A DNA stretch of 64,000 bases, from sequence record NC_135728.1, one strand, 5' to 3'. The position numbers and the translations under genes were made by a program. The notes under the pieces are model-generated. The model searched no databases, was not told the origin of the DNA, and was given only the letters and a program-made list of their open reading frames with translations. Numbering within the stretch: the first letter of the stretch is position 1; the number at the start of each line of letters is the position of its first letter. This DNA comes from a phage. Below, one piece after another: positions 1 to 64,000 of the stretch.

Positions 1-63
1 TGAATTGCAGACTTGTTGAACTTATTACAGTTCTTTGCTACCGGGTTGTTCATTAAGCGCTCC

Positions 64-642
64 TCAGCGTTCATAGTAAATCTTATTTAACATTACCTCA
101 TCTTTTGCAGAAAGAATACCGAAATATGCATCACCGAATCTACCTGCAACAACCTCTGCATGATACATCACTTCGTTAATATCGTCAAGAGTGATAACTG
201 GATGACCGTATCTCTCTGAGTATTGTCTCAGAGTGCGATGTAGAGAGTCATCATCATAGGCAGACTTTTTAATATCGCAAACACGACGAATAGCCTTGAT
301 GTCGAAAAACCCTGTACGATACCAACCAAGAAAAAGGTTTCGTGCAGTGTCAACATCTACATCAATACCATCAAGAACCTTATCTACAAGATAGCTGTCA
401 TCCTTTGGACCTGCTTCCTTAGTGCGAATGTAGTTGCCATCTTTTCCAGGTGACAGCTCCTTCTCATCACCAACCTGCATGCCATCATTTGGCGGTGTTA
501 ACCACTTATCCGGATGCTTACGATCACGAGCGTTAGAATGATTACGCTGGAAACCTGGCTTCCACTTGAAAGTTTTCTCCATCTGTTCTTCATTCTGATA
601 ACGTTTTGCAATCTTTTCACGGTCATCTTTGCGTGGACTCAT
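64..642 (-). CDS. hypothetical protein (192 aa)
   Basis: Track ORF; GAGGAGG Shine-Dalgarno about 6 nt upstream of ATG at 642; no recognisable motif. Confidence 0.5.
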   Translation of the reverse strand: MSPRKDDREKIAKRYQNEEQMEKTFKWKPGFQRNHSNARDRKHPDKWLTPPNDGMQVGDEKELSPGKDGNYIRTKEAGPKDDSYLVDKVLDGIDVDVDTARNLFLGWYRTGFFDIKAIRRVCDIKKSAYDDDSLHRTLRQYSERYGHPVITLDDINEVMYHAEVVAGRFGDAYFGILSAKDEVMLNKIYYER

Positions 643-774
643 AGCTGCCTCCTCTTCAAGTTATAGAAAAACTCACTGTATCGCTTTGTAACGAGCTTTT
701 CTATCAAACTGGTGCGATTGCCTTACTTGGTATAGTTTATATGGCTGTGGAGCGATTTAGGGGCCTCATTGTCC

Positions 775-1010
775 GTTTCCACACATAAACTTTATCCAAA
801 CTCGCGCGGGAATCTCTCAACCGACTCCTTACGGCGCTGGCAAGCTTTCGTCGGTGGTCCACATTAGTGCTCGGCCTTTGGCCTGCGCTATCGCTTCGCT
901 CCCACACATGTTAACAGACCTGCATGTATGCACTTCTGTTATTGTGTGCACTATGGAGGCCCGGCATCTCGCCCCTCGTAGGCGAGTGCCAATGAAGGGC
1001 CGACACTACC
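775..1010. other. GC-rich structured non-coding island (candidate ncRNA or regulatory RNA)
   Basis: About 235 nt with no ORF in any frame, visibly GC-richer than its surroundings; nested complementary segments, e.g. GGCCC..CTCGCC-N7-GGCGAG..GGGCC. Confidence 0.3.
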
Positions 1011-1029
1011 TATAGAAAGTAATAAATTT

Positions 1030-1100
1030 AAAACATGGTACTTAGGATCTAGTATATTCTACATAAGTTAAGTATATGTACTTAGTACCATAAGTACTAG
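1030..1100. repeat. AT-rich dyad-symmetry element
   Basis: GATCTAGTA ... TACTAGATC inverted repeat and GTACTTAG direct repeats in an AT-rich stretch. Confidence 0.4.
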
Positions 1101-1145
1101 ATCTTTTATTTTTTATTATTTAGTTATTTTAGTTATATTCTTTAT

Positions 1146-1228
1146 GTGTCCGTATCACGGACAGTTAGTGTCCGTATCACGGACAGATGTGTCCGCGTGA
1201 CGGACAGTAGTGTCCGTATCACGGACAG
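1146..1228. promoter_or_regulatory. array of four tandem palindromic sites TGTCCG-N5-CGGACA (operator- or centromere-like)
   Basis: Four copies at 21-22 bp spacing; three identical (central TATCA), one with central CGTGA. Confidence 0.6.
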
Positions 1229-1302
1229 TTAATAGTTTCTGTTCCATGGTGAACATAAAACATACAAATCCTTATAGTACAGATATTTAAGTTTTTACTG
1301 GT

Positions 1303-1653
1303 CTAACCAGTTGTTGACATTCGAATAACTTCTTCTGGTGGCAAAACTTTGGAAAATGTGCATCTTTTACCTCTCCCTTGTGTGGATGTTTCAACAACTC
1401 CTGCACATTCTAAAGTTTTAACGCACGCTGCTGCTTTTGTTTTCTTTATCCCAACATCTGCTGCAATTTTCCTTGTGCTTGGTGTGAAGTGTGAATTTCC
1501 TCCAAGCTTATACCAGTTGTGCAGGTAGCAGTATACAATCTTGTCATACAAGTCAAGAACAACAACCTCCCCAGTTGTGTCATTCAAAACTTTTGACATA
1601 GATAGTATTTCAAGGGGGACTTTAAGATATAGCAGCTTATCCCCATCTTTCAT
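1303..1653 (-). CDS. small putative DNA-binding protein (HTH-like segment)
   Basis: 116 aa ORF; segment STRKIAADVGIKKTKAAACVKTLECAGVV resembles a helix-turn-helix; adjacent to the palindrome array. Confidence 0.45.
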   Translation of the reverse strand: MKDGDKLLYLKVPLEILSMSKVLNDTTGEVVVLDLYDKIVYCYLHNWYKLGGNSHFTPSTRKIAADVGIKKTKAAACVKTLECAGVVETSTQGRGKRCTFSKVLPPEEVIRMSTTG

Positions 1654-1700
1654 ATCTCCTGATTCTCCTTGTGTGGCAATTTTCTTTAAAATAGCAGGGA

Positions 1701-2255
1701 TTACTCCCTGCTGTCAATATCAAAACTCATTGCAATACGGTATGCCTCTTCTAATGGTAAGAGTCTCCCCCACACATCCCAACCGACATCAAACTGTCTA
1801 CCAAACAACTGTTGTGTGGTTCCGTGAGCATGACCGAACAGTTGGACTGATCCGTGATGCTTTCTGTTCCACGTTGCAAACTGGTAATGGCTCATACAGA
1901 TCAAATTCTTGTTGTGGCGAAGCTCGTAATAATCTACAACCTCATGACCGAACTCTTTCATAATTCTGACAGTCGTCCTTGTGTCATGGTTGCCACGAAC
2001 AAGAATAATATGTCCGTTCAACATATTTAGAATATCTGGAAGTAAGTTGTTGATATTCTTATCATTAGTGCACGCAATATCTCCCAGGTGGAACACAGTG
2101 TCTGCAGGTGACACAACTGAGTTCCACTCGGTGATGATTCCCGCATTCATACTGTCAAGATTGTGATCATATTGAGATCTGTGTTTTTGACATGAATCAA
2201 ACTCCATGACCCGCTGGTGGAGAAAGTGCGTATCGCTTGTTACAAAGTATTTCAT
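1701..2255 (-). CDS. calcineurin-like metallophosphoesterase
   Basis: Motifs SDTHF (DxH), HLGDIxxxN, GNHD, GHxH; start set at MKYFVTSDTHF with GAGGAA RBS (track ORF runs further upstream into the next gene). Confidence 0.75.
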   Translation of the reverse strand: MKYFVTSDTHFLHQRVMEFDSCQKHRSQYDHNLDSMNAGIITEWNSVVSPADTVFHLGDIACTNDKNINNLLPDILNMLNGHIILVRGNHDTRTTVRIMKEFGHEVVDYYELRHNKNLICMSHYQFATWNRKHHGSVQLFGHAHGTTQQLFGRQFDVGWDVWGRLLPLEEAYRIAMSFDIDSRE

Positions 2256-2262
2256 ACATTCC

Positions 2263-2673
2263 TCATTTAAGTTTAATGCAGTTTTTAAGCTGGCGTTCCA
2301 TACGATCCACAACCTTGTCTGGAACATCATGAATGCTTTTATTACCGTGGCGGTTTTCAACCACGATTACGGTATAACTATACCCATGACTGATTGCCAT
2401 GTCAACATATTCCTGCACATGTTTTTCTTTTGTAAACGTATTACTTACCACGATACGGTCGTATCCCATACACATCATATCTTCTACGTTATCTTTGCAC
2501 CATTTTGCTGCGAGTGTTACTTTACTTGCATCCCAGTTGTAATTGCCGTCATCGTCATACCAAAACATGTCATTCTCAAAATGTGGATACAGACCTTCTA
2601 AAGATAGCGCATTTGCCAGTGTTGATTTGCCAGACCCTGGCAGACCACGCACGATATATAGCATTTTAGACAT
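2263..2673 (-). CDS. P-loop kinase, polynucleotide 5'-kinase-like
   Basis: Walker A GLPGSGKST right after the start, as in T4 Pnk kinase domain; GGAGGA RBS before ATG at 2673. Confidence 0.6.
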   Translation of the reverse strand: MSKMLYIVRGLPGSGKSTLANALSLEGLYPHFENDMFWYDDDGNYNWDASKVTLAAKWCKDNVEDMMCMGYDRIVVSNTFTKEKHVQEYVDMAISHGYSYTVIVVENRHGNKSIHDVPDKVVDRMERQLKNCIKLK

Positions 2674-2701
2674 AGCAATCCTCCGTTTTAATTTTAATGA
2701 T

Positions 2702-2730
2702 AGTATACCTAACTGTTTTGTTAATTTCAA
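2702..2730 (-). promoter_or_regulatory. sigma70-like promoter (TTGAAA-17-TATACT) for the kinase/phosphatase operon
   Basis: Read on minus strand just upstream of the kinase RBS. Confidence 0.45.
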
Positions 2731-2791
2731 GTGTTGACACCAGGTTGTTTGTGTGGCAGGATAGACTGACAAAATGACAAATGAGGAACGT

Positions 2792-3709
2792 ATGATGAAG
2801 TATTTTAATGCAGATGACCTAGTAGACAAAGGTCTTGTAACCAGTCGGTATTATCCAGATCTTGGATTAAAGATCTATAAATATGCCAGAAAAGTATTCT
2901 ACAACAATCTGTGGCATTTGTCTCCGCGTTTACTGGAGTGCCGAGGTATTGTTGTTGGCAATGAGGGGAATGTTGTGGCATGGCCTTTCACAAAAGTATT
3001 CAACTTAGGAGAAAACTCCACCAACCTACCGGACAGTAAACTTGTTACTGCGGTAGAGAAAAAGAACGGATTCCTCGGTGTGGTATCATCTCATAAAGGT
3101 GAACTATTGTTCTCAACAACCGGGTCTCTTGATTCCCCATATTGTAACCTCGCAAAAGAAACCATCAGGGAGCAATGTGGTAATTTAGATCTTATCAAGA
3201 AGGTTATGGGCAATGAAAACATGACATTCATGTTTGAAATTTGCCACCCTTCAGATCCGCATATTGTTCAGGAAGATCATGGCGCATATTTGATAGGTTG
3301 CAGATATAATGATTCTGGAATAATGCTACCAGAAGCAGCTTTAGATGGGATTGCCAAATACCTTGGTGCAAAACGTCCTCACACTGTGCGTGAAATTCCG
3401 TTCAGCTATGCAAAAGAATTAGCTGCAGAAACAAGAGGTGAAGGGTATATGATTCGTAAGCCTTACTACCCTTATGATCTGCAGCTGAAGATCAAGTCTC
3501 CATACTATCTGGCACGGAAGGCAGTAATGAGGGGTAAAGCTTGGAAGATTTGGGATGATGATATCTTTAAACGTGTTGACGAAGAGTTTTACGGTATGGT
3601 AAAATTTATTCGTAGCAACTATACAGAAGATGTGTGGAATTGCTTATTAGAGCAGGAGCGTCGTGAGATACTGGACTACTATTTCCACAACGAGGACTAT
3701 ATGCAATGA
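2792..3709 (+). CDS. ATP-dependent RNA ligase-like nucleotidyltransferase (Rnl1/Trl1-type KxNG motif)
   Basis: Motif I-like EKKNGFLGVV (cf. Trl1 KANG, T4 Rnl1 KEDG); GAGGAA RBS before ATG 2792; divergent from the kinase/phosphatase genes. Confidence 0.55.
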   Translation: MMKYFNADDLVDKGLVTSRYYPDLGLKIYKYARKVFYNNLWHLSPRLLECRGIVVGNEGNVVAWPFTKVFNLGENSTNLPDSKLVTAVEKKNGFLGVVSSHKGELLFSTTGSLDSPYCNLAKETIREQCGNLDLIKKVMGNENMTFMFEICHPSDPHIVQEDHGAYLIGCRYNDSGIMLPEAALDGIAKYLGAKRPHTVREIPFSYAKELAAETRGEGYMIRKPYYPYDLQLKIKSPYYLARKAVMRGKAWKIWDDDIFKRVDEEFYGMVKFIRSNYTEDVWNCLLEQERREILDYYFHNEDYMQ

Positions 3710-4056
3710 AGAAGTGGATTGTGTGGCTTGATGATTTTAGAGATCCGTCAGATTATGGACTCCCAGACGCTCTGTGGCTAAAGAATTCTTCTGAGTTTAT
3801 GGATTTTCTTAATGATAAGAGAAAGCTCTACAGACGCGTATCTGAGTGGTATTTTGACAATGATCTAGGTGAAGTGCTTGAAGGGTACGACTGCTTCTCT
3901 GCGCTAGAGGAGAAATTTGTATTCGGAAAGCCACCACTTATTGACAACGTGATTATTTTCGTGCATACTTCTAATCCATCGGCAGCTCGTAAATTTATGC
4001 TTGCTGCTGACTCATTCAAGAAGTTTGGAATAGAGATCAAACAAAACATCTACTAA
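3706..4056 (+). CDS. hypothetical protein (116 aa)
   Basis: ATGA start/stop overlap with the ligase gene; no recognised motif. Confidence 0.5.
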   Translation: MKKWIVWLDDFRDPSDYGLPDALWLKNSSEFMDFLNDKRKLYRRVSEWYFDNDLGEVLEGYDCFSALEEKFVFGKPPLIDNVIIFVHTSNPSAARKFMLAADSFKKFGIEIKQNIY

Positions 4057-4064
4057 GGACATTT

Positions 4065-4826
4065 ATGCGACGACTGATTATTATCTCCGGTGCTGGTTTG
4101 AGCGCTGAATCTGGTATTCCAACTTTCCGATCTGGTAGCACTGCAATGTGGGAGAATTTCAGCATCGATGAGGTGTGCAACATCCACACCTTTGCCAAGA
4201 ACTACTATAAGGTGCATGACTTTTACAATGCACGTCGTGTAGCTCTGGGCAGTGTTGATCCTAACCTTGCACATCTTCGGATCGCTGAGTGGTATTCCCG
4301 CTGGCCTGGTCGTGTGATCAACCTTACCACCAATGTAGATGATTTGCTGGAGCGTGCTGGTGTAAAACATGAAGATATTTTACATGTCCACGGGTATTTG
4401 CCTGAAATCACCTACGAAGATGCTGAAGGTAACGATGTAATTAAAAATATCGGATACACGGAGGTAGATACAGGCAAGTATACCTGGGTTAAGCCTAATG
4501 TAGTGTTCTTCGGTGAGGTTGCTCCTAAGTATACAGACATGTATGACCTGTTGACATCTCTCACAAGCAATGATATGGTGATCCTGGTAGGTTGTTCTAA
4601 CACAGTTATTAATTTTAACTGGGAATTGTTTCCTGCTACTTGTAAAGGCACAAAACTGCTGATTGTAAACAAGTATGACTCGCAGAGTGCAGATGGAAGT
4701 GGCATTTCACGTAGCGACCTTTATCAATATGAGGATCGCGGGATCCCTGTATGGTTTAACGGTGCTGTTGACGCTTTCTCTGATAAAGCATTTATTGAAA
4801 CTGTAGAAAACTTTATGGAACTTTAA
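4065..4826 (+). CDS. Sir2-family NAD-dependent deacylase / ADP-ribosyltransferase homolog
   Basis: GAGLSAESGIPTFR (sirtuin GAGxSxxxGIPxFR), TTNVDDL, catalytic-His region LHVHGY, VVFFGE; no Zn-ribbon cysteines. Confidence 0.8.
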   Translation: MRRLIIISGAGLSAESGIPTFRSGSTAMWENFSIDEVCNIHTFAKNYYKVHDFYNARRVALGSVDPNLAHLRIAEWYSRWPGRVINLTTNVDDLLERAGVKHEDILHVHGYLPEITYEDAEGNDVIKNIGYTEVDTGKYTWVKPNVVFFGEVAPKYTDMYDLLTSLTSNDMVILVGCSNTVINFNWELFPATCKGTKLLIVNKYDSQSADGSGISRSDLYQYEDRGIPVWFNGAVDAFSDKAFIETVENFMEL

Positions 4827-4839
4827 AAGGAGACCTTTA

Positions 4840-5553
4840 ATGCTGAATACTAAACTGATCGACAACCTGGAAAAACTGTCTCAGCCTGAAAACTACCTTT
4901 GGTCTGCCAACTGGGTGGAAAACTGGAACCGTGTGGCAGCTAAAGTGAAAAAATCATACACACCATTCGAATTACAGCTTAGCTTCATTGAGGAAGAGTT
5001 CAATGAGGTTTTGGAAGAGCTGGAGAAAGGTGATGGTGGAGATCACCTGCTAAAAGAGGCCTGCGATCTTCACGTTGTCACAAGTTATGCCGCTTATCTT
5101 GTTAATGACAATCACGAAAAGTGGTCAAACCTGTTTGATAATCCACGAGGTCTTAAGTTCAAGATCGGTGAGTTCTATGATACACTGATCGCTGCGAAAA
5201 ACACATCCAAGCAAAGAGCGTCAGCTTACCGCTTAGCGGAGTTGTCAACAGCTTTGCTGTTCCAGCTTCGCGGAGATGTGTGTGGGATGATGCGGAAGGT
5301 TCTCAAATCTAATGACAGTAAGTTTGCACGGATCAACCATCTACGGCATTCACACGGTGCCAGTGCAGATATGCCTGCTGAACAACTCATCGAGTTGGAG
5401 ATTAAAGATCTTGAGCGTCGTTTTGGTGGTCGCTACGAAGGTTTCGTTGCTAAAGAGGAGTTCTACAACGGCAATAAAGTTATTATATTCCTTGACAGTA
5501 AAGGTAAGATTATGAAGCCTTCGAGCTTCAAGGATGTAACAGAGTATATTTAA
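4840..5553 (+). CDS. hypothetical protein; weak MazG-like NTP pyrophosphohydrolase resemblance
   Basis: AAGGAG RBS; segment IEEEFNEVLEELEKGDGGDHLLKEACDL resembles the MazG EExxE..D helix; assignment tentative. Confidence 0.5.
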   Translation: MLNTKLIDNLEKLSQPENYLWSANWVENWNRVAAKVKKSYTPFELQLSFIEEEFNEVLEELEKGDGGDHLLKEACDLHVVTSYAAYLVNDNHEKWSNLFDNPRGLKFKIGEFYDTLIAAKNTSKQRASAYRLAELSTALLFQLRGDVCGMMRKVLKSNDSKFARINHLRHSHGASADMPAEQLIELEIKDLERRFGGRYEGFVAKEEFYNGNKVIIFLDSKGKIMKPSSFKDVTEYI

Positions 5554-5559
5554 CAACAT

Positions 5560-5586
5560 AGCCGGGATTACCCGGCTTTACTTATT
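5560..5586 (+). terminator. rho-independent terminator
   Basis: AGCCGGG-ATTA-CCCGGCT hairpin followed by TTTACTTATT. Confidence 0.6.
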
Positions 5587-5615
5587 ATGGAAAGTATGCA
5601 GTGAGGTAGTCAGTT

Positions 5616-5924
5616 ATGTACAAGCATTCCAGAGATCTTGAAAAAGATGCTGTGTTTGGCGACCAGATGAAGGAGCTGATCAAACTTATTGGTAGAATGG
5701 AAGATAAGTTTGACACTAAAATCTACATCGATAGCAAGATCTTCAACCACAAAATATGGACAAATGTGTGTGTTGGGCTACATGGTGATAAAGATATTGT
5801 AAATTTGGTTGTAATAAAGTTCATAGTGTGGCAGAATAGGACTATACGTTATTCCGATCCACACTTACTTGTTTATCCTATAAAAGACCTACTACAGAAG
5901 GAGGACTGCAATGCCGTTATTTAA
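5616..5924 (+). CDS. hypothetical protein
   Basis: Track ORF with GAGGT RBS. Confidence 0.5.
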   Translation: MYKHSRDLEKDAVFGDQMKELIKLIGRMEDKFDTKIYIDSKIFNHKIWTNVCVGLHGDKDIVNLVVIKFIVWQNRTIRYSDPHLLVYPIKDLLQKEDCNAVI

Positions 5925-6180
5925 TCTTGCTAAACCTGTAGAAGCACACCAGTTTGACGGAAGCTCTTCATCAGTATCTGATCTGCAACGGTGGATTGAT
6001 ACTGGTGTGTTTACATCGTCGCCTGTTCGGACCAGAGATATTCGTCGCATGTGTGAGCTTATCGAGCCGTTTGGTAACCTTGTCTTGTACCAGGGAGATT
6101 GGCTAGTTGACTTTATGGGAGACTGGTTGGTAATGAGTAAAGAAGAGATGTTTAAAATTTTTAAGGAAGAGGCCGAGTAA
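5911..6180 (+). CDS. hypothetical protein
   Basis: AGGAGG RBS; stop overlaps the ligase start (TAATG). Confidence 0.5.
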   Translation: MPLFNLAKPVEAHQFDGSSSSVSDLQRWIDTGVFTSSPVRTRDIRRMCELIEPFGNLVLYQGDWLVDFMGDWLVMSKEEMFKIFKEEAE

Positions 6181-7463
6181 TGCATCAAATCAAAACAACA
6201 CTGTACGCACTGAACAAAGATGGCAGCTACCAACAGTGGAAAGTATTCACTGATGGCGAAAAGGTTATCGTAGAGTTTGGCAAGCTTGACGGTAAATTGC
6301 AGTACAAAGAGACGGTATGCACACCTAAGAACGTAGGTCGTGCCAACGAGACTACAGCTGAGCAACAGGCCGAGCTTGAGGCTATCAGCAAGTGGGAAAA
6401 ACAAGTCCGCCTGGGGTATGTTGAAAACATGGAAGATTGCGAGCAGGGTGTTGATCTTTTACCCATGCTGGTGCATGACTACCTGAAGCGTGGCAAGGCA
6501 CTTAAATTACCTTGCTGGATCTTGCGTAAGTTAGATGGTCTTCGTCTGCTTGTTGTTTTCCAAAATGGTGAGCCTAAATTTATTTCCCGTGGTAATAAGT
6601 CCTACCCTATTCAAGGAAAGCTTTTAGAGCAACTTCGTTCTTTCCATTCTACCACTAGGATTAAACAACTTGATGGGGAACTATACATTCATGGTCTTCC
6701 TTTGCAGAAAATAGTGTCTCTTGCTAAACGGTGGCGCACACAGGAAGAGATTCAGGCCGAGATCGATAAAGACTATGAGGCAGATAAAAAACGCCGTCAT
6801 GCAGCAATTAAGGCAGGCTTATCAACATACAAAAACTTCAACAAGGTAGATATTCCTGTCGATGTTGAGCCTGTTCGTGATGATTTGCGTTACGGCGGGT
6901 ACTGTAGCTACGATCTGGAGTATCACATTTTTGATATTCCTAGCGACAAGGTGTGGTGGGATCCAGAAACAGAGTCTGGGCGCTGCAAGGATCTTATGGA
7001 TGCAGAGGATACCGTTACCACTCTGATGCTTGATCATATCAAGGTTGTTGACGCAGAGCTTGCGTACACAGTTGATCATTGCGAAGAATCTGTTGGTATA
7101 TTCATGTCCGAAGGATATGAAGGTACTATCATGCGTAATTTCTGCGGTAAATATGAGTATGGTCAGCGAACATCTGAAGCATTGAAATGGAAAAAGTTCA
7201 ACGACGCAGAGGTGAAAGTTATTGACGTTGAGAAAGATAAGAATGATGAAGGTGTTCTTATCTGTGTTGACAAGGAAGGTGTTGTTGTTAAAATGAAGAT
7301 GAAAGGCACGCACGAGGAGCGTAGCTATGACAGGATGCAGGAAATGATCGGCAAGTTTGTCACCTTCAAATACCAAGCAAGGACAGAAGACAACAACTAC
7401 CAATTCCCTGTCGGTATCTGCGTCCGAAATGTTAACCCAGACACTTGGGAGGTGCTTGAATGA
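6180..7463 (+). CDS. ATP-dependent DNA ligase
   Basis: Motif I RKLDGLR (KxDGxR), motif III-like QLDGELYIHG, EGYEGTIMR. Confidence 0.8.
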   Translation: MHQIKTTLYALNKDGSYQQWKVFTDGEKVIVEFGKLDGKLQYKETVCTPKNVGRANETTAEQQAELEAISKWEKQVRLGYVENMEDCEQGVDLLPMLVHDYLKRGKALKLPCWILRKLDGLRLLVVFQNGEPKFISRGNKSYPIQGKLLEQLRSFHSTTRIKQLDGELYIHGLPLQKIVSLAKRWRTQEEIQAEIDKDYEADKKRRHAAIKAGLSTYKNFNKVDIPVDVEPVRDDLRYGGYCSYDLEYHIFDIPSDKVWWDPETESGRCKDLMDAEDTVTTLMLDHIKVVDAELAYTVDHCEESVGIFMSEGYEGTIMRNFCGKYEYGQRTSEALKWKKFNDAEVKVIDVEKDKNDEGVLICVDKEGVVVKMKMKGTHEERSYDRMQEMIGKFVTFKYQARTEDNNYQFPVGICVRNVNPDTWEVLE

Positions 7464-7586
7464 TGTAGGAAGGTTCAGCAGGTAACGGTAGCCAATTGAA
7501 TGATGGTTTTCAATCGGCACCTACATAACCACACTGTGTAGTGTTGTTGATTGTGTTAGTTATGAGTAAACTGGAGAGTATGAAAA

Positions 7587-8057
7587 ATGAAACTTGATAA
7601 AAATGTTCAACGAAAAGCTTTCTTGGATATGATCGCATATTCGGAAGGCACAGATAATGGTAGGCAACCCACTAAGGATCGGGGATACGATGTCATAGTT
7701 GGTGGCAAGCTGTTTAGCGATTACAGCAAGCATCCAGGTGTGTACGTTAAGCTAAATGCTAAACTTACCTCCTCCGCTGCTGGTCGTTACCAGGTTTTGG
7801 AGAAGTTTGCTAAACACTACATGGAACAGTTAGGATTGCCAGATTTTGGCCCTGCCAGTCAGGACAAGATTGCGTTGCAACTGATCCGTGAGTGCAAGGC
7901 TCTCGCCGACATTGACGAAGGGCGTATCCACGAGGCTATCCATAAATGCCGTTCCCGCTGGGCTTCGTTACCTGGTGCTGGATATGGTCAGCATGAACAG
8001 AAGATCGAGAAGTTGATCGAGGTGTTTAAAAAGGCAGGCGGTGTTGTCCTTGATTGA
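7587..8057 (+). CDS. endolysin, lambda R-type lytic transglycosylase
   Basis: Near-colinear with lambda R: QRKAFLDMIAYSEGTDNGRQ, GYDVIVGG, RYQVL, WASLPGAGYGQ. Confidence 0.9.
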   Translation: MKLDKNVQRKAFLDMIAYSEGTDNGRQPTKDRGYDVIVGGKLFSDYSKHPGVYVKLNAKLTSSAAGRYQVLEKFAKHYMEQLGLPDFGPASQDKIALQLIRECKALADIDEGRIHEAIHKCRSRWASLPGAGYGQHEQKIEKLIEVFKKAGGVVLD

Positions 8058-8060
8058 TCA

Positions 8061-8089
8061 TTGACATAACCACAAGGACGTGGTATTGT
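8061..8089 (+). promoter_or_regulatory. sigma70-like promoter TTGACA-17-TATTGT with palindromic spacer
   Basis: Spacer contains CCACAAGGACGTGG. Confidence 0.45.
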
Positions 8090-8120
8090 TACCTCATAAA
8101 ATGTTTAGGAGGGCTTAACC

Positions 8121-8327
8121 ATGAAAGATTTTCTGTTGGCAATTTTGTTCATGGCAGCATGTCTGGCCTGTGGTGTCGTGTTTGCAGGTGAAACAGCGTA
8201 TCTTGTCGATGTATATCGGGACAATGGTAAACGTATTTGCCTTTATGAGACAAGTCAAGGTGAGCTCTACGAGCTTGTGAAACAAGGCGAGGCTGGATCT
8301 TGTCCTCGCACCCATTTCTTTGAATGA
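8121..8327 (+). CDS. small lipoprotein (possible spanin-like lysis accessory)
   Basis: AGGAGG RBS; N-terminal signal with lipobox-like LACG; directly downstream of the endolysin. Confidence 0.5.
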   Translation: MKDFLLAILFMAACLACGVVFAGETAYLVDVYRDNGKRICLYETSQGELYELVKQGEAGSCPRTHFFE

Positions 8328-8336
8328 GGAGAATAC

Positions 8337-8801
8337 GTGGAAGACGGACGTTTAATGAAGTCTGAACGCAGGCTTATTGTGCAACTGATCCCAGAAACAG
8401 CTTGGTATAATAACCTCCGAAACGCTGTGAAGAAGAGTGAGTGGGATAAGATCCGTAAGAAGTGCTACAGAGAAGCCAACTACACTTGCGAGGTGTGCGG
8501 AGGTAAAGGCAGCAAACATCCAGTGGAGTGTCATGAACTTTACACTTTCGAAGAAGGAGTGATCCGTCTTGTCGGACTGATAGCGTTGTGCCCAGACTGT
8601 CACACATCGGTGCATCCTGGGTTAGCAAATATCCGTGGAAAGTATGCTCAGGCAGTTAATCAGTTGGCTAAGGTGAATAAGATCACCAAGGGTATGGCAG
8701 AGGCGTATTACCGAGACTGCTTTGCAGAGTGGCGTGAGCTTAGTAAAGTTCCAGAATGGAAGACTGACTTTTCGTGGATAGAGGGTTACCTTGATGGCTA
8801 A
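8337..8801 (+). CDS. HNH endonuclease
   Basis: CEVCGG ... HPVECHE ... CPDCH zinc/HNH-type motif; GTG start after GAGGAG. Confidence 0.65.
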   Translation: MEDGRLMKSERRLIVQLIPETAWYNNLRNAVKKSEWDKIRKKCYREANYTCEVCGGKGSKHPVECHELYTFEEGVIRLVGLIALCPDCHTSVHPGLANIRGKYAQAVNQLAKVNKITKGMAEAYYRDCFAEWRELSKVPEWKTDFSWIEGYLDG

Positions 8802-9084
8802 GAAACCTGTAAAAGAGAAATTTGATAAGACAGCTTTTGTATTCGATACACCTTTGGACGATATCATCAGAGGTATGCAAGCCTTGTATCGGAAGTCTGA
8901 ATCTGAGCAGCTGTCGGAATCAGAGCTTTACTGGTTGGGTTGGTGGGAGCTTAATCTACCTAAAGCTGAAAGCTCTGATCTAAAAACCGTTAAAACGTGT
9001 GCCCAAGAAAATGCTGCACTTGGAATTTACCACAAAAGAAAAAGATCAACAAAAAGCTCTCCAAGAAAGACTAAAAAGTCTTGA
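8794..9084 (+). CDS. hypothetical protein, basic C-terminus
   Basis: Track ORF; ATG at 8794 after GAGGG. Confidence 0.45.
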   Translation: MAKKPVKEKFDKTAFVFDTPLDDIIRGMQALYRKSESEQLSESELYWLGWWELNLPKAESSDLKTVKTCAQENAALGIYHKRKRSTKSSPRKTKKS

Positions 9085-9110
9085 CAAATGAGTCTCTGAT
9101 CTGATATTAT
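9081..9110 (+). promoter_or_regulatory. sigma70-like promoter TTGACA-17/18-TATTAT
   Basis: Consensus -35 and near-consensus -10 before gene 9144. Confidence 0.45.
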
Positions 9111-9143
9111 CAGTTAACTATTTATTAACTAGGAGAACTAGGT

Positions 9144-9452
9144 ATGCTTAAAATTTTTATTGTTGAAGATAAAGATATCGTCCAGTTGTATGCAAACGAG
9201 AATCACAAAGGTATGATTCTGAAGAAGGCAAAAAACCTTCATGAAAACACAATTCAACCGGGTGATGTAATTAAGATCTGTGGTTATATGATACCAGACT
9301 CCTTGATGAAAATAACCCACCACTGGGGGTCTAATCCGTTCCTTTTTGAAAAGTATTGGGATGTTGAGTCACTTATTGCAGAGAGTGATGATGCATTTCA
9401 TTACAGCATCCAACCATCTTGCAGAATAACTAACAGGAGGGGCTTTGAGTAG
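9144..9452 (+). CDS. hypothetical protein
   Basis: AGGAGAA RBS. Confidence 0.5.
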   Translation: MLKIFIVEDKDIVQLYANENHKGMILKKAKNLHENTIQPGDVIKICGYMIPDSLMKITHHWGSNPFLFEKYWDVESLIAESDDAFHYSIQPSCRITNRRGFE

Positions 9453-10584
9453 AGAATATCCACTTATTGAATCTGTAGATTGTCTTGCTGATCTTCTCGA
9501 ACCTGACGCTATAGTTTATTATGACTTCGACCAGGTTGCATATCAAGCTGCGGCAAGTTGTGAAAAAAGGACAATTGAGGTAACACACAAAGCCTCCGGA
9601 CGTAAGAAGATGTTTAAAACACGAACAGAGTTCTGGGGGCGGCAGAAAAACACCGTTGGTGGTTGGTTAAAAGCTGAGAATACCAACCGTGAAGCCGCAT
9701 GTAAAAAGGCTGGAAAGGAGTTTATTCCGTGGACACGCGAAGATTTCGATGTCTTGGATATCCAAACCCCTGATCCTGTAGAGAACTGCTTACACACAAT
9801 TAAGTGTAAAGCTAATGCAGTTCTTAACTATCTTGGTATTCCGGAAGAGCGATGTGTCGGGGTGTTGGGAGGCACAGGTAACTTCAGACTAGATCTTCCA
9901 ATGCCGGAAAGATACAAAGCCAACCGTAACAATACTCTTCGACCACTGCTGCTTGGAGATGCAAGACAGTATCTCCAAAAGCAGTATAATGCTCAAGTGA
10001 TCAACGGTATCGAGGCTGACGACTGGTTAGCTATCCAGCAATTTGAAGGTTGGAACCACTACCAAAAAACAGGTAAGTTCAACAAGTTTATTATCTCTAT
10101 TGATAAGGACCAAAGAACACTACCTGGACTTGTGTTCGATCCCATGCGAAACGATAAGGGAGATTTTGTAAGGGAAACCCCTATGCTGATCGATAACGGC
10201 ATGGGAAACATCTTCATGAAGCCTAATGGAGAGGTTGGTGGTTACGGAATGCTGTTCTTCGGATACCAAATGCTGTGTGGTGACTCTGCTGACAACATCA
10301 AGCCGTATCAAGGACTTATCGGTAAGGGTAAGTTCGGGGATGCCTCAGCATTCTACCTGCTGTCTCAGTGCAGCACTCCAAAGGAGATGTGGGTGGCTAT
10401 TATTGATCAGTACAAGAAGTGGTTCCCGAAAGGTGTTGTTAAGTATACTGACTTCAATGGCATTGATCGTAGAATTTCCGTAGGTCAATGGATGAGTATA
10501 ATTTTTGACTGTTTGTATATGAAGCGAACATTCAATGATCAAACAAAACTTGTTAACGTTCTTAGAAATGTTGGAGCAATTTGA
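9445..10584 (+). CDS. 5'-3' exonuclease / flap endonuclease (T5 D15-like)
   Basis: GIEADDWLAI (cf. D15 GVEADD), SIDKDQRTL, MLCGDSADNIKPYQGLIGKGKFGDA helix-3-turn-helix; TTG start after AGGAGGGG. Confidence 0.75.
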   Translation: MSREYPLIESVDCLADLLEPDAIVYYDFDQVAYQAAASCEKRTIEVTHKASGRKKMFKTRTEFWGRQKNTVGGWLKAENTNREAACKKAGKEFIPWTREDFDVLDIQTPDPVENCLHTIKCKANAVLNYLGIPEERCVGVLGGTGNFRLDLPMPERYKANRNNTLRPLLLGDARQYLQKQYNAQVINGIEADDWLAIQQFEGWNHYQKTGKFNKFIISIDKDQRTLPGLVFDPMRNDKGDFVRETPMLIDNGMGNIFMKPNGEVGGYGMLFFGYQMLCGDSADNIKPYQGLIGKGKFGDASAFYLLSQCSTPKEMWVAIIDQYKKWFPKGVVKYTDFNGIDRRISVGQWMSIIFDCLYMKRTFNDQTKLVNVLRNVGAI

Positions 10585-10916
10585 TGACTAAAAATGCTGT
10601 AGATAATGCAATTATGGAAGCTGTTTTTGAGGATGATCATACAACAGGGACACTTAAAACAAAAAACACATTTATTGTTGCCACAGGTATGTGGCGGTTG
10701 TACGAAGATGACACTATTGCATACATCTTGTATACTGATGATTACGCAGATGACCGTGTATGGTCTGCTGTTTTAAAAGAGGATTGTGAGCTGATTGAGG
10801 GCGAGCGGTTATGCATGTTCACCAGTGTGGAAACAGATGTTAAGCTTTGCTCTCTCGTCTTGTTCAAAGATAAGGCTTATGCTCCTGATGAAGGAGAGGA
10901 GGATGAGAGAGCATGA
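10584..10916 (+). CDS. hypothetical acidic protein
   Basis: Track ORF. Confidence 0.5.
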   Translation: MTKNAVDNAIMEAVFEDDHTTGTLKTKNTFIVATGMWRLYEDDTIAYILYTDDYADDRVWSAVLKEDCELIEGERLCMFTSVETDVKLCSLVLFKDKAYAPDEGEEDERA

Positions 10917-11542
10917 GAGAGCGTCTATTATCCATAGACCAGTCGTTGACACACACAGCTTGCGTTGTATGGGACGATGGAAAGCCTGTTCATAAGGTTG
11001 TGTTACGAACTCAAAGCTCATCTGCAAAAGAGAAGAAACCAGGGACGGTTTCTTTTGCAACAGCTGCTGAGCGCATTGACTGGATCTGCAAACAGGTCAG
11101 ATATTATATCCACACGCACGGAGTTGACACCGTGGTTATGGAAGGGCTTTCCTTTGGATCACGCGGTGATGCCACACGTGAGCTGGCTGGGCTGTTTTAC
11201 GGTCTTGAAATTATGCTTTGGGATGCCTTAGCTGATTGTGAAAATGACGGCCTGTTTAAGGTCCACACAGTGACACCAACAACTGCCAAAAAGTTTGCTC
11301 GTAGTCATCTTCCTGAAGAACTTGCTTTTGAGGAGAAGAAAAAGCTTGACAAAAAGACAGGTAAAGAGCATACTGTGAAGAAACCTGTTACAATGGATAA
11401 AAAGTTGATGGTTAAGGCCTGCGAAGTATCTGAACCTGGGTTCCTAGATGGGATCAATTTGGTACAAGGTAAGGCCGATCTCGCAGATGCTTATTGGATA
11501 GGCAGGGCTCATCTGGAGGGATTATCGCAAAGCGTAAAATAA
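10913..11542 (+). CDS. RuvC-like Holliday junction resolvase
   Basis: SIDQSLTHTACVV, VVMEGLSFGSRGD, C-terminal ADLADA; ATGA overlap with upstream gene. Confidence 0.6.
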   Translation: MRERLLSIDQSLTHTACVVWDDGKPVHKVVLRTQSSSAKEKKPGTVSFATAAERIDWICKQVRYYIHTHGVDTVVMEGLSFGSRGDATRELAGLFYGLEIMLWDALADCENDGLFKVHTVTPTTAKKFARSHLPEELAFEEKKKLDKKTGKEHTVKKPVTMDKKLMVKACEVSEPGFLDGINLVQGKADLADAYWIGRAHLEGLSQSVK

Positions 11543-12099
11543 GAAAGAAAGCTGTCAAAGCCCCAGTTCATAACGGGTGGTTAAAAGATTCTAAGGACAT
11601 AGCCAACTTTCGAAAAGAATTGTCAGAGGAGCAGGATGGTCTTGATCCGATCTTGTGCGAGCCACTTCGTAAGCCTTGTTTAGATCATGATCATCTGACT
11701 GGTCGTTGCAGGGGTGTTTTGTCTCAATGCACTAATACCTTTGAGGGATATGTGCTTAAATACTGGATGAAATACTGTAACGAGTATACAGATTGCAGTT
11801 TATCAGAGGCGTTGCGCCGGATGGCTGACTATTTGGAGAAAGACTACAGCGACTTCCCGCTCCACAAAAACTACAGAGATGATATGACAAAGTTCTTGAG
11901 GAGATGCTCTAAAGCTACGATTATTGCACGAGCAGAATCAGATCTAAATCTTGTCATTAATCCGGAGTGCACCAAGCATGAGGCTATTGAGTTCTACATG
12001 CAGGAGTTTATAAAGAAAACTGAGGAGAGAGATTTCTATGGGGATGAAAAAGGTATTCAATCCTTGCGACTCAGTCCTGATCAGGATGAAATACCGTAA
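11494..12099 (+). CDS. endonuclease VII-like HNH nuclease domain protein
   Basis: CLDHDHLTGRCRGVLSQCTN (DHxHxTGxxRGxLxxxCN); only start available in frame is TTG at 11494 with no RBS, 48 nt inside previous gene. Confidence 0.5.
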   Translation: MDRQGSSGGIIAKRKIRKKAVKAPVHNGWLKDSKDIANFRKELSEEQDGLDPILCEPLRKPCLDHDHLTGRCRGVLSQCTNTFEGYVLKYWMKYCNEYTDCSLSEALRRMADYLEKDYSDFPLHKNYRDDMTKFLRRCSKATIIARAESDLNLVINPECTKHEAIEFYMQEFIKKTEERDFYGDEKGIQSLRLSPDQDEIP

Positions 12100-12259
12100 C
12101 TGGAAAGGTGTTGTTGCAGATCGCTGCGTTACTGAGCCTAATTTATGGTTTGGATCTACAGAGTATCATAAAGAAGAGCAGTGGTTGATGCGTGCCTTCG
12201 ATGTAGACAAGGGCGAATATCGTGACTTCGCTTTAAAAGACATTCTTCAGTTTTACTAA
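12038..12259 (+). CDS. hypothetical protein
   Basis: GGAGAGAG RBS; overlaps previous ORF end. Confidence 0.35.
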   Translation: MGMKKVFNPCDSVLIRMKYRNWKGVVADRCVTEPNLWFGSTEYHKEEQWLMRAFDVDKGEYRDFALKDILQFY

Positions 12260-12271
12260 GGAATCTTAACG

Positions 12272-13255
12272 ATGATGACAAAGTTAACTCTTGAGCAAAT
12301 TTTAACACTAAAGCAACAGGGATACACTAATAGACAAATTGCTCGTGAATTTTTAGGCCGTGAGTCACGTGAGAGCTGGATCCGACTACAGCTTAAACGT
12401 GCACAAGAGAATATGTCAGAGATTGTAGGAGAAGCAACGGAGCGCTTCCTTGAAGAACACAAAGGTGCTAAAGTTTGGGTGTATGATACAGAGACATCCC
12501 CAACAAACGGCTGGTTCTTTGGGCACTATAAGACCAACATTCAAACCTGTGGTATTGAAGTTATGCCCTATATGCTAACTTTCGCAGGTAAGTGGTTAGA
12601 CAGCCCTAGTGTGGTTGACTGCGCTCTTCCAGATTACAAAATGTGGGATGAAGATATTCACAATGATCTCGAATTGATTCAGGATTTGTGGTATTATCTG
12701 GATAAATGCGATGTCGCAGTAGCCCACAATTCAGGTTTTGACTGCGGGTGGGCCAACCAACGATTTGCATTTCACGGGTTGCCTCCAACAAGCCCCTACA
12801 AAGAGGTTGACACCCTTAAAATGATCAAGAAGGCATTCCGTTTGAATGCAAACACTTTGGAGTATGCATGCAAATACTTCCAACTGGCCAGACAGAAACT
12901 GATTGATCACACATTTGAAATGTGGATCAAGTGTGTCCATGGCGATCTTGAGGCATTTAAACAGATGCGGGAGTATAATGTTGGTGATATCCTGTCTCTG
13001 GAAGGACTGTATTTGCTGGCTCGCCCGTTTGCTAAGCAGCACCCAAACATGTCATTGTACTACCAGGACGAGGAGCCAAAGGTTCGTTGCCCACGCTGTG
13101 GTGGAGAACACTTTCACGAGGAAGAAGCTTTGGCATATACTCAGCTGAGTGCATTTAAAACATACCGCTGCGAAGGTTGTGGATCTGTTGTTCGTGACCG
13201 TAACAACATCCGTACCAGAGAAGAAATGAAAAACACCCTGATTCAGATAATCTAA
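12272..13255 (+). CDS. DEDDh 3'-5' exonuclease with N-terminal HTH and C-terminal zinc ribbon
   Basis: Exo motifs YDTETS, HNSGFD, YNVGD; CPRCGG...CEGCGS; HTH-like LKQQGYTNRQIAREF. Confidence 0.6.
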   Translation: MMTKLTLEQILTLKQQGYTNRQIAREFLGRESRESWIRLQLKRAQENMSEIVGEATERFLEEHKGAKVWVYDTETSPTNGWFFGHYKTNIQTCGIEVMPYMLTFAGKWLDSPSVVDCALPDYKMWDEDIHNDLELIQDLWYYLDKCDVAVAHNSGFDCGWANQRFAFHGLPPTSPYKEVDTLKMIKKAFRLNANTLEYACKYFQLARQKLIDHTFEMWIKCVHGDLEAFKQMREYNVGDILSLEGLYLLARPFAKQHPNMSLYYQDEEPKVRCPRCGGEHFHEEEALAYTQLSAFKTYRCEGCGSVVRDRNNIRTREEMKNTLIQII

Positions 13256-13263
13256 CAATTATA

Positions 13264-13291
13264 GGGAGGCTTGCGCCTCCCTTTTCCTTTT
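13264..13291 (+). terminator. rho-independent terminator
   Basis: GGGAGGC-TTGC-GCCTCCC followed by TTTTCCTTTT. Confidence 0.6.
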
Positions 13292-13300
13292 GGAGGCACT

Positions 13301-14119
13301 TTGAGCAAGAAAGAGTCCAACGACAAATATTACACAAACCCTGAGTATGCAGAATATCTTGTTGGTAAAGTAAAAGACAAGTATGGGAATTGTGCATACG
13401 TTGAGCCTTCTGCTGGAAGGGGTTCTTTTTCAAAACTATTTTCAAAGATACTGTCGTACGATCTAGTACCAGATCCTGAATTTGAAGGACCAACACAGTG
13501 CATTCAGGCAAACTTCTTGGAGGTGCATCCTAAGGCAGATGTCTTCATAGGTAACCCACCATTTGGCAAGAATTCATCTTTAGCTTGCAAATTCTTTAAC
13601 CATTGTGCATCATTGCTAGAGCTTGGCGGGGCTATAGCCTTCATCTTGCCACGGACATTTGAAAAAATATTTTTTGCAAACAAACTGGACATGTCTATGC
13701 ACCTTGTCTACAGCGAAAGGTGCCCTAAGAACTCGTTTTTACTTAATGGCAAACCTTACGACGTGCCATGTGTTTTCCAAATTTGGGAGAAAAAGGCGTG
13801 CAATAGGGATCCTGTAGAGATTGGAGAGAATAAGTTATTTTCTTTTAGCACTCCGGATGACTACGACTTCTGTGTAAGACGTGTTGGGTATAATGCTGGA
13901 AAAGTATTGGGGGATGATGACCCAAAATCTGAAGAATCGACATATTTCATAAAATCTTTAGTTGACGGTGTTGACAGAGTGTTTGCCGAATGCTATTCTT
14001 CTTTTCAAGAAGAAGCAGGTAAGACTGCTGGAATGAAGAGTATAGGCAAGAAAGAACTACAATACATTTTGGAGACCCGGTATGATCAAAAGCATAGACT
14101 TGACCAAAGAACTTACTGA
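13301..14119 (+). CDS. N6-adenine DNA methyltransferase
   Basis: Motif I-like EPSAGRGSF then motif IV IGNPPFGK; start uncertain (TTG at 13301 after GGAGG; track start lies inside the terminator hairpin). Confidence 0.7.
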   Translation: MSKKESNDKYYTNPEYAEYLVGKVKDKYGNCAYVEPSAGRGSFSKLFSKILSYDLVPDPEFEGPTQCIQANFLEVHPKADVFIGNPPFGKNSSLACKFFNHCASLLELGGAIAFILPRTFEKIFFANKLDMSMHLVYSERCPKNSFLLNGKPYDVPCVFQIWEKKACNRDPVEIGENKLFSFSTPDDYDFCVRRVGYNAGKVLGDDDPKSEESTYFIKSLVDGVDRVFAECYSSFQEEAGKTAGMKSIGKKELQYILETRYDQKHRLDQRTY

Positions 14120-14540
14120 TGCAAAAGCTTTTGGTGAGACAGCGGTACAAAGAGGCCAGGCGATGGGACTGGCACTACCTTTCGTCTTAAAAGAGCACTT
14201 TACAGATTTTCAACTTATCAAAGGTGATAAGGGAATGCTTATCCTGGAGCATAAGTTGAGTAAGAAACGCTACAAAGTTGTTTTTAATTCTAAAGCCCCA
14301 ACAAAACTTGGATTCAGAACTTACAATCTCAACCCATCCTATACTAAGGGTGTTGGAAGGGTAGAACAACAGCATTTCAGTGCTAGAGCTTCTTTAGCCC
14401 CTTTGATGCTAAATTTCTCAGGAGTGGCTTTAGGATACCTTGATAAGAAAAGAGTTCTTCATGTCCGTTTCACAGACTTTGTAACGCTTTTAGCTAACAA
14501 CGAAGTTGATGAAAAGGGACGTGTAAAAACAAACTTCTAA
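14082..14540 (+). CDS. hypothetical protein
   Basis: Track ORF, GGAGAC RBS. Confidence 0.5.
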   Translation: MIKSIDLTKELTDAKAFGETAVQRGQAMGLALPFVLKEHFTDFQLIKGDKGMLILEHKLSKKRYKVVFNSKAPTKLGFRTYNLNPSYTKGVGRVEQQHFSARASLAPLMLNFSGVALGYLDKKRVLHVRFTDFVTLLANNEVDEKGRVKTNF

Positions 14541-14555
14541 TAACGCATAGTATGA

Positions 14556-14759
14556 TTGGAGACCGCAATGACACTAAAGTTAACAATTCCAGACAGCTTT
14601 TCAGAAAACTTTATCCCAGAAATGATGGGTAAGATGCGATCATTGCTTGATCAGATTGAGGAAGCTGTTTGGGAAGACGATGCTGTAGTGGCTAACGAGC
14701 TAGTAGATAAGTGTAAAAGTATTATTGATGCAGTTGAAGAATACTACGGAGGTTTTTGA
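14556..14759 (+). CDS. hypothetical acidic protein
   Basis: Track ORF, GGAGA RBS. Confidence 0.5.
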   Translation: METAMTLKLTIPDSFSENFIPEMMGKMRSLLDQIEEAVWEDDAVVANELVDKCKSIIDAVEEYYGGF

Positions 14760-15373
14760 TGGATATTATTGTTCTTAACGCCCCACCCAGCAGCGGTAAG
14801 GATCACATTGCAGATCTCTTGTTGGAAGCTATTCCTAACTCACACCATCGTGAGGTTAAGGAGATGCTCTTCAGCGTGGCAATTAAGGCAGCTGGTGTAA
14901 CTCCTCAACTCTGGAATGCACTTTATGACCGCCACTACAAAGAAGAGCCTTGCCCTTTCTTAATGATAGACGGCAAGCATGTTTCTCCGCGAGAGTGGAT
15001 GATCCATTGTAGTGAAAATCTGATTAAACCTATCTTTGGTGAAGATGCTTTCGGTAAGGCCGCAGTCACATCCTTGAAGAAAGATTTCCCTAAAGGTAAA
15101 GGGGTTGTTGTTTACTCCGATGGTGGATTTAAAGAGGAGCTGGCGTGCCTTAGTGAGTACGCATACAGCACAGGTGGAGATCTGTTGTTGTTCCGTATTC
15201 ACCGTGTCGGATATGACTGGGGAAATGATTCCAGAACCTATCTAAGTCTGGAAAAGAACGGAATAAAAGGGATTGAGTTCGATGTTGTAAATCCTGAAGG
15301 TGCACCTTGGGAATGTGCATCGGAGATTGTGTGCAAGTATATTGATGCTAAAGAGGCCCAAGAAGAATGTTAA
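14759..15373 (+). CDS. deoxynucleoside monophosphate kinase-like P-loop protein
   Basis: NAPPSSGKDHIADLL (SGKD as in T4 gp1 dNMP kinase). Confidence 0.5.
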   Translation: MDIIVLNAPPSSGKDHIADLLLEAIPNSHHREVKEMLFSVAIKAAGVTPQLWNALYDRHYKEEPCPFLMIDGKHVSPREWMIHCSENLIKPIFGEDAFGKAAVTSLKKDFPKGKGVVVYSDGGFKEELACLSEYAYSTGGDLLLFRIHRVGYDWGNDSRTYLSLEKNGIKGIEFDVVNPEGAPWECASEIVCKYIDAKEAQEEC

Positions 15374-15960
15374 TCGGAATTGATGTAGATTTGACACTGG
15401 TAGATTCAGGAACAGCATGGTGGGAGTGGTTGGAGCGTTTGTATGGTCCAGCCAGTAAGACAGTCGTTAAACCTTCTAATGGGCTGATGTATTACGATCT
15501 GTCAAAGTATTGGCCTGATCGCCCCAAAGAAAACATCATAGGACCTTTTGATTTCTGGAGTGATCCGTTCCTCTACGACTTCCTTAAGCCTGAAGAGGGG
15601 GCTATTGAGGTTATGAAAGATTTGGTGGCTCGCGGTCACAAGCTCGCATTTATCTCGGTATGCAAGAAAGGTCACCTTGCATCTAAATCAAGGTTCTTAA
15701 AGCGTTGGACCAGTGATTTTATGGATCTGGATGATCACACCCAGGGTCACGGCTTCTACGCCACACATTTCAAAGGTAATGTGGCTGTAGATGTTATAAT
15801 TGACGACAGGCATGAATACCTGAACCAATTCGCTTCACGACCTGAAGTTATTAAAATCCTAAAAGACACACCTTATGAGCAATTCGAGGAGTTAAAGGTC
15901 AGTGTTGACTATACCACTAATAGCTGGTATAAAATAGGAAAGTTTTTAGAAGGTATTTGA
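15367..15960 (+). CDS. HAD-superfamily hydrolase, 5'(3')-deoxyribonucleotidase-like
   Basis: N-terminal IGIDVDLTLVD (DxDxT). Confidence 0.55.
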   Translation: MLIGIDVDLTLVDSGTAWWEWLERLYGPASKTVVKPSNGLMYYDLSKYWPDRPKENIIGPFDFWSDPFLYDFLKPEEGAIEVMKDLVARGHKLAFISVCKKGHLASKSRFLKRWTSDFMDLDDHTQGHGFYATHFKGNVAVDVIIDDRHEYLNQFASRPEVIKILKDTPYEQFEELKVSVDYTTNSWYKIGKFLEGI

Positions 15961-15961
15961 A

Positions 15962-16162
15962 ATGGGCAGATGTTCTAAAGGTGGCGATCCTGTAGTCAGA
16001 TACGGTGACTGGCTGGAGGTATATGATCTGGGGGGCAAGCTAGTGTATGCCTCCAGGATCACCCAAGACATGTGCTCTGATATGTTTAACAGATACCTTG
16101 CATTTAAGGCTAACATAAGCCCAGACGAAATTTCCAAAATTAAAACAAGGAGAGCTAAATAA
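15962..16162 (+). CDS. hypothetical protein
   Basis: Track ORF. Confidence 0.45.
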   Translation: MGRCSKGGDPVVRYGDWLEVYDLGGKLVYASRITQDMCSDMFNRYLAFKANISPDEISKIKTRRAK

Positions 16163-17145
16163 TGCTAAAACTGTGCACTGCAAAGATTATTGCTGACAGC
16201 ATTTCCGAGAAAGGTAAGCGTATCACCACTTTTGAGCTAGAGTATCCTCGAATTATTCACTCAGAGCTTATGACGCACCGAGTGTTCAGCCGAAACGCCA
16301 TGTCTTCCCGTGCAGTACCTGTCGGCAAGATGCTGCAACAGATTGTGGAGAACCCTGCAATGCCAGTACGCTTCGGTGTAAATAAGCGGGGGATGGAAGA
16401 TGGTGGAGAACACGATCAAAAGATCCGTGTAGAGTACACTGACATGGAGTTAACTCCTGAAGAGTTTTGGAAAGAAGCTGCAAAAAACGCAGCTTGGCAT
16501 GCAGAGAAGTTCGCCCTTGCTGGTTACCATAAGCAAGTATGTAACCGCTTAGTGGAGCCGTTTCAGCGCATGAAAACAGTTGTAACAAGCACAGAGTGGA
16601 ATAATTTCTTCCATCTCCGTTGCTGGCACGATGCGGACCCTACTATTCAGATGTTGGCTAATTGCATGTGGGAGGCTCTTATGAATAGCACTCCTGAAAT
16701 CCTTAAACCTGGTCAATGGCACACACCATATGTAGAGCACGTTTATTTGGACGGCGAGTTTAACTATGCTGTACGTGACACAGAAGGAAAGCTTTGCATT
16801 CTCGATACTGGAGAAGCTCTGTCTATTAGTGCTAGTTGCTGTGCACAAGTATCTTATCGAAATATTGACAGCACGTTTGAAAAGGCAGACAGTGTGGCTA
16901 AAAAATTGATTGGTGGGGATCGTATTCATGCAAGCCCTTACGAGCACCAAGCAACACCTATGGATCACGATAACGCAATGGAACGTTTAAACTACTATCT
17001 ATCTTCATGTGAAATCACACAAGACAGCTGTGTTTGGCAGGAAGGTGTAACCCATCAAGACCGTGATGGTAAATTCTGGTCTGCCAACTTTTGTGGGTGG
17101 GTTCAGCACAGACAACTGCTTAATAACCACTTCGTGAAAGGTTAA
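16162..17145 (+). CDS. thyX: flavin-dependent thymidylate synthase ThyX
   Basis: ThyX signature region MTHRVFSRNAMSSR (HRxFSxNxxSxR); AAGGAGAG RBS. Confidence 0.8.
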   Translation: MLKLCTAKIIADSISEKGKRITTFELEYPRIIHSELMTHRVFSRNAMSSRAVPVGKMLQQIVENPAMPVRFGVNKRGMEDGGEHDQKIRVEYTDMELTPEEFWKEAAKNAAWHAEKFALAGYHKQVCNRLVEPFQRMKTVVTSTEWNNFFHLRCWHDADPTIQMLANCMWEALMNSTPEILKPGQWHTPYVEHVYLDGEFNYAVRDTEGKLCILDTGEALSISASCCAQVSYRNIDSTFEKADSVAKKLIGGDRIHASPYEHQATPMDHDNAMERLNYYLSSCEITQDSCVWQEGVTHQDRDGKFWSANFCGWVQHRQLLNNHFVKG

Positions 17146-17174
17146 TCCTATCACAGCGATAGGTAACTTTTGTG

Positions 17175-17203
17175 TTGACTAATATTATCAGATAATCTAT
17201 AAT
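17175..17203 (+). promoter_or_regulatory. sigma70-like promoter TTGACT-17-TATAAT
   Basis: Consensus -10 and near-consensus -35. Confidence 0.5.
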
Positions 17204-17243
17204 AATGGCTCACTTTGTTGGTGAGCCAGAAATGGAGACAGAT

Positions 17244-17705
17244 ATGAGTAATGTTATGATTCCTAAAAAGACATTTATTTCAGTTACTTTAGATTTCCTA
17301 TCTACCGTACCTGGGTTTAACGTTCGCACACGAAACGGTCTCCGAGCTGCACTCTTCGCCGTAGGCTTTGATTTAAAAAATATTGATGTTCTCCGTGGAA
17401 AAAACGTTCGATGCAAAAATAAGCCAACCCATTATCGAAAGGCAGATGTGTTTGCTGGTGTCATGCGTGCAGACTTTAGATACCCACAAATGTATAACGG
17501 TGTAGATATTTTAGATGTAGATAAAGCACCTGGTGAGGCAATGCTTGTTCAAGATCTTCCGTATGATATCCCAGTAGAAGATCGTGTTAATGTAAGAAAG
17601 TATACAAAACAATCTGAAAAGGCTGAAGATATTCATATTGTTGATGAACCTTTCAATTTTGAAGATCTGCATCGCCTAGAAAAATTATTCGGTATTGAAA
17701 GCTAA
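17244..17705 (+). CDS. hypothetical protein
   Basis: Start placed at MSNVM after GGAGA (track start 17205 abuts the -10 box). Confidence 0.5.
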   Translation: MSNVMIPKKTFISVTLDFLSTVPGFNVRTRNGLRAALFAVGFDLKNIDVLRGKNVRCKNKPTHYRKADVFAGVMRADFRYPQMYNGVDILDVDKAPGEAMLVQDLPYDIPVEDRVNVRKYTKQSEKAEDIHIVDEPFNFEDLHRLEKLFGIES

Positions 17706-17715
17706 GGTGGTGAAG

Positions 17716-17946
17716 ATGAGTCATAGCTCCAAGTGGAAGGATCTTGGTTTTGCAAGTCGGGCAGAGTATGTTGGTTGGCTTTGGTTCAACGGTCTGACAA
17801 ACGATATTAAAATGTATGATGATGTTTATTATGACGAGTATACAGGTAAAATTATAAATATCTCTGTAGAAGAGGATACCTTTATCCAGCAAGATACTGA
17901 TACCTGCCTTGATAAATACGTTAATGAAGTGGAGGAAGCAAATTGA
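17716..17946 (+). CDS. hypothetical protein
   Basis: ATG after AAGGTGGTGAAG. Confidence 0.45.
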   Translation: MSHSSKWKDLGFASRAEYVGWLWFNGLTNDIKMYDDVYYDEYTGKIINISVEEDTFIQQDTDTCLDKYVNEVEEAN

Positions 17947-20258
17947 TCACCAAGGTAATTAAAAGCAACGGATGTGAAGTGGCATTCGATCCAGAACGTT
18001 TAAATAAGGCAGCTATTTTCGGTGACGACGGTAACGGCAATTGGTCACACATTGCACTGGATGCATACAAACGACTGTATGATGGATGTACGACCAAAGA
18101 AGTTAACCAAGCTATCATAGACTCCTGTGTTAGCCGTAAAGACGAAGCACATTCCCGTATGGCTGGTCGTGTTCTTATTGGTCAGATTTATAAAGAGGCT
18201 TTTGGAGGGTTTACAAAGATCCCTTCATTACCATCATTTTACAATACCATGGTTGAGAAAGGGTATTGGGAGGATATGGGTTATAGCTTTACCGAGCTAA
18301 ATACTTTAGGCGCTGTTATTGACCACAGTAAAGATCTCGGTTACGGCTATGCAGTCCTTAAACAGTTTCGCGACAAATACGGGATCAAGGATACTCTTAA
18401 AGACACCCTGTTTGAATCTCCCCAGATGATGTTTATGGGGATAGCAATGGCTGTCATGAAGAATATGCCGAAAGAACGTCGTATCAACGATGTTGTAAAA
18501 TTATACACTTATCTGTCCGACTTAAAGATCAATGCCCCGACACCGTACTTAAACGGGCTGCGCACAGGTAAGACAGGGTATGCATCTTGTTGTGTAATAA
18601 AAGCTGACGATACAGCAAAATCTATTGGTGTGGCACGTGAAGTTGCGTACACTATGACGGTTAACCAAGCAGGTATCGGCTACTATTTATCATCAAGATC
18701 TGCAGGCGATGGTGTTCGTGGTAACACTATTAAACACATGGGTAAGATTCCATATTATCGAGGTATTGATGCTGGGGTTAAGGAGAACAGACAACAATCA
18801 CGTGGCGGTTCTGCAACAGTATCATTCCTTGCACTGGATCCGCAGATTGATGAGCTAATCCGTTTGAGAAACCCTATGACTGTTGCTTCAAAAAGAATCA
18901 ACACCATGGACTACTCTATAGGTATTAACAGGTCGTTTATCAACCGTGTGGCTAAGAATTTAGATTGGATGCTTGTTTCTTATAAGCACGCGCCTCAACT
19001 GCATGAGGGTATCTTCACCATGTCTATGGAGGAGTTTGATGCAGAGGTTGATCGTATCGCTAAAGATGACAGTATTCCTAAAACATGGATCCGAGCTAGA
19101 GATCTTGCTGTTGAGCTGATCACGCAGCGTACTGAGGTGGGAAGACTGTACGTATACTGGACAGATGAGATGAATAGACATACACCTTTTAAAGATGTGA
19201 TCTATTCAAGTAACCTGTGTGCAGAAATAGCCCTCCCGACAAAAGGCTATTCAGATATGCGTAATATCTTCAAGTACGATGCTGATGATGGCGAGGTTGC
19301 ATTGTGCTTCCTGTCATCTCTTGTAGCTGGAAGGGTTACCCCAGAGGAGTATGAGGATGTTGCATATTACACGGTGCTTATGATTGACAATGTTATGGAA
19401 ATCATGACATATCCGTATGAAAATATGGAGAGCACTGTTAAAAAACGCAGATCCATCGGGGTTGGCCTTACCAACGTTGCACATTTTATTGCCAGCCATA
19501 AGGTTACTTACGGATCTCCTGAAAGTAAACAGCTTGTTCACGATCTTGCAGAACTTCACAGCTACAGCTTGCATAAGGCAAGTTTACGGTTGGCAAAAGA
19601 GCGTGGTGTCTGCGAGTGGATGCATAAAACAAAATATCCAGAAGGTTGGTTACCAATCGACACCTATAACAAAGAGGTCGATAGCGTGGTGAAAGATCCT
19701 TCTCTTAAACAGGATTGGGAAGGGTTACGTAAAGAAATCATTGAAAATGGTGGGCTACGTAATAGCGTTCTTGAAGCATATATGCCTAATGAAAGCTCTT
19801 CGCTGGCAACAAACACCACTAACGGGGTTTATCCTGTCCGTGAGCACATTATCTTTAAAAAATCGCCACAAGGGCAGGTGCTGTTTATCGTTCCTGAATA
19901 CGATGAGCTGAAAGAGTATTACACTTCGGCTTGGGACGTTGATACTAACGACATGATCGATATGTATGCTGTGATTCAAAAATTCACAGGCCAGGCAATC
20001 AGCGCGGATTTATACATAGACTACACCAAGTTGAAAGATGGTAAAATTTCAATGAAGGAGCAGCTAGGGTACCTTATCCGTGCCACTAAATTCGGGATGA
20101 AGACATGGTATTATTTAAACTCCAGGGTTGGTGCTGGTGACTCCTTGGCAGAGGAACTTCATGCCAAGAAACAAGCTGAAGATGAAACCAGAAAGAACTA
20201 TCCTTTGATTGCAGATAGTTCAGTTGAAGATCCGTATTGCGAAAGCTGTGCATTGTAA
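17943..20258 (+). CDS. nrdA: ribonucleotide reductase class I large subunit
   Basis: N-terminus ITKVIKSNGCEVAFDPERL (cf. T4 NrdA), active-site NLCAEIALP, C-terminal CESC; TTG start after GGAGGAAG. Confidence 0.9.
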   Translation: MITKVIKSNGCEVAFDPERLNKAAIFGDDGNGNWSHIALDAYKRLYDGCTTKEVNQAIIDSCVSRKDEAHSRMAGRVLIGQIYKEAFGGFTKIPSLPSFYNTMVEKGYWEDMGYSFTELNTLGAVIDHSKDLGYGYAVLKQFRDKYGIKDTLKDTLFESPQMMFMGIAMAVMKNMPKERRINDVVKLYTYLSDLKINAPTPYLNGLRTGKTGYASCCVIKADDTAKSIGVAREVAYTMTVNQAGIGYYLSSRSAGDGVRGNTIKHMGKIPYYRGIDAGVKENRQQSRGGSATVSFLALDPQIDELIRLRNPMTVASKRINTMDYSIGINRSFINRVAKNLDWMLVSYKHAPQLHEGIFTMSMEEFDAEVDRIAKDDSIPKTWIRARDLAVELITQRTEVGRLYVYWTDEMNRHTPFKDVIYSSNLCAEIALPTKGYSDMRNIFKYDADDGEVALCFLSSLVAGRVTPEEYEDVAYYTVLMIDNVMEIMTYPYENMESTVKKRRSIGVGLTNVAHFIASHKVTYGSPESKQLVHDLAELHSYSLHKASLRLAKERGVCEWMHKTKYPEGWLPIDTYNKEVDSVVKDPSLKQDWEGLRKEIIENGGLRNSVLEAYMPNESSSLATNTTNGVYPVREHIIFKKSPQGQVLFIVPEYDELKEYYTSAWDVDTNDMIDMYAVIQKFTGQAISADLYIDYTKLKDGKISMKEQLGYLIRATKFGMKTWYYLNSRVGAGDSLAEELHAKKQAEDETRKNYPLIADSSVEDPYCESCAL

Positions 20259-20264
20259 TTTTAA

Positions 20265-20281
20265 AGGGGCTTCGGCCCCTG
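20265..20281 (+). terminator. hairpin after nrdA (weak terminator or attenuator)
   Basis: AGGGGC-TTCG-GCCCCT with only a short U tract. Confidence 0.3.
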
Positions 20282-20297
20282 TCTTAGAGGTAGAATA

Positions 20298-21386
20298 ATG
20301 GCTGTATTTAATGCTGAGAACACTGCTCATAAAACTGGTGACTATCCGCTGTTTTTAGGACAGCAAATGGGTATGTACGACTCTATTAACAAAAAATATC
20401 CACAACTGTTCGAACTGTACAAAAAACAAAAAGAACAAGACTGGGCAGAGGATGAAGTGGATTTGTCGCAATCTATTTCAGATTTTGTAACATGCTCCAA
20501 GTCAACTTATGACGTGATGGTGCAGACCTTGATGTGGCAATGGGAGGCTGATAGCGTTGCGGCAAGATCGATCATCTGCCTCTTTTCACCATTCATCACT
20601 AATAGTGAGCTTTTCACTCTATTGATGAAACAGTCAGAGATTGAAGTTCTTCACGCACTAACCTACTCAGAGATTGTTAGACAATGCCTTCCTAATGCTC
20701 GGGAGATTATAGAAGAGATTCAGGAAAACCAGAACGTACTGAGCAGATCTGGAGTTATTGTCAAATACATGCAAGAGCTTGAGGTTATTGGTGCAAAATA
20801 TCGACTGGATCCTTTTAGTGTTGAAGAAGATACTGTGCGGAAATGCATTCTTAGAGCGCTTTTTGCACTTTTAGCTCTAGAAAGTATTGAGTTTATTGCA
20901 AGTTTTGCATGCACTTTCGCAGTAGCTGAACAGGGTATTTTTGTTCAGGTGGCACAGCTTGTTCAAAAAATCATGCTTGACGAAATGCTACATTCGAAAG
21001 GTGATTTTGCCATCATTGATATCCTGCTTAATGATCCAGCATGGGAGAAAAGCTTCCTTGAGATAAAGGGAGAGTTAAAAGAGATTCTTGATGAAGTACG
21101 GACCAAGGAGTACGGTTGGAGTGACTATATTTTCAGCGAAGGAAGAGCGATTATAGGTCTTAACTCACCGTTGCTTAAAGAATGGGTTGACTATAACTGC
21201 TCACCGATTTATGATTACTACGACATCGACAAAGACTTTGTGCCGCCAACAAAGGACCCGCTACCGTTTATGCAGGTGTGGATGAAACCTTCATTGCAAC
21301 AGACGGCTAACCAGGAAATGTCGAACACCGACTACCGAGTCAACACAACTGTTAACGACGCTGAAGAAGAAATTTGGGAGTTTTAA
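20298..21386 (+). CDS. nrdB: ribonucleotide reductase class I small subunit
   Basis: Ferritin-like segment LLALESIEFIASFACTFA; position after nrdA. Confidence 0.85.
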   Translation: MAVFNAENTAHKTGDYPLFLGQQMGMYDSINKKYPQLFELYKKQKEQDWAEDEVDLSQSISDFVTCSKSTYDVMVQTLMWQWEADSVAARSIICLFSPFITNSELFTLLMKQSEIEVLHALTYSEIVRQCLPNAREIIEEIQENQNVLSRSGVIVKYMQELEVIGAKYRLDPFSVEEDTVRKCILRALFALLALESIEFIASFACTFAVAEQGIFVQVAQLVQKIMLDEMLHSKGDFAIIDILLNDPAWEKSFLEIKGELKEILDEVRTKEYGWSDYIFSEGRAIIGLNSPLLKEWVDYNCSPIYDYYDIDKDFVPPTKDPLPFMQVWMKPSLQQTANQEMSNTDYRVNTTVNDAEEEIWEF

Positions 21387-21389
21387 TAT

Positions 21390-21668
21390 ATGAGCTGTGA
21401 AAAATCTTTTTTCTTTATTATTTACGGTAAAGATAACTGCCCACATTGTGTAAGAGCAAAAGAATTTGCAGTCAGTAAAGGTCTGCCTTTTGTATATAAG
21501 ACACTTGGAGAGGGATACACAAAAGAAGAGCTTATTGAGAAGTGTAGTCCAATCGTCCCAAGAACGTTACCGCAGATCTTCTTAGAAAGCGATCTTGATA
21601 GTGTCCATGTAGGTGGTGCCGACGATTTCATCTCTTTTGTTAAGAATGATTTTGGAGAGAAAAAGTGA
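21390..21668 (+). CDS. glutaredoxin-like redoxin (NrdH/NrdC-type)
   Basis: CPHC active site near N-terminus. Confidence 0.7.
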   Translation: MSCEKSFFFIIYGKDNCPHCVRAKEFAVSKGLPFVYKTLGEGYTKEELIEKCSPIVPRTLPQIFLESDLDSVHVGGADDFISFVKNDFGEKK

Positions 21669-23788
21669 AAGTTGTAAAACGGGACGGTAGAGAAGAGGTC
21701 TATAACGGAATTAAGGTGATCAAGGCGGCAGAGTCCGCCTTACTTGAGTCTGGACATACTGAAGAAGAAGCTTACCGGATCGCCTGCGCGGTTAATGAAG
21801 TTGTTGCTAACAATCTACCAACCGACCAGTGCACGATCTCTGTAAAAAATATCCATATCCTTGTTGAAGACGCTCTTATGGATATGGGTTTAAAATGTGC
21901 AGCCAGAGAATACATCCAGTATAGGCAGACAAGAGATAATAACAGAGAGGCAGGTGGAAAACTGCTTGCAGATATTAGTGGCTTCTTGGATCGCACTTGT
22001 GATGAATTTACAAAAGAAAACGCAAATAAGCCTACCAACCATGTACACACTCATCGTGACCTGCTTGCAGGCATCCTTAGCAAACACCTTGCATCAACAC
22101 AGATCCTGCCAGACCGTGTCTCCGAAGAGCACAATAAAGGCTTCATCCATGTGCATGATCTTGATTATTTGATCAGTCCGTTAACAAACTGTTGTTTGGT
22201 AAATTATCCAGATATGCTGGAAAACGGATTCAACATTGGTAACGCCCATGTCAGTAAGCCGAAGTCAATAGGGGTTGCAACAACAATCCTTAGCCAAATC
22301 TCTAGTGCGGTAGCTAGTGCTCAATATGGCGGTCAGACTATGAGCCATATTGATCATTATCTGGCACAGTATGCTGAAGCAACCTATGAGAAGAACCTTA
22401 AATTTTGCCAGGAACATTGGTTGCCAGATGCTGAGACTGTTGCAATGCAAATGACAGATAAAGACGTATTTGACAGCATGCAGACTTTGCTCTATCAAAT
22501 CAATACGTTAACTTCTGTCAACGGGCAAACTCCATTCATTACATTAAGTTTGGGTCTGGACACCTCAGTATTTGGTAGAATGATTACCAAAAACTACTTG
22601 AAAGTCCACAAAATGGGTCTTGGTGAAGAACGTATCACACCTGTGTTCCCTAAAGTGCTGTTCTTCCTAGAAGAGGGTGTCAACATGAACCCTGGAGATC
22701 CTAACTATGATTTGAAACGATTAGCTCTGGAATGCTCTGCAGAGCGGATTTATCCTGACTTTGTTTCTGTTCCACTAAATCGTAAAGTGACAGGCTCGAC
22801 AGATGGCAAAGTAACGAGCATGGGTTGCCGGAGTTTTCTTAGCAAATACAATGACTTGGAAACAGGTGAGGAGAAATACCTCGGCAGATTCAATTTGGGT
22901 GTTGTTAGTCTTAACCTACCAATGATTGCGGCAAAAGCTAAGACGGAAGGTGTTGATTTCTTTGCCGTTCTTGACGAATACCTGGATCTTGCATACGAGG
23001 CTCACCTTGTAAGGGTTAACCGTCTAAAAGGAACAAAGGCAGGGCAGAACCCTATCATGTGGTGTGAAGGTGCTCTTGCTCGCCTGGATCCTGAAGAGAG
23101 TATTGATAAACTCTTCTATGACGGGTACGCTTCCATCAGTATTGGGTATATTGGTGTGTATGAAACCTGTCAGATTTTGGGCAGGGAGGGTGACAAGGCT
23201 TTAGCTCTTGGAATACTTCAGCACATGAGAGATGCTTGCGAGCGATACAAGAAGGAAAGTAGACTAGCGTTTAGCTTGTACGGCACCCCTTCTGAGAGTC
23301 TATGCTATAAAGCTGCAACCTGTCTGGATCGTGAATATCCTGAAGTGTTGAAGCACGAGCATGAATATCTCACCAACAGTTTCCATCAGCCAGTGTGGAT
23401 CAATAGCTCTCCTTTTGATAAGTGGGAATATGAGGAAGGTTTTGCTATGATCTCCTCTGGTGGCAACATCGGGTACGTAGAGACACCAAATCTGAAAAAC
23501 AACTTAGATGCTTTAGAGGCTCTTGTTGACTTCGGGTATAAACACATTATGTATTTTGGTATTAACCAACCTGTGGATAAATGTCTCAAGTGTGGTTTCT
23601 CTGGTGAGTTCAGTGCAACAGCTAAAGGCTTTGTATGCCCAGAGTGTGGAAACCATGAAGAGGGAACGATCAGTGTGATCAGACGTGTATCCGGGTACCT
23701 GTCTAGTCCAAACTCCCGTCCTTACAATAAAGGTAAGCAAGCGGAAGTTATCGAGCGGGTTAAGCACTATGGAAGTTGTAGTTGCTGA
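21665..23788 (+). CDS. nrdD: anaerobic ribonucleoside-triphosphate reductase
   Basis: ATP-cone-like N-terminus, C-terminal zinc ribbon CLKCGF...CPECG and glycyl-radical motif RRVSGYL; GTG start overlapping upstream stop. Confidence 0.9.
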   Translation: MKVVKRDGREEVYNGIKVIKAAESALLESGHTEEEAYRIACAVNEVVANNLPTDQCTISVKNIHILVEDALMDMGLKCAAREYIQYRQTRDNNREAGGKLLADISGFLDRTCDEFTKENANKPTNHVHTHRDLLAGILSKHLASTQILPDRVSEEHNKGFIHVHDLDYLISPLTNCCLVNYPDMLENGFNIGNAHVSKPKSIGVATTILSQISSAVASAQYGGQTMSHIDHYLAQYAEATYEKNLKFCQEHWLPDAETVAMQMTDKDVFDSMQTLLYQINTLTSVNGQTPFITLSLGLDTSVFGRMITKNYLKVHKMGLGEERITPVFPKVLFFLEEGVNMNPGDPNYDLKRLALECSAERIYPDFVSVPLNRKVTGSTDGKVTSMGCRSFLSKYNDLETGEEKYLGRFNLGVVSLNLPMIAAKAKTEGVDFFAVLDEYLDLAYEAHLVRVNRLKGTKAGQNPIMWCEGALARLDPEESIDKLFYDGYASISIGYIGVYETCQILGREGDKALALGILQHMRDACERYKKESRLAFSLYGTPSESLCYKAATCLDREYPEVLKHEHEYLTNSFHQPVWINSSPFDKWEYEEGFAMISSGGNIGYVETPNLKNNLDALEALVDFGYKHIMYFGINQPVDKCLKCGFSGEFSATAKGFVCPECGNHEEGTISVIRRVSGYLSSPNSRPYNKGKQAEVIERVKHYGSCSC

Positions 23789-23791
23789 TAC

Positions 23792-23821
23792 TTGACAAAA
23801 GCCACAAGGATGTGGCATATT
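23792..23821 (+). promoter_or_regulatory. sigma70-like promoter with palindromic spacer
   Basis: TTGACA then CCACAAGGATGTGG in the spacer; weak -10 (CATATT). Confidence 0.35.
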
Positions 23822-23851
23822 ATTGACACACAGTGAGCTAGGAGGTACAGT

Positions 23852-23968
23852 ATGTCTAAAGGTATTTATAAAATTTGCAAGTGTGGTTGTCGTTGCAATC
23901 TTCGTTGGTGCAAGGCACTTGATGATTTTATTTGGCATTGCCCTGAATGCGATGCGGAGTACTTATAA
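23852..23968 (+). CDS. small cysteine-rich (zinc-ribbon-like) protein, 38 aa
   Basis: AGGAGGT RBS; MSKGIYKICKCGCRCNLRWCKALDDFIWHCPECDAEYL; shorter than track threshold. Confidence 0.4.
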   Translation: MSKGIYKICKCGCRCNLRWCKALDDFIWHCPECDAEYL

Positions 23969-24119
23969 GCATAAGGGGTCGAAATGCGGAAATCTATCAA
24001 GAAAATCAAGATAAGATTGTTGGTACTGAAGCGTAAGTATAAAAAGTTATACGGCTTCATTAAATGGACTTTTATAGGTTTATCTTGAATAGAAGCACAC
24101 CACAGAAGAGAGGTTCCTT

Positions 24120-24356
24120 ATGATAGGTGTCTGTGTAAAAGCTAACAGATGGTTTACATTCGGTAAGGATTACGAAATTATCTTTCATTCGGACAGAGCC
24201 ACAACAGTAGAAAGCGATGATGGGTGCTACTGGTTCGTTAGTTACCATGGTGATGGGTATTATAGATCTACTGATTCCAGAGGGGAAGAAGCTGTTTTCT
24301 TAGATAGAGCTTATTGTGGGCCTGAATATCCCTACCTCAAAGAGGATAAGGAATGA
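24120..24356 (+). CDS. hypothetical protein
   Basis: GAGAGG RBS. Confidence 0.5.
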   Translation: MIGVCVKANRWFTFGKDYEIIFHSDRATTVESDDGCYWFVSYHGDGYYRSTDSRGEEAVFLDRAYCGPEYPYLKEDKE

Positions 24357-24826
24357 ATGTTGTTAATATTATAGAGTGTAGCATGGTTGACGGCCCAGGC
24401 ATTAGGACAACGGTGTTCTGTTCTGGTTGCCCACATCACTGTGTCGGTTGCCAAAACAAAAGTGTTTGGTCACCAGCTAAAGGTGAACCGTTAACAAATG
24501 ACACTATTGAGAGTATACTTCACTCTATAGAGCCGAAACATATTACTGGCGTTACATTATGCGGTGGCGAACCTTTAGCGCCTTACAATATCGATGGTAT
24601 GTACTCGATCATTCGCGCTATCCGTGAACGCTTCGGCAACACAAAAACTATCTGGGTGTACACAGGGTATTTGTTTGAAGAGGTTCCCGATCACATTAAA
24701 GATAGTGTCGATTACATTATGGATGGTAAGTACGAAAAAGATAACCCTACCAAAAAAACCTTCAGAGGTAGTGATAACCAAAGAATGTTTAAAAAGGTAG
24801 CAGGCGGTTGGGTTCAGGTTGACTAA
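24353..24826 (+). CDS. nrdG: anaerobic ribonucleotide reductase activating protein (radical SAM)
   Basis: CPHHCVGC (CxxxCxxC) near N-terminus; ATGA overlap with upstream gene. Confidence 0.85.
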   Translation: MNVVNIIECSMVDGPGIRTTVFCSGCPHHCVGCQNKSVWSPAKGEPLTNDTIESILHSIEPKHITGVTLCGGEPLAPYNIDGMYSIIRAIRERFGNTKTIWVYTGYLFEEVPDHIKDSVDYIMDGKYEKDNPTKKTFRGSDNQRMFKKVAGGWVQVD

Positions 24827-24829
24827 TTG

Positions 24830-24859
24830 TTGACAAAGCTTTGTTAAGTTGGTTATAAT
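24830..24859 (+). promoter_or_regulatory. sigma70-like promoter TTGACA-18-TATAAT
   Basis: Consensus hexamers, followed by a GGAGGTG RBS. Confidence 0.6.
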
Positions 24860-24882
24860 TAGGAAAGCAGAGGAGGTGCCAA

Positions 24883-24996
24883 ATGGCTAAAAAAGCCTTG
24901 AAGAAGGCGTACAAAAAAGAAATTGCGCTTGAGCTTAAGAAAAAACACAAGCGTGAAAAGAAACATCATGAGGATGAAGAGGGGGTGCAACAGTGA
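24883..24996 (+). CDS. small lysine-rich protein, 37 aa
   Basis: GGAGGTG RBS; stop overlaps GTG start of next gene (GTGA). Confidence 0.35.
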   Translation: MAKKALKKAYKKEIALELKKKHKREKKHHEDEEGVQQ

Positions 24997-25343
24997 CACA
25001 AGAACGTATCGATTTGGCTAATAAGTTTGTAGATCTCATTTTGCCACGGTTAGTTACTCAACATGCAGACGCTATTTCTACTAATCTTGATGGCTTACGC
25101 CTAATGCTGAATCGCACAGATGACCCTCGTATTCGGGCTGATTTAGAAGCCTCTGCCAACAAACTGGAAAAGTTCTTGCAAGTAGACACGCAAGAAGCCT
25201 TACACAAGATTATGGTGGAAGGTTTCTCTAAAGAATTTACCATTAAAGAGCTTAAGGAGCTGATCCACCAAGAAGAGATGAATATCCGAGTTCAGGCTGT
25301 TGCAAGCAGCATGGAAGCGGCTATTGAAAAACTGTTGCAGTAA
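24993..25343 (+). CDS. hypothetical protein
   Basis: Track ORF, GTG start after GAGGGGG. Confidence 0.5.
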   Translation: MTQERIDLANKFVDLILPRLVTQHADAISTNLDGLRLMLNRTDDPRIRADLEASANKLEKFLQVDTQEALHKIMVEGFSKEFTIKELKELIHQEEMNIRVQAVASSMEAAIEKLLQ

Positions 25344-25381
25344 AAGTACTTGACACATCTCAATCTGAAAGGAGTCCCAAC

Positions 25382-26170
25382 ATGGGTCGAGCTAAAGAAA
25401 CAAAACGCATGCGTGATGAAGCTAGAGAGGCTCGCAAATCTGATCGCCTGCGTAAGGCTGCTGAGAAATTTGCTGACGAACGAGAGCACACAGCTCCAGC
25501 TCTCCGACCAATGAATAAAAAGCAGCAAAAGTATCTTGATTATCTAGGGTCACGTAAGATTATTATTGTAAACGGTGTGTTTGGATCCGGTAAGACATTC
25601 ATGGCATCTGCATATGCAGGTGATCTTCTGCGTAAGAACGAGATTGATAAGATCATTGTTGCACGTCCTTACGTTCAGACAGGAAAGACTTCAGGATTTA
25701 AACCTGGAAATGCAATGCAGAAACTGTGGCCCTATCTTAGAAGCATGATGGACACGATTTGTCGTCGTGTTGGCAAAGGTGCTTTTGCCGCAATGCTGGG
25801 AGACGGTCAGAACAGCCGTATCGAGATTTGTGAGGTTGAAAGCATTCGTGGTCGTAGTTTCGATGAGCGATGCTTTGTCCTGATTGACGAGGCACAGCAA
25901 ACTAACCCTGAAGAAATGTTGTCAATTATCACAAGGATCTCTGATCAGGCCACTCTTGTAATTATGGGAGATAATAGTCAACGTGACATCCCTGGTAAAT
26001 CTGGCCTTGCATGGGTGACAGATTTCTTTACTCGTCATCCAGATCCTGAGGTTGGAATGATCAGCTTTGATAGTCCAGACGATGTCGTTCGTTCCGGGTT
26101 GGGTCGTCAGATTGCACTCAATCTTATTGAGGATCGTGCAAATCATATTTGGACCCCTGTTTCCGAGTAA
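25382..26170 (+). CDS. phoH: PhoH-like ATPase
   Basis: Walker A GVFGSGKTFMA, Walker B LIDEAQQ; AAGGAG RBS. Confidence 0.85.
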   Translation: MGRAKETKRMRDEAREARKSDRLRKAAEKFADEREHTAPALRPMNKKQQKYLDYLGSRKIIIVNGVFGSGKTFMASAYAGDLLRKNEIDKIIVARPYVQTGKTSGFKPGNAMQKLWPYLRSMMDTICRRVGKGAFAAMLGDGQNSRIEICEVESIRGRSFDERCFVLIDEAQQTNPEEMLSIITRISDQATLVIMGDNSQRDIPGKSGLAWVTDFFTRHPDPEVGMISFDSPDDVVRSGLGRQIALNLIEDRANHIWTPVSE

Positions 26171-26214
26171 CACAGAAGGGTGGTTATTCCACCCTTAGAT
26201 ATCTAAAACAGTTG

Positions 26215-26243
26215 TTGACAAATAGGTAAGCTTTAGATATTAT
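26215..26243 (+). promoter_or_regulatory. sigma70-like promoter TTGACA-17-TATTAT
   Basis: Preceded by GGGTGG-TTATT-CCACCC hairpin after phoH. Confidence 0.45.
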
Positions 26244-26268
26244 TATCGGACAAGGAGAAGGAGATAGT

Positions 26269-26580
26269 ATGGCTACAGTACAAGAGAAACTGAATAAAAT
26301 ATACTGCCTGTTTGTCTATAACGGCGAGACAATTCTGGCATATAAAGGATCCAAGAATGTATGGATCAAGGACAGTGGTGGTAATATAATCAACTTAGCG
26401 TTGCTACGTGAGCGCCGACACAGATTCTTTATCGAGTCTCGGATTATTGAAAGCAGCACCTGCTACAGAACAGGCGATAAAGTAATTGTTGACAATGATA
26501 CGTGGTATGTGGTAGACTGGCAATCATTGAGCTGTGATGCTTCTGACAATCGTAAGTATTCTATAGTGATTGCTAAATAA
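26269..26580 (+). CDS. hypothetical protein
   Basis: AAGGAGA RBS. Confidence 0.5.
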   Translation: MATVQEKLNKIYCLFVYNGETILAYKGSKNVWIKDSGGNIINLALLRERRHRFFIESRIIESSTCYRTGDKVIVDNDTWYVVDWQSLSCDASDNRKYSIVIAK

Positions 26581-26639
26581 AGGTAAATGTGAATCAGGTT
26601 TAATAAATAGCTTTCAACTTCCAATATTAAGGATTTCTC

Positions 26640-27689
26640 ATGAATTTAACACCTCGCAGCACCATGGTACACGGCATGAAAGAAAAACAGAACGGTTTCG
26701 AACCTATGAGTAATAAAATGTTTGGTATGCCAGGTGGTATTATGGAAACATACAGCTACCCAACACCAGTTGTTGACCACGTTCTTTATATCGACGATTT
26801 GGAAGACTTACAAGATCATATGTCTCGTCTACAGACGATCCGTATGGCTCAGCCGGAAGAAAGCATTCGGGTGATCATCAATAGCCCTGGGGGTTGCGTG
26901 CACATTGCAATGGCTTATCTGCAGGCATTCCGTGAGTCTCAGGCAAGCGTTGTTGCACATGCTGAAGGGATGTGCTGCTCTGCGGGAACAATCTTATGGC
27001 TGGGTTGCAAAGAGCGCACTGTTGCTCCGGACACAGAGTTTATGTTCCACTACTACCAAGGTGGCACCTATGGTAACGGTGTGAACATGAATACCCAGAT
27101 CAACTACTGGAAGAAACGTTTTGAACGCCTGATCGAAAAATACTACGGTGGGGTGTTAACAGAAGATGAGATCGCATCCATCACAGCTGGCGGTGAAGTG
27201 TGGTTAGATGGAGAAGAGCTGGCATCTAGAACTGGTGCTATCATTCTGGACGATGAAAACATTCAGCGCATTCAGAATGGACAGAAACCGAAAAAGCTTT
27301 TGGCAAAAAGTGATGAAGAAGGTGTGCTAGGCGAAGCAGGCCTGCCAGAGATTCACCAATGCACATCTCTGGACGAGCTGGTTCATGCTGTTGAGTCTGC
27401 AAAAGCAAATGGTATGAAAGATGATGTTCACACTGTGTTCCTGAATCTGCAGATGGAAAGTGGCGAGACAGTCAGGATCGCCCTGGGTGAAATTACTTCA
27501 GAAGATCTGCAGCGATTCTCTGTCGTCGAACTTCAGGATATTCTGTCTCAATTGAAGACTACTCTGAACGGCGGTGAAGAGGTTAAGGTGAAAGACAAGA
27601 CCCGCAAGCGTCTGATGGACAATATCATTAAAACAGCAAAAGAGCTCAATGAAAAAATCCTGGGTTCAGGAATTGTCGAAGAAGCTTAA
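26640..27689 (+). CDS. ClpP-like (S14-type) serine peptidase domain protein with C-terminal extension
   Basis: INSPGGCVHIAMAYLQAF and GMCCSAGTIL resemble the ClpP core and nucleophile region. Confidence 0.5.
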   Translation: MNLTPRSTMVHGMKEKQNGFEPMSNKMFGMPGGIMETYSYPTPVVDHVLYIDDLEDLQDHMSRLQTIRMAQPEESIRVIINSPGGCVHIAMAYLQAFRESQASVVAHAEGMCCSAGTILWLGCKERTVAPDTEFMFHYYQGGTYGNGVNMNTQINYWKKRFERLIEKYYGGVLTEDEIASITAGGEVWLDGEELASRTGAIILDDENIQRIQNGQKPKKLLAKSDEEGVLGEAGLPEIHQCTSLDELVHAVESAKANGMKDDVHTVFLNLQMESGETVRIALGEITSEDLQRFSVVELQDILSQLKTTLNGGEEVKVKDKTRKRLMDNIIKTAKELNEKILGSGIVEEA

Positions 27690-27702
27690 ACATTAATTCT
27701 AA

Positions 27703-27725
27703 AGCCCTCTTCGGAGGGCTTTTAT
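27703..27725 (+). terminator. rho-independent terminator
   Basis: AGCCCTC-TTCG-GAGGGCT followed by TTTT. Confidence 0.7.
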
Positions 27726-27740
27726 GATCTGGAGATTTGC

Positions 27741-28274
27741 ATGACTTGTGCTAGAAAACCTGATGAACAACGTAACGCATACGATGAGTATGTGACACCG
27801 GAGTGGTGTGCAGAAGGGCTGTATGACCTTATTCCGTTCCCAGAGGACTGGACCTACTTAGAGCCTTGCAGGAATAGTGCCTCAGGTGTGTTCTACTCCC
27901 GTATGCCGTTAGGATCTGCATGGGGAGAAATCCAAGAAGGTGTTGACTATCTGAATACAGAATACAACCATGTTGACTGTATTATCACCAACCCACCATA
28001 CAGTCTGGCCCGTGAGTTTGTAGACAAGGCGTTGAAAGATGCTGACGTAGTTATTATGCTTTTGCGTCTTAATTTTCTGGAAAGCAAAGCCAGATTTGAA
28101 TGGTGGCTTGATAATGCACCTACCACTGTGATCACAATATCTAAGCGTCCATCATTTCAATCAAATGGTAGAACTGACGGGCAAGCATATGCATATTTTG
28201 TGTGGGATAAGAAAAACCGTTTAGACTTGCCGCCATTTATGTGGTTGGCACCCCCAGAGGTAGACCTGAAATGA
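27741..28274 (+). CDS. small Dam-like N6-adenine DNA methyltransferase
   Basis: CIITNPPYS (NPPY motif IV) in a 177 aa protein. Confidence 0.65.
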   Translation: MTCARKPDEQRNAYDEYVTPEWCAEGLYDLIPFPEDWTYLEPCRNSASGVFYSRMPLGSAWGEIQEGVDYLNTEYNHVDCIITNPPYSLAREFVDKALKDADVVIMLLRLNFLESKARFEWWLDNAPTTVITISKRPSFQSNGRTDGQAYAYFVWDKKNRLDLPPFMWLAPPEVDLK

Positions 28275-28555
28275 AAATGAGTGCTAAGGACAAATTACAC
28301 CAACTGGCGCTAAAACGTCCTGTAACGCTTCCTGACGAGCTTAACTCTATTTATGATGCGATTGTAGGGGAGATACAAAATAAAGCGTTAGCAGGCTTTC
28401 TGGGATGCGGATTTTCGATAAATCTACCCTCGCATCTCTCAGATTACTTCCCGCATATTGTTGGGGATTTGAGGGCAGGAGGTCTGCAGGTAGATGTTGT
28501 TGGCATCTCTCCAGAGAAAAATAACACGGTTGCCTACTTGACAGTAACTTGGTAG
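28271..28555 (+). CDS. hypothetical protein
   Basis: ATGA overlap with MTase stop; GAGGTAG RBS. Confidence 0.45.
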   Translation: MKMSAKDKLHQLALKRPVTLPDELNSIYDAIVGEIQNKALAGFLGCGFSINLPSHLSDYFPHIVGDLRAGGLQVDVVGISPEKNNTVAYLTVTW

Positions 28556-28589
28556 TTGTGTATTGTTGTTATCAACAAGGGGGTCATTT

Positions 28590-28829
28590 ATGTACAAGTC
28601 ATTTTCAATTTACTCAAGACAGGCGAAACATTACACAGAGATTCTAATCACTCAGAAAAAATCTGTAGAAGGTGAGTGGGAATATCATCATAAAATGTTG
28701 CGTCCAGACTGGGTTTTTGATAGGCTTATTGCTATGATCCCTCTTGGAGAAGTATACCCTCTGACAGGTCATAGGGATGCTTGGGATTTAATTGATTACA
28801 TAGATTCATTTAAGGAGCCTAGTGTATGA
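28590..28829 (+). CDS. hypothetical protein
   Basis: ATG after CAAGGGGG. Confidence 0.45.
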   Translation: MYKSFSIYSRQAKHYTEILITQKKSVEGEWEYHHKMLRPDWVFDRLIAMIPLGEVYPLTGHRDAWDLIDYIDSFKEPSV

Positions 28830-29224
28830 AGATTGAGATCACTAAAGAAGGTAAGAAAGTGTCTGGCGATTATGCAACAGTAATTCGGGATGTAATGTTC
28901 GAAGTAACCCAGACTGGTACGTCTAAGGTTGGTCAAACGGTAAGTGTGCAAGGTAATATTGCCGCAGGTGAAAAGATAATCATCGTGATCAAAGGACAAG
29001 ACCCTGTGGAAGGAACAGTGGGCCGAGGAGGCTACCTGTGTATTTCTGAAGAACCTCGTATGCTGGTTGCTGATAACTCCACAGGTAAAAAGCGGGTATG
29101 TAACACGGACGAGGTGATGATTATCTATCCAGTCAACCCAGATGATCCGGCAACATGGATTGTGGGAAATGAAATCTTCTCTTTAGAAGAGTTATCCTTC
29201 CCAGCTCCGCGCTCTGTTCAGTAA
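28826..29224 (+). CDS. hypothetical protein
   Basis: ATGA overlap; AAGGAG RBS. Confidence 0.5.
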   Translation: MKIEITKEGKKVSGDYATVIRDVMFEVTQTGTSKVGQTVSVQGNIAAGEKIIIVIKGQDPVEGTVGRGGYLCISEEPRMLVADNSTGKKRVCNTDEVMIIYPVNPDDPATWIVGNEIFSLEELSFPAPRSVQ

Positions 29225-29263
29225 TAATTTATCTTACCAGGGACGGTAGAAGTAGGAGGTAGC

Positions 29264-29497
29264 ATGAAAGTTAAATTTCTTACAGATTTAGGGTACCCTT
29301 CCTTGGTTGACTGTGTTGGTAAAATTGTGGAAGCAAAACGGCTATCTGCAAACGAGAATGTTGTCATGGTTAAGGGAAAAGATTTATTAGCTGCAGGTGC
29401 AGAGTCTGGCAGGGTCTCTCCTGACTATACGTATTACCTGTCTTTAAGTAATCTACCAGAACGAGGCGGCAAAGGCCTTGAAGTTGTGGAGGAGTGA
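29264..29497 (+). CDS. small acidic protein, paralog family A
   Basis: MKVKFL... start, acidic VVEE C-terminus; GTAGGAGG RBS. Confidence 0.5.
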   Translation: MKVKFLTDLGYPSLVDCVGKIVEAKRLSANENVVMVKGKDLLAAGAESGRVSPDYTYYLSLSNLPERGGKGLEVVEE

Positions 29498-29502
29498 CAG
29501 GT

Positions 29503-30027
29503 ATGCTTCTGATTAACTGGGAAGACCTCTATGGGGACAAAGACCCTGTTGCGTTTGTTGATCGTAGATGGAGATATACTGAAGAACAACTGGCTGCAAA
29601 AAATTTAACTGCAAAACGCAGAAAGATCATCCAGTGCAAGTATAAATACGCACAGTTTGCTGCAAAAGTGTCTCCCCAAATCGAGAGCTTTGTGCTTAAA
29701 TTGTATGACGAGTACCTCAAATTCAAACTGGATTTTGTACAGGTATACCGTGCACAGATACGCCCAGATACCAGCATTTGTAGATGGAAGGTTGTTTGTG
29801 ACGGTAAAGATTTGCCACTCAGCTTGACAATTGAGCAGCGTTGGGGGTATCATGAGTGCGGTCTGTATGAGACTTGGGATGTCATTGTAGATCCTGCTAA
29901 GTACCTGAACACAGAGGAGCTGGAATATATCAATAAGGTTATTCTCGATATGTTTTTCAGATACACCTGTGAAAACTCTGAGAAAGAACGGGATAATTTT
30001 CTTGACACCATCAGCAACCATCTGTAG
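29503..30027 (+). CDS. hypothetical protein
   Basis: ATG after GGAG (track start is GTG at 29494). Confidence 0.5.
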   Translation: MLLINWEDLYGDKDPVAFVDRRWRYTEEQLAAKNLTAKRRKIIQCKYKYAQFAAKVSPQIESFVLKLYDEYLKFKLDFVQVYRAQIRPDTSICRWKVVCDGKDLPLSLTIEQRWGYHECGLYETWDVIVDPAKYLNTEELEYINKVILDMFFRYTCENSEKERDNFLDTISNHL

Positions 30028-30057
30028 TATACAATTTAACCTACAAAGGGAGGGCTA

Positions 30058-30294
30058 ATGAGTATAAATGTTGTGCTAATAGGTTACCTGGTAATAGCAG
30101 TTATAACAGCGGTATTCTTGACAGGTATATGCATCGTGTCTAGACGAAGGGTGAAGTTTGATGATTTTATCACCATCATCACTGCTGCACCTTTTTGGCC
30201 TATTGTTATCTTCATCGTAATAATGTGCCTAGTTGATTACTACAAGAATATCCGTAAGGAGAAAAAGGAGAGTAGGGATGGAGACCGCGCCTAA
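30058..30294 (+). CDS. small membrane protein (two predicted TM helices)
   Basis: Hydrophobic stretches VVLIGYLVIAVITAVFL and FWPIVIFIVIMCLV; GGGAGGG RBS. Confidence 0.5.
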   Translation: MSINVVLIGYLVIAVITAVFLTGICIVSRRRVKFDDFITIITAAPFWPIVIFIVIMCLVDYYKNIRKEKKESRDGDRA

Positions 30295-30495
30295 AACTGT
30301 TTATACTGTTCTTAAAGAGATTGCGTTCTACGCAGATCTTAGCCAGGCACCTTTATGGGAAAAGAGCATGTATTTAAAATGGTGCGTTAATTTATGGAGA
30401 CCTTCCAGTGTTTCAAGCCATGTTTATTGAGATGCTATCTGGGGTATTGTTACTGGTAGCCATCTTAGGTGGTGCAGTTCTGATGTATAACTATC

Positions 30496-30699
30496 TTGAA
30501 AAAGGAGACAGCAATGGCAAAAAATAAATCTTTAGAGCAGGCTGAAAACCTTCTCCACGAGCTAGTAAAGGAGTGGAAAGTTGAATACTCAGATTTTAAT
30601 GCACGAGAGGGTGAAGATTATTGGCCTACGGAGCGCTCAGAGGGCGAATGGTATCAAGATTTTATAGAGTGGTTATATCAGACGTGTGATGAGGGGTGA
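30496..30699 (+). CDS. hypothetical protein
   Basis: AAGGAGA RBS. Confidence 0.5.
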   Translation: MKKETAMAKNKSLEQAENLLHELVKEWKVEYSDFNAREGEDYWPTERSEGEWYQDFIEWLYQTCDEG

Positions 30700-30701
30700 C
30701 G

Positions 30702-31157
30702 ATGTTTGTTAAATATGTAAAAACGTGCCTCAACAGTCTTGGCAGAGAGCATTGGTACACCTTACTTGAAAAAGGAGAAATTTTAACAAAATCTGGAAAG
30801 ATAACTTTGATACCCTTGGACGATAAAGACCCGTCACTCCTTGTCATAGATGATTACGTTACAGGTGTGTCGTACGAGGTCTCTGTGGAGAGGTTAATAC
30901 GCAGATCTGGAGGTCCTTATGACCGAAGAGAGTATGTTTTCGATTCTGTTACAGAGAAGGAAGATCCGTCTCTAATGTTCAGGATGGTAATCAGAGATAT
31001 GAGGTCATCTATAGACAGGATCGTAAAGGACATTAAGGAGCCTTTTAGGGTAAAAGTTAAGAAGTTTTTTGATTCTAAGATTAACATACTTGCCGTTGTG
31101 CTAGGCGTAATTCAACTTCTGTTAATTTTGCACTATCTTGAACTGTTGTTTAAGTAG
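30702..31157 (+). CDS. hypothetical protein with C-terminal TM helix
   Basis: C-terminal ILAVVLGVIQLLLILHYL. Confidence 0.5.
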   Translation: MFVKYVKTCLNSLGREHWYTLLEKGEILTKSGKITLIPLDDKDPSLLVIDDYVTGVSYEVSVERLIRRSGGPYDRREYVFDSVTEKEDPSLMFRMVIRDMRSSIDRIVKDIKEPFRVKVKKFFDSKINILAVVLGVIQLLLILHYLELLFK

Positions 31158-31217
31158 TGTGCAATAAGGCACAAAGGATGTGCCATAACTAAATAAACTA
31201 AGAAAGAGGTAGAGAGA

Positions 31218-31565
31218 ATGCCAAAGATTAAATCGATATTAATGTGGGTAGCTGTTGTGGCTTTTGTAGGATACTGGACTTGGGAAACTGAATTAAAAGA
31301 TATCGGATATACCAGTCTTGAGAACAAGGCGTGCATTGGCATAACCGATGCATTCAGGCAAAATGCTATGGATCACGAATGTGTCGATGCAGACATAGAT
31401 GAGAAACTGTCTAAGGACAAAGACTTCTACCACGGGTATGCTTTGCTTGATAGTGGAGACACTGTAGAGTTCTGGTCGTGGTTCCGTAAAGATGGAACAA
31501 TAAAAACAGCAGTAAAGATCTCTAACAAAGAGTTAATGCTGTTGCAGCAGAAGGAGGCTCAATGA
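31218..31565 (+). CDS. hypothetical protein with N-terminal TM/signal segment
   Basis: AGAGGTAGAGAGA RBS; N-terminal ILMWVAVVAFVGYW. Confidence 0.5.
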   Translation: MPKIKSILMWVAVVAFVGYWTWETELKDIGYTSLENKACIGITDAFRQNAMDHECVDADIDEKLSKDKDFYHGYALLDSGDTVEFWSWFRKDGTIKTAVKISNKELMLLQQKEAQ

Positions 31566-31849
31566 TCTGGATATCCTATGCTGATGGCACCATGCTGTAT
31601 ACTGCAGGTACCAGATATGAGGTTCAGGAGAACGATAAAAAATTTATCGTAAGAACATTTGACAAGGACGACAACCTTTTGCTAGAATTAACTTACAAGG
31701 TTGGGGATGTATCTAGCATCCAGTTGGATTGCGGTCATAAAGATAACCCACTCAAGAAACCTGGGGTAGGTAAAGCTTCAGAAAAACGCCTGTCTCGTAT
31801 TGCAGAAAGCGTTTCTGCACAAAAATCTAAGAAGGGGACTAGAAAATGA
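31562..31849 (+). CDS. hypothetical protein
   Basis: ATGA overlap; AGGAGG RBS. Confidence 0.5.
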   Translation: MIWISYADGTMLYTAGTRYEVQENDKKFIVRTFDKDDNLLLELTYKVGDVSSIQLDCGHKDNPLKKPGVGKASEKRLSRIAESVSAQKSKKGTRK

Positions 31850-32040
31850 AAAACTTACGTTTTAACACTTATTACTACAACACATTGAATGATTTGTATT
31901 ATATTGTTCGAAGTAAAAGTCCTGAAACAGTCCTATTCTGCCGCGAACCTTTCAAAGGGGAGGAAGTAGAGTCTGAGATGAATGTTAGCCATATTACCTC
32001 TTTGTTGCTCTCAGGTGCAATGGAAGAAGCAATATTCTAA
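31846..32040 (+). CDS. hypothetical protein
   Basis: ATGA overlap. Confidence 0.45.
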   Translation: MKNLRFNTYYYNTLNDLYYIVRSKSPETVLFCREPFKGEEVESEMNVSHITSLLLSGAMEEAIF

Positions 32041-32059
32041 ACCAGGCGGGAGGGTTTTT

Positions 32060-32245
32060 ATGAAGCACTATTGTCTGTCTGGTAGAATGGGTGCAGATTG
32101 TGATTGGGTTTTCTTAAAACTTGTCAGTATTCGAGAGTTCATCCCAGAGGAAGAGCAAGAAAGTGAGCTGATGTCATGGATCAACCATTACGGTAACACT
32201 TTTCGGCATGTTAAGGTGGAAGAGTTGCCAAGCGAGGCTGATTGA
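32060..32245 (+). CDS. hypothetical protein
   Basis: ATG after GGGAGGG. Confidence 0.4.
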   Translation: MKHYCLSGRMGADCDWVFLKLVSIREFIPEEEQESELMSWINHYGNTFRHVKVEELPSEAD

Positions 32246-32247
32246 CT

Positions 32248-32337
32248 ATGATTGCATCAATATTAACGTTTATGGGCGGCGTGGCATTCGGATTCATTGT
32301 TTGCCTGTTTATAGTGATTATGTCTATGCGAGGCTGA
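32248..32337 (+). CDS. hydrophobic micro-protein, 29 aa
   Basis: MIASILTFMGGVAFGFIVCLFIVIMSMRG; packed between two genes. Confidence 0.35.
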   Translation: MIASILTFMGGVAFGFIVCLFIVIMSMRG

Positions 32338-32340
32338 ATT

Positions 32341-32637
32341 ATGAAACTTTTTGAGTGGTTTAAAAAGTTTAAATATAAAGCTGTAGCCATCGTGCCATGG
32401 TCCATTCAATGGGTGGACGATGAGGGATTACCAATTCCAGGTGATAAAGACACGGGATACTGGATCATGCTTGAAAACGGGTTTGGAAAGCGAAAATATA
32501 CGTGCACAAACTCTACTCGATCTGCACTTAATAGAGTGCCTGGTTACAAACTTATGGTTGTGTGGAAAATGTCAGGGGTGCCTCCAGCTAATGCTCAATT
32601 TCTTACTGACAATCCAACCACGGTGGAGGGAGATTGA
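32341..32637 (+). CDS. hypothetical protein
   Basis: Track ORF. Confidence 0.5.
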   Translation: MKLFEWFKKFKYKAVAIVPWSIQWVDDEGLPIPGDKDTGYWIMLENGFGKRKYTCTNSTRSALNRVPGYKLMVVWKMSGVPPANAQFLTDNPTTVEGD

Positions 32638-32639
32638 TA

Positions 32640-32921
32640 ATGAAAAAGATTAACAGTGGTGAAGTTGAGTTTAAACTTGTCGGGAAAGGCACTTACTGGG
32701 AAGTTCGTCAAAAGGTATATTTGTTCGGTCTTATTCCCTATTGGTCTAAATTCTACTGGGGAGCTAACGAGTTGGGAAGATACGCCACCAAATCAATGGC
32801 ACTTATTGGTATAGCAGAGTACATTGCAGCCAGAGATAGGGTTGGAGACACTTATTACTATACTGCGGACGATATTCGTAACAGTGTTTACGTCCCACAA
32901 CCACCTGATGGGGACCGTTGA
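32640..32921 (+). CDS. hypothetical protein
   Basis: ATG after GGAGGGAG. Confidence 0.5.
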   Translation: MKKINSGEVEFKLVGKGTYWEVRQKVYLFGLIPYWSKFYWGANELGRYATKSMALIGIAEYIAARDRVGDTYYYTADDIRNSVYVPQPPDGDR

Positions 32922-33145
32922 TGAAAGTTAAAGTTTTAGATTCAAGCTTCTATATTGGTCAGGAGCCTTTAGTAGGGAAAGTGTTTACTGCTGTCCCTAA
33001 CGAAGATTATCCTGACCTTTTAAAAATAAAAGGTGCAGATCTTATTGCCGCTGGTGCATCTCAGGACTGCTTTGACAGTCAGTGGACCTACAACTTTGCC
33101 CTAGGTGAGGATGTAGAGGTAGTGGAGGACGATCATGAAGGTTAA
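32921..33145 (+). CDS. small acidic protein, paralog family A (cassette 1)
   Basis: MKVKVLDSSFYIGQ...LIAAGA...VEVVED. Confidence 0.55.
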   Translation: MKVKVLDSSFYIGQEPLVGKVFTAVPNEDYPDLLKIKGADLIAAGASQDCFDSQWTYNFALGEDVEVVEDDHEG

Positions 33146-33389
33146 AATTCTTGATTCTAACGTCTACTTGGGACAATCCTTCCTGAAGGGAAAGGTCGTT
33201 CCTGCGGTATACTTTGAAGGGTTGCCGTGGGATGATCCTGTGCGGCAACATCACAGTTATGTAGGCCACAACGTGGTGTTTATCTTGGGATCAGACCTGA
33301 TCACCGCTGGTGCACCTGAATATTATTTCGGGGAAGAGTCCTATTATGCCTTTGGGGTAGGGTCAGATGCGGATATTGTAGAGCTGTGA
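33135..33389 (+). CDS. small acidic protein, paralog family A (cassette 1)
   Basis: MKVKILDSNVYLGQ...LITAGA... Confidence 0.55.
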   Translation: MKVKILDSNVYLGQSFLKGKVVPAVYFEGLPWDDPVRQHHSYVGHNVVFILGSDLITAGAPEYYFGEESYYAFGVGSDADIVEL

Positions 33390-33401
33390 TGGGTAACCGT
33401 T

Positions 33402-33800
33402 GTGAAAAATAAACTGTTTAAAGTTACAATGAAAATTCGCGGAGCTTGGAGCGTAAAGCAAGGGCGTATTCCGGAATTTGAGAAAGACTTCTACGTAGTC
33501 TCCACCTCGGAGGAGGCTGCATGCTGGCAGGCTGGCTATGCCTATGCAAGAACCTGGTACGAAGGATACCAGACCGGGGGATATGACGGAGAAATTATCA
33601 GCAGAGGTGTGGAAGAAATTAATGTGTTGACAAGTGAAAAAGTTTTTGTTATAGTGCATCCAGATTCCAGAGTGAAGCATTACTGGAACGCCAGAACAAA
33701 AACTTGGACACCGTTTGCAGATTCTGCTACGCCACTTTTAAACCAGAAAGCTCTTGACTCTGCCCCAAGTTATGGGATTGTTGAAGAAAAGCTAAACTGA
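33402..33800 (+). CDS. hypothetical protein, paralog family B (cassette 1)
   Basis: Shares LFKV..., HPDS..YW..TWTP.. with 35607-36002; GTG start. Confidence 0.55.
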   Translation: MKNKLFKVTMKIRGAWSVKQGRIPEFEKDFYVVSTSEEAACWQAGYAYARTWYEGYQTGGYDGEIISRGVEEINVLTSEKVFVIVHPDSRVKHYWNARTKTWTPFADSATPLLNQKALDSAPSYGIVEEKLN

Positions 33801-33817
33801 AACAGTGAGGTACTAAC

Positions 33818-34108
33818 ATGATGGATTTAGTTCTGGACACGGATAACACCGGAGAGTTTAAAAAGGATGGTGTAACAAGCGTTGACCAATCCTTCCCTGC
33901 CAAGATTGACTCAAAATGGACCTACAAGTTCGATGGAGAGATCTTCGCAAATGATGAGAAGGTTGTAGATGCTGCAGCCATTTTGAACGCTCTAGGGTAC
34001 GACCCTGTGAATTCTTTGATCAAGGATCCTGTTGAGTTTGCAGAGTATGTTCGAAAAATGGCAGATCTTGCTGTGGATATTTTAAAAACTATCGACGACA
34101 AGCTGTAA
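33818..34108 (+). CDS. hypothetical protein
   Basis: GTGAGGT RBS. Confidence 0.5.
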   Translation: MMDLVLDTDNTGEFKKDGVTSVDQSFPAKIDSKWTYKFDGEIFANDEKVVDAAAILNALGYDPVNSLIKDPVEFAEYVRKMADLAVDILKTIDDKL

Positions 34109-34114
34109 AAACTG

Positions 34115-34143
34115 TTGACACAACGCTTCAGATTTAGTATCAT
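34115..34143 (+). promoter_or_regulatory. sigma70-like promoter TTGACA-17-TATCAT
   Basis: Directly upstream of the HPF homolog. Confidence 0.5.
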
Positions 34144-34190
34144 TGTTTTCAAAGAGGGTTTGGTTCCCTCTTCTTTAAAAGGAACACGTT

Positions 34191-34508
34191 ATGCAAATTG
34201 AAATCACTGGCAACGTAGAAATCACTGAAGGTATGGTGTCTTTCATTTCCCACAAAATGTCTAAGCTGGAGCGTTTGCACCCATCTGCCAACTATGCACG
34301 TGTGAGTGTAAAAGTTGAAAATGATCACCAGGAAGTTATGGCGTTCATTTTTGACAATTCTGGAAAAGAAGTTATTGCCAAGGCTAAAGGCAGTGATGCT
34401 TACGAGGCAACTGACCGTATGGTAGATGTTGCAGCACGTCAGCTGGCTAAATGCGGTGGAAAGAAAGGTAAGGGGAAAGGCAAAGTAAAGATTGACTTTG
34501 GAGAATGA
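34191..34508 (+). CDS. hpf: ribosome hibernation promoting factor / RaiA-family homolog
   Basis: Colinear with E. coli HPF: MQIEITGNVEITEGM...KLE...VKVE...GSDAYEATD...ARQLAK, plus a basic KGKGKGK tail. Confidence 0.85.
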   Translation: MQIEITGNVEITEGMVSFISHKMSKLERLHPSANYARVSVKVENDHQEVMAFIFDNSGKEVIAKAKGSDAYEATDRMVDVAARQLAKCGGKKGKGKGKVKIDFGE

Positions 34509-34517
34509 GGTGCTACA

Positions 34518-34619
34518 ATGGGTGTGATTAAGAAATTAGTCCCAAATGTAGAGATTGCATGCTTTGAAATTATGTTTGCAATCGCAGTTGTAGTTAATGT
34601 GTTAGGTTACGGCTATTAA
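34518..34619 (+). CDS. hydrophobic micro-protein, 33 aa
   Basis: GAGGTG RBS; MGVIKKLVPNVEIACFEIMFAIAVVVNVLGYGY. Confidence 0.35.
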   Translation: MGVIKKLVPNVEIACFEIMFAIAVVVNVLGYGY

Positions 34620-34645
34620 TATCAAATAATTGAGGAGACCTCTAA

Positions 34646-34915
34646 ATGAAAATTAAATTATTCAAAACCGAGCTGGCAGACAAAAACTGTGGACTGGTTG
34701 AAGGCATGATTGTCGAAGCACAACCAGTTGACTATATGAAGGTGGTTCGTGATGCCCTGGGTGAAGGTTTTGATCTGATGGAGCCAGCTCTGCGAGAAGA
34801 TGTTATCGAGATGGCTAAAAAGCACACACCTGAAGGCATGGTGGTGTTTGTTGCACCGGGTAACGGAGAAGAGTTGATTGTAACTCCTGATGTGTATGAG
34901 ATTGTAGAGGAATAA
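34646..34915 (+). CDS. small acidic protein, paralog family A
   Basis: MKIKLFK... start, EIVEE end; GAGGAGA RBS. Confidence 0.5.
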   Translation: MKIKLFKTELADKNCGLVEGMIVEAQPVDYMKVVRDALGEGFDLMEPALREDVIEMAKKHTPEGMVVFVAPGNGEELIVTPDVYEIVEE

Positions 34916-35006
34916 TCCTGCTTGGATTAGCAGGCTTCCTCGATAAGGAAGGTTTGTAATTATTTGTGGGAAAGGAATCCCAATCTCTTACCAGAGGTGA
35001 TACTAT

Positions 35007-35270
35007 ATGATTGTTTATTTTAAAACTTCAGGTGGATACCCTGATTCTCAAAGCTTGATCGGAAAAACGTGCACAGCATACTCACCTCTTGATGAGGAGG
35101 TAGGCGATATTCTACGAAATATGTATCGGATTGATCCTCAAGAAGCTTTTGATCAAAATCTTGTATTTGTCAAGGGCTCAGACATGAAGTCTTTGGGAGC
35201 ATTCCCTGAAGCAGATGATGATGCCGTTTATTCGTTCATGACTCCTTTTGAAGCTATGGTTATTGGGTGA
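35007..35270 (+). CDS. small acidic protein, paralog family A (cassette 2)
   Basis: GAGGTGA RBS. Confidence 0.5.
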   Translation: MIVYFKTSGGYPDSQSLIGKTCTAYSPLDEEVGDILRNMYRIDPQEAFDQNLVFVKGSDMKSLGAFPEADDDAVYSFMTPFEAMVIG

Positions 35271-35275
35271 TAATA

Positions 35276-35607
35276 TGAAAGTACGCTTTATTGGTGAAAC
35301 AATTCCTGTGCATCTCCGGTCGCCTGAGGATTCTGCAGATCTTGCATCTCAAAAGGCGAGAGGCTATGATAAGAAAGTAATCTCAACCGATGTAGTGCTT
35401 GAGGCTACTAGTCTACCTGACCCCGCTGCATTCTTTAATCATTATGGATACTATTTCAGCAATCTGATGAATATCGGTGAGCTTGTGTTTATTAGTGGTG
35501 GAGAAATTGTTAGCAAGCTTGGCGGCGATCCGGATGTCTTTCATGAAACCTGTCCTTTTGCATTTGTGGTGGGTTCAGATGTGGAAGTTATTGAGGAGGT
35601 GCGGTAA
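35276..35607 (+). CDS. small acidic protein, paralog family A (cassette 2)
   Basis: MKVRFIG... start, VEVIEE end. Confidence 0.5.
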
Positions 35608-36002
35608 TGGTAAGCCTATACCGTGTTGAGTATAGCTCAGATACTGTATACAACGTAAGAAGCAAAGATCGCAGCGACAGAGTGCAAGAAATGTATGTTC
35701 TTGCCGACAGTCCGTTATCTGCAGCGTTCAAGGCAGGGGCTCTTGCATCTCGTTGGAAATTTGAAGGCGGATCTTTCTATGAAGAAACCCTTGAAGATTC
35801 TGTTGTTATTTCTTCTGTAGAGGTTTCAGATGACTACGAAGGGAAAAAGTTCGTAATGCGGCACCCACACAGTAACATTGCGTACTACTGGGATGTTCTG
35901 AACAACGAGTGGACCCCAGATCTTCAGAAGGCTACTGTGCTAACACCGTTTTTGGCAGATAAGTTCCCACCAGAAGGTAATTTATCCGCACTGTTTCAGT
36001 AA
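35607..36002 (+). CDS. hypothetical protein, paralog family B (cassette 2)
   Basis: LYRV..., HPHS..YW..EWTP.. shared with 33402-33800. Confidence 0.55.
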   Translation: MVSLYRVEYSSDTVYNVRSKDRSDRVQEMYVLADSPLSAAFKAGALASRWKFEGGSFYEETLEDSVVISSVEVSDDYEGKKFVMRHPHSNIAYYWDVLNNEWTPDLQKATVLTPFLADKFPPEGNLSALFQ

Positions 36003-36020
36003 TTTTCTTGCACACAGGTG

Positions 36021-36050
36021 TTGACAACACCAACCCTGTGTGAAATAATA
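36021..36050 (+). promoter_or_regulatory. sigma70-like promoter TTGACA-17-AATAAT
   Basis: Consensus -35, moderate -10. Confidence 0.35.
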
Positions 36051-36081
36051 CCTTCATCTTAACAAGACAGGAGACTGATTG

Positions 36082-36339
36082 ATGAAGATTAAATTGAAAA
36101 ACCTTGAAACGGCAGAGATTCAGGACGGTGTAGATTTCCGTTCTAAAGATGGTGACATCTTAGAGGTAAATCTTCCAACCTACGAGCTGATTAAAGGTTT
36201 TGGCAACGTTCAGGAAGAGGATATTCCAGAAATTCTTATGATGTTGATTCTTGACGGAACTGTGTTTGTAGGTGAAGGTGAGAACGCTATTGCAATCCCA
36301 GGCCATTTTTATGAAGTAGTTGACGAAGAGGTGCTGTAA
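36082..36339 (+). CDS. small acidic protein, paralog family A
   Basis: MKIKLKN... start, VVDEEVL end. Confidence 0.5.
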   Translation: MKIKLKNLETAEIQDGVDFRSKDGDILEVNLPTYELIKGFGNVQEEDIPEILMMLILDGTVFVGEGENAIAIPGHFYEVVDEEVL

Positions 36340-36690
36340 ATGAAAGTAGAAATTACTGGTTTTGATGTTAGTGTGGTTCCGGAAGATATTTTAGCTAACT
36401 TACCGGAAGGTTTTGGTAACGGTGTTGTGGTGGATGCTGTTCCTCCTACCAAAGACATTCTGCTGCAGTATGGTGTAGCAGAGGAAGATGTCGATAAAGT
36501 TCTTACAATGATGGCAATCGATCGTGTTGTCGTTGTTAAAGGTCTCGATAATTTTGAGAGTGATCCTCTGATTATTCGCGGAGATGACTACAAAATCATC
36601 GATAATGAAGGCCAAGAGTTCTATGAGCCTTGTGCAGAAGATATTCTTAACTTATTACTGGAAGCAGGCACCGAAGAGGAGGACGAATAA
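36340..36690 (+). CDS. small acidic protein
   Basis: MKVEITG... start, EEEDE end. Confidence 0.5.
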   Translation: MKVEITGFDVSVVPEDILANLPEGFGNGVVVDAVPPTKDILLQYGVAEEDVDKVLTMMAIDRVVVVKGLDNFESDPLIIRGDDYKIIDNEGQEFYEPCAEDILNLLLEAGTEEEDE

Positions 36691-37019
36691 TGAAGATTGA
36701 CCCGTTACTGAAGGCTCGTGCAGAAAAAGCGTACACCATTAAGTTGACCAACTTGGTTCCTACTTGTCATCCGGATGTAGGTTGGCCAGAAGGTTTGGTG
36801 GAGGGAACTGTAACAGCTGCATACCTTCCTAACATCAAATACCTCATGGAAATCTTGGAGCTGGATGAGGAAACGGCAGAAGAGTTCCAGTTGGACATGA
36901 AACAAAGTGGGACTCTGGTTATTCACGGGTGGTACAATACTAAAGATGCAGAAGATCCTCTGGTAACTTCTAATCTGGCATATGAAATCTTAGGACCTTT
37001 GAACCTGGAGGAAGACTAA
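36690..37019 (+). CDS. small acidic protein
   Basis: TAATG overlap with the upstream gene. Confidence 0.5.
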   Translation: MKIDPLLKARAEKAYTIKLTNLVPTCHPDVGWPEGLVEGTVTAAYLPNIKYLMEILELDEETAEEFQLDMKQSGTLVIHGWYNTKDAEDPLVTSNLAYEILGPLNLEED

Positions 37020-37306
37020 TGAAAGATCTGGTTAAGATTAAGATTAAAGATACCAATGGAGAACTCAGCCATTTTGGAATTAATGATGGTGACGAGCTGA
37101 TCGCACACCTGCCTACCAAGGAGGTTGTAAGCAAAGCAGTTGCCGGAGAAGAAGCTGCAATGCAGGCTGCAGGTGTGGATGAAAACTATGTAGCTATGTG
37201 CATGTGCCGAGATCAGGTTGTTCTGTATAAAGCGTATCGACCAAACGGAGCCACGGAGTGGCTTGTATTCCGACCCGAAGGATATGAAATCTTAGAGGCA
37301 CTGTGA
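37019..37306 (+). CDS. small acidic protein
   Basis: TAATG overlap; MKDLVKIKIKD... Confidence 0.5.
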   Translation: MKDLVKIKIKDTNGELSHFGINDGDELIAHLPTKEVVSKAVAGEEAAMQAAGVDENYVAMCMCRDQVVLYKAYRPNGATEWLVFRPEGYEILEAL

Positions 37307-37395
37307 TAAATCTTGCCAAGGTTGCAACGGCACTGTTAATTATTTGCTGGTCAGTAACCTTAACACTGTGTCTTGTATTTCAGTGAGGTGCTTGT

Positions 37396-37659
37396 ATGAA
37401 CATCCTGATGTGGGTTATAGCAGTGGCGTTTGTTGCATGTTTTTGCTGCTGGGTTGCGGTGAGGATTTCTGTAGCTACCCTTCGGAAGTTGGGGTTCTCA
37501 GAATGGGATATTAATATCCTTTCTTTTCGCAATGAAACAATCTCAGCCGCCCTGCTTTGTAAGAAATTCAAGTGGGAACCTTGTGAGGTCATGAACTATC
37601 TAAGAACAGGTGATATTCCTGAAAGATTTAAAAAAGTTCTTGACGGCAAGGATAAATGA
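37396..37659 (+). CDS. small membrane protein (N-terminal TM helix)
   Basis: MNILMWVIAVAFVACFCCWVAV; GAGGTG RBS. Confidence 0.5.
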   Translation: MNILMWVIAVAFVACFCCWVAVRISVATLRKLGFSEWDINILSFRNETISAALLCKKFKWEPCEVMNYLRTGDIPERFKKVLDGKDK

Positions 37660-37687
37660 CAGTATAGTGACTAACAAGAGGTGAGGA

Positions 37688-37828
37688 GTGACTGATTTTA
37701 CTGAAGCTTTAATGATGGCCTTGTCTGTTTTAGCGCTATCGGTGTGTTTTGGGGCGTTATTCACATCTCTGGTTAAAGTTTTACATACAGTATTATTACC
37801 CAAGGAGCGCAGTAATGACGAAGATTGA
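37688..37828 (+). CDS. small membrane protein, 46 aa
   Basis: GTG after AAGAGGTGAGGA; TM-like ALSVLALSVCFGALFTSLV; overlaps next gene start. Confidence 0.4.
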   Translation: MTDFTEALMMALSVLALSVCFGALFTSLVKVLHTVLLPKERSNDED

Positions 37829-38066
37829 CTTGAATGCTGGCGACCATGTTGTTGTCAAATGCATCGGAGATTATCTTGGATTCACAATCGGCAATACTTA
37901 TGAGGCGGTAGTGGCGAAGGTTTATCATGATAAAGTCCTCAGTCTTGTATTTGACTGCGATGATGATGGGGATGACCGATACGTCTGTGAGGTGCTGGCA
38001 CGAGACGATAGTGAAGACCAGAAATTCCTGGTTATTGAACTGAACGGTATTTTTGTAGAACGTTAA
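37815..38066 (+). CDS. hypothetical acidic protein
   Basis: ATG after AAGGAG (track start is further upstream). Confidence 0.5.
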   Translation: MTKIDLNAGDHVVVKCIGDYLGFTIGNTYEAVVAKVYHDKVLSLVFDCDDDGDDRYVCEVLARDDSEDQKFLVIELNGIFVER

Positions 38067-38094
38067 TTTAAAACAACATAAGGAGACTCTTACT

Positions 38095-38400
38095 ATGGCT
38101 AAATCTAAAGTTGAACTGTTCACCTCTCTTCCTTCTGACACTGCAGAACGTGATCGCCTTCGCAAAACAATCGAAGAACTGGTGGAACTCCAGCTTCAGA
38201 TTAAAGATCTGAAAGATGCCATCAAGGATATCATTCTTGTTGAGAAGCAGGATCATCTGTATTCTCCTAAATTCATCAAATCTTTGGTGGCTACAGAGTT
38301 TGATATCCGCTACGAAGCTGAAAAACGTCGCGCTAAGATTGAAGAAGAGGTTGAGCACATGTCTGAGGCAGACATTCTGTTCAAACGCTCTGTAGAATAA
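38095..38400 (+). CDS. hypothetical protein (coiled-coil-like)
   Basis: AAGGAGA RBS. Confidence 0.5.
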   Translation: MAKSKVELFTSLPSDTAERDRLRKTIEELVELQLQIKDLKDAIKDIILVEKQDHLYSPKFIKSLVATEFDIRYEAEKRRAKIEEEVEHMSEADILFKRSVE

Positions 38401-38406
38401 TATGGC

Positions 38407-38436
38407 AGAGGGGCTACGGCCCCTCTTTCACTATTT
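38407..38436 (+). terminator. rho-independent terminator
   Basis: AGAGGGGC-TACG-GCCCCTCT followed by TTCACTATTT. Confidence 0.65.
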
Positions 38437-38452
38437 GCAAAAGGAACCAGCT

Positions 38453-38779
38453 ATGAGAATGCCAATCACTGTGAAAGAGCTAAATGAACGTGATGCAGGT
38501 GGTCTATGGCCTGCACGAAAAATCCGCTGCGTCTATATGAAAGAGAATCTTGAACATCTTGATCAACAGATCAAGGTCGGTGATATTTTCGAGGTCTTCT
38601 ACTCCAATCGTCGCAACTGGGAAACCATTCAGCCTTCTGGTTTTGTTCTTGCCAAACTTGACACTGGAGAAGTGATTATCCCTGGGTTGGATATTGTCTT
38701 CGAAATTATCCAGGAGTGGGATCCAGATAAGATTAGATACGAAGAATTATTCGGTAAAGGTATTATCAAACCTGTGTGA
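38453..38779 (+). CDS. hypothetical protein
   Basis: Start placed after the terminator hairpin (MRMPITV...). Confidence 0.45.
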   Translation: MRMPITVKELNERDAGGLWPARKIRCVYMKENLEHLDQQIKVGDIFEVFYSNRRNWETIQPSGFVLAKLDTGEVIIPGLDIVFEIIQEWDPDKIRYEELFGKGIIKPV

Positions 38780-38787
38780 GGTGGATT

Positions 38788-39087
38788 ATGTCTACAAAGG
38801 CGGCTAAATACTCCTATATGCCATCAACCTCTGCAGAGGTAGACTTTAGTTTCGATGTATTTCCACTGTTTGAGGTGGTTCTGGCATACCCTACAATACT
38901 ATCTACTCCTGAATCACTTGTGCCTGTTAAGTTGCAGAACGCTATGCATTCCATGCACTACAACAATAAATGTAGGCACAGATGGTGTCAGGACGAGGAA
39001 AAAGATTTGGATAGTTTGAGGGATTTTGACAGTCACCTTTTGACACCTTTCAGCTACTCCAACCTTGATAAGCCCTCATGGGTATAG
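38788..39087 (+). CDS. hypothetical protein
   Basis: ATG after GAGGTGGA. Confidence 0.45.
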   Translation: MSTKAAKYSYMPSTSAEVDFSFDVFPLFEVVLAYPTILSTPESLVPVKLQNAMHSMHYNNKCRHRWCQDEEKDLDSLRDFDSHLLTPFSYSNLDKPSWV

Positions 39088-39111
39088 CAAAATATCAAAT
39101 TTAAGACACCT

Positions 39112-39141
39112 AGGACGCTCTGTGGCGTCCTTTTCTTTATC
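39112..39141 (+). terminator. rho-independent terminator
   Basis: AGGACGC-TCTGTG-GCGTCCT followed by TTTTCTTTATC. Confidence 0.6.
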
Positions 39142-39300
39142 TGGTGCACGATTGCATACCTTGGGTAGTTAATCTCATTACAGAGCGTTTAAGAGCTTCC
39201 TACAAACAACTCCATATTTCGAGCGTAGCGAGAACGCACGTCCGTTTTGACCCAAATCACCATACGCTCGGATTTTAACCAAACCCTCGCGGCGTTTCTG

Positions 39301-39329
39301 TTGACACATTGCCGCTCCAGTGATAGTAT
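39301..39329 (+). promoter_or_regulatory. sigma70-like promoter TTGACA-17-TAGTAT
   Basis: Consensus -35, good -10. Confidence 0.5.
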
Positions 39330-39354
39330 CCACACATAGTCTGGAGAATATGGA

Positions 39355-39660
39355 GTGCACAATGAAAACATTGTCCGAAGTTTTGGTGGTGATCCTGATG
39401 ATCATTACGTCCATAGCGGCTGTTGCCGGAATACTCACGGGTGGAACATGATAAACACACATGCATCTGAAGAGACATCCAAAGGAGTGACTATATGTCC
39501 CTTGACTGAGCCAGTGCAAGAGGAAAACTTCGATTCTGAAGATTCTCCATCTTTGCTCCAGGTAGATCCTGAGGCTGATGACCTAACGTGGGAAGACATC
39601 GTAGATATCTGGTTCTCTATTATGCCTGAGCACGAAGAGTTCAGGGGTGGTAGACTATGA
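39355..39660 (+). CDS. hypothetical acidic protein (start uncertain: GTG 39355 or ATG 39448)
   Basis: GGAGAA RBS before GTG; alternative ATG 39448 overlaps the stop of the micro-ORF below. Confidence 0.4.
   Translation: MHNENIVRSFGGDPDDHYVHSGCCRNTHGWNMINTHASEETSKGVTICPLTEPVQEENFDSEDSPSLLQVDPEADDLTWEDIVDIWFSIMPEHEEFRGGRL
39362..39451 (+). CDS. alternative hydrophobic micro-ORF, 29 aa
   Basis: GGAGTG RBS; MKTLSEVLVVILMIITSIAAVAGILTGGT; mutually exclusive with the GTG-39355 reading. Confidence 0.3.
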   Translation: MKTLSEVLVVILMIITSIAAVAGILTGGT

Positions 39661-39781
39661 AGCACCGAGCCCACACAGGTTCCTCATGCTAAAGCATGGC
39701 CTGAAGAGGCAAACGTGTATAATTCCAGCGTATTGGGACGTATAAAACCCAGTTCACACTCTCATTTCCAGAGGAGATTTC

Positions 39782-39997
39782 ATGAAGATAGAAATATTTG
39801 GTGGGGCTGACAACACTCGTGGCCTGATTTACCTTGAATTCGATGAATCATACCTGCCAGAGGTGTTAAATATGGACTCTGTTGCTGAGGCTTTGGGAGT
39901 AAGTCCTAAAGATCTCCACTCTGGTGCTGAGATTGATGGTTGGGAGGAGACCATGAACATCGATTTCAGTGAAGTAGGGGATGAACCACTGGACTGA
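39782..39997 (+). CDS. small acidic protein
   Basis: GAGGAG RBS; last rightward gene before the non-coding hub. Confidence 0.5.
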   Translation: MKIEIFGGADNTRGLIYLEFDESYLPEVLNMDSVAEALGVSPKDLHSGAEIDGWEETMNIDFSEVGDEPLD

Positions 39998-40346
39998 CAC
40001 ACAATTAGTTGCCCGGCTAAAGTGCTGGGAGCACCCATAACACATCTTTCAACTAAATTTCCTACCACCACAATCACTTACCTCCCACACATGACTGTTT
40101 GCTTGTTTAGTGAGCAGTCATGCCTTGACATTCTTGCCTATCCTGATAAAATTAAGTTCTTCTCTTTTCTTTTACCGAGTAATTCGGGTTTTCTGTTCTC
40201 TTCGGTTTGAAGGGGTATGGAGATACACCTGAGTGAACAGGGTGAACAACCGAACCATTGGCTATGGCATTAGCATGGCGAAGCGGACGGGTGACGAAAG
40301 AGGGGCCGGAGGACACCAGTCACTGCCATATGATATATGGGTGATA

Positions 40347-40865
40347 ACCTGAAGAGTCTGAATAAGTGTTTAAGTACCAGTCAGAGGAAAAGGTGAATGG
40401 TAGCCGAAGGGGGAGGGGGGTTACCTGCTTCTGTAAACATGCATCTGAAATACTACTTTAGATAACCTGAACCTGCCTTTCTGACAAATATTCCCTATTA
40501 AACTTGAATTATTTATAGAAAATACCACAACACCACTTAAGTCTTTGATTTTACACACAAATCTTACAGATATTAAACCTCTCTATTTAACATACCTGTA
40601 ACATATACTATACTCCACCTGTCTGATCAATTTCCCCAACTACATCCCCATATTTTCCCTGTCTGTACTACCCCTGCCCCGCCGGGAGTCCCGTCATATC
40701 TGGCTTTCCAGCAAATATCACACCCACAAATATCATCACCTGAAGAGGGTTTCATCCCATAATACATGCCTTACCTGAAGAGCGCTTCATATACCCCGTA
40801 AATTTTTTAATTGACCCCCTCCCCGCCGCCGGAGGGGTTGGCTTTTCCCACACAAACCTGAAGAG
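40347..40865. repeat. dispersed direct repeats of ACCTGAAGAG (4 copies)
   Basis: Copies at about 40347, 40738, 40773, 40856; ACCTGAAC variant at about 40463. Confidence 0.5.
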
Positions 40866-41425
40866 TCAGCCAGAAATATCTGAACAGCCAGTTATACCAC
40901 GATTTTGTGCTTGTCCTACAGGAGTGCTTCCCTGTCAGGAGCCGGTAGCGACTGGAGTGCTGCCAGGCGGACGAAATGGGAATACTTCTCATTCTTATAA
41001 CAATTCTCAAATATCGAGGCAGTGAGGCAAATTAATAGGTGAGGCCGTTCACACAGTGGCACAACATTTGCAACCTATCTTGTGGGATTGAATGAGAATA
41101 CCTATCATTGTGAGAACTGTTATCATTACGGGCAATTTAACATAATACCCATTATGCGCACCACTGGCGATACATACAGGGATTTATAACATGAGTTACT
41201 GTTTACGTATATAACAATTATATTTCTTACTATTTGTGTGGGATATAGTTAGCAGCCGATAGATTAGATATTGACCTGCAGACTTCCAACCGTCTAGACG
41301 TCTAAACGCCCACACAACAAGGTTTATACATACATTACTGAATGTAAACAGGGCCGCAAAAATGCTACCATACAAGATTGTAAATTTTTCATGCAGCACT
41401 TGACAAAGAGGAGAAAAACTTGTCT

Positions 41426-41505
41426 GACACTTTAGACACAATAGTGACATAATATGACACCTTTGACACACTGGACACATTAAACATAATTGACATGCCT
41501 GACTG
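41426..41505. repeat. iteron-like array of GACA(C/T) repeats phased every 9-11 bp
   Basis: Eight copies: GACAC, GACACA, GACAT, GACAC, GACACA, GACACA, GACAT, GACT. Confidence 0.6.
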
Positions 41506-41540
41506 TTTACATAGCTAACTATTTACTAAAAAATGATAAG

Positions 41541-41852
41541 CCATGCCATTCGTTTGCATGATAAAGATTAGCAAGTTAATAATCTTTCGCTGGCTATGCC
41601 AGGTGACCTTTGGTCACCCCTTCGGGTGTTTCTATGACATAATATAAAAGCAGGGCAACTATTAGCAGATCATAGTTGCCTTGCTTGTTAACACCCTTGA
41701 GACGAAGGCTTTGCCTGAGTTTATGTCATGATTAACTAAATACAAGGCAACTATGATCTGATTAATAGTTTGCAGACAAACTATCACGGGGGTGATGGTT
41801 ACTGCTTTTATATTATGTCGCGACTCCGTCGCGCCATGCCATTCGTTTGCAT
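41541..41852. repeat. nested repeat complex: 19-bp direct repeat, 18-bp inverted repeat and internal palindromes
   Basis: CCATGCCATTCGTTTGCAT at 41541 and 41834; GACATAATATAAAAGCAG (41636) inverted at 41802; GGTGACC-TTT-GGTCACC; GGCAACTAT-N9-ATAGTTGCC. Confidence 0.6.
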
Positions 41853-42477
41853 AGTTGCCTTATTGTTACGAATAAAACAATTGCATTGTTAATGATTTCT
41901 TATCTTTCTCTTAGTCATCTAATGATTCCAGTCAGTCTAGTAATGTACAGTAAACATTAGACGACTAAAGATTTCCCTGTTTATGATAACTCACCGTGAT
42001 AATTTCAGGCTGTTTACTAAAAATGTTGACACCTAAGCTGATTTATGTTATGCAGTTTACACGAATAATTATTTTATGCAGGTATTGACTATTCCGTTAT
42101 TCTATGGTTGGAATAAATACTTAGCAGACTATAGAATGGTGAGCGTACGTAAATTCTGAGATCTGGCGGCTATAGTTATACTCGATTTTTCACGTAGAAC
42201 ACGCTTTTGTGAGTGTGTAAGTGTATGACTTATAAAGATTTTTAGTTGTTGACAAGATATTGAAGATGTGCATCAGGTTAAATTTTGTGCAATAGCGGCA
42301 TTACGTGCAATTCTGAGAGAGAAAACGGGTAAAAATGGCCCTGCTACCACAAGATGAAAGATTATGCAATAGTTATTTTTATATGTATATTTGTACAGTA
42401 GGGTTAATTGCTGGCTTGTTGATTATTCCACTTGCCAGGTGGGGCCGTTTGTGGTAGGAGAAATACAGACAAAAAGA

Positions 42478-42508
42478 AAGGGGCCTTTTAAAGCCCCTGA
42501 TAGTTTAG
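42478..42508 (-). terminator. rho-independent terminator of the leftward block
   Basis: On minus strand GGGGC-loop-GCCCC followed by TTTCTTTTT, just past gene 42517-42936. Confidence 0.6.
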
Positions 42509-42516
42509 TTAAGAAA

Positions 42517-42936
42517 TTATAATGATTCGTATATTTCAAAAATCCGATTTGCCAGGTCGTTACGGTAGCGGAATTTTTCCTCACGTTTGATCATCAGATC
42601 TTTAAAGCCATATTCTTTAAGCACTTCATTAACTTTATGGCGGCATACCTTCATATTATCTTGTGCGTCACCAATAAACTTGTTGCTATGGTGCATGGCT
42701 TTAATTTCTTCTTCCAGGACCAGGGCAACTATGCGGACCGGATCAAGCTGATAGGCGGTAACATCAATGCGGCATTGTAAACGGCTTTTTACGTCTGCCA
42801 CCGGATATACTGCAACCTCTTCCCCGTCAACATTGACAATAATTAGTTTACCATCGATTTCGAATCCTTTCGCCGCCGGACCGTGACAAAAAGCGTTATC
42901 AAAGCTATATGCCGGATTATTAGATTTAATGTTCAT
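42517..42936 (-). CDS. hypothetical protein
   Basis: Track ORF; AGAGGT RBS. Confidence 0.5.
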   Translation of the reverse strand: MNIKSNNPAYSFDNAFCHGPAAKGFEIDGKLIIVNVDGEEVAVYPVADVKSRLQCRIDVTAYQLDPVRIVALVLEEEIKAMHHSNKFIGDAQDNMKVCRHKVNEVLKEYGFKDLMIKREEKFRYRNDLANRIFEIYESL

Positions 42937-43081
42937 GGTGTTTTTACCTCTTAGTTAATTTTCTTACAACTTCCCTTCAAAAAAGAATATAGCAAAACTG
43001 CCGATCCTTGTCAACCAAGGATAGCATAATTTTTATGTGATCAAGGGGCTTTATTGCCCCCTGATCGTGCAACTTGTTGTA

Positions 43082-43345
43082 TTATTTGTTACTCATCCAG
43101 TTTTCCCAGGCTGCCTGATAATCTGCCTCACTGCGGCGGATCTCTTCTTGCTCTTCAAGTCGGATCTCTTCTTCCAGGTACCCCAAGATATCGGCTTTCT
43201 TGGTCTGGCGTAACATCCAATCATCTTTTTTACGGGTAAAGATCTTATATGCTTTCTCGCAAACCTCTTTTTTGCTACCTTTTTGGACTTCAAGAACTTT
43301 GTAGGCCATGTACTGAACTAGTTTAAGCTGATCAAGACGTTTCAT
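43082..43345 (-). CDS. hypothetical protein
   Basis: Leader CCACACAAAGAGGTAAAC before ATG. Confidence 0.5.
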   Translation of the reverse strand: MKRLDQLKLVQYMAYKVLEVQKGSKKEVCEKAYKIFTRKKDDWMLRQTKKADILGYLEEEIRLEEQEEIRRSEADYQAAWENWMSNK

Positions 43346-43405
43346 GATGTTTACCTCTTTGTGTGGTTCTGATTAGTGGGCCTCCCGGCCCGTGTCATTA
43401 TCTTA

Positions 43406-43678
43406 TTACTTACGGCGGCAGAATTCAAGCGTTTTTAATTGATAATCTTCCTCAGCCTGGAGTACAACCGCCTCGATCATTTCGTTGGCATTGTTGAAGC
43501 CATACCCTTTAGCGAACTCGTCCGCACCACCTTCGTGATCATGTTCTGCGTTCATCGCTTCCACAAAATGGAATTCCAAATTGTTGAGGTAGGGGCTTGA
43601 TGTGCCGTCTTCTTTTTCGATGAGATCCCAAATAGCATTAAAACGTGATTCGACTTCTTGATTAATCCAGCTTGACAT
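43406..43678 (-). CDS. hypothetical acidic protein
   Basis: AGAGGAAAACAC before ATG. Confidence 0.5.
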   Translation of the reverse strand: MSSWINQEVESRFNAIWDLIEKEDGTSSPYLNNLEFHFVEAMNAEHDHEGGADEFAKGYGFNNANEMIEAVVLQAEEDYQLKTLEFCRRK

Positions 43679-43896
43679 AGTGTTTTCCTCTCTTCTGGTT
43701 GTTGTGTGGGCACCTTTGCCCCTTCAAGATAAATGTTACCCCACCCCCTGGCAGATGTCAACGGTTTTTATAGTTCTTATATGACAGGCAGGCCTGGTGA
43801 TTGTCTCCCCCTGTTCCCAAGTGCCGCCCGTTTAATAAGAATAGCAAAAGGGGCCGAACAAGTCAACCCCAAAATCAGTACCAAAACACTTTTTAT

Positions 43897-44208
43897 TTAT
43901 ACGGTCCGGTCATTGGCCTTTGTCCAGGACCTGGCGATCCGTTTCCCAGTCACCTGGAACGGAGACTGCATTGTGTGTAGTGAATCCAGCGTAAGGGAGG
44001 ACCGTTTACGGCGTATCTTCAGGATCGCCAATGTATTGTCCATCTCACGGCCAGGTCCTGGGCGGTATGGTGTGCCTCCAGCGTTAAGGTTGATGATCTC
44101 ATGTATTGAGATCCGGCGTTGTTTTGCTTCCGCATCTTTGAAGATAGCCAGTGGAGGCGCTATGCGTTGCCGATACCAATCTAAAACGGTTGGCGTAATA
44201 GCGATCAT
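43897..44208 (-). CDS. hypothetical protein
   Basis: AGGGGGTAAAAT before ATG. Confidence 0.5.
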   Translation of the reverse strand: MIAITPTVLDWYRQRIAPPLAIFKDAEAKQRRISIHEIINLNAGGTPYRPGPGREMDNTLAILKIRRKRSSLTLDSLHTMQSPFQVTGKRIARSWTKANDRTV

Positions 44209-44396
44209 ATTTTACCCCCTATGTAGTCCGGTCGGTTTTTCTCTGTCATGCGTTTAAGCAATTCTTGCATATGGCCTATAGCTTGTAGCGTGTCTTCTTC
44301 CAGGCTTGAATCTACATAATCAGGATCGTCTATCACCTTTTTATGATTATGATAACGCAGTACCGCCAATACCTTTCTAACTTGTTCAGTATTCAT
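44205..44396 (-). CDS. hypothetical protein
   Basis: ATGA-coupled to downstream gene. Confidence 0.45.
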   Translation of the reverse strand: MNTEQVRKVLAVLRYHNHKKVIDDPDYVDSSLEEDTLQAIGHMQELLKRMTEKNRPDYIGGKI

Positions 44397-44412
44397 TTTA
44401 CATCGCCCTTAC

Positions 44413-44703
44413 TTATTGTTGGCGGTTTACGTAAGCTTTACCGTTTACCGTCATCGGCAAATCTTCCAGGCCTGGATCTTCCTTAAGGTCGCGAGCAAGT
44501 TCACCGCACCGGATACCCTCGAATCCGTAGTACTCTGTTGTACCGTCATTAAAAGTTTTAGTGGCAAGGCATAAGCGATAAGTAACCCCGATTCGATTGA
44601 CGGCATGAATATCCGTTAGATTAACCTCTTTTGCCAGCTCATTAGCCATTGCAGGCGCACTAAGTCCAACAACCAGGGCAACCACTGCGATCATCTTTTT
44701 CAT
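44413..44703 (-). CDS. secreted / periplasmic small protein
   Basis: Signal-peptide-like MKKMIAVVALVVGLSAPAMA; AGAGGA RBS. Confidence 0.55.
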   Translation of the reverse strand: MKKMIAVVALVVGLSAPAMANELAKEVNLTDIHAVNRIGVTYRLCLATKTFNDGTTEYYGFEGIRCGELARDLKEDPGLEDLPMTVNGKAYVNRQQ

Positions 44704-44794
44704 TGTGTCTATCCTCTTTCTGCTACGTTTAAGGCGGCGGTAACCGCCTGTTTATGATTTGTTGGTTAATTTTCGGGTATCGGTATAAATTAAA

Positions 44795-45010
44795 CTATGC
44801 TGTACGCTCAACTATAACAACGGTTTGGGGGATCTCCCCTTCCACCACTAGTAAGGCCTTTTTCTGCGTGATAGATATCTTTACCCGTTGCAGCGTGGCG
44901 GTGAAGTCTTTCATTTCGTCACGCGGTGTTTTAGTGCAGTACCAGATCTCAGGCTTGCCGATCTGTAAGTTGCGTAAAAATTCTGTTTTGCCCGTTTTGT
45001 TAGTGATCAT
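44795..45010 (-). CDS. hypothetical protein
   Basis: GGTGAGG RBS. Confidence 0.45.
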   Translation of the reverse strand: MITNKTGKTEFLRNLQIGKPEIWYCTKTPRDEMKDFTATLQRVKISITQKKALLVVEGEIPQTVVIVERTA

Positions 45011-45019
45011 TTGCCAACC

Positions 45020-45124
45020 TCACCCGATACCGTTGGAAGACAAGATCATATTAGACATGGTTGCAATCAGGCCAATACCCAGGGCAATAATCAAGATCAC
45101 TGCATCGATTAATTTCTGTTTCAT
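45020..45124 (-). CDS. hydrophobic micro-protein, 34 aa
   Basis: MKQKLIDAVILIIALGIGLIATMSNMILSSNGIG; fits between flanking genes. Confidence 0.35.
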   Translation of the reverse strand: MKQKLIDAVILIIALGIGLIATMSNMILSSNGIG

Positions 45125-45201
45125 GGTGTTTATTCTCTTCTGTTAGTAACCTTATTCATGGGGCCGCTACCACAGCCCCAGGGTAAGGCGGCTATGTGCT
45201 T

Positions 45202-45447
45202 TTAGTGTTTCATTCCAACCATCGCGGCACGGATCGCCGTAGTGCTGTACTTGAAGCCGTCCGGGGTCTTATCTTGTCCGGTTAGCTCCAGAAAAAGCAT
45301 CATATCCCGCGCCGCATCATTACGATTAGCATTAGCGTTAATAAAGCCTTGGGCCAACCGGTACAATGACTCATCGTTATTAATCCAAAGGCTTACATTC
45401 CAATGAGTTTTGTTTTTGTAACCGTTATAACCTTTATTGCTTTTCAT
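45202..45447 (-). CDS. hypothetical protein
   Basis: AAGAAGAGGTAAAC leader. Confidence 0.5.
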   Translation of the reverse strand: MKSNKGYNGYKNKTHWNVSLWINNDESLYRLAQGFINANANRNDAARDMMLFLELTGQDKTPDGFKYSTTAIRAAMVGMKH

Positions 45448-45539
45448 GGTGTTTACCTCTTCTTTGTTCCGGGGTGGCGGATCATTCTACCACCTTATGT
45501 ATTATGCTTTGTTAGATGGTTGTTTGTTGTCAAACTATT

Positions 45540-45719
45540 TTAACGATAATCATCGTACGCTTTATTAACCTGGCGAATATAACATTCAAAAGCTAGATCA
45601 ATAGATTCATATTCACGGATATACTCACCATAGGAAACCACATACATTTCTATAGCTTCCTCATATGCGAGGAGAATAGAATCTAAGCCTACGATCTCGG
45701 TCTTTGCAATAATAGCCAT
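45540..45719 (-). CDS. hypothetical protein, 59 aa
   Basis: AAAGAGGATAAAAATC before ATG; just under track threshold. Confidence 0.4.
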   Translation of the reverse strand: MAIIAKTEIVGLDSILLAYEEAIEMYVVSYGEYIREYESIDLAFECYIRQVNKAYDDYR

Positions 45720-45794
45720 GATTTTTATCCTCTTTGTGGTTGGTGGGGCTTGTTGCTCCCTTTGATTTATATATTACAGTTTTATATGGTCATG

Positions 45795-46028
45795 TCAACT
45801 ATTTTCAAAAAATTTTTCTGCTGTGATATTCTTCCCGGTAGGGTTCGCTACTTTCAAAATTCTATCATGCACCGGACGCCCGAAAGAATAAGATCCGTAT
45901 ACAGTAAACCAATAATCACCGTCAGGCTGTACTATTACCGCCGCATATGGTACGCCTTTTTCGTTTTTGCTGACAAAATAGATCACATTGCCATTAATAG
46001 CCTCAGCGCGTTTAATTTGTTCCATCAT
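45795..46028 (-). CDS. hypothetical protein
   Basis: AGAGAGGTAAAT leader. Confidence 0.5.
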   Translation of the reverse strand: MMEQIKRAEAINGNVIYFVSKNEKGVPYAAVIVQPDGDYWFTVYGSYSFGRPVHDRILKVANPTGKNITAEKFFENS

Positions 46029-46082
46029 GATGATTTACCTCTCTTTATTTTCATAATTGGGGCCTTTTCGGCCCCGCCAGGT

Positions 46083-46367
46083 TTATTTATTGATAGCGTG
46101 CAGCGGGAAAGCTACGCCAGGTTGATAAATAACCTTTACAACCTCATCAGGACAAAAGAAGTTGCAGAACTCACCGCAGTAGGCCTCATCCTCTTTCAAC
46201 TCTTCATTAACATACTCAAAAAAGTAGTCGATGCTTGGATAATCCTGGCCGGGATTATAGTCAACCATCGTTAATAATAACTCTTGATCATTCCGTAGGA
46301 TATGCATACCCGCTTTTAAGTATTTTGCTTCCATTTCTACTACATCGCCAGCGGTAACAATAGCCAT
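46083..46367 (-). CDS. hypothetical acidic protein
   Basis: TAGGAG RBS. Confidence 0.5.
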   Translation of the reverse strand: MAIVTAGDVVEMEAKYLKAGMHILRNDQELLLTMVDYNPGQDYPSIDYFFEYVNEELKEDEAYCGEFCNFFCPDEVVKVIYQPGVAFPLHAINK

Positions 46368-46500
46368 GATTTTAACTCCTATCTATCTGGTCAATGATTG
46401 GGGGCCTCCCCCCTCGACAACTCTTATTATCCATATTGTCGGGAATGATGCAAGTACTTCTTTAAAAATTTTTTAAGCGCCTTAGGGCCGTTGTAACGTC

Positions 46501-46531
46501 AAAACAATAAAGGCTATGCGATTGCATAGCC
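46501..46531 (-). terminator. rho-independent terminator
   Basis: On minus strand GGCTATGC-AATC-GCATAGCC followed by TTTATTGTTTT. Confidence 0.5.
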
Positions 46532-46569
46532 TGCTAGTGTTTAGGTCGCTGTAGGCCCTGCCTGGGGCC

Positions 46570-46920
46570 TTATTTTGCATTCTTGCCTGTATTGCCGCCA
46601 CGGTACCAGCGTTTGCGGTGAAAATGGTAATAATCCCCCTCGGCATTAAACATCAGATGATTTTCAATAACCAGCTTACGAAGGTGGGCCGGATCTTGTT
46701 CCATTCTTGCCAGATTCCGGCGGCTGTTACGTAAACGGATAAATTCCATATTCAGGCCGTTGATTGCAGCATGGATGTTAAAGTAACCACCTTTGAGACG
46801 TTCACGCATGGCGTTAAGCTCAACACAATATACAGATTTCTCACAAATCAAGGTATTAGCTAGGGCGCGGACCTGGGCAAGGGGGTTAAGCTCATTAAGG
46901 TAATATAATTTAACTTTCAT
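46570..46920 (-). CDS. hypothetical protein
   Basis: AGGTGA RBS. Confidence 0.5.
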   Translation of the reverse strand: MKVKLYYLNELNPLAQVRALANTLICEKSVYCVELNAMRERLKGGYFNIHAAINGLNMEFIRLRNSRRNLARMEQDPAHLRKLVIENHLMFNAEGDYYHFHRKRWYRGGNTGKNAK

Positions 46921-46937
46921 AAAATCACCTGTTGAAA

Positions 46938-47246
46938 TTAGTTTGAGAAAACATCGTTCACAATAGCGATCACAATGCCGCTCACCTTGTCACGGTCAAC
47001 AATGCACAAATCACCATAGATCATGTGGTAGTCTGGATGATCTTTCACAGAATAGTCAATAAGTGTTTTCTTGTCATCCAGCTTCGTAACTTCCATTCTC
47101 ATAACGATATGAGAATCATCAAAGGCATTATTCCGAAAAGTCATAGCCTGACCGCCAGGGCACCCAGTGATCTCCACTTCCACACCATCTACGATCTGAC
47201 CATCAAAGAAATAAAGATTATTAGCCTGGATAAACATGTCTATCAC
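46938..47246 (-). CDS. hypothetical protein
   Basis: AAGGAG RBS. Confidence 0.5.
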   Translation of the reverse strand: MIDMFIQANNLYFFDGQIVDGVEVEITGCPGGQAMTFRNNAFDDSHIVMRMEVTKLDDKKTLIDYSVKDHPDYHMIYGDLCIVDRDKVSGIVIAIVNDVFSN

Positions 47247-47281
47247 TCCTTGTTAACTGCGTGGTATTTTAACAGGGTTTA

Positions 47282-47311
47282 AATTTACTTTATTGATGGC
47301 CCTGGAGTCAA
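47282..47311 (-). promoter_or_regulatory. conserved promoter-hairpin element, copy 1 (TTGACT-18-TAAATT)
   Basis: One of three near-identical 48-bp elements; hairpin GATGGCC/GGCCATC spans the -35 and spacer. Confidence 0.5.
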
Positions 47312-47330
47312 GGCCATCTAAAAATAAATT

Positions 47331-47531
47331 TTACAGGCCTACAATCTCTTTGATTCGTTTAACCGCTGCCTCAGCGCCTTGGGGGTAAAAATTATGGTAA
47401 CCAATCACGCGAGTGATACTAATCGCCGTTTGATGATCTTCATAGTCGCCCTTGAAGATTTCTTGACCGTCAATCAGCACGGCAATTTTTTCTTCTTTTT
47501 TGAAGTTAATAACGCGGATATTGTTGCTCAT
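47331..47531 (-). CDS. hypothetical protein
   Basis: AAGGAGA RBS. Confidence 0.5.
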   Translation of the reverse strand: MSNNIRVINFKKEEKIAVLIDGQEIFKGDYEDHQTAISITRVIGYHNFYPQGAEAAVKRIKEIVGL

Positions 47532-47632
47532 TTTGTTTCTCCTTTCTGGTTTTTGTGGTGGTGGGGATTAGCTCCCCCCGTTGATTGTTATTATCCACAT
47601 TCCGGACCGGATTGCAACACCCCGGAAGAAAA

Positions 47633-47647
47633 TTTTTTTTTTTTTTT
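47633..47647. repeat. T15 homopolymer tract (A15 on the coding strand)
   Basis: Fifteen consecutive T; flanked by DnaA-box-like TTATCCACA at about 47589 and hairpin GGCCCCC-ATGATC-GGGGGCC. Confidence 0.8.
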
Positions 47648-47678
47648 AAAGATAGGCCCCCATGATCGGGGGCCGTTA

Positions 47679-47798
47679 TCAGTTACTTACAGCGATAAAA
47701 TACATCCCTACGCCTAACAATATTTCAAGGGCGATGATCTCAAGCCATACCATAGCACGGCGCGCCTTATCGGTGCGGGGCTTATCCTTGGTTGTCAT
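47679..47798 (-). CDS. small membrane protein, 39 aa
   Basis: GGAGGGAAGGGGGAG RBS; MTTKDKPRTDKARRAMVWLEIIALEILLGVGMYFIAVSN. Confidence 0.35.
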   Translation of the reverse strand: MTTKDKPRTDKARRAMVWLEIIALEILLGVGMYFIAVSN

Positions 47799-47818
47799 CG
47801 TCTCCCCCTTCCCTCCTG

Positions 47819-48040
47819 TTAGCAGTTACGTGGTTTGCAATGGCCCCCAGGAGTATTATCACCACGCACATTGCAAGAAAAATTATCTCTGTCGTTGTTC
47901 GATCCATTGTTATAAAATTCCTCAAGATCAGGCCTGAAAATAAAGCGTTCGTTATTGAATCCGTCACGCCAGGCGGCTGGCTTCAAATCTTCACTAAAGG
48001 GATTAATTAACGTGGCATTATTTAAACGGTTGGCCCACAT
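47819..48040 (-). CDS. hypothetical protein (alternative to track ORF 47782-47967)
   Basis: ATG after AGAGGAA (MWANRL...); overlaps a competing frame. Confidence 0.35.
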   Translation of the reverse strand: MWANRLNNATLINPFSEDLKPAAWRDGFNNERFIFRPDLEEFYNNGSNNDRDNFSCNVRGDNTPGGHCKPRNC

Positions 48041-48389
48041 ATTTTCTATTCCTCTCAAATAGGCGATCCGCCTCAGTTAAACATATCTCATGGGCTTGAT
48101 CTCTGGTTTTAGCCTCATCAAAAACCTGTTGTGCCAGGCTGCAGCGTAGGGAGACTGGAAGATCGCTATAATAGGCGTTGACAAACGTTTGAGCGTCGTA
48201 CAGGTCTGAAAATACTTTACCCTTTCTATTATTCCCCTTGTCAACAATTGCAAGGATAACCAATACAATAGTTGCGACTACCCCCAGGAAAATAGATATA
48301 ATAAACCATAAAAAGGCGGATCTTCCCATCTTGCCAGCGATCCAGGCGTTAAACAAGGCAACCAATACAGCCAAAATAATAAATTCCAT
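48018..48389 (-). CDS. membrane protein (two TM helices)
   Basis: Start MEFIILAVLVALF after AGAGGT; second TM FLWFIISIFLGVVATIVLVILAIV. Confidence 0.5.
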   Translation of the reverse strand: MEFIILAVLVALFNAWIAGKMGRSAFLWFIISIFLGVVATIVLVILAIVDKGNNRKGKVFSDLYDAQTFVNAYYSDLPVSLRCSLAQQVFDEAKTRDQAHEICLTEADRLFERNRKYVGQPFK

Positions 48390-48453
48390 TCTATGTACCT
48401 CTTTTACAGTTCTGATTAACAATAAGGCGGCAAATATGCCGCCTGTTACCTGA

Positions 48454-48834
48454 TTAAAAATTATCGCCGTAAATCTTTCCGCTTTCTACCCATACCACCA
48501 CGCGAGGCATACTATCCCACACGTCTTGTTTTAGATTGAGCGCGTGCAATTCTTCGGTGGTGCTCATACCGGGCACGGGCTGATTGTATACTGCAAAACG
48601 ACCGCCTGCATAATCATAGGCCAGGGTTAAATCACACTGGATCATCTTTTTGATCATGGCATTAAGCATGGCGTTAGCCGCATATTGATCACGTTTTAAA
48701 GGCAACTCTTTGATTAGTTTGCGATAGTTTTCGATATGGTCGCACACTGTTTCACGTGGAAGATCTTTCATATCCTCGCGAAAGGTAACCAGGTTAAACA
48801 TAACGGTGTCAATGGCTTTAGTGGTGCTTTTCAT
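48454..48834 (-). CDS. hypothetical protein
   Basis: Leader CCACACAAAACAAAGAGGAAAAC. Confidence 0.5.
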   Translation of the reverse strand: MKSTTKAIDTVMFNLVTFREDMKDLPRETVCDHIENYRKLIKELPLKRDQYAANAMLNAMIKKMIQCDLTLAYDYAGGRFAVYNQPVPGMSTTEELHALNLKQDVWDSMPRVVVWVESGKIYGDNF

Positions 48835-48922
48835 GATGTTTTCCTCTTTGTTTTGTGTGGGGCAAACGTCTTGCCCCTTGAGTTTTAATATAGCAGGTTT
48901 TTAGGTTATTGCAACACTTTAT

Positions 48923-49546
48923 TTATGAAAAAGTCATCTCGCCATATTCATCCACATCAAACCGCCAATCATTGGCCTCGATAAGGCCGATCAGGTTTTC
49001 GGTAGTAAATTGTTCAAGATAAGCTTGCTCCAGGTCTACGTAAACCTTGCGGGATAGCTCCCGTACCGTCTCGGTGATCAGCTCTTCCAGCTCTTCAACT
49101 TTGTCCTCTTGCTTGGTGGTCAGGTCTAGCCAATTAGTATCGATGCACCCTCCTATTGTGTTTTCGTGGTGATAATGGCTAAACGGGATACGTTCAACAC
49201 TGGCTGATAGTTCGCCATCGTGCATTGTGCCGAACAAGTGACGAATTGATCGGAACTTGGTCAGGGCCTTTACTTTACGCAAGAATTTTTCTAAATCCAC
49301 GTTTTCCGCACTGATTGACGCGCCGTCACCCTGGCACCAAAAGCCTGACCAATGTACTTCGGTATCTTCAAGGCCATACTCTGGAAAAACATATTCTTTA
49401 TAGTATTCAATTACACTTTCTGCAAAAAAGTTATCCCCGCTGTGTTCTTCTCTTTCGCGTACCATTTCAATGGCTTTTTCTTTTTGTTCGTCGGTCAGCA
49501 CGTCGAAAGATAAATTGTAACCTGTGGTAATGTTAACGGTGGTCAT
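48923..49546 (-). CDS. hypothetical acidic protein (207 aa)
   Basis: CAGGAGAAAATAT leader; no confident motif. Confidence 0.5.
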   Translation of the reverse strand: MTTVNITTGYNLSFDVLTDEQKEKAIEMVREREEHSGDNFFAESVIEYYKEYVFPEYGLEDTEVHWSGFWCQGDGASISAENVDLEKFLRKVKALTKFRSIRHLFGTMHDGELSASVERIPFSHYHHENTIGGCIDTNWLDLTTKQEDKVEELEELITETVRELSRKVYVDLEQAYLEQFTTENLIGLIEANDWRFDVDEYGEMTFS

Positions 49547-49621
49547 GATATTTTCTCCTGTTTTCTTTGTTAGTGGCGGGAAGTTTTCCCGCCTATGTTT
49601 TTTAATTATACTTATTGAGAT

Positions 49622-49882
49622 TTACTTGTCAACACTATTTTTTAAATTATTGTGGCGCAAAATGTTTAAAATCTTCTCAACGTCATCAACACGGCGGCAA
49701 TTTTTAAACGCTACCAATTGCCCCATGATTTTAATCACTGGGCGGCCTTGCCAGTGCCCCTGAAGAAAGCGCGCCTTGACTTTATCGGTGGAACTATCAC
49801 GCCACCAAATAGCCTTGTTGTTGCAGTAGTAAAAATTATTCAGGATAACATCAACTTTATCAAAATTTTTTAATTTACGCAT
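49622..49882 (-). CDS. hypothetical protein
   Basis: AAAGGAGTAAACGCC leader. Confidence 0.5.
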   Translation of the reverse strand: MRKLKNFDKVDVILNNFYYCNNKAIWWRDSSTDKVKARFLQGHWQGRPVIKIMGQLVAFKNCRRVDDVEKILNILRHNNLKNSVDK

Positions 49883-49914
49883 GGCGTTTACTCCTTTCTC
49901 TCTTTGATGTGGTT

Positions 49915-49942
49915 AGTATAGCTAACCTGTTGACGATGTCAA
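49915..49942 (-). promoter_or_regulatory. sigma70-like promoter TTGACA-16-TATACT
   Basis: Read on minus strand upstream of gene 49622-49882. Confidence 0.5.
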
Positions 49943-50063
49943 TGATATTTTTAACGCCACAAAACGGCCCTGGGCGATGTTTTCAGGTTAAAGGGGGCGA
50001 TTGCATAGGTGGGGGGCCTTTTTGGCACTTATAGGGCCAACCAGGGGCGCTATTCGTAGGGTA

Positions 50064-50093
50064 GAAATAAAAAGCCCCGCACGATGGCGGGGC
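50064..50093 (-). terminator. rho-independent terminator
   Basis: On minus strand GCCCCGC-CATCGT-GCGGGGC followed by TTTTTATTTC. Confidence 0.65.
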
Positions 50094-50101
50094 GTTGGTT
50101 G

Positions 50102-50299
50102 TTAGTTGCCTTTGTGGCGGTATCGTTCCGCCTGCCGTTCACGTTCCAAAAGGAGGCCCGGCAATTTACGATCATAATGATTTCGCCAGATCTTCCCAAA
50201 TCTTTTTGGCTTATTCAGTTTATTGTTACGCTGGCGGCGTTCCGGCAGCTCTTCGGAATCATGAGATCGCTTTACAATTTTCTCAAAATTAATCTTCAT
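50102..50299 (-). CDS. small basic (Arg/Lys-rich) protein
   Basis: Start MKINFEK after GGGGGGAATAT; overlaps upstream gene end. Confidence 0.4.
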   Translation of the reverse strand: MKINFEKIVKRSHDSEELPERRQRNNKLNKPKRFGKIWRNHYDRKLPGLLLERERQAERYRHKGN

Positions 50300-50642
50300 A
50301 TATTCCCCCCTTGCTAACTTCAATATTGGCCTGAATAGCCCGGATACGGCGCTTTATAACTTCCTGATCTGTGTGATCGTATCCCCAAAAGTCCACAATT
50401 TTTGCGCCCCCTGCCTCCAAGCGGTATAGTGTTTCCTGCATCTTGTAAGCCGGGATCGGTCGCGGTGTTACTTGGTCACCTTCTTTATTTTTATACTTTA
50501 TAATATAATCTTCGTTATCGTTGAATGTCCAAAATGGATATTCTGCAAGGGCGGTACTTCCTCTTTCCTTTTTATCCTGGATCTTGTTTACAATTAAAGC
50601 CGTAGCAATAGCGCCAATAATAAAACTAGCCCCGCTGATCAT
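50289..50642 (-). CDS. membrane-anchored protein (N-terminal TM helix)
   Basis: MISGASFIIGAIATALIV; AAAGGAGAAAGTA leader. Confidence 0.5.
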   Translation of the reverse strand: MISGASFIIGAIATALIVNKIQDKKERGSTALAEYPFWTFNDNEDYIIKYKNKEGDQVTPRPIPAYKMQETLYRLEAGGAKIVDFWGYDHTDQEVIKRRIRAIQANIEVSKGGIYED

Positions 50643-50716
50643 GTACTTTCTCCTTTCAAGGTGTTAATAAATTATCTTTATAGATGGCCCTGCAGCCAGG
50701 ACCACCGAAAAAATAA

Positions 50717-50962
50717 CTATTTCACAATGCCTACAAAACAGATCCCGCCTTCACCTATATAAGCAATATCGGTCACTTTGTAGTTGGTCAAGATCTGTTT
50801 ATTTAGATCATTAATAAAATCGGTCATTGCGTTGGTGTAGTTGTCTTCCGTATCTAAGGCATAATCCCAGGTGTAAACCTTTTTACGTCCGAAGCCTTTT
50901 ACCATGATACGGGCGCTTTTGGTGTTGGTAGGGGCATAATATTTGGTGATTAGTGCTGCCAT
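50717..50962 (-). CDS. hypothetical protein
   Basis: ATAGGAG RBS. Confidence 0.5.
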   Translation of the reverse strand: MAALITKYYAPTNTKSARIMVKGFGRKKVYTWDYALDTEDNYTNAMTDFINDLNKQILTNYKVTDIAYIGEGGICFVGIVK

Positions 50963-51004
50963 GGTTTTAACTCCTATGCATTAGTTCAGTGTTAACAGTA
51001 TAAA

Positions 51005-51034
51005 GTTTACTTTATTGATGGCCCTGGTGTCAAG
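51005..51034 (-). promoter_or_regulatory. conserved promoter-hairpin element, copy 2 (TTGACA-18-TAAACT)
   Basis: Near-identical to copies 1 and 3. Confidence 0.5.
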
Positions 51035-51051
51035 GCCATCTAAAAATAAAC

Positions 51052-51393
51052 TTACTCGTTTTCTTCCAGCTCCGCAAGCTCTTCTTTTGCTTCTTCCAAC
51101 TCTGTCTGCAATTCCTGATATTCTTCATCGTCCTCAATATCCAGGCTGTCGATGTAGTCGCTAAATCCGCAGCGGTAAGCGATAGGATCTAGCTCCTTGA
51201 GGATACGCGACGGAAGAAAAGAAATGTTTCCGATCATAATTTCGCCGTAGATCTCGTCCAACCATTCATCATAGTTTTCGTCGTACTTGTCCTCGTCGAT
51301 TTCAAAGTTATCGATCTTATTCTCAAGGTCTGCGATCTGTTTTTTCAGGGCAGCGATCTGAATAGCTTTTTCTGCGGCGGTCATAGTAGTCAT
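51052..51393 (-). CDS. acidic coiled-coil protein
   Basis: AAAGGAGAAAAACACC leader. Confidence 0.5.
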   Translation of the reverse strand: MTTMTAAEKAIQIAALKKQIADLENKIDNFEIDEDKYDENYDEWLDEIYGEIMIGNISFLPSRILKELDPIAYRCGFSDYIDSLDIEDDEEYQELQTELEEAKEELAELEENE

Positions 51394-51472
51394 GGTGTTT
51401 TTCTCCTTTTGTGTGTTCTGGGAAGTTTTCCCGTTTATGTGTTTAGTATACTGATCTAAGTTAGCTTGTCAA

Positions 51473-51592
51473 TTAAAAGTTTAAGAAAAATTTTGCGACA
51501 CTGTTGGCGCTACCCATCAACATTTGCGCCAGGATGTAACCAATGATGCAAACGATAATAGTTACCTTTGTGTGCTGGCGTGTAGTACTCAT
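51473..51592 (-). CDS. small membrane protein, 39 aa
   Basis: AGGGGG RBS; MSTTRQHTKVTIIVCIIGYILAQMLMGSANSVAKFFLNF. Confidence 0.35.
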   Translation of the reverse strand: MSTTRQHTKVTIIVCIIGYILAQMLMGSANSVAKFFLNF

Positions 51593-51624
51593 CTTCAAGC
51601 CCCCTTTTTAGCTTAACTGGGATT

Positions 51625-51654
51625 AGTTTACTTTATTGATGGCCCTGGTGTCAA
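51625..51654 (-). promoter_or_regulatory. conserved promoter-hairpin element, copy 3 (TTGACA-18-TAAACT)
   Basis: Near-identical to copies 1 and 2. Confidence 0.5.
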
Positions 51655-51672
51655 GGCCATCTAAAAATAAAC

Positions 51673-52068
51673 TTAGTAAGTTTTCAGTACTTTCCCGTCC
51701 AGTCTGTCAAGCTGGATCTCGATAGCTGCAGAAAACCTATTATAAACCACATCGCCCATGGAGTCCAGCCAATCTATGACGTTATACACCTGCTCTTTAT
51801 TCTTGCAAGTCCGGATCCGTTTCATTACGTAAGACGGATCAATATTAGTGCTCTCGTTGTTGTGGTCATGCGCCTGGCCTGCTGCATTAGTTATAGATTT
51901 TACAACCACCTGAAAGGGCTTTAAGGTGCCTTTTGCGTTCATCTCACGCGCTTTTGCGGCGCGGTTGTTATATGTTACACAACGGCGGCAAATGTTGACC
52001 AAATGCATATCAATAATTTTTTCATCGTTTGCCAGTTCGTTCATGATGCGGCGTACGTTCTTATTCAT
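51673..52068 (-). CDS. hypothetical protein
   Basis: AACACAAAGGAAAAAGATC leader preceded by GGCGGGAA-ACAT-TCCCGCC hairpin. Confidence 0.5.
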   Translation of the reverse strand: MNKNVRRIMNELANDEKIIDMHLVNICRRCVTYNNRAAKAREMNAKGTLKPFQVVVKSITNAAGQAHDHNNESTNIDPSYVMKRIRTCKNKEQVYNVIDWLDSMGDVVYNRFSAAIEIQLDRLDGKVLKTY

Positions 52069-52150
52069 GATCTTTTTCCTTTGTGTTGGCGGGAAACATT
52101 CCCGCCTTTTGTGCCTAGTTTACTTGAATTTTGCAGCGTGTCAATGATTT

Positions 52151-52549
52151 TTATTCGTGGGCGCATGTTACAATGTGCTTTTTATAGCCTAGATGATCAG
52201 CAAGTGCCGACAAAAACTCTTCTTCATAGATCCAGCCGTTGGCAGTGATCCCCATAGCATTTAATGCGCTCTCAAGTGCTGCGTTAGCTTTATCATAACC
52301 GTATCCGCTGGCCTTGCCGCCAGTATAACCGTACTTATTGTTCTTGCTGTCGTGCATCCAAAAGACGCAATAATGAGTATTACCGCTGGAGGCGGCATAA
52401 TACCGGATCTCAGCTACTTCGTGCAAATTATTGTCATCGTCCAGGCCCACCAGATTATAAGCCTTATAAAATCCACGATCACGGCGGCAGTTCTTGACAT
52501 CAGAAAAAGAAAAGTCCGCATTATCAAAATTAAAGGTGGTGGTTTTCAT
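52151..52549 (-). CDS. hypothetical protein
   Basis: AAGAGGATAAAATC leader. Confidence 0.5.
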   Translation of the reverse strand: MKTTTFNFDNADFSFSDVKNCRRDRGFYKAYNLVGLDDDNNLHEVAEIRYYAASSGNTHYCVFWMHDSKNNKYGYTGGKASGYGYDKANAALESALNAMGITANGWIYEEEFLSALADHLGYKKHIVTCAHE

Positions 52550-52613
52550 GATTTTATCCTCTTAGTGTCTTTTGTGCTTTTAGTGTATTTGGTGTCGTAC
52601 TATATGTCAATAC

Positions 52614-52811
52614 TTATTTTTTATTAAACCAGTGGTTGATCTGGCCTTTTGTCAGGGCGCAACGATTAAGCTGTTGCCGGGTATAGCTCTGACCACGACG
52701 GAATTTATAAAGGCCTTGCCCGTTGTTGATGGTTACATCCACCCGGCAAATCACTTGATCCGTGACCACCTGGCGAGTGTTGCGACGTACTTTGATTCCG
52801 TAGGCGTTCAT
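52614..52811 (-). CDS. hypothetical protein
   Basis: AAAGAGGATAAAAAATC leader. Confidence 0.5.
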   Translation of the reverse strand: MNAYGIKVRRNTRQVVTDQVICRVDVTINNGQGLYKFRRGQSYTRQQLNRCALTKGQINHWFNKK

Positions 52812-52899
52812 GATTTTTTATCCTCTTTGTTAATTAGTGCGGTGTTGTTCACCTTGCGATAATAAGAATAACAAGAACTGCCCGAGCTGTCAACCATTA

Positions 52900-53860
52900 T
52901 GTAAAATTATTTTTTGGGTAGAATTCTCCAGCCGCCACCCCTGCCAGGTTTGCAAGCTTTCACTCTCCCACCTGGTCAGTTAGGTCCTGCTAGGGCTGGC
53001 CCCGCCAGGTTGCAGCAGTTGACGCACTATGTTAGAAAAATTTTTTGAAAAGTGTTGACAACGGCCCCACCAGGTGGCACAATATACATATCGAAAGGAC
53101 GGCAGGCACCGGTGACGGGGGAGACAACCACCGGGGATGGGCGCTGCATAAAATGAGAACGGTTATCATTATCATTTAAAAATTTATGCAAAAAGTCCTT
53201 GCTTTCTTTGTCCTGTGTGATACTATAATAACAAGCCGGGGCAGCAGGGGCCGGGAGACAATCACCGGGCCTGCCCGTTATTCTGCAAACGAGAATGATT
53301 ATCATTCAAAATTCTAAATGAGAACTCCTCGCATTTAATAAATTTAATTAGCATGCTAATTACCATCCGTAACAATTTCCTATAAAACAGTATCCACTAA
53401 AATATTCCCATATAGAAATTTTAAAAATCCATTTCTGAAAACGAAAAATCGATTTCGTCCCCAAAAATTTCAGGTCGAGAGCCGGAACGATTTCCAGAAA
53501 ATCCGATTCAGAAAACGAAAAACAGATCGAGTACTGAGAAATTTATCGAGAAAAATTTTCAGAAAATTCAATCTTTGAAATGAAAAACAGATCGAGTACC
53601 TGGAAAGCTGCACCGCAACTTCAAGATAGTGGTTAGATTGTTACCATAGAAGGTCAAGGGTAAGTGGAGGGAGTTATAGTAGAAGGATGTGAGTATGTGC
53701 AGGAAATCTGTAATGGTGGTCTGGAATATGGTGCAAACGATAGGATGGGTGATTCAGCTTGTCGCGCCCACTCTGAAAAAATCCATTTTAGTTTTCGATC
53801 CATTTTCTGATTTTCTAAGGATTTTAAAATATCCAGCCCGGTGAAATATCAAAAGGAGGA
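52900..53860. repeat. about 1 kb ORF-poor region with several direct-repeat families
   Basis: CC..CCAGGT-type motifs; two related 80-nt units containing GGGAGACAA(C/T)CACCGGG and GAGAA(C/T)G(G/A)TTATCATT; three GAAAACGAAAAACAGATCGAGTAC-type repeats about 70 bp apart; AAATCCATTTTAG repeats. Confidence 0.55.
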
Positions 53861-53882
53861 AATCCATTTTAGAAATCCTCCT
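53846..53882 (-). terminator. probable rho-independent terminator
   Basis: On minus strand GGAGGA-loop-TCCTCC followed by TTTTGATATTTC, just past gene 53913-54242. Confidence 0.45.
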
Positions 53883-53912
53883 TACACTTGATATGCCAGG
53901 AATTTTCAAGTA

Positions 53913-54242
53913 TCAGCTGTCTTTGTTTTTAGGTTTGTACATGCGCAGAGGTATGGTCTTTGTAACATTCCATTTCCTCAACCCTTCCCAGCTCCAGTTG
54001 TGGGCGTGATACCCGGTTATGCATGCACTGCTGGCGTGATCATAGGCATAAGAGAACGCTATGCGTAACAGGTGGGGCCAGTCTCTCCACGGCTGTGGTC
54101 CGTAAGCCTTTCTCCAACACCGACATAAACTAAATGTCTCAAGAATAGGCAGGATAACAAATCCATACACCACCACCAAGATGATCAGCGCAATGATTGT
54201 CAGGAATACATACCCTGCAGTTGAAATGATGATCTCTGTCAT
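53913..54242 (-). CDS. membrane protein
   Basis: N-terminal TM IISTAGYVFLTIIALIILVVVYGFVILPIL; ATGA-coupled. Confidence 0.5.
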   Translation of the reverse strand: MTEIIISTAGYVFLTIIALIILVVVYGFVILPILETFSLCRCWRKAYGPQPWRDWPHLLRIAFSYAYDHASSACITGYHAHNWSWEGLRKWNVTKTIPLRMYKPKNKDS

Positions 54243-54433
54243 TTGTCATCCCCTTTACGAATATAGATGTGTGAGCCTGCCTGTATATAAATTTCTCGAC
54301 CATCTTCTGCAAAGATGTGGAATACACGGTCACCTTCGTATTCAACACGAGATATCTTCATAACGGTCTTCCCACCAGGAATGCGGATCTCATCCCCCAC
54401 AGCAATGTTCCATGCAGATTTAAGCTTAAACAT
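54239..54433 (-). CDS. hypothetical protein
   Basis: ATG after AGGAGGG (track start is a GTG 6 nt upstream). Confidence 0.45.
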   Translation of the reverse strand: MFKLKSAWNIAVGDEIRIPGGKTVMKISRVEYEGDRVFHIFAEDGREIYIQAGSHIYIRKGDDK

Positions 54434-54671
54434 CGACACCCTCCTTTGGGAACTTGAACTCTGGCATAGCCATATACGCTACAACAGGGTTGTGATCAAA
54501 GTAGAACTGACCATTAATTATCCCAGTTTTTTGCACATAGTCACCAGATCCTGCAAGAACAACCTCGCAAGCTCCGAAATCTACATTGCCATCCTCATCA
54601 GCCATGGCTACGATATACTTTCCAAGAGGCATGTTTTTAACGCCGTCTACAAATGTCCACTCTGTGTTCAT
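54426..54671 (-). CDS. hypothetical protein
   Basis: Track ORF. Confidence 0.5.
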   Translation of the reverse strand: MNTEWTFVDGVKNMPLGKYIVAMADEDGNVDFGACEVVLAGSGDYVQKTGIINGQFYFDHNPVVAYMAMPEFKFPKEGVDV

Positions 54672-54680
54672 ACTTTACCC

Positions 54681-55013
54681 TTAAGGTAGCCAGTAAACAA
54701 TCTCGCCTTTCAGCTTCATGTCGTTTCCAACATAAATTTGCCAGCCATCCATTTTAGCAACTGTAGGCCCAAAGTCATCCGCACCCCTTACCTCTTTCCA
54801 GGCTCCGTAGTCAGGTTGCCAGATATAGAATCCACCTTCTTTGTCCCATGCTCCGTACACTACGTTCAACAGGTTTCCCATTGCAACAATGGTGGGCCGT
54901 GGGAATAATACATCTACAGATGCGCCACAATTTCGAGTATCTTTTAAGTTGCAATCCCAAAAGATGTCTGCCAGTGTGGCGGCGATAGCTTTACGTCTTT
55001 CTAGTGTTACCAT
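54681..55013 (-). CDS. hypothetical protein
   Basis: Track ORF. Confidence 0.5.
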   Translation of the reverse strand: MVTLERRKAIAATLADIFWDCNLKDTRNCGASVDVLFPRPTIVAMGNLLNVVYGAWDKEGGFYIWQPDYGAWKEVRGADDFGPTVAKMDGWQIYVGNDMKLKGEIVYWLP

Positions 55014-55022
55014 ATATCATAC

Positions 55023-55214
55023 TCACTTGTTGTTAATAAGTTCTAAAACTTTCTGTCTTACTTTGTCAAGGTCTGTTGATTCAAAAACTGTGCGATATCC
55101 CCAACTTTGCCCATAGGAGTGACTGCAATCACCGTAGCACCATTGCTCAATTTGATAGTATTCAAGGAACGGGTGCTGTCTAACTATGATACCATCCCGG
55201 TTAAAAATTACCAT
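55023..55214 (-). CDS. hypothetical protein
   Basis: AAAGAGAGCG leader. Confidence 0.5.
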   Translation of the reverse strand: MVIFNRDGIIVRQHPFLEYYQIEQWCYGDCSHSYGQSWGYRTVFESTDLDKVRQKVLELINNK

Positions 55215-55277
55215 AATACATCGCTCTCTTTTAGTTTATGCGTATACTATACACTGCAGTTTTCAGATGTCAACCTC

Positions 55278-55472
55278 TTATAGATTGCTCCAGTACAATC
55301 GGCATTTACATTTTGGGCAATGAGGTTCTTTTATGTAATAACCATCAGTCTTTGGAACACTTTTTGGTGCAGTTTTAAGATTGTACCGAGTAAAACACCG
55401 GAAGCAGGTTACCTCTCCGACTTGTTGATCGTTGATCCACTCACCAGAGTAAAGCTCTTTCTTGTTTCTCAT
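55278..55472 (-). CDS. small zinc-ribbon-like protein
   Basis: CFRCF...CPKCKC; ATG after GGGAGAGAA; ATGA-coupled to upstream ORF. Confidence 0.45.
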   Translation of the reverse strand: MRNKKELYSGEWINDQQVGEVTCFRCFTRYNLKTAPKSVPKTDGYYIKEPHCPKCKCRLYWSNL

Positions 55473-55669
55473 AATTCTCTCCCTAATCCTCTGCAATCTT
55501 CTACCAGAATCTCCAGCCAGAAAGCACAAGGGAACACTTTAAGGATTGAATCTTTACTCGGTTCGGAAGTTCTTTTTCCGTAGGGCAGGTAGAAATACCC
55601 TCCTGCAGATTCGAACACGGCCCCTTCGGTCGTATCTATCACAGCCAGAATTAAGATTTTAGTCTCCAT
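55469..55669 (-). CDS. hypothetical protein
   Basis: GAGAGGGAG RBS. Confidence 0.45.
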   Translation of the reverse strand: METKILILAVIDTTEGAVFESAGGYFYLPYGKRTSEPSKDSILKVFPCAFWLEILVEDCRGLGREL

Positions 55670-55722
55670 AGTGCTCCCTCTCTCAATCGTTGTGGTGACT
55701 ATACCATCTCAAAAGTCAGCTG

Positions 55723-56181
55723 TCAACACTCTTTGTATTCCACCACGATAATATCTATATCAAAAGTGGCAAGGTTAATAACGTCCTCTACATGCTCCCA
55801 CTTCAAACCGCCTATGCCGCACCCGATTTTGGGGATGTAGAATGGTAAAGTCGATCCACTGAATACCTCATTGACCAGCTCAAAGCCTTTCAGGATTGAG
55901 AAATATTCAGCATTAGGCCCTGGGTAGAACTGAGTATACAGATTGATTCCGTAGACAATACCTCTCGGAGATGAGTGCTCCCATCGGGAGAACGCACCCA
56001 GTTTACTTAGGCAACCGTGTCTGGTCTCTTTGTCGGCTGACAATGCTTGAGGAAACTCACGGGCAATCTGTTTTGCTATGCCCTTACCCATCGTGTGGAA
56101 GCAGTTACAACCGTGGATCAGGTGACCAGCACCGCTCTTAAAAAGGGAGATTAAATCTCCCTCTACAGTATCAATAATCAC
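55723..56181 (-). CDS. macro-domain (ADP-ribose binding / processing) protein
   Basis: GDLISLFKSGAGHLIHGCNCFHTMGKGIAKQIAREFP and later IGCGIGGL match macro-domain landmarks; start uncertain (GTG 56181 or ATG 56220). Confidence 0.7.
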   Translation of the reverse strand: MIIDTVEGDLISLFKSGAGHLIHGCNCFHTMGKGIAKQIAREFPQALSADKETRHGCLSKLGAFSRWEHSSPRGIVYGINLYTQFYPGPNAEYFSILKGFELVNEVFSGSTLPFYIPKIGCGIGGLKWEHVEDVINLATFDIDIIVVEYKEC

Positions 56182-56596
56182 GGTATGCCAGCTCCTCTTC
56201 CGCAATTTCAAAAAACTCATCCCAACCTTGTGGCATATTTGAGTTGCCGAAGTGGCTTTCATAGTAAAGGTTCTCACCACTTGGAAGATAGAAATCTGTT
56301 ACCTCGTAGAATCCACAATCGTCGCACTCGCCTTCTTCAAACTTGGCCTCAACCTTAATACCGAGGAAGGTGAAAAGTTTATGTATATCTTCAGTTTCGA
56401 ACTCCCAGTGAATGTTGTTTTCCGCATCGGTGTAGAACTGGATCAGCAGACCATTGTCCAGTTTACCAAAATACTCTGTGAAGTAACTCCCTTCCCAGAA
56501 ATCTTTATGACAAATAATATCCATGCGCTTACCCATAATAATGGTGTGAGCGTTTTGGGCATCGTCATGAATCAGTTTTGGCATTTCATAGATCAT
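56171..56596 (-). CDS. hypothetical protein
   Basis: GGAGAA RBS. Confidence 0.5.
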   Translation of the reverse strand: MIYEMPKLIHDDAQNAHTIIMGKRMDIICHKDFWEGSYFTEYFGKLDNGLLIQFYTDAENNIHWEFETEDIHKLFTFLGIKVEAKFEEGECDDCGFYEVTDFYLPSGENLYYESHFGNSNMPQGWDEFFEIAEEELAYRDY

Positions 56597-56664
56597 CTTA
56601 GTTCTCCGGGTTCAACAGGTGGTGGTGCTACAGGAAGATCATAAAACATAGCTATCACAGTCTC

Positions 56665-56862
56665 TTACACAGGAATTGCTTCAAACAGGCCGTTATCTAT
56701 ACCGTCCTTCAGATAGAGATTATATTCTATGTCGGTATCTGTATAAAAGGCAGCATCCAGCATTCTATCTGTGAGTCCATCCATTGGGTGGAGAAACCAC
56801 CACCCACGCCAGTCAAAGTAACAGCCTGGTGCATCTTCTCTTACACGGATTCGATAAATCAT
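56665..56862 (-). CDS. hypothetical protein
   Basis: AGGAGG RBS. Confidence 0.45.
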   Translation of the reverse strand: MIYRIRVREDAPGCYFDWRGWWFLHPMDGLTDRMLDAAFYTDTDIEYNLYLKDGIDNGLFEAIPV

Positions 56863-56957
56863 GGGCAGTGGCCTCCTGTTAGTTATACATCCCAGTTTTC
56901 TTCGTTCATCACGTCCTCCAGTCTATGAAGTTATAATTGCACACCTTTCAACCTGTG

Positions 56958-57374
56958 TCAACAGAAAACTTCAACAAACTCTTCCACAGTTTTAATGTCG
57001 TGGGAAAAAGGTTTACGGCTATAACGGGCAATAGCACTATCAACCACCGCCCGGTACTCCAAATCTTCAGAATATTTCATGAAGCATTGCAGTGTTTCTG
57101 GACAGATAGCTAGATAGCTCCACCACCCTTCATCAGATTGATAGTCAAAGCCCATGCTCTCCAACCATGAAGCATATACTCCAGCACCCTCAAGCCAGTG
57201 GGTATTTTCATCCAGAAACTTGTTAACAGACATGTGAGCTTCTAAGCACTTGTCCAGCTCTTTTCCGTTAACCAGCCACGCACTGACTGTGGCACATCCA
57301 AGGTCTACAGATTGAGTTGACAGGTTGTATTGGTCATAGTTCTCAGGTTTAACAATGATATCTTCTAATGTCAT
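56958..57374 (-). CDS. hypothetical acidic protein
   Basis: AAGGAGA RBS. Confidence 0.5.
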   Translation of the reverse strand: MTLEDIIVKPENYDQYNLSTQSVDLGCATVSAWLVNGKELDKCLEAHMSVNKFLDENTHWLEGAGVYASWLESMGFDYQSDEGWWSYLAICPETLQCFMKYSEDLEYRAVVDSAIARYSRKPFSHDIKTVEEFVEVFC

Positions 57375-57436
57375 TTTTCAGATCTCCTTATACAAAAATG
57401 CCCCACCCTTTCGGGCAGGGCTATGTTAACTAGATG

Positions 57437-58663
57437 TTAGAAGGGGATGTCATCATCAAAGGCGTACTGTGCTGGATTCTGATCCATCGGGTCGTCTTCC
57501 CCATCATTTACAGGAGGAGCGTCTACAGTGTTTTGCTGTGGAGCTGCTTCCTGTTTGGCAGCCTGAGGTTCTTGATGGTCAGTTGACCCAGCACCGTTCT
57601 TGATCCAATCGTACAACGGCTCAGCCAGATTAGTCAACACATCTTTTGCTTCTGCAGTAATTGCCGCTGCAAAATCATCAACTTTCGTTTTCTTGTCAAT
57701 ACGGCGACAAGCGTTCAACACCGCATTACCGACACTGGCACCTACTTCATCTTCAGTTCGGTTGGTGGCTTGAGCATACTCTTTCTTAAGCTCAATGGTG
57801 ACTACGTGCAGTGCTTTAGCCACACCTAGTGGGTCGTCTACCTTAAACCCGCGATCCAGGATGATTTGCAACGCATTGATGCTATGCCCAGTCTCCACAC
57901 CAATAGGGTCGTAAGAGGATTTACGCTTGCCACCAGAGCCTTGAGTGCCGTTCTCTGCCTTAGGTGGGTAGGCTTTGAAACCACTGATAATGTTTCCGGT
58001 GTCTTTGTCAACAATGGCTGCAACACGACCACCTACCACCAGGTCTTTAAGCTGCTCATCAGTGACAACCATAGCACCTTCGCCAATCTTGTGGTCATTA
58101 ACAGTAACCACGTTGCCAACAATCTGAGCCACATCGCCATAGATGCGTAAAACGTCCTGATTGGCATTCTGCTGAGGTTTCTGCTTCTGACCTTGTGATT
58201 GTGCACCTTGTTGCTGTTTTTGCTGCTGAGTCGCTGCTGGAGCCTCTCCTGCACCCAGCTTAACCATCTTAGCCAGTGAGCCTTTGTAGTAGGTCTTACC
58301 GTTATGCTCGTTTGCCTTCAAAGGAATATTTACGATCCATCCTGTCGTTACGGTTTCCCACTTGTCATCAATCTTAACAGAGACAGAGTCTTGATGACCC
58401 GGTTTAAGCAGCTTATCACCCATGCTGATCCAGACTTCTTCACCACCTTGAAGCAGGTTATCAGAGGAATCCAGTTCAGAAATCAGTAAAGAGATGGTGT
58501 GGCTGGACTCAATTTTCTTACCTTGCCACACGGTGGTTTTAATACCTGTTGCAGGATCAGCCCCTTTAATAGGTTTGATGCTAACACGTTTGATCATACC
58601 GTGAGCCAGTAAAACAGTTTCACGCGGATTCATCGGGTTAGCAAATTGTTGAATAACGCTCAT
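57437..58663 (-). CDS. multi-domain protein with SSB-type acidic C-terminal tip (putative ssDNA-binding protein)
   Basis: C-terminus ...AFDDDIPF is the same hexapeptide as the E. coli SSB tip; Gln-rich low-complexity linker QQQKQQQGAQSQGQKQKPQQ; AAGGAGA RBS. Confidence 0.55.
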   Translation of the reverse strand: MSVIQQFANPMNPRETVLLAHGMIKRVSIKPIKGADPATGIKTTVWQGKKIESSHTISLLISELDSSDNLLQGGEEVWISMGDKLLKPGHQDSVSVKIDDKWETVTTGWIVNIPLKANEHNGKTYYKGSLAKMVKLGAGEAPAATQQQKQQQGAQSQGQKQKPQQNANQDVLRIYGDVAQIVGNVVTVNDHKIGEGAMVVTDEQLKDLVVGGRVAAIVDKDTGNIISGFKAYPPKAENGTQGSGGKRKSSYDPIGVETGHSINALQIILDRGFKVDDPLGVAKALHVVTIELKKEYAQATNRTEDEVGASVGNAVLNACRRIDKKTKVDDFAAAITAEAKDVLTNLAEPLYDWIKNGAGSTDHQEPQAAKQEAAPQQNTVDAPPVNDGEDDPMDQNPAQYAFDDDIPF

Positions 58664-59028
58664 TATTTATCTCCTTGTTCTTCGTTAGTGTTTGCCGTGT
58701 GTGCAAACCCTGCTTGAATTAATTTGTCCTGAACTTGAGCCAATAGGCCCATTGCAAAACTTGTGGTCCCAGAGAGGGCCATTAGCATATCTCGTTGTTG
58801 AGCTACCCAACCTAAGGCATAGTCCAAACGACGATATTTTTCTTCTTCGCGCAGAGCCTGAAATAATTGTTCAGCCTCCGGTTGTTGTGTGAGCTCCTGA
58901 AGTCTTCCCATGAAAGAAGAAAGCACTAGCAAAAGAGACACTTGATCTTTACTTAACCCTAAGAAAAATTCTTGAGGTTGTTCTTGCTCGTTCATCGCAA
59001 CCGACTCTTGATCGTTCATTTGTTCCAT
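58663..59028 (-). CDS. hypothetical protein
   Basis: GGAGA RBS; overlaps downstream start by 1 nt. Confidence 0.5.
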   Translation of the reverse strand: MEQMNDQESVAMNEQEQPQEFFLGLSKDQVSLLLVLSSFMGRLQELTQQPEAEQLFQALREEEKYRRLDYALGWVAQQRDMLMALSGTTSFAMGLLAQVQDKLIQAGFAHTANTNEEQGDK

Positions 59029-59111
59029 TATGGAATCTCCGATTTTATTTGAACAACATAGAAGGAGACACTATTTTAGCATCCCCTTCTGTAAATTACA
59101 ATATGTATTTG

Positions 59112-59357
59112 TTAGCCAATCACTTCAAAAGTTCCCCAATTCCCGTCCAGCAGGCAGGTGATCGGATCCCCATCGTCGTCAAAGATTTCAAAGTTCTCAG
59201 CATCCAGGATGTGGCCCTCGAACACAATACTTTCGTCGCCACCACCAGAAATAACAGCGTATTCCTTACCTTGAGTCAAGTTTTGACATCCTTTGCCACC
59301 AAAACCTACTTCAACACAACGTACTTTCTGTCCTGCGCGAGCAACTGCTTCAGTCAT
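59112..59357 (-). CDS. hypothetical protein
   Basis: AGGAGA RBS. Confidence 0.5.
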   Translation of the reverse strand: MTEAVARAGQKVRCVEVGFGGKGCQNLTQGKEYAVISGGGDESIVFEGHILDAENFEIFDDDGDPITCLLDGNWGTFEVIG

Positions 59358-59374
59358 CTTAAGGTCTCCTGATA

Positions 59375-59677
59375 TTAATCGTCAAGTTCAAAATAGATTT
59401 TAACAGCTTCATCAAAGATTGGAATCTCGATGTTGTTGATAAGCTGCCAAACTACCATATCTTTACCTGGGTCTGGGAGAATGTCAACCTTTCTCCATGC
59501 GCTGTATACCCAGTTCGGACCGCCTTCTGCACTAACTGGCAGATTTTCACCAGCTTCTTGTAGATACTTATACAGCAAAAGATATTCTGGATACTCTAGA
59601 ACACTGTCCTCTGTGGTATATAGCAGTTCACGGTATACTTTTAAGAACCCTGCTGGGGTGATGTTTTCAGTCTTCAT
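59375..59677 (-). CDS. hypothetical protein
   Basis: Start MKTENIT after AGGAGAAG (track start 59695 has a weak RBS). Confidence 0.45.
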   Translation of the reverse strand: MKTENITPAGFLKVYRELLYTTEDSVLEYPEYLLLYKYLQEAGENLPVSAEGGPNWVYSAWRKVDILPDPGKDMVVWQLINNIEIPIFDEAVKIYFELDD

Positions 59678-60056
59678 TTGCTGCTTCTCCTGCATTCATC
59701 AGATCTGCCATAGCGTCGCCCACGAAGAGAACAACCCCATCGTTCACCGCGTCAGCATCATCTTTGTTGACGTTGCTGAATTTAGGACACACAGCAATAA
59801 TCATATAGACACCGTTACCCATCTGAACTGTCCGTGTGGTGCACATCATGGCTGTATTTGTACCTTCTTTGAAGGCGAAGCCTTGAAGACGCTCCTCTAG
59901 AGTGTTACCGGTAGATTTCAGAAGCGCCAGCTCGTCCAAGGCATAGATGATATCTCCGGAAGTTAGTGTTGCCTTGCCATCAGATACCATAATCACTCCA
60001 TCAGCACCATCAAGCTTAGAGGCTTCAAAGATATTGATATCCCAAATATTTTTCAT
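59667..60056 (-). CDS. hypothetical protein
   Basis: ATG after GAGGAAG. Confidence 0.5.
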   Translation of the reverse strand: MKNIWDINIFEASKLDGADGVIMVSDGKATLTSGDIIYALDELALLKSTGNTLEERLQGFAFKEGTNTAMMCTTRTVQMGNGVYMIIAVCPKFSNVNKDDADAVNDGVVLFVGDAMADLMNAGEAANED

Positions 60057-60328
60057 CACGCTTCCTCATCATCTAAGTAATCATCAAGAGAGGTGAAGAT
60101 TTCACCGAAGTATTCTAAGATTTCTAGCTCACGTGTGGTGCAGCAAACATAATCGCCTTGGTCGTCCTTAATAGTGGCCTCTTTACCCAGAATATCTACT
60201 TCAAGTTCATCGTTCAACAGGACGGCCCCTGTGTAAACTTTGTCGGCTGTGCAGTCCCGAAAAGCAGAGTCTTTCTCCAGATAGTCTGGCTTAACCTTGG
60301 CTTTAATTCGTTGATATTGTTTGGTCAT
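60056..60328 (-). CDS. small acidic protein, paralog of 60392-60646
   Basis: Start MTKQYQ after AAAGGGGA; shares KP.Y...D.AF.DCT with the neighbour. Confidence 0.5.
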   Translation of the reverse strand: MTKQYQRIKAKVKPDYLEKDSAFRDCTADKVYTGAVLLNDELEVDILGKEATIKDDQGDYVCCTTRELEILEYFGEIFTSLDDYLDDEEA

Positions 60329-60359
60329 TGCTGTGGTCCCCTTTCGTTTTGATAGGGCC

Positions 60360-60388
60360 ATTATATTAGGCCCTATCACTGTTGTCAA
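60360..60388 (-). promoter_or_regulatory. sigma70-like promoter TTGACA-17-TATAAT with hairpin in spacer
   Basis: Read on minus strand; ATAGGGCC/GGCCCTAT palindrome overlaps the spacer. Confidence 0.4.
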
Positions 60389-60391
60389 GTA

Positions 60392-60646
60392 TTAATGTTC
60401 AGGTTTTACAAAAACTACCTCATTAACAGTGCACCAGACAGAGTCTCCTTCATCATCTTTAAAGGTAAGGCACTGTGCTGAGTTTTCCAGCTCATCAATC
60501 TCTTCTTGTGATAAAGGGGCCCCTTCTTCCAGAAGGGCTTTTACCAGAGGGTTCTCACAAAACTCTGCTTCATAGATTGCACCGATTGTGCAATCTTTAA
60601 AAGCTCGGTCATTTGCAACGCATTCTGGCTTCAAAGTAATTTTCAT
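60392..60646 (-). CDS. small acidic protein, paralog of 60056-60328
   Basis: AAGGAGA RBS. Confidence 0.5.
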   Translation of the reverse strand: MKITLKPECVANDRAFKDCTIGAIYEAEFCENPLVKALLEEGAPLSQEEIDELENSAQCLTFKDDEGDSVWCTVNEVVFVKPEH

Positions 60647-60722
60647 CTTGGCAGTCTCCTTAGTTATTTAAAAATCAACGCTTTGTTTGTGTGAAGCATC
60701 TTATATCTAATCTTACTTCTTG

Positions 60723-61094
60723 TCAATGGCTATTTTCAATCAGCCACACAGGGTCTAGGTAAATTTGTTGGCGTGTTGCCCAATGACAAACTTCATTGTA
60801 CATCTGAATCTCTTTGTCCGTCAGTTCACGAATAGGCTCATCTATGCCCTCATTTTTGTGGTAATCCCAGTCGGCATCGATTTCCCACAACCATGACTTG
60901 TTGTCACCACGCTTACGCACACAAAAGTCACCTGGACGGCCTGCCAATGCATTTAAGAACTCGTTCTCCGCTCGCTCCTGAAGAATACTAAGGAGCAAAA
61001 CGTTGGAGCATGACCGTAAAATATGCTTCAGCTCACAATCATCAATCTCAACTTCAATACGTTGTTTGACTGTGTGGGTACCTTTTACTAACAT
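60723..61094 (-). CDS. hypothetical protein
   Basis: Start MLVKGTH after AGAGGAGGTAGG. Confidence 0.5.
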   Translation of the reverse strand: MLVKGTHTVKQRIEVEIDDCELKHILRSCSNVLLLSILQERAENEFLNALAGRPGDFCVRKRGDNKSWLWEIDADWDYHKNEGIDEPIRELTDKEIQMYNEVCHWATRQQIYLDPVWLIENSH

Positions 61095-61104
61095 CCTACC
61101 TCCT

Positions 61105-61299
61105 CTAAACGAACTCTGCAAGAGTTGTGTTGTTCACTGCACCGCAGTAAATGGAGTATCCCAGCCCATTAGAGTGCAGAAACCACGGCGTGCCGAAATT
61201 ATCTTTCACGTAGACATCGCCGTTGTTTGTAAAGGGCCAATATTCTTCACCAAGGGTAAAATACCTATTCATACCTTCAGCAAGATACTTTACTTTCAT
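61105..61299 (-). CDS. hypothetical protein
   Basis: ATGA-coupled; GAAGAGGACC leader. Confidence 0.45.
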   Translation of the reverse strand: MKVKYLAEGMNRYFTLGEEYWPFTNNGDVYVKDNFGTPWFLHSNGLGYSIYCGAVNNTTLAEFV

Positions 61300-61523
61300 A
61301 GGTCCTCTTCAACAACTACAAACTTGGCAAGCAAAGTGGTTCCGTAGATATGATACTCACCGTTTGCGAGGTGAGAGATATACCAGGCAACCCCTTCCTC
61401 GTCTTTAATCATTTTGTTTGCACGAGCTTTATCGTAATAAACCTCGTAGGTCTTTCCTTCTTTAAAGAATGACAGGTCTGTCATCTTTTCTTCTACAAAG
61501 GTAGCTTTAACCAAAGTCGTCAT
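61296..61523 (-). CDS. hypothetical protein
   Basis: AAGGAGA RBS. Confidence 0.45.
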   Translation of the reverse strand: MTTLVKATFVEEKMTDLSFFKEGKTYEVYYDKARANKMIKDEEGVAWYISHLANGEYHIYGTTLLAKFVVVEEDL

Positions 61524-61804
61524 TGATCGGTCTCCTTCTTGTTAAGTCTGAATACTGCAATAATAGTATTCCCAAGGTGCAGTGTCAAGTCATTTCCAAG
61601 GTACCACAGCATCCCACGGTCATCTTTAATGAAAGGGTAACAATCTGGTGCCTTCCAGACATTGTACACTTTCCCAACCTGAAAGAAATCAGGCCCTGTT
61701 GGTATTTTGGTGCCAGGCCACACTTGAGATACCTGAACACACTCCACCTGCATAATAACAGGAATGGTCATGGATGTAAATGTTTTTGTTGGCTCTACTA
61801 CCAT
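61520..61804 (-). CDS. hypothetical protein
   Basis: Start MVVEPTK after AAGAGGAGA (track start 61894 would overlap the polymerase exon). Confidence 0.45.
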   Translation of the reverse strand: MVVEPTKTFTSMTIPVIMQVECVQVSQVWPGTKIPTGPDFFQVGKVYNVWKAPDCYPFIKDDRGMLWYLGNDLTLHLGNTIIAVFRLNKKETDQ

Positions 61805-61853
61805 AAAAGTCTCCTCTTTGCTCAACAGCACCTCCCTGTGCTGATAGTTTACA

Positions 61854-62207
61854 TTAGTGACAATCCCCCCAGTTACGACCACACAAGTATTCACCTGTGA
61901 TCTGGAACGGGACTCCCATCATTTTAGAAGCTTGCCAGAAGCAATGCACCACCATTTCACCCACAGGGCTCCAGATAAGTTCAAGCTTTCCGTCATCGTT
62001 CAGGATAGGATCGTACACCGTGTTTCCGTCTCTGTCAACCACTTCGTTTCCGTCCTCATCCTTGCGTGCCTTTTTGTACTTATGACCGTCGAACACATGA
62101 AGTTTGGCTTCCTGCTCTGCCTTAAATGCCTCCAGTTGCTCAATTGTGTCGAAGGTGTACACAGTCTTATACTTAGGCGTGTCAGGCACTTGAAGTTGGT
62201 ACTCATC
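61854..62207 (-). CDS. DNA polymerase family A, C-terminal exon (exon 2)
   Basis: Begins DEYQLQV, completing motif C (H|DE) with exon 1; ends GRNWGDCH like the Pol I C-terminus (GENWDQAH); same frame as exon 1. Confidence 0.7.
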   Translation of the reverse strand, partial: DEYQLQVPDTPKYKTVYTFDTIEQLEAFKAEQEAKLHVFDGHKYKKARKDEDGNEVVDRDGNTVYDPILNDDGKLELIWSPVGEMVVHCFWQASKMMGVPFQITGEYLCGRNWGDCH

Positions 62208-62483
62208 CAATAGTTCAGGTAGGTCGTTAAGCTACCCCGCACCATTACGTGCATAGCCATACGTTTTCACGTAGGATCGGACCATCTCATATTCCTATGA
62301 TAAGCAACCACAGGAATCCTCCCATTTCGACCGCACTTGCTGGTCTACTTCCTTTCGGAATGGCCTCTGAGCGTTCGCTCTTTTGAGCGCTTCGTTGCGG
62401 ATTACCTTGCCATAAGGTTTAGGCTTCCCGCAGTTAAAGAGGTTATTCGACATAGATTACTCTATGAAGCCACAATGTTATTT
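62208..62483 (-). ncRNA. putative group I self-splicing intron (276 nt) in the DNA polymerase gene
   Basis: Interrupts the ORF between the H and D codons of motif C; exon ends in U, intron ends in G; GUGG guide 11 nt into intron can pair with exon CCAU; P-like CUGCGGGAAG, Q-like AAUCCGCAAC, P7 strands GACCA / UGGUC. Confidence 0.65.
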
Positions 62484-64000
62484 ATGGTAATAAATAATAC
62501 GACGAACACCTTCATCGTACCACCCACGCTTCACCATTTGGTGGTGCATGAGTATCCCAACTAAGTCACACAGCGATGCACCACCATTTTGTTGGTATGC
62601 ATTAAGTAAAGAGTGTTTAGATCTGGTCCAGATAGCATGACCATCGAAAGAGTAGATAAACTTCTTACCTGTTGCTTCCCAGAATTTCTCCAGATCCTCT
62701 TTGCGCCCCTTAAGACCGGGGTTGGCATCCCAAAGTGCATCTATTACCCTTTGCCCCAACTCTGGAGAGATGTCCAACATATCTGCAACTTTATCTTTTT
62801 GTGCCCCGTACATAACACCATACGTGATAGGTTTACCGTCGTTACGGGACACCTCTCTGCCTGCTACTTTTGTATATGCCTCGGCATTGTTTTGGTGTGC
62901 GTCTCCGTTACTTACAACATCATAATACAGGCCGTTGTCGAACTCAAAGGCACCCCAAGCCCCGATAAGCTGCTCTAAGTTGGACCCGTCAATACCGATC
63001 TGAAAGTATCCGGGAGGAACACCCCATAGACTACGCATCTCTTTACCCATAACCACTTTAGGAGATGGTTTAGGCATGTTTGCACAAATACTGTGTTTCT
63101 GTCTGGAAGTGTTTGTTAGCCCAGAACTTTTAGCAGGAAGCTTATGGTCAATCTTCAAACGTGGGTGATTAAGAAGACCAGTATCAACCTTATCCTCCTT
63201 GATTGGGTCAAGGACCGATCTGCGGTTTCGCAATGATAACCACAAGACGATATCTTTAGCCATCTCTCCGTTCAATTTTTCAAGATTCGGACACAGGTGT
63301 CCAAACGTATCTTTCAGTTGCGGAGAAGTAATAAGTGCCCTGGCTTTTCTACGTATTTTCCCGAACACTTCCTTTTTAATCCTTTCGGAGTTAGGAAAGC
63401 TTCGGAACTTGTGCACGGTTGTCTGGAACTTAGCATCAGTTTTGTTCCAGAAGTTGATAATTAGGTCACAATACTCTGACTCTAAAAGCTCGTCCATATA
63501 AGCATATACTCGTGCATCAACATCTGCATCAGGTAGAGCTTTCTTCTTGCTGTCTTTAGTTACATCCTTAGTTCTCCACATTGTCGGGAGCCAGCCAGCG
63601 CTGATCAGATACCGCTTAATGTCGTCCTGATTGCTGATTTTCATAGGTATCTTGCAGTCCGGCATTCGCTTCTGCTGTAGATCACTTATTGCCTGATCCA
63701 TCAGCTCTTTAGGCAAAGGGTGTGGTGTGGAAGTTCCCTTAATATAGCCTCTCAAGAAATCAGCCATCTTATCGGGGTCTTTGCAGCCCATCTCTTCACA
63801 CCATTTTATCCCCATCTTGCTGACATCCCCTGTAGAGGTAAATGCTCTCTTAGGCGGGGCTTTGAACTCTAAAGCGCTCATGTCTACAGGATAGCCAAGC
63901 TTATCTTTTAACCATTTCCAACCATTATTAGAGATTGTCCCGTCTTGGTTAAACGGCTTTTCAGGGAACTTGGGCCGCTGAGACATTGACAGCTCTTTTA
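62484..64000 (-). CDS. DNA polymerase family A, exon 1 (partial; N-terminus may lie beyond the window)
   Basis: Motif B-like KPITYGVMYGAQ; ends ...VRRIIYYH (cf. Pol I RMIMQVH-DE); reading frame stays open upstream of the track start at 63986. Confidence 0.8.

Follow-up and report, generated by a model that had tools for sequence, protein, structure and literature searches.

A zinc-less sirtuin in a candidate RNA end-repair cassette of an rV5-like phage

The sirtuin gene described here lies in a region which we tentatively read, with slightly less than even confidence, as a cassette by which an rV5-like phage (Vequintavirus) heals and seals RNA ends, probably those of tRNA. The cluster is already known as a computational prediction of NAD+-dependent RNA repair. 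Section 3.7.3 of Iyer, Burroughs, Anantharaman & Aravind (2022, Viruses 14:1977; PMC9503650) describes the same neighbourhood with Escherichia phage V5 as prototype, so that a sequence-only reading of this DNA, which had not recognised a described system, has to be revised. [quoted passage not shown] The sirtuin is predicted there to use NAD+ for the removal of RNA 2'-phosphates, as KptA/Tpt1 do. The window, i.e. the whole stretch of 64,000 nt that was analysed (sequence record NC_135728.1), holds an instance of this neighbourhood with all six components within 1701–5553, and nothing substantive differs. No experimental test of any cluster member was found in the searchable literature.

The details added here are the exact operon boundaries, the divergent arrangement in Vequintavirus as compared to a co-linear one in Mydo-like phages, the nearness of the MazG-like protein to dimeric dUTPases, the YxxR motif of the sirtuin, and the finding that about half of the Sir2 clusters stand outside a recognisable RNA-repair context. 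Because RNA ligase, kinase and phosphoesterase occur together in this context, the favoured reading moves from protein modification or alarmone handling, which had been considered before, to RNA end repair.

Genomic location and operon structure

The window belongs to a Vequintavirus, an rV5-like E. coli phage, and is 98.9% identical to Escherichia phage EmilHeitz; the identity to phage V5 is 96.9% over the region. The independent annotation of EmilHeitz names a polynucleotide kinase, a phosphoesterase, an RNA ligase and a sirtuin, the last being the counterpart of the gene at 4065–4826, and places a cluster of tRNA genes about 3.5 kb from the locus. The features are compiled in Table 1.

Table 1. 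Features of the sirtuin locus in the window
Feature	Position	Strand	Evidence	Label in EmilHeitz
Small protein with HTH (116 aa), final gene in the divergent unit	1303..1653	-	Pfam DUF6945 (1e-6), HTH_36 (1.8e-5)	putative transcriptional regulator
Calcineurin-like metallophosphoesterase, 184 aa from MKYFVTSDTHF	1701..2255	-	Pfam Metallophos	putative phosphoesterase
P-loop kinase, 136 aa, GLPGSGKST, polynucleotide 5'-kinase-like	2263..2673	-	Pfam AAA_33 (1.7e-9)	polynucleotide kinase
Divergent intergenic control region, kinase/RNA ligase	2674..2791	.	Sequence and promoter scan, consensus matches only	
T4 Rnl1-like ATP-dependent RNA ligase, 305 aa	2792..3709	+	Pfam RNA_lig_T4_1, PHROG 562	
cREC domain protein, 116 aa, receiver-fold predicted phosphoesterase	3706..4056	+	Pfam PF20274	
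Zn-less class III-like sirtuin, 253 aa	4065..4826	+	Pfam SIR2, PHROG 2162, CobB alignment, AF2/Foldseek	
All-alpha NTP pyrophosphohydrolase superfamily protein, 237 aa	4840..5553	+	Helical core like dimeric dUTPase or MazG	
Intrinsic-terminator-like hairpin AGCCGGG-ATTA-CCCGGCT with T-rich tail	5560..5577	+	Terminator scan	

Four plus-strand genes form an operon in the order RNA ligase, cREC, Sir2 and MazG-like, which is closed by a hairpin terminator (7-bp stem with 6 GC pairs) 7 nt past the MazG-like stop codon. Spacing and terminator confirm that the small protein upstream of the sirtuin and the MazG-superfamily protein downstream of it belong to one operon. Its extent had been taken too short, however, as its first gene is that of the RNA ligase, and a minus-strand unit with the PNK-like P-loop kinase and the metallophosphoesterase diverges from it. 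The HTH protein at the end of that unit is possibly a regulator of the region. A true ATGA overlap (3706–3709) exists between the RNA ligase stop and the cREC start; the translational coupling claimed for the cREC and sirtuin genes holds only in a loose sense, as an 8-nt spacer with the Shine-Dalgarno sequence AAGGA separates them. A 13-nt spacer, also containing a Shine-Dalgarno sequence, precedes the MazG-like gene. Putative promoters in the control region are sigma70-like hexamers on the minus strand and TTGACA at 2734–2739 on the plus strand. The longest frame for the RNA ligase begins at 2774, but the ATG at 2792 is preceded by GAGGA and agrees with the EmilHeitz annotation and with homologues.

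A sirtuin without zinc ribbon

The protein matches Pfam SIR2 (PF02146) over profile positions 1–178 of 180 with E=1.1e-27 (97.6 bits, cut-off 24), PHROG 2162 with E=9e-109 and E. coli CobB (1s5p) with E=5.7e-21; as judged by these profiles, its similarity to the Sir2 family is far beyond chance. The landmarks by which it had been recognised can all be read from the translation: GAGLSAESGIPTFR at residues 9–22, TTNVDDL at 88–94, HVHGY at 107–111 and VVFFGE at 146–151. The key residues are G9-A-G, S16, F21-R22, Y54/R57 (YxxR), N90, D92, the catalytic H109, F149-G-E151 and G176-x-S178. Among 62 sequences, down to 42% identity, G9-A-G, S16, G17, F21, R22, Y54, R58, N90, D92, H109, E151, G176 and S178 are invariant. 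GAGxS...GIxxFR, the Asn and Asp of TxNxD and the His of HG align to the CobB motifs, and F53-Y54-N-A-R57-R58 equals FYNARR of CobB, Y54 being found in 62 and R57 in 61 of the 62 sequences. Hence the catalytic residues are kept in the alignment. The lack of Zn-ribbon cysteines was also seen correctly: there is not a single Cys between H109 and F148, where CobB bears its Zn-binding cysteines in the alignment.

AF2 predicts with confidence (pLDDT 89.7, pTM 0.88) a Rossmann domain and a small domain, the latter three-stranded despite the loss of the cysteines. Comparison with CobB and defence Sir2 domains, as had been proposed, gave a CobB-like fold: CobB, Sir2Af1 and SIRT5 were the best Foldseek matches (CobB 6rxm/1s5p, E about 1e-17 to 1e-18, TM 0.74–0.85), and defence Sir2 proteins were absent from the top 50. 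Residues and model together let the sirtuin look active.

One explanation would be a plain NAD+ glycohydrolase similar to the Sir2 effectors of defence systems, which lowers host NAD+ for the phage. Sir2 domains can be NADases, and the protein shares with ThsA, DSR1/2, SIR2-HerA and SPARSA (Pfam SIR2_2) the superfamily and the NAD+-binding Rossmann core; its own NAD+-binding residues are conserved. Still, we consider this very improbable. SIR2_2 is matched below threshold (13.2 bits against 24.5, E=0.097), no PADLOC model matches at E<=0.01, and the structural neighbours are deacylases and not ThsA, DSR or SIR2-HerA. A simple NADase should not need the substrate-side FGE loop, YxxR and the catalytic His all at once, yet these are invariant. 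Furthermore, no recognisable NAD+-salvage gene occurs among the annotated genes in the examined part of the 98.9%-identical genome, and in contrast to the defence enzymes the window protein is stand-alone, free of sensor or partner domains and encoded by the phage instead of the host. Thus, the earlier view that it is probably something other than a defence-type NAD+ depleter is supported.

A more serious alternative, although in our view an unlikely one, is that the protein works as an NAD+-dependent protein lysine deacylase of the usual kind (a CobB/SIRT5-like deacetylase or desuccinylase). It would reprogram the acylation of host or phage proteins in the infected cell, and would stand beside RNA-repair genes only because the gene order of a region of nucleotide metabolism was inherited. 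Activation of acetyl-CoA synthetase or de-repression of acylated enzymes would be examples of its effects. The nearest matches by sequence and structure, named above, and the best NCBIfam models ('NAD-dependent protein deacylase', 1e-35) point in this direction. So does the invariance of all landmarks, among them the FGE loop and the Tyr-x-x-Arg of class III, which binds the succinyl/malonyl carboxylate in SIRT5. Beyond the two-domain fold, the motifs GAGxS...FR, FYNxRR, TxN(V/I)D, HG and FGE are common to CobB, SIRT5 and the window protein, and the sequence lacks any feature that would separate it from a protein deacylase (FGE, YxxR, His, Asn and Asp are as in CobB/SIRT5), which counts against RNA repair. 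The whole family is acidic (pI 4.7–6.1; net charge of the window protein about -12). This is unremarkable for a protein-directed enzyme and also speaks against the RNA-repair reading, as we would anticipate a more basic protein if RNA binding were its dedicated function; mild acidity, however, is also seen in the adjacent ligase and kinase.

Several differences argue against such a deacylase. The identity to CobB/SIRT5 is about 25%, a conserved C-terminal extension is present, and the NCBIfam CobB models are scored far below their cut-offs (122.7 bits against 243 for NF040867 and 103 against 320 for NF001755, both equivalogs; 91.9 against 318 for the subfamily NF001753). All four Zn cysteines are missing, and this loss is general: the Zn-ribbon stretch has 0–2 Cys in 58 of 60 related loci, CxxC...CxxC being retained only in two jumbo-phage relatives (L060 and L061). 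To our knowledge, these cysteines are conserved across the characterised sirtuin deacylases. The host, in addition, already encodes CobB. By the above scores, the window sirtuin is not a CobB orthologue and probably not a defence NADase. Zn-less phage sirtuins had already been noted in 2016, and a deacetylase role was proposed for them (PMC5107563).

Proteins encoded next to the sirtuin

The RNA ligase matches RNA_lig_T4_1 with 9.3e-15 (55.5 bits, cut-off 28.3) and PHROG 562 with 1.2e-65, but TIGR02308 of NCBIfam with only 37.6 bits against an equivalog cut-off of 242 (1.3e-9), and a PDB sequence match was not found. By these values it is a distant member of the Rnl1 family rather than a T4 Rnl1 orthologue.

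The 116-aa protein preceding the sirtuin had been called uncharacterised, but it is a cREC domain protein (cREC_REC, PF20274, profile positions 2–83 of 88, E=2.3e-13, 51.1 bits against a cut-off of 27; PHROG 1479, 8e-33). PF20274 is carried by 53 of its 54 database homologues, the exception being a 63-aa fragment. Conserved residues are D9, D10 and R12, D51-N-D53-L-G, H87-T-S-N-P and K96; across 23 aligned homologues D51, D53, S89 and K96 never vary, D9 and D10 hardly do, and T88 is conserved in at least 90%. These residues indicate a receiver-type acidic active site. The gene is joined to that of an RNA ligase, and no histidine kinase is found among the window ORFs of the neighbourhood or in the EmilHeitz annotation. 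The rationale for the cREC domain is given in PMC7824862.

The metallophosphoesterase (Pfam Metallophos, 3e-5, 25 bits against 21.5; PDB 1xm7, Aquifex aq_1665, 5e-11) is a candidate 2',3'-cyclic phosphodiesterase/3'-phosphatase for the healing of RNA ends.

The MazG-like protein has a helical-bundle fold with the acidic metal-binding residues EExxE...D (E52, E53, E56, D76), a conserved motif S157-N-D-S-K161 and a C-terminal beta-hairpin. Structurally it is nearest to the dimeric dUTPases. No curated threshold was reached against Pfam PRA-PH (13.7 bits against 21.3; 19.0 bits for the homologue of locus L046); the profile of the PDB MazG 3cra gave E=0.05, and PHROG 671, an uncurated family, is supportive with 1.5e-21. 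Since this gene is located 2–3 kb away in Mydo-like phages, beyond the DNA ligase, and since the surrounding region in the window is rich in nucleotide-metabolism genes, it may be unrelated to Sir2.

Conservation of the neighbourhood in other phages

In Mydo-like loci the genes for phosphoesterase, RNA ligase, cREC, kinase and Sir2 are contiguous on one strand, with the kinase between cREC and Sir2 and directly upstream of the latter. That the tight linkage of the sirtuin to RNA ligase and cREC recurs at protein identities of 42–64% is evidence against a deacylase in a merely inherited position. A second, independent link points the same way: in the unrelated T5-like siphoviruses, T5 itself included, the orthologous Sir2 adjoins an RNA-repair HAD phosphatase, HAD_SAK_2 (4e-20). 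HAD_SAK_2 is defined as 'HAD domain in Swiss Army Knife RNA repair proteins'. With cREC in the window and the Mydo-like loci and HAD_SAK_2 in the T5-like ones, the closest phosphoesterase partner is thus twice of the cREC or HAD type. Both Mydo-like and phi92-like loci have the calcineurin-like phosphoesterase together with kinase and RNA ligase.

The association is lineage-limited. At 75% identity clustering, an RNA-end-processing gene lies within 4 kb of Sir2 in about 11 of 24 clusters, and about half of the clusters lack a recognisable RNA-repair gene in their surroundings. The many phages of the same Sir2 clade without such a neighbour favour the deacylase. In a recurrent group of phages of about 150 kb, Sir2 is adjoined instead by DUF7275/DUF7277 proteins and unknowns, and in two jumbo-phage relatives by an arginase or a nucleoside deoxyribosyltransferase-like gene. 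The myoviruses sharing the ligase/kinase context have similar genome sizes; they may be related lineages, with synteny due to common descent and not to functional coupling.

The sirtuin might also act elsewhere in the NAD+/ADP-ribose network, by mono-ADP-ribosylation of some macromolecule of host or phage, or by processing, together with cREC and the MazG-like protein, NAD+-derived small molecules or NAD-capped RNA, thereby blunting host immune signalling. We regard this as quite improbable. It would fit the reported occurrence of cREC, often Nudix-fused, only in NAD+/ADPr and cyclic-phosphate contexts (PMC7824862, PMC9503650), and an NTP/NDP-pyrophosphohydrolase-type enzyme closing the operon. 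One jumbo-phage relative has the deoxyribosyltransferase-like neighbour (1.2e-33), and the nucleoside 2-deoxyribosyltransferase fold is counted among the NAD-processing domains of the TIR/DrHyd class. In phi92-like loci an uncharacterised 161-aa protein (phrog_652) takes the position of cREC, which suggests an exchangeable product-processing partner; its identification as NADAR is unsupported by any Pfam or PDB match, and this weakens the idea. Likewise, Pfam and PHROG profiles reveal no Macro, NADAR, Nudix or ART partner in the window operon, the sirtuin is dissimilar to the defence and signalling Sir2 models of PADLOC, and we know of no immune signal that is a sirtuin substrate. Deacylation and ADP-ribosylation, both raised in the sequence-only reading, remain as rivals.

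Proposed role in RNA end repair

The sequence shows what the components are, how the operon is built and that catalytic residues are conserved. Following PMC9503650, we infer an RNA 2'-phosphate as substrate and all of the following steps for the RNA-repair cassette. Host anticodon nucleases or toxin RNases would leave 2',3'-cyclic-phosphate and 5'-OH ends. The kinase would phosphorylate the 5' end, and the metallophosphoesterase and/or cREC would open the cyclic phosphate. A 2'-phosphate left at an RNA end or in the resealed junction could then be moved onto NAD+ by the sirtuin, the resulting ADP-ribose product being degraded by cREC and perhaps also by the MazG-like enzyme, while the RNA ligase would seal the break. 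The known chemistry of sirtuins would fit the two steps of Tpt1: an oxygen of the substrate attacks NAD+ at C1', after which the 2'-OH of the ribose, activated by the His, attacks in turn and yields a 1',2'-cyclic species. The invariant Tyr/Arg anion pocket of class III could hold a phosphate instead of the succinyl carboxylate.

For the sirtuin itself, a role as nucleic-acid-directed, NAD+-using 2'-phosphate remover on broken or resealed tRNA appears possible, though we lean against it. It would be a non-homologous replacement of Tpt1/KptA with the Tyr/Arg pocket re-used for phosphate, and removal of the ADP-ribose-cyclic-phosphate product would fall to cREC or, in T5-like phages, to HAD_SAK_2. 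The likeness to KptA/Tpt1 (ART fold) could be one of function only, as the sirtuin fold is unrelated, sequence similarity is lacking, and no Tpt1 family is among its Pfam or NCBIfam matches. It speaks against the RNA-repair reading that E. coli has its own KptA and that in T4-type repair kinase, phosphoesterase and Rnl1 suffice and leave no 2'-phosphate. The idea of a nucleic-acid-directed sirtuin is already in print as a prediction, and the novelty would lie in its demonstration. If true, it would mean a new reaction class for the sirtuin superfamily and a new step in phage counter-defence against tRNA-cleaving immunity.

With T4 Pnkp plus Rnl1 and with Clostridium thermocellum Pnkp-type systems the window shares the combination of P-loop 5'-kinase, 2',3'-end phosphoesterase and Rnl1-family ligase in a phage with tRNA genes. 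Here, however, kinase and phosphoesterase are two distinct polypeptides, and cREC and the sirtuin come in as additional enzymes. The phosphoesterase belongs to the calcineurin-like type, as does that of bacterial Pnkp, whereas T4 Pnkp has a HAD domain instead.

Organization of the sirtuin operon

The sirtuin gene is part of a forward-strand operon in which the genes for an RNA ligase, a cREC domain protein, the sirtuin and a MazG-like protein follow each other up to a terminator, and a kinase, a phosphoesterase and a small HTH protein are encoded divergently (see table). The last three ORFs of this operon were found exactly where the sequence-only reading had placed them. The stop codon of the RNA ligase and the start codon of the 116-aa ORF overlap in the sequence ATGA (3706–3709); spacers of 8 nt with AAGGA and of 13 nt with AAGGAG precede the Sir2 and the MazG-like ORF, respectively. 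For the RNA ligase, the SD-preceded ATG at 2792 is most likely the start rather than 2774, in agreement with the annotation of the related Escherichia phage EmilHeitz. The 116-aa protein belongs to the cREC ('cyclic-phosphate processing receiver') family, which conserves the receiver-like residues D9, D10, D51, D53, T88, S89 and K96.

Features of the operon, its surroundings and related loci
Feature	Position	Strand	Evidence or remark
Calcineurin-like phosphoesterase	1701–2255	divergent	Metallophos 3e-5; EmilHeitz annotation putative phosphoesterase
P-loop kinase	2263–2673	divergent	AAA_33 1.7e-9; EmilHeitz annotation polynucleotide kinase
Small HTH protein		divergent	with kinase and phosphoesterase
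T4 Rnl1-like RNA ligase	upstream of 116-aa ORF	+	Pfam RNA_lig_T4_1 9.3e-15; PHROG 562 1.2e-65
cREC domain protein, 116 aa	3706–4056	+	PF20274, 51 bits (cut-off 27)
Sirtuin, 253 aa	4065–4826	+	Pfam SIR2 1.1e-27; PHROG 2162 'Sir2' 9e-109; E. coli CobB 1s5p 5.7e-21
MazG-like protein, 237 aa	4840–5553	+	PHROG 671 1.5e-21
GC-rich hairpin and T-run closing the operon	5560–5577		sequence and terminator scan
Two small conserved ORFs, 102 and 89 aa	5616–6180	+	phrog_7684 and phrog_14585
ATP-dependent DNA ligase	6180–7463		downstream of operon terminator
Group I intron, complete	62258–62493	-	Rfam RF00028, 64.7 bits, E=4e-14
502-aa ORF	62478–63986	-	
phrog_652 protein, 161–162 aa	L044 6302–6790; L046 6079–6564		between kinase and Sir2
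Jumbo-phage sirtuin relatives	L060 6986–7708 (608 kb); L061 7001–7711 (279 kb)		more distant, 42% identity

A sequence search of the PDB gave no significant match for the cREC protein, the RNA ligase, the kinase or the MazG-like protein, and for the metallophosphoesterase a single one, Aquifex aq_1665, the function of which is unknown. No tRNA genes were found within the window; EmilHeitz carries six of them about 3.5 kb further on, just past the window's start. Two small conserved ORFs lie between the operon terminator and the DNA ligase; in Mydo-like and phi92-like phages, homologues of both accompany the ligase/Sir2 block.

The MazG-like protein matches the curated libraries only weakly (PRA-PH, E=0.085; MazG 3cra profile, E=0.05) and its PHROG family more strongly. 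Its AF2 model is of moderate confidence (pLDDT 74) and had no significant match in a Foldseek search. Homologues with as little as 27% identity all keep residues E52, E53, E56 and D76. On this evidence, therefore, the protein is a member of the all-alpha NTP pyrophosphohydrolase superfamily, nearest to the dimeric dUTPases.

A class III-like sirtuin without zinc ligands

The assignment of the 253-aa protein to the Sir2 family is borne out by its database scores and by its motifs, GAGLSAESGIPTFR at residues 9–22, TTNVDDL at 88–94, HVHGY at 107–111 and VVFFGE at 146–151. The claimed loss of the zinc ligands also holds: the stretch from the catalytic His to the FGE loop, which in the alignment holds the zinc ligands of E. 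coli CobB, contains not a single Cys. Zinc cysteines are missing in 58 of 60 sirtuin loci, and CxxC...CxxC occurs only in the two jumbo-phage relatives. NAD+-binding and catalytic residues are kept in all 62 aligned family members, down to 42% identity. Of the class III motif FYNxRR, the Tyr (Y54) is invariant in the same set and the Arg (R57) is present in 61.

An AF2 model based on an alignment of 31 sequences is confident (pLDDT 89.7, pTM 0.88), with a three-stranded sheet retained in the predicted small domain. The sequence-only reading had proposed a structural comparison with CobB and with Sir2 domains of defence systems. The best PDB matches were CobB (TM 0.74–0.85), Sir2Af1 and SIRT5, and no defence Sir2 appeared among the top 50. 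Together with a PADLOC search without match and a SIR2_2 score below threshold, the structural neighbours, which are deacylases, led us to reject a defence-type Sir2 NADase, and that the protein is a plain NADase we consider very improbable. It is not a CobB equivalog either, since the NCBIfam CobB-type models match at 1e-35 but with 103–123 bits, under half the curated cut-offs of 243–320; on these scores and the lost zinc site we reject a place among the CobB orthologues.

Neighbourhoods in other phages

The 3-kb region is 97–99% identical in about 120 deposited Vequintavirinae genomes (EmilHeitz 98.9%; Murica, FFH2 and V5 96.9%), in which the gene is annotated as Sir2-like or NAD-dependent deacetylase. 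For a wider comparison we used the neighbours in 60 IMG/VR loci encoding sirtuin relatives. The genes for phosphoesterase, RNA ligase, cREC, kinase and Sir2 are contiguous in Vequintavirus and in Mydo-like phages of about 145 kb, with protein identities of 42–64%, and are followed downstream by the genes for DNA ligase and the MazG-like protein. The cREC gene lies upstream of the kinase in the Mydo-like phages and is absent from the phi92-like loci (L044, L046, L053), where the other four genes are kept and a 161-aa phrog_652 protein is found instead. This protein may be a non-homologous substitute for the sirtuin's partner enzyme. Its identity as a NADAR protein is unsupported, as in L044 and L046 it has neither a Pfam nor a PDB sequence match and belongs only to the uncharacterised phrog_652.

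In T5-like siphoviruses, including T5 itself (L003), Sir2 follows NrdD and adjoins a HAD_SAK_2 gene (4e-20), a family named 'HAD domain in Swiss Army Knife RNA repair proteins'. In a recurrent group of phages of about 150 kb (L032–L036, L045, L050) the neighbours are DUF7275/DUF7277 proteins and unknowns, with no recognisable RNA-repair genes adjoining Sir2. The same is true for the jumbo contigs, where the relatives adjoin an arginase-family gene (L060, 8.7e-76) and a nucleoside 2-deoxyribosyltransferase-like gene (L061, 1.2e-33). Altogether, an RNA-end-processing gene is recognisable within 4 kb of Sir2 in approximately 11 of 24 Sir2 clusters (75% identity).

Possible function of the sirtuin

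The sequence-only reading, in which the phage Sir2 would modify proteins or take part in NAD+ handling, was partly right; it missed the RNA-repair context provided by the RNA ligase, cREC, kinase and phosphoesterase nearby. In the best-supported interpretation, which we hold tentatively, these genes form a cassette that heals and seals RNA ends, to which the sirtuin would contribute the NAD+-dependent removal of 2'-phosphates. What the components are and how the operon is built has been established; the RNA 2'-phosphate substrate and all catalytic steps we infer. The reactions of sirtuins and of the RNA 2'-phosphotransferase Tpt1 both start with the attack of a substrate oxygen on C1' of NAD+, and both proceed via attack of the ribose 2'-OH to a 1',2'-cyclic species. 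This common chemistry adds plausibility to 2'-phosphate removal, as does the anion-binding, invariant Tyr/Arg pocket of class III.

However, the sirtuin keeps every feature of a peptide deacylase, and that it is an ordinary protein deacylase is the main alternative, rather unlikely in our view. The protein is also acidic, as is the family uniformly (pI 4.7–6.1), and the association with RNA-repair genes is limited to particular lineages, so that it may be inherited and not functional. Furthermore, kinase, phosphoesterase and Rnl1 are sufficient for T4-type repair, and the host itself encodes KptA. Some other NAD+/ADP-ribose transaction ranks next and appears improbable.

Contrary to the sequence-only reading, this is not an undescribed system: the sirtuin and its neighbourhood are already known. 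The exact same gene configuration was described by Iyer, Burroughs, Anantharaman and Aravind in 2022 (PMC9503650, section 3.7.3), together with two variants, the T5-like one with HAD (SP15) and one in jumbo phages. There, a KptA-like sirtuin was predicted to take off 2'-phosphates derived from 2',3'-cyclic ends; the partner phosphoesterases would either act on the cyclic phosphate, opening it, or take ADP-ribose>p as their substrate. The cREC domain was defined in the same authors' 2021 jumbo-phage paper (PMC7824862). Zn-less phage sirtuins, T5 among them, had been noted by Skliros et al. in 2016 (PMC5107563), who proposed a deacetylase role. A literature search for experimental characterisation of any phage sirtuin found none.

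With the gene annotated and neighbourhood and proposed mechanism in print, the genome scan in itself adds little. Should the prediction be true, RNA phosphate instead of acyl-lysine would constitute a new class of sirtuin substrate, and tRNA repair in rV5, Mydo, T5 and similar phages would include an NAD+-dependent branch. Such a branch would bear on how these phages evade tRNA-cleaving defence systems, anticodon nucleases among them, and could link RNA repair to host NAD+ depletion. The system lends itself to tests: its proteins are small and soluble, the BASEL collection offers phages of E. coli K-12, and the substrates for in vitro work are clear.

Further features of the window

The group I intron starts right at the 3' end of the 502-aa ORF, which by eye resembles the N-terminal portion of a family A DNA polymerase; in that case, a self-splicing intron may interrupt the gene for the phage DNA polymerase. 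In EmilHeitz, the gene for the class III anaerobic ribonucleotide reductase (112928–115635) is annotated as a join of two pieces, and a homing endonuclease ORF lies within it; by collinearity its place in the window is at about 21.9–24.6 kb. This join would be a second intron or an intein-like interruption; Rfam at gathering threshold reports no intron for this region. Finally, about 2 kb at ~40.4–42.5 kb are low in GC (0.36–0.38 vs ~0.44–0.47 in the flanks) and hold short ORFs only, and the EmilHeitz counterpart (94635–97082) has no annotated gene. This stretch coincides with a switch of gene orientation and could represent an origin of replication, a regulatory stretch or non-coding DNA.

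Follow-up and report, generated by a model that had tools for sequence, protein, structure and literature searches.

A short hairpin with a GGA-centred loop was found at three sites in the rV5-like coliphage (Vequintavirus) sequence NC_135728.1, in two cases within the spacer of a sigma70-type promoter, and with a probability of about 0.55 the sites are promoter/stem-loop composites of the PeSL kind (promoter-early stem-loops) already described in T4-like phages. The stretch analysed, 64,000 nucleotides in its full length, is called the window below. Judged from the comparison of related and unrelated phages, the conserved and selected unit is the hairpin and not a DNA dyad. What had been supposed to be a phage-specific operator would thus belong to a little-studied known class, the PeSL cassettes, which would be extended from T4-like phages to the Vequintavirinae. 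Virulent phages that are unrelated to one another share the exact hairpin in their promoters, one of these being the promoter upstream of rIIA.1 in T4.

The hairpin at three sites of the window

The motif CCACAAGGA(C/T)GTGG, read directly from the sequence, occupies the spacers of the sigma70-type promoters at 8061 (site 1) and 23792 (site 2), and a variant hairpin lies at 31168 (site 3). The features concerned are the following.

8061..8089, + strand: sigma70-type promoter of site 1, TTGACA 8061-8066, 17-nt spacer, extended -10 TGG+TATTGT 8081-8089
8069..8084, + strand: site 1 hairpin ACCAC-AAGGAC-GTGGT, 5-bp stem, ANGGAX hexaloop, dG -5.4 kcal/mol
8121..8327, + strand: ORFan downstream of site 1 (PHROG 4641, function unknown), putative lipoprotein or membrane protein of 68 aa
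23792..23821, + strand: sigma70-type promoter of site 2, TTGACA 23792-23797, 18-nt spacer, TGG+CATATT 23813-23821
23801..23816, + strand: site 2 hairpin GCCACA-AGGA-TGTGGC, 6-bp stem, dG -7.8 kcal/mol
23852..23968, + strand: 38-aa Cys-rich (zinc-ribbon-like) micro-protein, downstream of site 2
31168..31184, + strand: site 3 hairpin GGCACA-AAGGA-TGTGCC (GGCACAAAGGATGTGCC), 6-bp stem, dG -7.7 kcal/mol
31218..31565, + strand: 115-aa membrane ORFan, PHROG 11867, downstream of site 3

Site 1 is laid out as TTGACA(8061-8066)-taa-CCACAAGGACGTGG(8070-8083)-TATTGT(8084-8089) and site 2 as TTGACA(23792-23797)-aaag-CCACAAGGATGTGG(23802-23815)-CATATT(23816-21). The palindromic spacer motif that the initial annotation had described for these two promoters is indeed shared, and both are good sigma70-type promoters, each scoring 10/12 with an extended -10 TG in the consensus scan; site 1 equals P090, an rV5 promoter predicted in the literature, and the last base of its hairpin is the first base of the -10 hexamer. 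A third, weaker promoter-like copy had been placed near 31160, where the hairpin variant is present but the promoter call failed, as the consensus scan did not call site 3 promoter-like and found no -35 (best match 2-3/6). A -10-like hexamer, CATAAC (31184-31189), stands at the 3′ end of the site 3 hairpin, being without the final T in the window and reading CATAGT, CATAAT or CATGAT in relatives. The downstream genes agree with the first description: their products are a putative lipoprotein or membrane protein of 68 aa, a Cys-rich protein of 38 aa and a membrane protein of 115 aa, the last restricted to Vequintavirus (116 records).

The genome-wide motif search proposed with the initial annotation gave exactly two occurrences of the degenerate 14-mer in the window and four matches with at most two mismatches, against 0.74 expected, and four or more were reached in 0/100 shuffles, so that the 14-mer is non-random in the window. 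A general scan of the window for GGA-loop hairpins showed no overall enrichment; among such hairpins a CACA/TGTG stem is common to the three sites only, with predicted RNA free energies of -5.4 to -7.8 kcal/mol and predicted loops AAGGAC (site 1), AGGA (site 2) and AAGGA (site 3). Folding at -9 kcal/mol or better was seen for 9 of the 32 credible promoters in the window (0.72 expected). The three hairpins lie 10-13 nt past the upstream stop codon and 33-37 nt ahead of the next start codon, the upstream genes being those for endolysin, NrdD and a 153-aa structural protein; the nrdD stop codon is 4 nt ahead of the start of the site 2 promoter. An Rfam search of the hairpins returned no family at threshold, the sole match to the site 2 hairpin being the RsmV stem-loop at E=0.3, far under the gathering score. 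The literature search returned no Vequintavirus transcript maps and no paper with the motif string in a phage context.

Conservation and recurrence of the hairpin

Conservation was compared across 8 relatives; for site 2 the number is 5, since other sequence takes its place in D1, A147 and A141. The hairpins of sites 2 and 3 are without any change among the relatives, the former being identical in 5 and absent from 3, while the spacers of 7 other promoters carry 1-7 changes each. At site 3 all 17 of 17 nucleotides are invariant in the 8 compared relatives and in an IMG/VR contig, a comparison whose depth is bounded by the few rV5-like contigs in IMG/VR (found via the endolysin and the 115-aa protein), and both flanks vary. 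At site 1 the loop bases alone vary across the 8 relatives, at one position where the window differs from all the others (ACGGAC in the relatives) and at one more in A141 (ACAGAC). Every relative with site 2 or site 3 retains the GGA there, and at site 1 it is present in 8/9 (A141 reads CACAGAC); the centre (A)AGGAY is the best-conserved part of the element.

The stem varies in a manner that keeps its pairing. A compensatory change of C:G to G:C is seen at site 3, and one T4-like copy has T:A in place of C:G; the sequence of a second T4-like copy from Klebsiella is TCACAAGGACGTGA, and copies with a GCCAC stem occur together with TGCAC-stem copies in individual IMG/VR contigs. In 12/12 non-redundant promoter loci the first -10 base contributes an extra stem pair, which in two of them is a G:T pair. 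At all intergenic loci seen the loop is in one and the same sense orientation, with the element facing the downstream gene, and a control query with the reverse-complemented loop gave no such intergenic loci. The downstream genes are ORFans without assigned function, except for one PHROG label copied from neighbouring nrd genes.

Outside the rV5-like phages, the promoter between T4 gene 60 and rIIA.1 carries the identical 14-mer CCACAAGGATGTGG in its spacer (NC_000866, about 2416-2448, minus strand), and a copy of this type is annotated 'promoter' in phage Lutter. The 14-mer recurs at no fewer than 10 further early-promoter loci of T4-like phages, and loci with it are present in Dhaka-, Jiaoda- and Winklervirus. 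Among 80 IMG/VR matches, 21 had both -35 and -10 in register. Hairpins without a promoter occur at site 3, in Serratia phage Kashira, in L224 and in further classes from IMG/VR; every such copy is in sense orientation, 11-47 nt ahead of a start codon. The IMG/VR scan with the site 3 15-mer yielded 89 matches, about the chance level, with uninformative contexts. One match in an Aeromonas phage, a bidirectional terminator-like hairpin between convergent genes, was set aside as a probable chance resemblance.

Sites 1 and 2 also coincide with breaks in homology. In several phages homology begins 4-9 nt upstream of the site 1 -35, and in JEP1 it ends directly after GTGGCA of site 2, where an insertion begins; the variable region up to nrdG (24353) also encodes a 78-aa ORF, which is missing from most relatives. 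In the distant contigs L002-L004 the promoter before the lipoprotein gene is kept with an unrelated spacer, which argues that the hairpin at this locus is not ancient.

Alternative readings and a proposed mechanism

A conserved dyad between -35 and -10 had been interpreted as the operator of a repressor, of phage or host origin, that occludes RNA polymerase, and this is quite improbable. The element does fall within the core promoter, both at the first two sites and at no fewer than 10 T4-like promoter loci, the whole spacer is conserved, and the shut-off mechanism of T4 early promoters is still unknown (PMC2988021). Against such an operator, the spacing of the half-sites varies, being CAC-N6-GTG at sites 1 and 2 and CAC-N7-GTG at site 3, the arm changes are compensatory or give G:T pairs, and the copies at site 3, in Kashira and in L224 have no promoter to occlude. 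In dimer operators the central bases usually vary freely, whereas here the centre is conserved and always in one orientation. An asymmetric DNA-binding protein might conceivably be the reader of the element. As the 14-mer occurs in promoters of unrelated T4-like phages, T4 included, it would not be the operator of an rV5-specific regulator; such a regulator is unlikely to be the cognate DNA-binding protein, and the site is probably not a phage-specific repressor site. We know of no regulator common to rV5-like and T4-like phages, which also counts against an operator. The NrdR and DnaA boxes, CRP and FNR sites, the MalT box and the MerR-type 19-20-bp spacer, as well as sigma54, sigma28 and sigma32 promoters, were rejected for misfit of spacing or sequence. 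The exact abutment of hairpin and -10 hexamer at about 12 loci could point to action at the level of DNA or RNA polymerase rather than in RNA. The reading in which RNA polymerase itself recognises a promoter-strength element, with TGTGG as extended -10, a spacer tuning conformation or sigma/beta-prime contacts and a palindrome that is incidental, is very improbable. It would account for GTGG always abutting TAnnnT or CAnnnT, and T4 early promoters are said to hold consensus regions beyond UP/-35/TGn/-10 (PMC2988021), but it leaves the complementary 5′ arm with its compensatory changes, the extra closing pair and the copies without -35 and -10 unexplained, and most strong promoters of the same genomes are without the motif.

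A further alternative keeps the PeSL assignment and dispenses with any factor that reads the loop: the hairpin would be a sequence-independent attenuator or 3′-end hairpin and a recombination hot spot, and the identical 14-mer would stem from a small cassette spread by recombination or gene conversion. This is the published PeSL model, it fits the module breakpoints at the sites, the terminator scan flagged the site 2 hairpin as terminator-like, and the T4-like copies share -35, -10 and Shine-Dalgarno context among themselves. It is nevertheless unlikely. Between rV5-like and T4-like copies the hairpin alone is common, the -35 (TTGACA versus GTTTAC), the -10 and the leaders being different, which argues for selection on the hairpin sequence and not for cassette transfer; an identity of 14-17 nt is also very short for homologous exchange. 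The AGGA or AAGGAY loop is not specially stable, yet it is the best conserved part. The terminator scan left sites 1 and 3 unflagged, and since the hairpins are short (-5 to -8 kcal/mol) and, with site 2 as a weak exception, lack a good U-tract, the terminator role published for PeSLs is doubtful here. If the hairpin were only an attenuator, the result would be an ordinary improvement of the annotation of rV5-like phages.

In the preferred reading each cassette would combine a host-sigma70 promoter with a short stem-loop embedded in the spacer; TGTGG, the 3′ arm, would double as an extended -10 element (TRTGn), and the stem would be closed at the first base of the -10 hexamer. The hairpin is strand-specific, action in RNA is rather likely, and the RNA concerned would most probably be read-through from the upstream gene. 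RNAs started at the embedded promoter would begin past the hairpin and thus lack it, so that the small ORF would have two mRNA forms, with and without the hairpin. The hairpin is probably read by a protein, as the A(N)GGA(Y) loop on an ACA/UGU stem is base-conserved across unrelated phages. Failing this, it might serve as a weak attenuator or 3′-end stabiliser. The cassettes would also mark junctions of swapped gene modules.

The leading candidate for the reader would be host CsrA. An ANGGAX hexaloop on a stem is the high-affinity CsrA motif (PMC4005645), GGA in apical loops is a recognised feature of CsrA-family targets (PMC5207318), and the hairpin core is the 10-mer ACAAGGAUGU, identical to a reported site of the CsrA-family protein RsmE in P. 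protegens lipA (PMC12134079). The match to the CsrA consensus was noticed post hoc, and for WCANGGANGW by itself about 4 occurrences per strand are expected in 64 kb. With these features, CsrA as ligand of the hairpin is possible but doubtful, and the wider proposition that T4-like and rV5-like phages have built a high-affinity CsrA ligand into early promoters and intercistronic gaps is rather doubtful. With the hairpin inside the spacer, binding of the CsrA type would concern read-through RNA only. CsrA would repress or tune the translation or stability of that form, possibly by bridging the hairpin and the GGA of the Shine-Dalgarno sequence, and the read-through early RNA would either be under CsrA control or, if abundant, act as a CsrB-type CsrA sponge, while transcripts from the embedded promoter would escape control. 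The A141 loop (AGA) at site 1 and a site 3 Shine-Dalgarno region without GGA (AAGAGGUAGAGAGA) speak against strict dependence on CsrA. An action of CsrA on RNA of lytic phages was not described in any paper that the literature search found. The conserved loop, the strand bias and the CsrA/RsmE determinants together suggest the hypothesis that CsrA binds phage early RNA. Were this so, early phage expression and mosaic genome evolution would be tied to a global translational regulator of the host, and the phages, T4 itself among them, would encode a handle on the Csr system.

Comparison with known systems

Spacer operators, as in the MerR family and in synthetic lac/tet constructs, likewise have an inverted repeat between -35 and -10. 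Here the spacer has the normal 17-18 bp as against 19-20 bp, the arms measure only 4-6 bp and are variably spaced around a conserved and oriented centre, and copies without a promoter exist.

The likeness to CsrA/RsmE targets lies in a short hairpin that has ACA/UGU closing pairs and presents GGA in its apical loop. The Shine-Dalgarno sequences of sites 1 and 2 have a second GGA (AGGAGG, about 24-27 nt downstream; AGGAGGG at 8107-8113 for the 8121 ORF), a triplet that is common in Shine-Dalgarno sequences generally. The known targets differ in being situated in sponge sRNAs or in the 5′ leader of a host mRNA and not in a promoter spacer, and the loss of the GGA at site 1 in one relative is a further difference.

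The T4 rIIA.1 promoter and its Dhaka-, Jiaoda- and Winklervirus homologues or paralogues resemble sites 1 and 2 in that the 14-mer lies 3-4 nt past the -35 and abuts the -10, with the start codon of a small gene about 30-36 nt downstream. They differ in the -35, GTTTAC with an A-rich upstream tract instead of TTGACA, in the -10 (TATAAT or TACTAT) and in the flanking genes.

PeSLs are strong sigma70-like promoters with a stem-loop, mostly between -35 and -10 or overlapping the latter, which in T4-type myoviruses adjoin ORFans and act as recombination points (Arbiol et al. 2010, PMC2839356; Comeau et al. 2014, PMC4122927). The present phage is a Vequintavirus and not T4-like, and sites 1 and 2 have no AT-rich UP tract, being preceded by the CDS 3′ ends ggtgttgtccttgattgatca and ggaagttgtagttgctgatac. 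The stems of 4-6 bp are without G(n)/C(n) runs, unlike the polyG/polyC PeSLs of RB49/phi1, and the copies share a 14-17-nt hairpin and promoter hexamers as opposed to about 100 bp in those phages; the loop sequence is conserved here, whereas the PeSL papers report no such conservation. In common with PeSLs, sites 1 and 2 have a near-consensus sigma70-type promoter as predicted in silico, which site 3 fails to provide, and hairpins (8069-8084 and 23801-23816) that lie in the spacers and close on the first -10 base. The gap between the upstream stop codon and the downstream Shine-Dalgarno sequence and start codon is short, the neighbours are ORFans, and sites 1 and 2 are junctions of insertion, deletion or replacement between close relatives.

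Predicted hairpin sites and their surroundings in Vequintavirus

The shared palindrome was found by direct sequence reading at three sites, exactly as the initial annotation had given it:

8061-8089, plus strand: site 1, TTGACA-taa-CCACAAGGACGTGG-TATTGT, before the lipoprotein gene at 8121; single-strand ACCAC-AAGGAC-GTGGT
23792-23821, plus strand: site 2, TTGACA-aaag-CCACAAGGATGTGG-CATATT, before the 38-aa Cys-rich micro-protein gene at 23852; single-strand GCCACA-AGGA-TGTGGC
31168-31189, plus strand: site 3, GGCACAAAGGATGTGCC-ATAAC, before the 115-aa membrane protein gene at 31218; single-strand GGCACA-AAGGA-TGTGCC

Predicted folding of these hairpins ranges from -5.4 to -7.8 kcal/mol, and terminator likeness was confined to site 2 among the three in a scan. 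A window-wide motif search gave two exact copies of the 14-mer, far above chance, and four matches with at most two mismatches against 0.74 expected, a count reached in 0/100 shuffles. Reading sites 1 and 2 as promoters is sound: each scores 10/12 in the sigma70 consensus scan with an extended -10 TG. Site 3 is a weak candidate, without a -35 and with no call from the promoter scan. Site 1 is P090 of the rV5 genome paper, whose listing calls it a promoter and nothing more (PMC3606486 Table S4). The genes downstream of all three sites are ORFans, the 115-aa protein being found within the genus Vequintavirus only; the 38-aa ORF is conserved, yet unannotated in Murica.

Stretches of 5 kb and 24 kb from the window match about 130-170 GenBank Vequintavirus phages at 95-98% identity, rV5-like E. 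coli myoviruses such as Murica, V5 and FFH2. The rightward block holds genes for DNA ligase, endolysin, nucleases, thyX, nrdAB and nrdDG, and gives way past about 41 kb to a leftward block consisting of small early ORFs. Between the blocks (~41400-41900) lies a non-coding divergent region rich in GACAC/TGACA repeats, where promoter-like sites overlap, e.g. at 41424 and 41463. A group I catalytic intron was found at 62258-62493, minus strand (Rfam RF00028, 64.7 bits, E=4e-14, full-length match).

An alignment of the sites covered one IMG/VR contig and eight additional Vequintavirus genomes or genome regions (Murica, D1, Aya, A147, C15, A141, V18, JEP1). Site 1 is almost without variation from -35 through -10; since it reads CCACACGGACGTGG in every relative, the A of the window is the odd one out, and A141 reads CACAGAC. 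Site 2 shows no differences among the relatives that have it, and the 17-nt hairpin of site 3 is unchanged in all relatives while several positions differ in the 10-15 nt to either side. Seven other promoters of the same block have spacers with 1-7 substitutions in the same genomes, which argues that the motif is under a constraint of its own. In contigs that are more distant, with an endolysin 82% identical, the lipoprotein gene still has a promoter ahead of it, but the spacer is unrelated.

In several phages and in contig L066 the stretch homologous to the window starts only 4-9 nt before the site 1 -35, and the gene upstream is a different one. In JEP1 homology stops directly after GTGGCA of site 2, where an ORF is inserted, an insertion of about 1 kb in the nrdD-nrdG gap. 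Site 2 is wholly absent in D1, A147 and A141, where nrdD has a different end with a terminator-like hairpin behind it. That hairpin (loci L068, L072 and L074) reads GGAGAGC-AAGGAT-GCTCTC plus a T-run, its stem differing and its AAGGAT loop the same, and a TTGACT-N17-TATAGT promoter comes after it. The gap (23789-24352) is variable among relatives; the window and A147 have an extra 78-aa ORF (24120-24356) between the micro-protein gene and nrdG, and nrdD is split by HNH or intron insertions in several relatives.

The same hairpin in other phages

Short BLAST with site 2 as query against GenBank phages gave unexpected matches in unrelated phages:

Klebsiella T4-like phages, before cef: GTTTAC-ttt-GCCACAAGGATGTGG-TACTAT
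Klebsiella phage W15-2: second promoter copy TCACAAGGACGTGA, outer pair C:G to T:A
Serratia T4-like X20, after the DNA polymerase gene: GTTTAC-aata-CCACAAGGATGTGG-TATATT

The site 2 query also led to Serratia vequintavirus Kashira (L169, ON287374, ~34230-34300), which carries GCCACA-AGGA-TGTGGC without a promoter; about 41 nt downstream in the same intergenic gap a second hairpin, ACAC-AGGA-GTGT, overlaps the SD. A T4-like consensus query matched 743 phage records, T4 among them, which has tAGTTTAC-ttta-CCACAAGGATGTGG-TATAAT ... ATG between gene 60 and rIIA.1; this stretch bears the annotation 'promoter' in phage Lutter, and the Dhakavirus copy lies after alt.

A scan of IMG/VR for CCACAAGGATGTGGYA returned 100 stretches against about 47 expected (scaled from the IMG/VR scan for the site 3 15-mer). 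In 21 of the 80 fetched stretches a -35 (TTGACA/GTTTAC) lies 2-5 nt upstream and GTGG runs straight into an nAnnnT hexamer; these represent at least 10 distinct loci on T4-like contigs of 155-177 kb, often two per contig. Other recurrent classes are intergenic and promoter-less; in one the hairpin adjoins the SD directly, and in another there are two per contig, their stems being GCCAC and TGCAC. Two recurrent classes are plain coding sequence. In one phage group with 4-30-kb contigs (IMG/VR loci L180, L189, L200, L207, L221, L246 and others) each contig has ..accaccGCCACAAGGATGTGGCattaactacaactataaa.. and ..TGCACAAGGATGTGCAt..aactataa.., each copy without a sigma70 -35 and with a start codon about 25-30 nt downstream.

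Operator, hairpin and possible reader

The initial annotation had called the dyad typical of a repressor operator occluding RNA polymerase; the operator interpretation is unsupported. Loop length varies between sites and would confront a dimeric DNA binder with unequal half-site spacings, and one stem pair, C:G at site 2, is G:C at site 3, a compensatory change. In every intergenic copy the AAGGAT strand is the sense strand of the gene starting 11-47 nt downstream; when the loop was reverse-complemented as a control, the query re-found only the true loci, via four mismatches. In 12/12 non-redundant promoter loci, pairing between the base preceding CCAC and the first -10 base lengthens the stem (8 A:T, 2 G:C, 2 G:T; p ~2e-4 for this extension under a 50% null), and the G:T pairs agree with RNA pairing and disagree with a DNA dyad. 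The conserved element is better read as a hairpin than as a dyad operator; a DNA operator is improbable, and a spacer element for RNA polymerase even more so. A purely structural attenuator, i.e. a structural PeSL (promoter-early stem-loop) only, is rather unlikely: it leaves unexplained the loop, which is the best-conserved part, and why rV5-like and T4-like copies share the hairpin alone while -35, -10 and leader differ. The favoured reading, with a probability of about 0.55-0.6, is a composite of a promoter and a hairpin that would act at the transcript level.

That CsrA reads this hairpin is a tentative proposal, doubtful overall. RUACARGGAUGU is the consensus from E. coli SELEX, and (A/U)CANGGANG(U/A) that for RsmE. 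Judged by its predicted features, the hairpin RNA would be a textbook CsrA/RsmE ligand, with GGA in the apical loop (PMC5207318) and an ANGGAX hexaloop on a stem (PMC4005645); RsmE is reported to bind its core ACAAGGAUGU in P. protegens lipA (PMC12134079). The two GGA-loop hairpins of Kashira are arranged in the two-site pattern that is classic for CsrA-repressed leaders. In an unbiased Rfam scan, site 2 matched solely a stem-loop of RsmV, an RsmA sponge, at E=0.3, far below threshold and so a hint, not evidence. Against CsrA, A141 is without GGA at site 1, the site 3 SD is without GGA, and where a copy is embedded in a promoter the hairpin would be present only in read-through RNA; a literature search found nothing on CsrA acting on lytic-phage RNA. 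The early block also has CAGCAC-AGGGAG-GTGCTG (61826-61843, minus strand), about 27 nt before a start codon and kept in D1, possibly a further purine-loop hairpin of similar build.

Comparison with promoter-early stem-loops

PeSLs, described in T4-type phages, combine a strong promoter with a stem-loop, usually within the spacer from -35 to -10, and are enriched beside ORFans in hyperplastic regions; their promoter function has been shown, terminator function has been shown for one element, and modular shuffling via PeSLs is a proposal (PMC2839356; PMC4122927). A literature search found no PeSL description for Vequintavirinae. The window promoters share this anatomy beyond the three sites too: 9/32 credible promoters fold at <= -9 kcal/mol across the promoter, where hexamer-preserving shuffles expect 0.72 and reached 9 in 0/300, and 12.6% of random 41-nt windows reach -9 kcal/mol. 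Several have arms flanking the -10, as in T4-like phage W15-2. Promoters with palindromes of their own were noted:

47276-47321, 50998-51043 and 51619-51664, minus strand: near-identical promoter cassettes ttagatggccTTGAC(A/T)ccagggccatcaataaagTAAA(C/T)T among the early ORFans of the leftward block, the -35 enclosed by a strong stem-loop GATGGCC...GGCCATC (MFE -17.8 to -19.4 kcal/mol); in appearance, repeated cassettes of PeSL type
1680-1717, minus strand: promoter 1717, TTGACAgcagggagtaatccctgcTATTTT, 8-bp arms within the spacer
60350-60388, minus strand: promoter 60388, GATAGGGCC-taaTATAAT-GGCCCTATC, arms flanking the -10
43014, minus strand: ATCCTTG-gttga-CAAGGAT over the -35
36021 and 15905, plus strand: promoters with palindromes

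Unlike PeSLs, sites 1 and 2 are without an AT-rich UP tract, the site stems are short with no G/C runs, and the copies are alike over 14-17 nt only. The three-site element fits best among the promoter/stem-loop cassettes of PeSL type, here in a phage subfamily new to that class, and its predicted hairpin is identical in sequence to that in the T4 rIIA.1 promoter.

Follow-up and report, generated by a model that had tools for sequence, protein, structure and literature searches.

A probable near-cognate AUC start for the endonuclease VII-like gene that overlaps a RuvC-like resolvase gene in a Vequintavirus

Comparison of related phages indicates that the endonuclease VII-like gene overlapping the end of a RuvC-like resolvase gene in this E. 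coli phage probably starts at a near-cognate AUC codon, at position 11524, behind a GGAGG Shine-Dalgarno sequence. A near-cognate start here would be a new example of a known phenomenon. The window (the whole stretch of 64 000 nucleotides that was analysed) is from a Vequintavirus (rV5-like) genome. In the preliminary description of the locus, the second reading frame was said to contain neither ATG nor GTG and to have TTG 11494 as its sole possible initiator, with unusual initiation, recoding or gene decay as explanations. Unusual initiation is supported by our analysis, but at ATC 11524 after the conserved GGAGG and not at TTG 11494, which is one of several in-frame candidates (the others are TTG 11620, TTG 11653, ATT 11521 and ATC 11524). 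The statement about ATG and GTG holds upstream of the catalytic core; GTG 11752 and ATG 11767 are present downstream of it and are unusable as starts, as both lie past the catalytic Asn and Glu.

Two overlapping nuclease genes

The genes, the stop codon at their junction and the catalytic residues of their products are located as follows:

10913..11542, + strand: RuvC-like Holliday-junction resolvase gene (209 aa, ATG start)
10937-39 (D9), 11141-43 (E77), 11477-79 (D189) and 11486-88 (D192), + strand: RuvC-like catalytic residues, assigned by conservation
11540..11542, + strand: TAA stop of the RuvC-like gene, 16 nt past the first base of the proposed AUC
11524..12099, + strand: endonuclease VII-like gene as re-delimited here (191 aa plus stop)
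11683-11694 (D54, H55, H57), 11734-36 (N71) and 11743-45 (E74), + strand: endonuclease catalytic residues, assigned by alignment

The ATG of the RuvC-like gene overlaps the stop codon of the preceding ORF (ATGA). The second ORF is in the -1 frame relative to RuvC and is open from 11473 to 12099. It overlaps the RuvC-like ORF, as had been described, and the overlap amounts to 49 nt when the second ORF is counted from TTG 11494. The overlapping arrangement is present in 120 of 120 related phage records (90-100% identity), so the sequencing error that had been considered as its source is ruled out.

The RuvC-like label of the first product was borne out by a match to PHROG 159 'RuvC-like' (E 5e-39) and by the predicted fold, and is invisible to Pfam: no Pfam match was obtained at E ≤ 0.1, and the Pfam RuvC model PF02075 was not matched. 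A phmmer search of the PDB returned nothing relevant, and a profile search gave only a weak RuvC match (E 0.46). As these direct sequence searches were weak or empty, the identification needed a comparison of folds. The link to the Pfam RuvC model is indirect: PF02075 is found in two distant homologues, P0030 and P0032, which match the query at E 2e-10 and 8e-9. In a Foldseek search of the PDB with the AF2 model of the protein (pLDDT 92, pTM 0.88), ranks 1-13 were all RuvC resolvases (TMt 0.69-0.78), with 4ld0 as the best match (E 6.5e-8, TMt 0.74); at the level of the predicted model, a RuvC fold is confirmed for the 10913-11542 product. Among 25 RuvC-like homologues, E77, D189 and D192 are invariant and D9 is conserved in at least 90%; these residues were equated with D7/E66/D138/D141 of the E. 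coli enzyme by fold position and the motifs around them (xIDxS, MEG, DxxDA) rather than by superposition. The phage protein would thus share both the RNase H-like fold and the acidic tetrad of the solved RuvC resolvases (T. thermophilus 4ld0, E. coli 1hjr and lactococcal phage bIL67 4ktw; Foldseek E 6.5e-8 to 8e-5), but it is ∼50 residues longer, contains insertions, is only 12-17% identical to them and lacks a direct Pfam RuvC match.

The second ORF had been described as endonuclease VII-like, and this identity is upheld by its match to Pfam Endonuclease_7 PF02945 (31.6 bits, E 1.6e-7; the cut-off is 23.6 bits). It also matches PHROG 423 'endonuclease VII' (E 5.6e-37), and a profile built from 26 homologues aligned with T4 endonuclease VII (1e7d, E 1.1e-14) over T4 residues 11-155. 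Judged by these alignments, the product is a full-length homologue of T4 endonuclease VII (gp49; PDB 1en7, 1e7d, 2qnc), with near-full-length homology and the same five catalytic residues: D54, H55, H57, N71 and E74 (numbered from ATC) are invariant in the 26 homologues and align with T4 D40, H41, H43, N62 and E65. The zinc-ligand set of gp49 is lost in register in the phage protein, in which T4 C23, C26, C58 and C61 are replaced by D, L, S and T. Other cysteines of the phage endonuclease (C45, C52, C62 and C69) might provide a replacement site, although the 26-sequence alignment contains no invariant cysteine column. When the AF2 model of the endonuclease (pLDDT 86) was compared with the PDB by Foldseek, only T4 endonuclease VII entries were found at E < 1e-3 (153-156 aligned columns); the low TM (0.35-0.43) and high rmsd (18-19 Å) are attributed to the domain-swapped, extended T4 monomer. 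At the level of this model, the overall fold, C-terminal helical domain included, agrees with that of the family. Compared with gp49, the phage protein has in addition an 18-residue basic N-terminal tail and a non-canonical start.

Variation at codon positions 1/2/3 is 18/5/92 in the RuvC body and 16/6/54 in the endonuclease core. Both nuclease genes are intact and, on this pattern, under purifying selection.

Conserved elements at the junction

The elements that would direct initiation, and the segment encoded directly from the proposed start, are:

11515..11519, + strand: Shine-Dalgarno GGAGG, within the last RuvC-like codons (RuvC frame ctG GAG Gga)
11524..11526, + strand: proposed initiation codon ATC (AUC), 4 nt after GGAGG
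11524..11577, + strand: basic N-terminal tail IAKRKIRKKAVKAPVHNG, without counterpart in T4 gp49

The 4-nt spacing between GGAGG and the proposed start is the commonest in the window (7 of 23 genes) and, for E. coli, near the lower limit of functional spacings. When the non-identical junctions of related phages were read, the codon was ATC in 38 of 53 and ATA in one (L008), while GTG, ATG or TTG occupied the column in 12 lineages in which the endonuclease gene does not overlap RuvC (in two of these, L030 and L033, the codon was read by eye); in no lineage among the 53 junctions was a non-initiator codon found there. The arrangement of GGAGG (rarely GGGGG), 4-6 nt and ATC is found in Vequintavirus, Seunavirus, Klebsiella and Erwinia (Henunavirus) phages and several metagenomic lineages, and Certrevirus and other non-overlapping lineages have a canonical start behind GGAG(G/A) in the same alignment column. 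GGAGG is kept in nearly all relatives that start with ATC or ATA (GGGGG in L019 and L020). The RuvC residues encoded at this site vary (LEG, LED, MEG, WEG, QEA, QGV, GGK), and the codon preceding ATC is hypervariable (ATT, GTT, TTT, AGT, GCT, GAT, CCT, TAT, TTC, ATA, GTA, AAA, GAA). The position of the upstream stop is also variable in relatives with ATC or ATA, from 7 nt before to ∼24 nt after the start codon, and the stop overlaps the start in L020 and L022 (TAATC) and in L021 (TAATA). In L098, GGAGG and ATC are kept behind a different upstream gene. The junction comparison thus shows that the AUC and the Shine-Dalgarno are its conserved elements.

The reading frame of the endonuclease opens only one codon before ATC in L022, five codons before it in L095 and six in L011, L084-86, L105, L111-113 and L116. 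A GTG or ATG is present 4-6 codons upstream of ATC in L091, L093 and L095, so an alternative start is available in these lineages. In the 64 kb of the window, the junction is the only site at which a long ORF is opened by GGAGG plus AUH with no canonical start next to it; another AUH start, at 58867 on the minus strand, was rejected, as it lies inside another gene in a different frame.

The distribution of substitutions changes phase at the same point. In seven Seunavirus/Klebsiella-phage sequences, variation at endonuclease-frame positions 1/2/3 is 13/1/0 between -60 and -15, 1/0/4 from ATC to the RuvC stop, 2/5/15 in the tail and 15/5/63 in the core (Fisher p = 9e-6 for upstream versus ATC to the annotated GTG, the sites not being phylogenetically independent). 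In Vequintavirus, the count between -60 and -15 is 5/1/0 and the phase switches likewise (p = 1e-3, with the same dependence among sites). By these counts the stretch from -60 to -15 carries RuvC-only constraint, and endonuclease-frame coding constraint is shown to begin exactly at ATC. The endonuclease gene therefore combines the absence of a usable canonical start with constraint that begins at an AUH codon, as expected of a near-cognate-start gene.

The residues that follow the proposed start form a basic tail, and T4 Met1 falls near W19 of the phage endonuclease in an extrapolated profile alignment. Basic tails occur in all lineages, including those with canonical starts (MAVRPARRRRSKRP, MARTSKRRAK; VKKKQTKAKP in the GTG-started ORF of L030; RRRYRKK after TTG in L032). 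The same Ala/Arg-rich tail follows the different initiation codons, as M-A-V-R-P-A-RRRR, I-A-G-RRKRR or I-A-K-R-K-I-R-K-K. The literature searched (Vequintavirus starts, phage AUC starts, rV5 endonuclease VII with RuvC) yielded nothing on this start, and no proteomic or ribosome-profiling data bearing on it.

Alternative starts, frameshifting and decay

Two TTG codons that are used as starts in GenBank records were rejected:

11494..11496, + strand: TTG, rejected start (the start in most GenBank records)
11620..11622, + strand: second in-frame TTG, rejected start (the start in few records)

Among the alternatives to AUC 11524, the one that survives best, though improbable, is that the adjacent ATT 11521 is the initiation codon in this phage. 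AUU is a near-cognate start with experimental precedent (infC, pcnB), and ATT-ATC or ATA-ATC/ATA pairs are found in the window and in L013, L098, L020 and L021. However, ATT 11521 is only 1 nt from GGAGG and is not conserved, the codon being GTT in L103, TTT in L011 and another codon in most genera. ATA 11539, at the RuvC stop, was also considered and rejected: relatives have GTA, GTG or ATA in this column, and the substitution phase changes upstream of it.

Initiation at TTG 11494, which would give a 201-aa product beginning 49 nt inside the RuvC-like gene, is very unlikely, although TTG is among the canonical start codons of bacteria, this one is in frame with nothing to obstruct it in the window and in most Vequintavirus genomes, and most annotators picked it. 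As the preliminary description had noted, reading of the upstream sequence reveals no Shine-Dalgarno. The equivalent position is TTT in other genera, and the substitutions between TTG 11494 and the Shine-Dalgarno are synonymous for RuvC and non-synonymous in the endonuclease frame. In L011, L084, L085, L086 and L105, an in-frame TAG, which arises by a RuvC-synonymous C-to-T change at the equivalent of 11503, separates the TTG from ATC. Phages with this TAG are 90-96% identical and include NHEP1, ECP2303 and B9-1, and the alignment shows that TTG 11494 cannot be the start in such close relatives. In this phage the codon is in frame with no blocking stop, so a minor longer isoform is possible.

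A start farther downstream (TTG 11620, TTG 11653 or later), with the stretch past the RuvC stop left untranslated, is a shade less plausible still, in spite of annotations that place it there (at TTG 11620 in Mangalyan and ECP2303, and internally in NHEP1 and B9-1). Against it, the 78 nt preceding TTG 11620 are under endonuclease-frame coding constraint: variation in 11543-11619 is dominated by third positions of that frame (11 of 16 variable sites in Vequintavirus, p = 0.004), as it is past the RuvC stop in the Seunavirus group (15 of 22). The basic tail is also conserved as amino acids across genera. TTG 11620 has no Shine-Dalgarno in front and its use would drop the equivalents of approximately the first 14 residues of T4 gp49, and any start past 11745 would leave a product with catalytic residues missing.

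Equally hard to sustain is a programmed -1 frameshift near the end of RuvC (e.g. of tRNA-Lys on A_AAA before TAA 11540) that would produce a RuvC-endonuclease VII fusion. The endonuclease frame is indeed -1 relative to RuvC, the RuvC stop reads A_AAA_TAA, and GGAGG lies 16-17 nt upstream of the A-run, which loosely resembles the Shine-Dalgarno-stimulated frameshift sites of dnaX and B. subtilis cdd. Reading of the RuvC-frame codons by eye (11474-11542) agreed with the earlier observation that the overlap contains no slippery X_XXY_YYZ heptamer; A_AAA is the only slip-prone run. RNA structure around the start (11470-11590) had an MFE of -25.1 kcal/mol with z = 0.26, i.e. nothing significant, so that neither a heptamer nor a downstream structure would stimulate frameshifting. 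The A-run is absent from L021/L008, L020 and L022, in which the RuvC stop overlaps ATA or ATC; the upstream stop overlaps or precedes ATC/ATA in L020, L021, L022 and L098, which leaves no room to shift; and the endonuclease frame of L022 opens no earlier than one codon before ATC. Synonymous endonuclease-frame variation is already present in the two codons directly following ATC, upstream of the A-run, and in Certrevirus the same protein is produced from a GTG or ATG of its own. The junction is like sites of programmed -1 frameshifting (dnaX; the phage tail chaperone G/GT) in its overlapping -1 frame and the Shine-Dalgarno-like element before an A-run, but it differs from them in lacking a heptamer, a stimulatory structure and a conserved overlap that would allow a shift, and the recoding event that had been proposed is thus not supported.

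That one nuclease gene is a decaying pseudogene, as had been suggested and as a missing canonical start could lead one to expect, or that the overlap is an assembly or sequencing artefact, has a negligible probability, given 120 independently sequenced genomes with the same arrangement, ORFs that are both intact across several genera with variation mostly at third positions, and catalytic residues kept in both genes.

Some additional features were considered and set aside. A candidate internal promoter for the endonuclease (TTGACA-17-CATACT, 11346-11374) is uninformative, since the region contains 13 promoter-like matches and shuffled sequences contain 7.6 ± 2.8. A phage-encoded initiator tRNA that might read AUC was also considered: the window contains no tRNA genes, and the FFH2 tRNA(CAT) was rejected as an initiator because it carries a G1:C72 pair and lacks GGG:CCC in its anticodon stem.

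Proposed mechanism and relation to known systems

We propose that the endonuclease would be made as a separate 191-aa polypeptide from AUC 11524, with its Shine-Dalgarno placed in the last, unstructured codons of the RuvC-like gene. Initiation may be carried out by free 30S subunits or by ribosomes finishing RuvC. The initiator tRNA would pair with AUC with a third-base mismatch, so the first residue would be fMet. In E. coli reporters, AUA, AUC, AUU and CUG initiate at 1-2% of AUG, and an N-terminal Met was confirmed for AUC starts (bioRxiv 10.1101/063800). AUC initiation would be expected to hold a structure-specific nuclease, an excess of which is probably harmful, at a low and fixed output. 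This output would be physically linked to translation of the RuvC-like gene, the stop of which is 16 nt downstream of AUC.

The constraint pattern leads us to infer that ribosomes actually initiate at AUC. The AUC start probably keeps a potentially toxic nuclease scarce, and low expression would then be a selected property. A change of ATC to ATG is never seen in lineages in which the gene overlaps RuvC, where it would alter only one residue of the unconstrained RuvC tail; given this absence of ATG, we infer that the weak start itself is selected. A more specific proposal, which we put forward tentatively and consider slightly less likely than its negation, is that AUC has been selected across several Vequintavirinae genera and is used by ribosomes that come from, or terminate on, the RuvC-like gene, which would fix the endonuclease-to-RuvC ratio at a very low value or make endonuclease synthesis sensitive to IF3-dependent initiation fidelity during infection.

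Among known systems, E. coli infC and pcnB likewise have an AUH codon behind a Shine-Dalgarno and a low or regulated output of a dose-sensitive protein, and the logic of infC is IF3-dependent autoregulation. Both use AUU, whereas the proposed phage codon is AUC (AUA in one lineage) and lies within the 3'-terminal part of the gene before it. These two are the only confirmed non-canonical starts named for E. coli (bioRxiv 10.1101/063800). In coupled overlapping genes (ATGA, TAATG), the downstream start is likewise within a few nt of the upstream stop, and the TAATC of L020 and L022 and the TAATA of L021 are exact near-cognate counterparts of TAATG. The phage junction differs from coupled TAATG genes in that the restart codon is AUC or AUA and, in the window, lies 16 nt upstream of the stop and does not overlap it. 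In T4, an mRNA hairpin limits translation of gene 49, while the phage junction has no significant structure. Expression of gene 49, in work attributed to Barth and colleagues in 1988, is reportedly restrained at the translational level.

GenBank records of this phage genus give at least four different endonuclease starts or omit the gene, and those of related genera annotate a downstream GTG start, which trims the conserved basic tail; a single re-delimitation would correct considerably more than a hundred genomes. AUH codons are very rare as natural starts, and only a few such cases have been proven. Conservation across genera, with GTG or ATG in sister lineages, makes for a clean comparative argument and an easy experimental system. 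If the proposed start is correct, it would be a conserved natural AUC start in an E. coli phage and a system for studies of near-cognate initiation and coupling. It suggests how a phage with two nucleases for branched DNA keeps the more promiscuous one scarce, a limit that T4 imposes on gene 49 by a different route.

Organization and annotation of the nuclease gene pair

When region 10500-12400 was compared with a phage collection, 120 phage records matched at 90-99.9% identity, almost all of them Escherichia phages of the genus Vequintavirus (rV5-like myoviruses). Twenty 'Campylobacter phage' records (MG0656xx; host listed as Campylobacter jejuni) are ~98% identical to E. coli rV5-like phages, which looks like mislabelling or co-isolated coliphages. 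In many matched records the first ORF is labelled 'RuvC-like Holliday junction resolvase' or 'RNaseH' and the second 'endonuclease VII' or 'packaging and recombination endonuclease'. The gene pair is therefore already known at the annotation level, and what remained to be explained is how the endonuclease gene gets translated. The relevant features are as follows.

10913-11542, plus strand: RuvC-like ORF, ATG start, 209 aa
11473-12099, plus strand: open frame of the endonuclease VII-like ORF, -1 frame; Pfam Endonuclease_7 protein
11515-11519, plus strand: perfect Shine-Dalgarno GGAGG, then in-frame ATT (11521) and ATC (11524)

Both overlapping ORFs of the preliminary description are thus present, the second being a Pfam Endonuclease_7 protein, and the anomaly is genuine. 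The reported lack of an in-frame ATG or GTG holds 5′ of the catalytic core, but GTG 11752 and ATG 11767 are present 3′ of the codons for the catalytic Asn and Glu. TTG 11494 indeed has no Shine-Dalgarno; it is not, as had been proposed, the only possible initiator, as in-frame TTGs also occur at 11620 and 11653, and ATT 11521 and ATC 11524 lie behind GGAGG. Across Vequintavirus genomes the endonuclease start is annotated in at least four different ways (equivalents of 11494-12099 in related phages L001-L004 and L084-L090): at the TTG 11494 equivalent in MiataMamis, AlexBoehm, FFH2, ECP32 and FV3, at the TTG 11620 equivalent in Mangalyan and ECP2303, and at internal starts 3′ of the active-site codons in NHEP1 and B9-1; in the record of phage HMD-6 the gene is not called.

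The RuvC-like protein has no Pfam match. It matches PHROG 159 (E 5e-39), and its distant homologues carry Pfam RuvC. The AF2 model is confident (pLDDT 92), and all 13 of its 13 best PDB matches are RuvC resolvases; among 25 homologues E77, D189 and D192 show no variation, and D9 is conserved in at least 90%. A sigma-70-like TTGACA-17 nt-CATACT lies inside the gene at 11346-11374, ~150 nt 5′ of the endonuclease start, and promoter-like matches around this region do not clearly exceed the shuffled expectation.

A profile of 26 endonuclease homologues aligns with T4 endonuclease VII over residues 11-155 (E 1.1e-14), T4 endonuclease VII entries are the only significant fold matches of the predicted model, and D, H, H, N and E are retained at the T4 catalytic positions. 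In contrast to T4 gp49, the clade lacks all four zinc cysteines in register (D, L, S and T are in place); C45, C52, C62 and C69 are present, not invariant (11650-11745, residues ~43-74). Both nuclease genes are real and look functional, and neither is decaying.

The last ~25 endonuclease residues (YGDEKGIQSLRLSPDQDEIP; 12025-12099) are Vequintavirus-specific and poorly predicted (pLDDT ~50). The 3′ end overlaps the next ORF (12038-12259), annotated from either of two ATGs (12038 or 12086), and the FV3 record ends the endonuclease earlier. Further downstream, a perfect 8-bp GC-rich hairpin (AGGGAGGC-TTGC-GCCTCCCT, 13263-13282) carries plus-strand T-runs and receives a terminator score on either strand. 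The gene for an exonuclease subunit (12272-13255) ends just 5′ of the hairpin, which runs into the start region of the ORF that follows (13271-).

Start of endonuclease translation

Comparison of the junction across other Vequintavirinae genera and metagenomic relatives (53 non-identical junction sequences) suggests that endonuclease translation probably begins at the near-cognate AUC at 11524, behind a conserved Shine-Dalgarno. The conserved element is GGAGG, ~4 nt and then ATC. In our own reading of the non-identical junctions the start column is ATC in 38/53 and ATA in 1/53 (L008), and in none of the 53 is it a non-initiator codon. Lineages without the RuvC overlap (Certrevirus and four metagenomic types) have GTG, ATG or TTG in the same alignment column, behind GGAG(G/A); inspection by eye gave GTG for relative L030 and ATG for relative L033, and the start of L023 is GTG. 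Homologous residues come next: M-A-V-R-P-A-RRRR in Certrevirus, I-A-G-RRKRR in Erwinia phages and I-A-K-R-K-I-R-K-K in the window. The endonuclease frame is closed until 1 codon 5′ of ATC in L022 and 5 codons in L095, and opens 6 codons 5′ of it in L011, L084-86, L105, L111-113 and L116. The preceding codon (ATT, GTT, TTT, AGT, GCT, GAT, CCT, TAT, TTC, ATA, GTA, AAA or GAA) is so variable that ATT 11521 is not the conserved element. A 4-nt gap between GGAGG and start is the commonest in the window (7/23 genes), and nowhere else in the 64 kb does a GGAGG-plus-AUH site head a long ORF with no canonical start beside it.

At ATC the substitution phase also switches to the endonuclease frame. Counted over seven Seunavirus/Klebsiella-phage sequences, the variable sites at endonuclease-frame positions 1/2/3 number 13/1/0 from -60 to -15 (all RuvC third positions), 1/0/4 from ATC to the RuvC stop, 2/5/15 in the basic N-terminal tail up to the GTG annotated in those genomes, and 15/5/63 in the core (upstream versus ATC-to-GTG, Fisher p = 9e-6, the sites being phylogenetically non-independent). 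The corresponding counts for Vequintavirus, over the 78 nt that follow the RuvC stop, are 3/2/11, and the stretch 5′ of TTG 11620 is therefore coding.

In Certrevirus (phiTE, L009, 603-1154; L010, L023-L028), whose endonuclease start is canonical (GTG or ATG), an extra gene (PHROG 12410) lies between the two nuclease genes and reaches 55-90 nt past the endonuclease start. In the FFH2 genome (L101; its own coordinates, outside the window), the tRNA at 12007-12081 is annotated as tRNA-Met (CAT); it pairs G1:C72, C4:G69 and C5:G68, and its anticodon arm resembles that of E. coli tRNA-Ile2. An AUA-reading tRNA-Ile2 is a likelier identity for it than a Met or initiator tRNA. At 12164-12262 of FFH2, between tRNA-Thr and tRNA-Ser, ARAGORN also predicts a tRNA-like gene of 99 nt whose anticodon has four bases (atcc), which is missing from the RefSeq annotation.

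Frameshifting, TTG initiation and decay

The endonuclease lies in the -1 frame relative to RuvC, and A_AAA_TAA at the RuvC stop has GGAGG 16-17 nt 5′ of it, so that a P-site slip (-1 frameshift) is conceivable in the window phage. However, conservation of this arrangement is lacking: the A-run is missing from L021/L008 (GCATAATAG), L020 and L022, their RuvC stop overlaps ATA or ATC (TAATA, TAATC), and L022 offers no open endonuclease frame for the shift. The overlap contains no X_XXY_YYZ heptamer, in agreement with the preliminary description, and the RNA around the start is not unusually structured (z = 0.26). Other relatives also speak against a shift: in Certrevirus phages the protein has a GTG or ATG start of its own, and L098 retains GGAGG-TAATT-ATC behind a different upstream gene.

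A minor TTG-initiated isoform may exist in the window phage. As the start, TTG 11494 was rejected: its column reads TTT in other genera, and in five Vequintavirus sequences (L011, NHEP1, ECP2303, B9-1 and L105) a RuvC-silent C-to-T at the 11503 equivalent separates TTG from the remainder of the gene by an in-frame TAG. Gene decay was rejected on the third-position-heavy variation of both genes in 13 Vequintavirus sequences (18/5/92 in the RuvC body and 16/6/54 in the endonuclease core, own-frame codon positions 1/2/3). Unusual initiation, recoding and decay had all been considered earlier; the first is what stands, at AUC instead of TTG 11494, and an AUC start is the likely explanation of the anomaly.

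A proposed weak, coupled start

In the proposed mechanism, GGAGG would hold either a 30S subunit or a ribosome that is at the end of RuvC translation or has just completed it, and fMet-tRNA would initiate there on AUC. In the relatives compared, the upstream-gene stop always lies within 7 nt before to ~24 nt after AUC/AUA, which is a translational-coupling geometry. In E. coli reporters AUC, AUA and AUU give ~1-2% of AUG, with N-terminal Met, and the confirmed natural cases cited are infC and pcnB only, both AUU (bioRxiv 10.1101/063800). No protein or ribosome-profiling data on the endonuclease gene were found in the literature.

The Shine-Dalgarno and start fall in RuvC residues 201-209, past the last helix of the predicted model; the overlap could evolve because this tail has no amino-acid conservation. 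An ATC-to-ATG change would touch only the free tail, yet it was never found at the compared junctions of RuvC-overlapping lineages, and the weak start therefore looks selected. The output of T4 gene 49 is likewise kept low, which a weak AUC start would parallel. Reading AUC as the start has a practical consequence for annotation: Seunavirus, Klebsiella and Erwinia phage records annotate the endonuclease from a downstream GTG and lose the conserved basic tail. The AUC start would be a new, well-supported case of a known but rare phenomenon.
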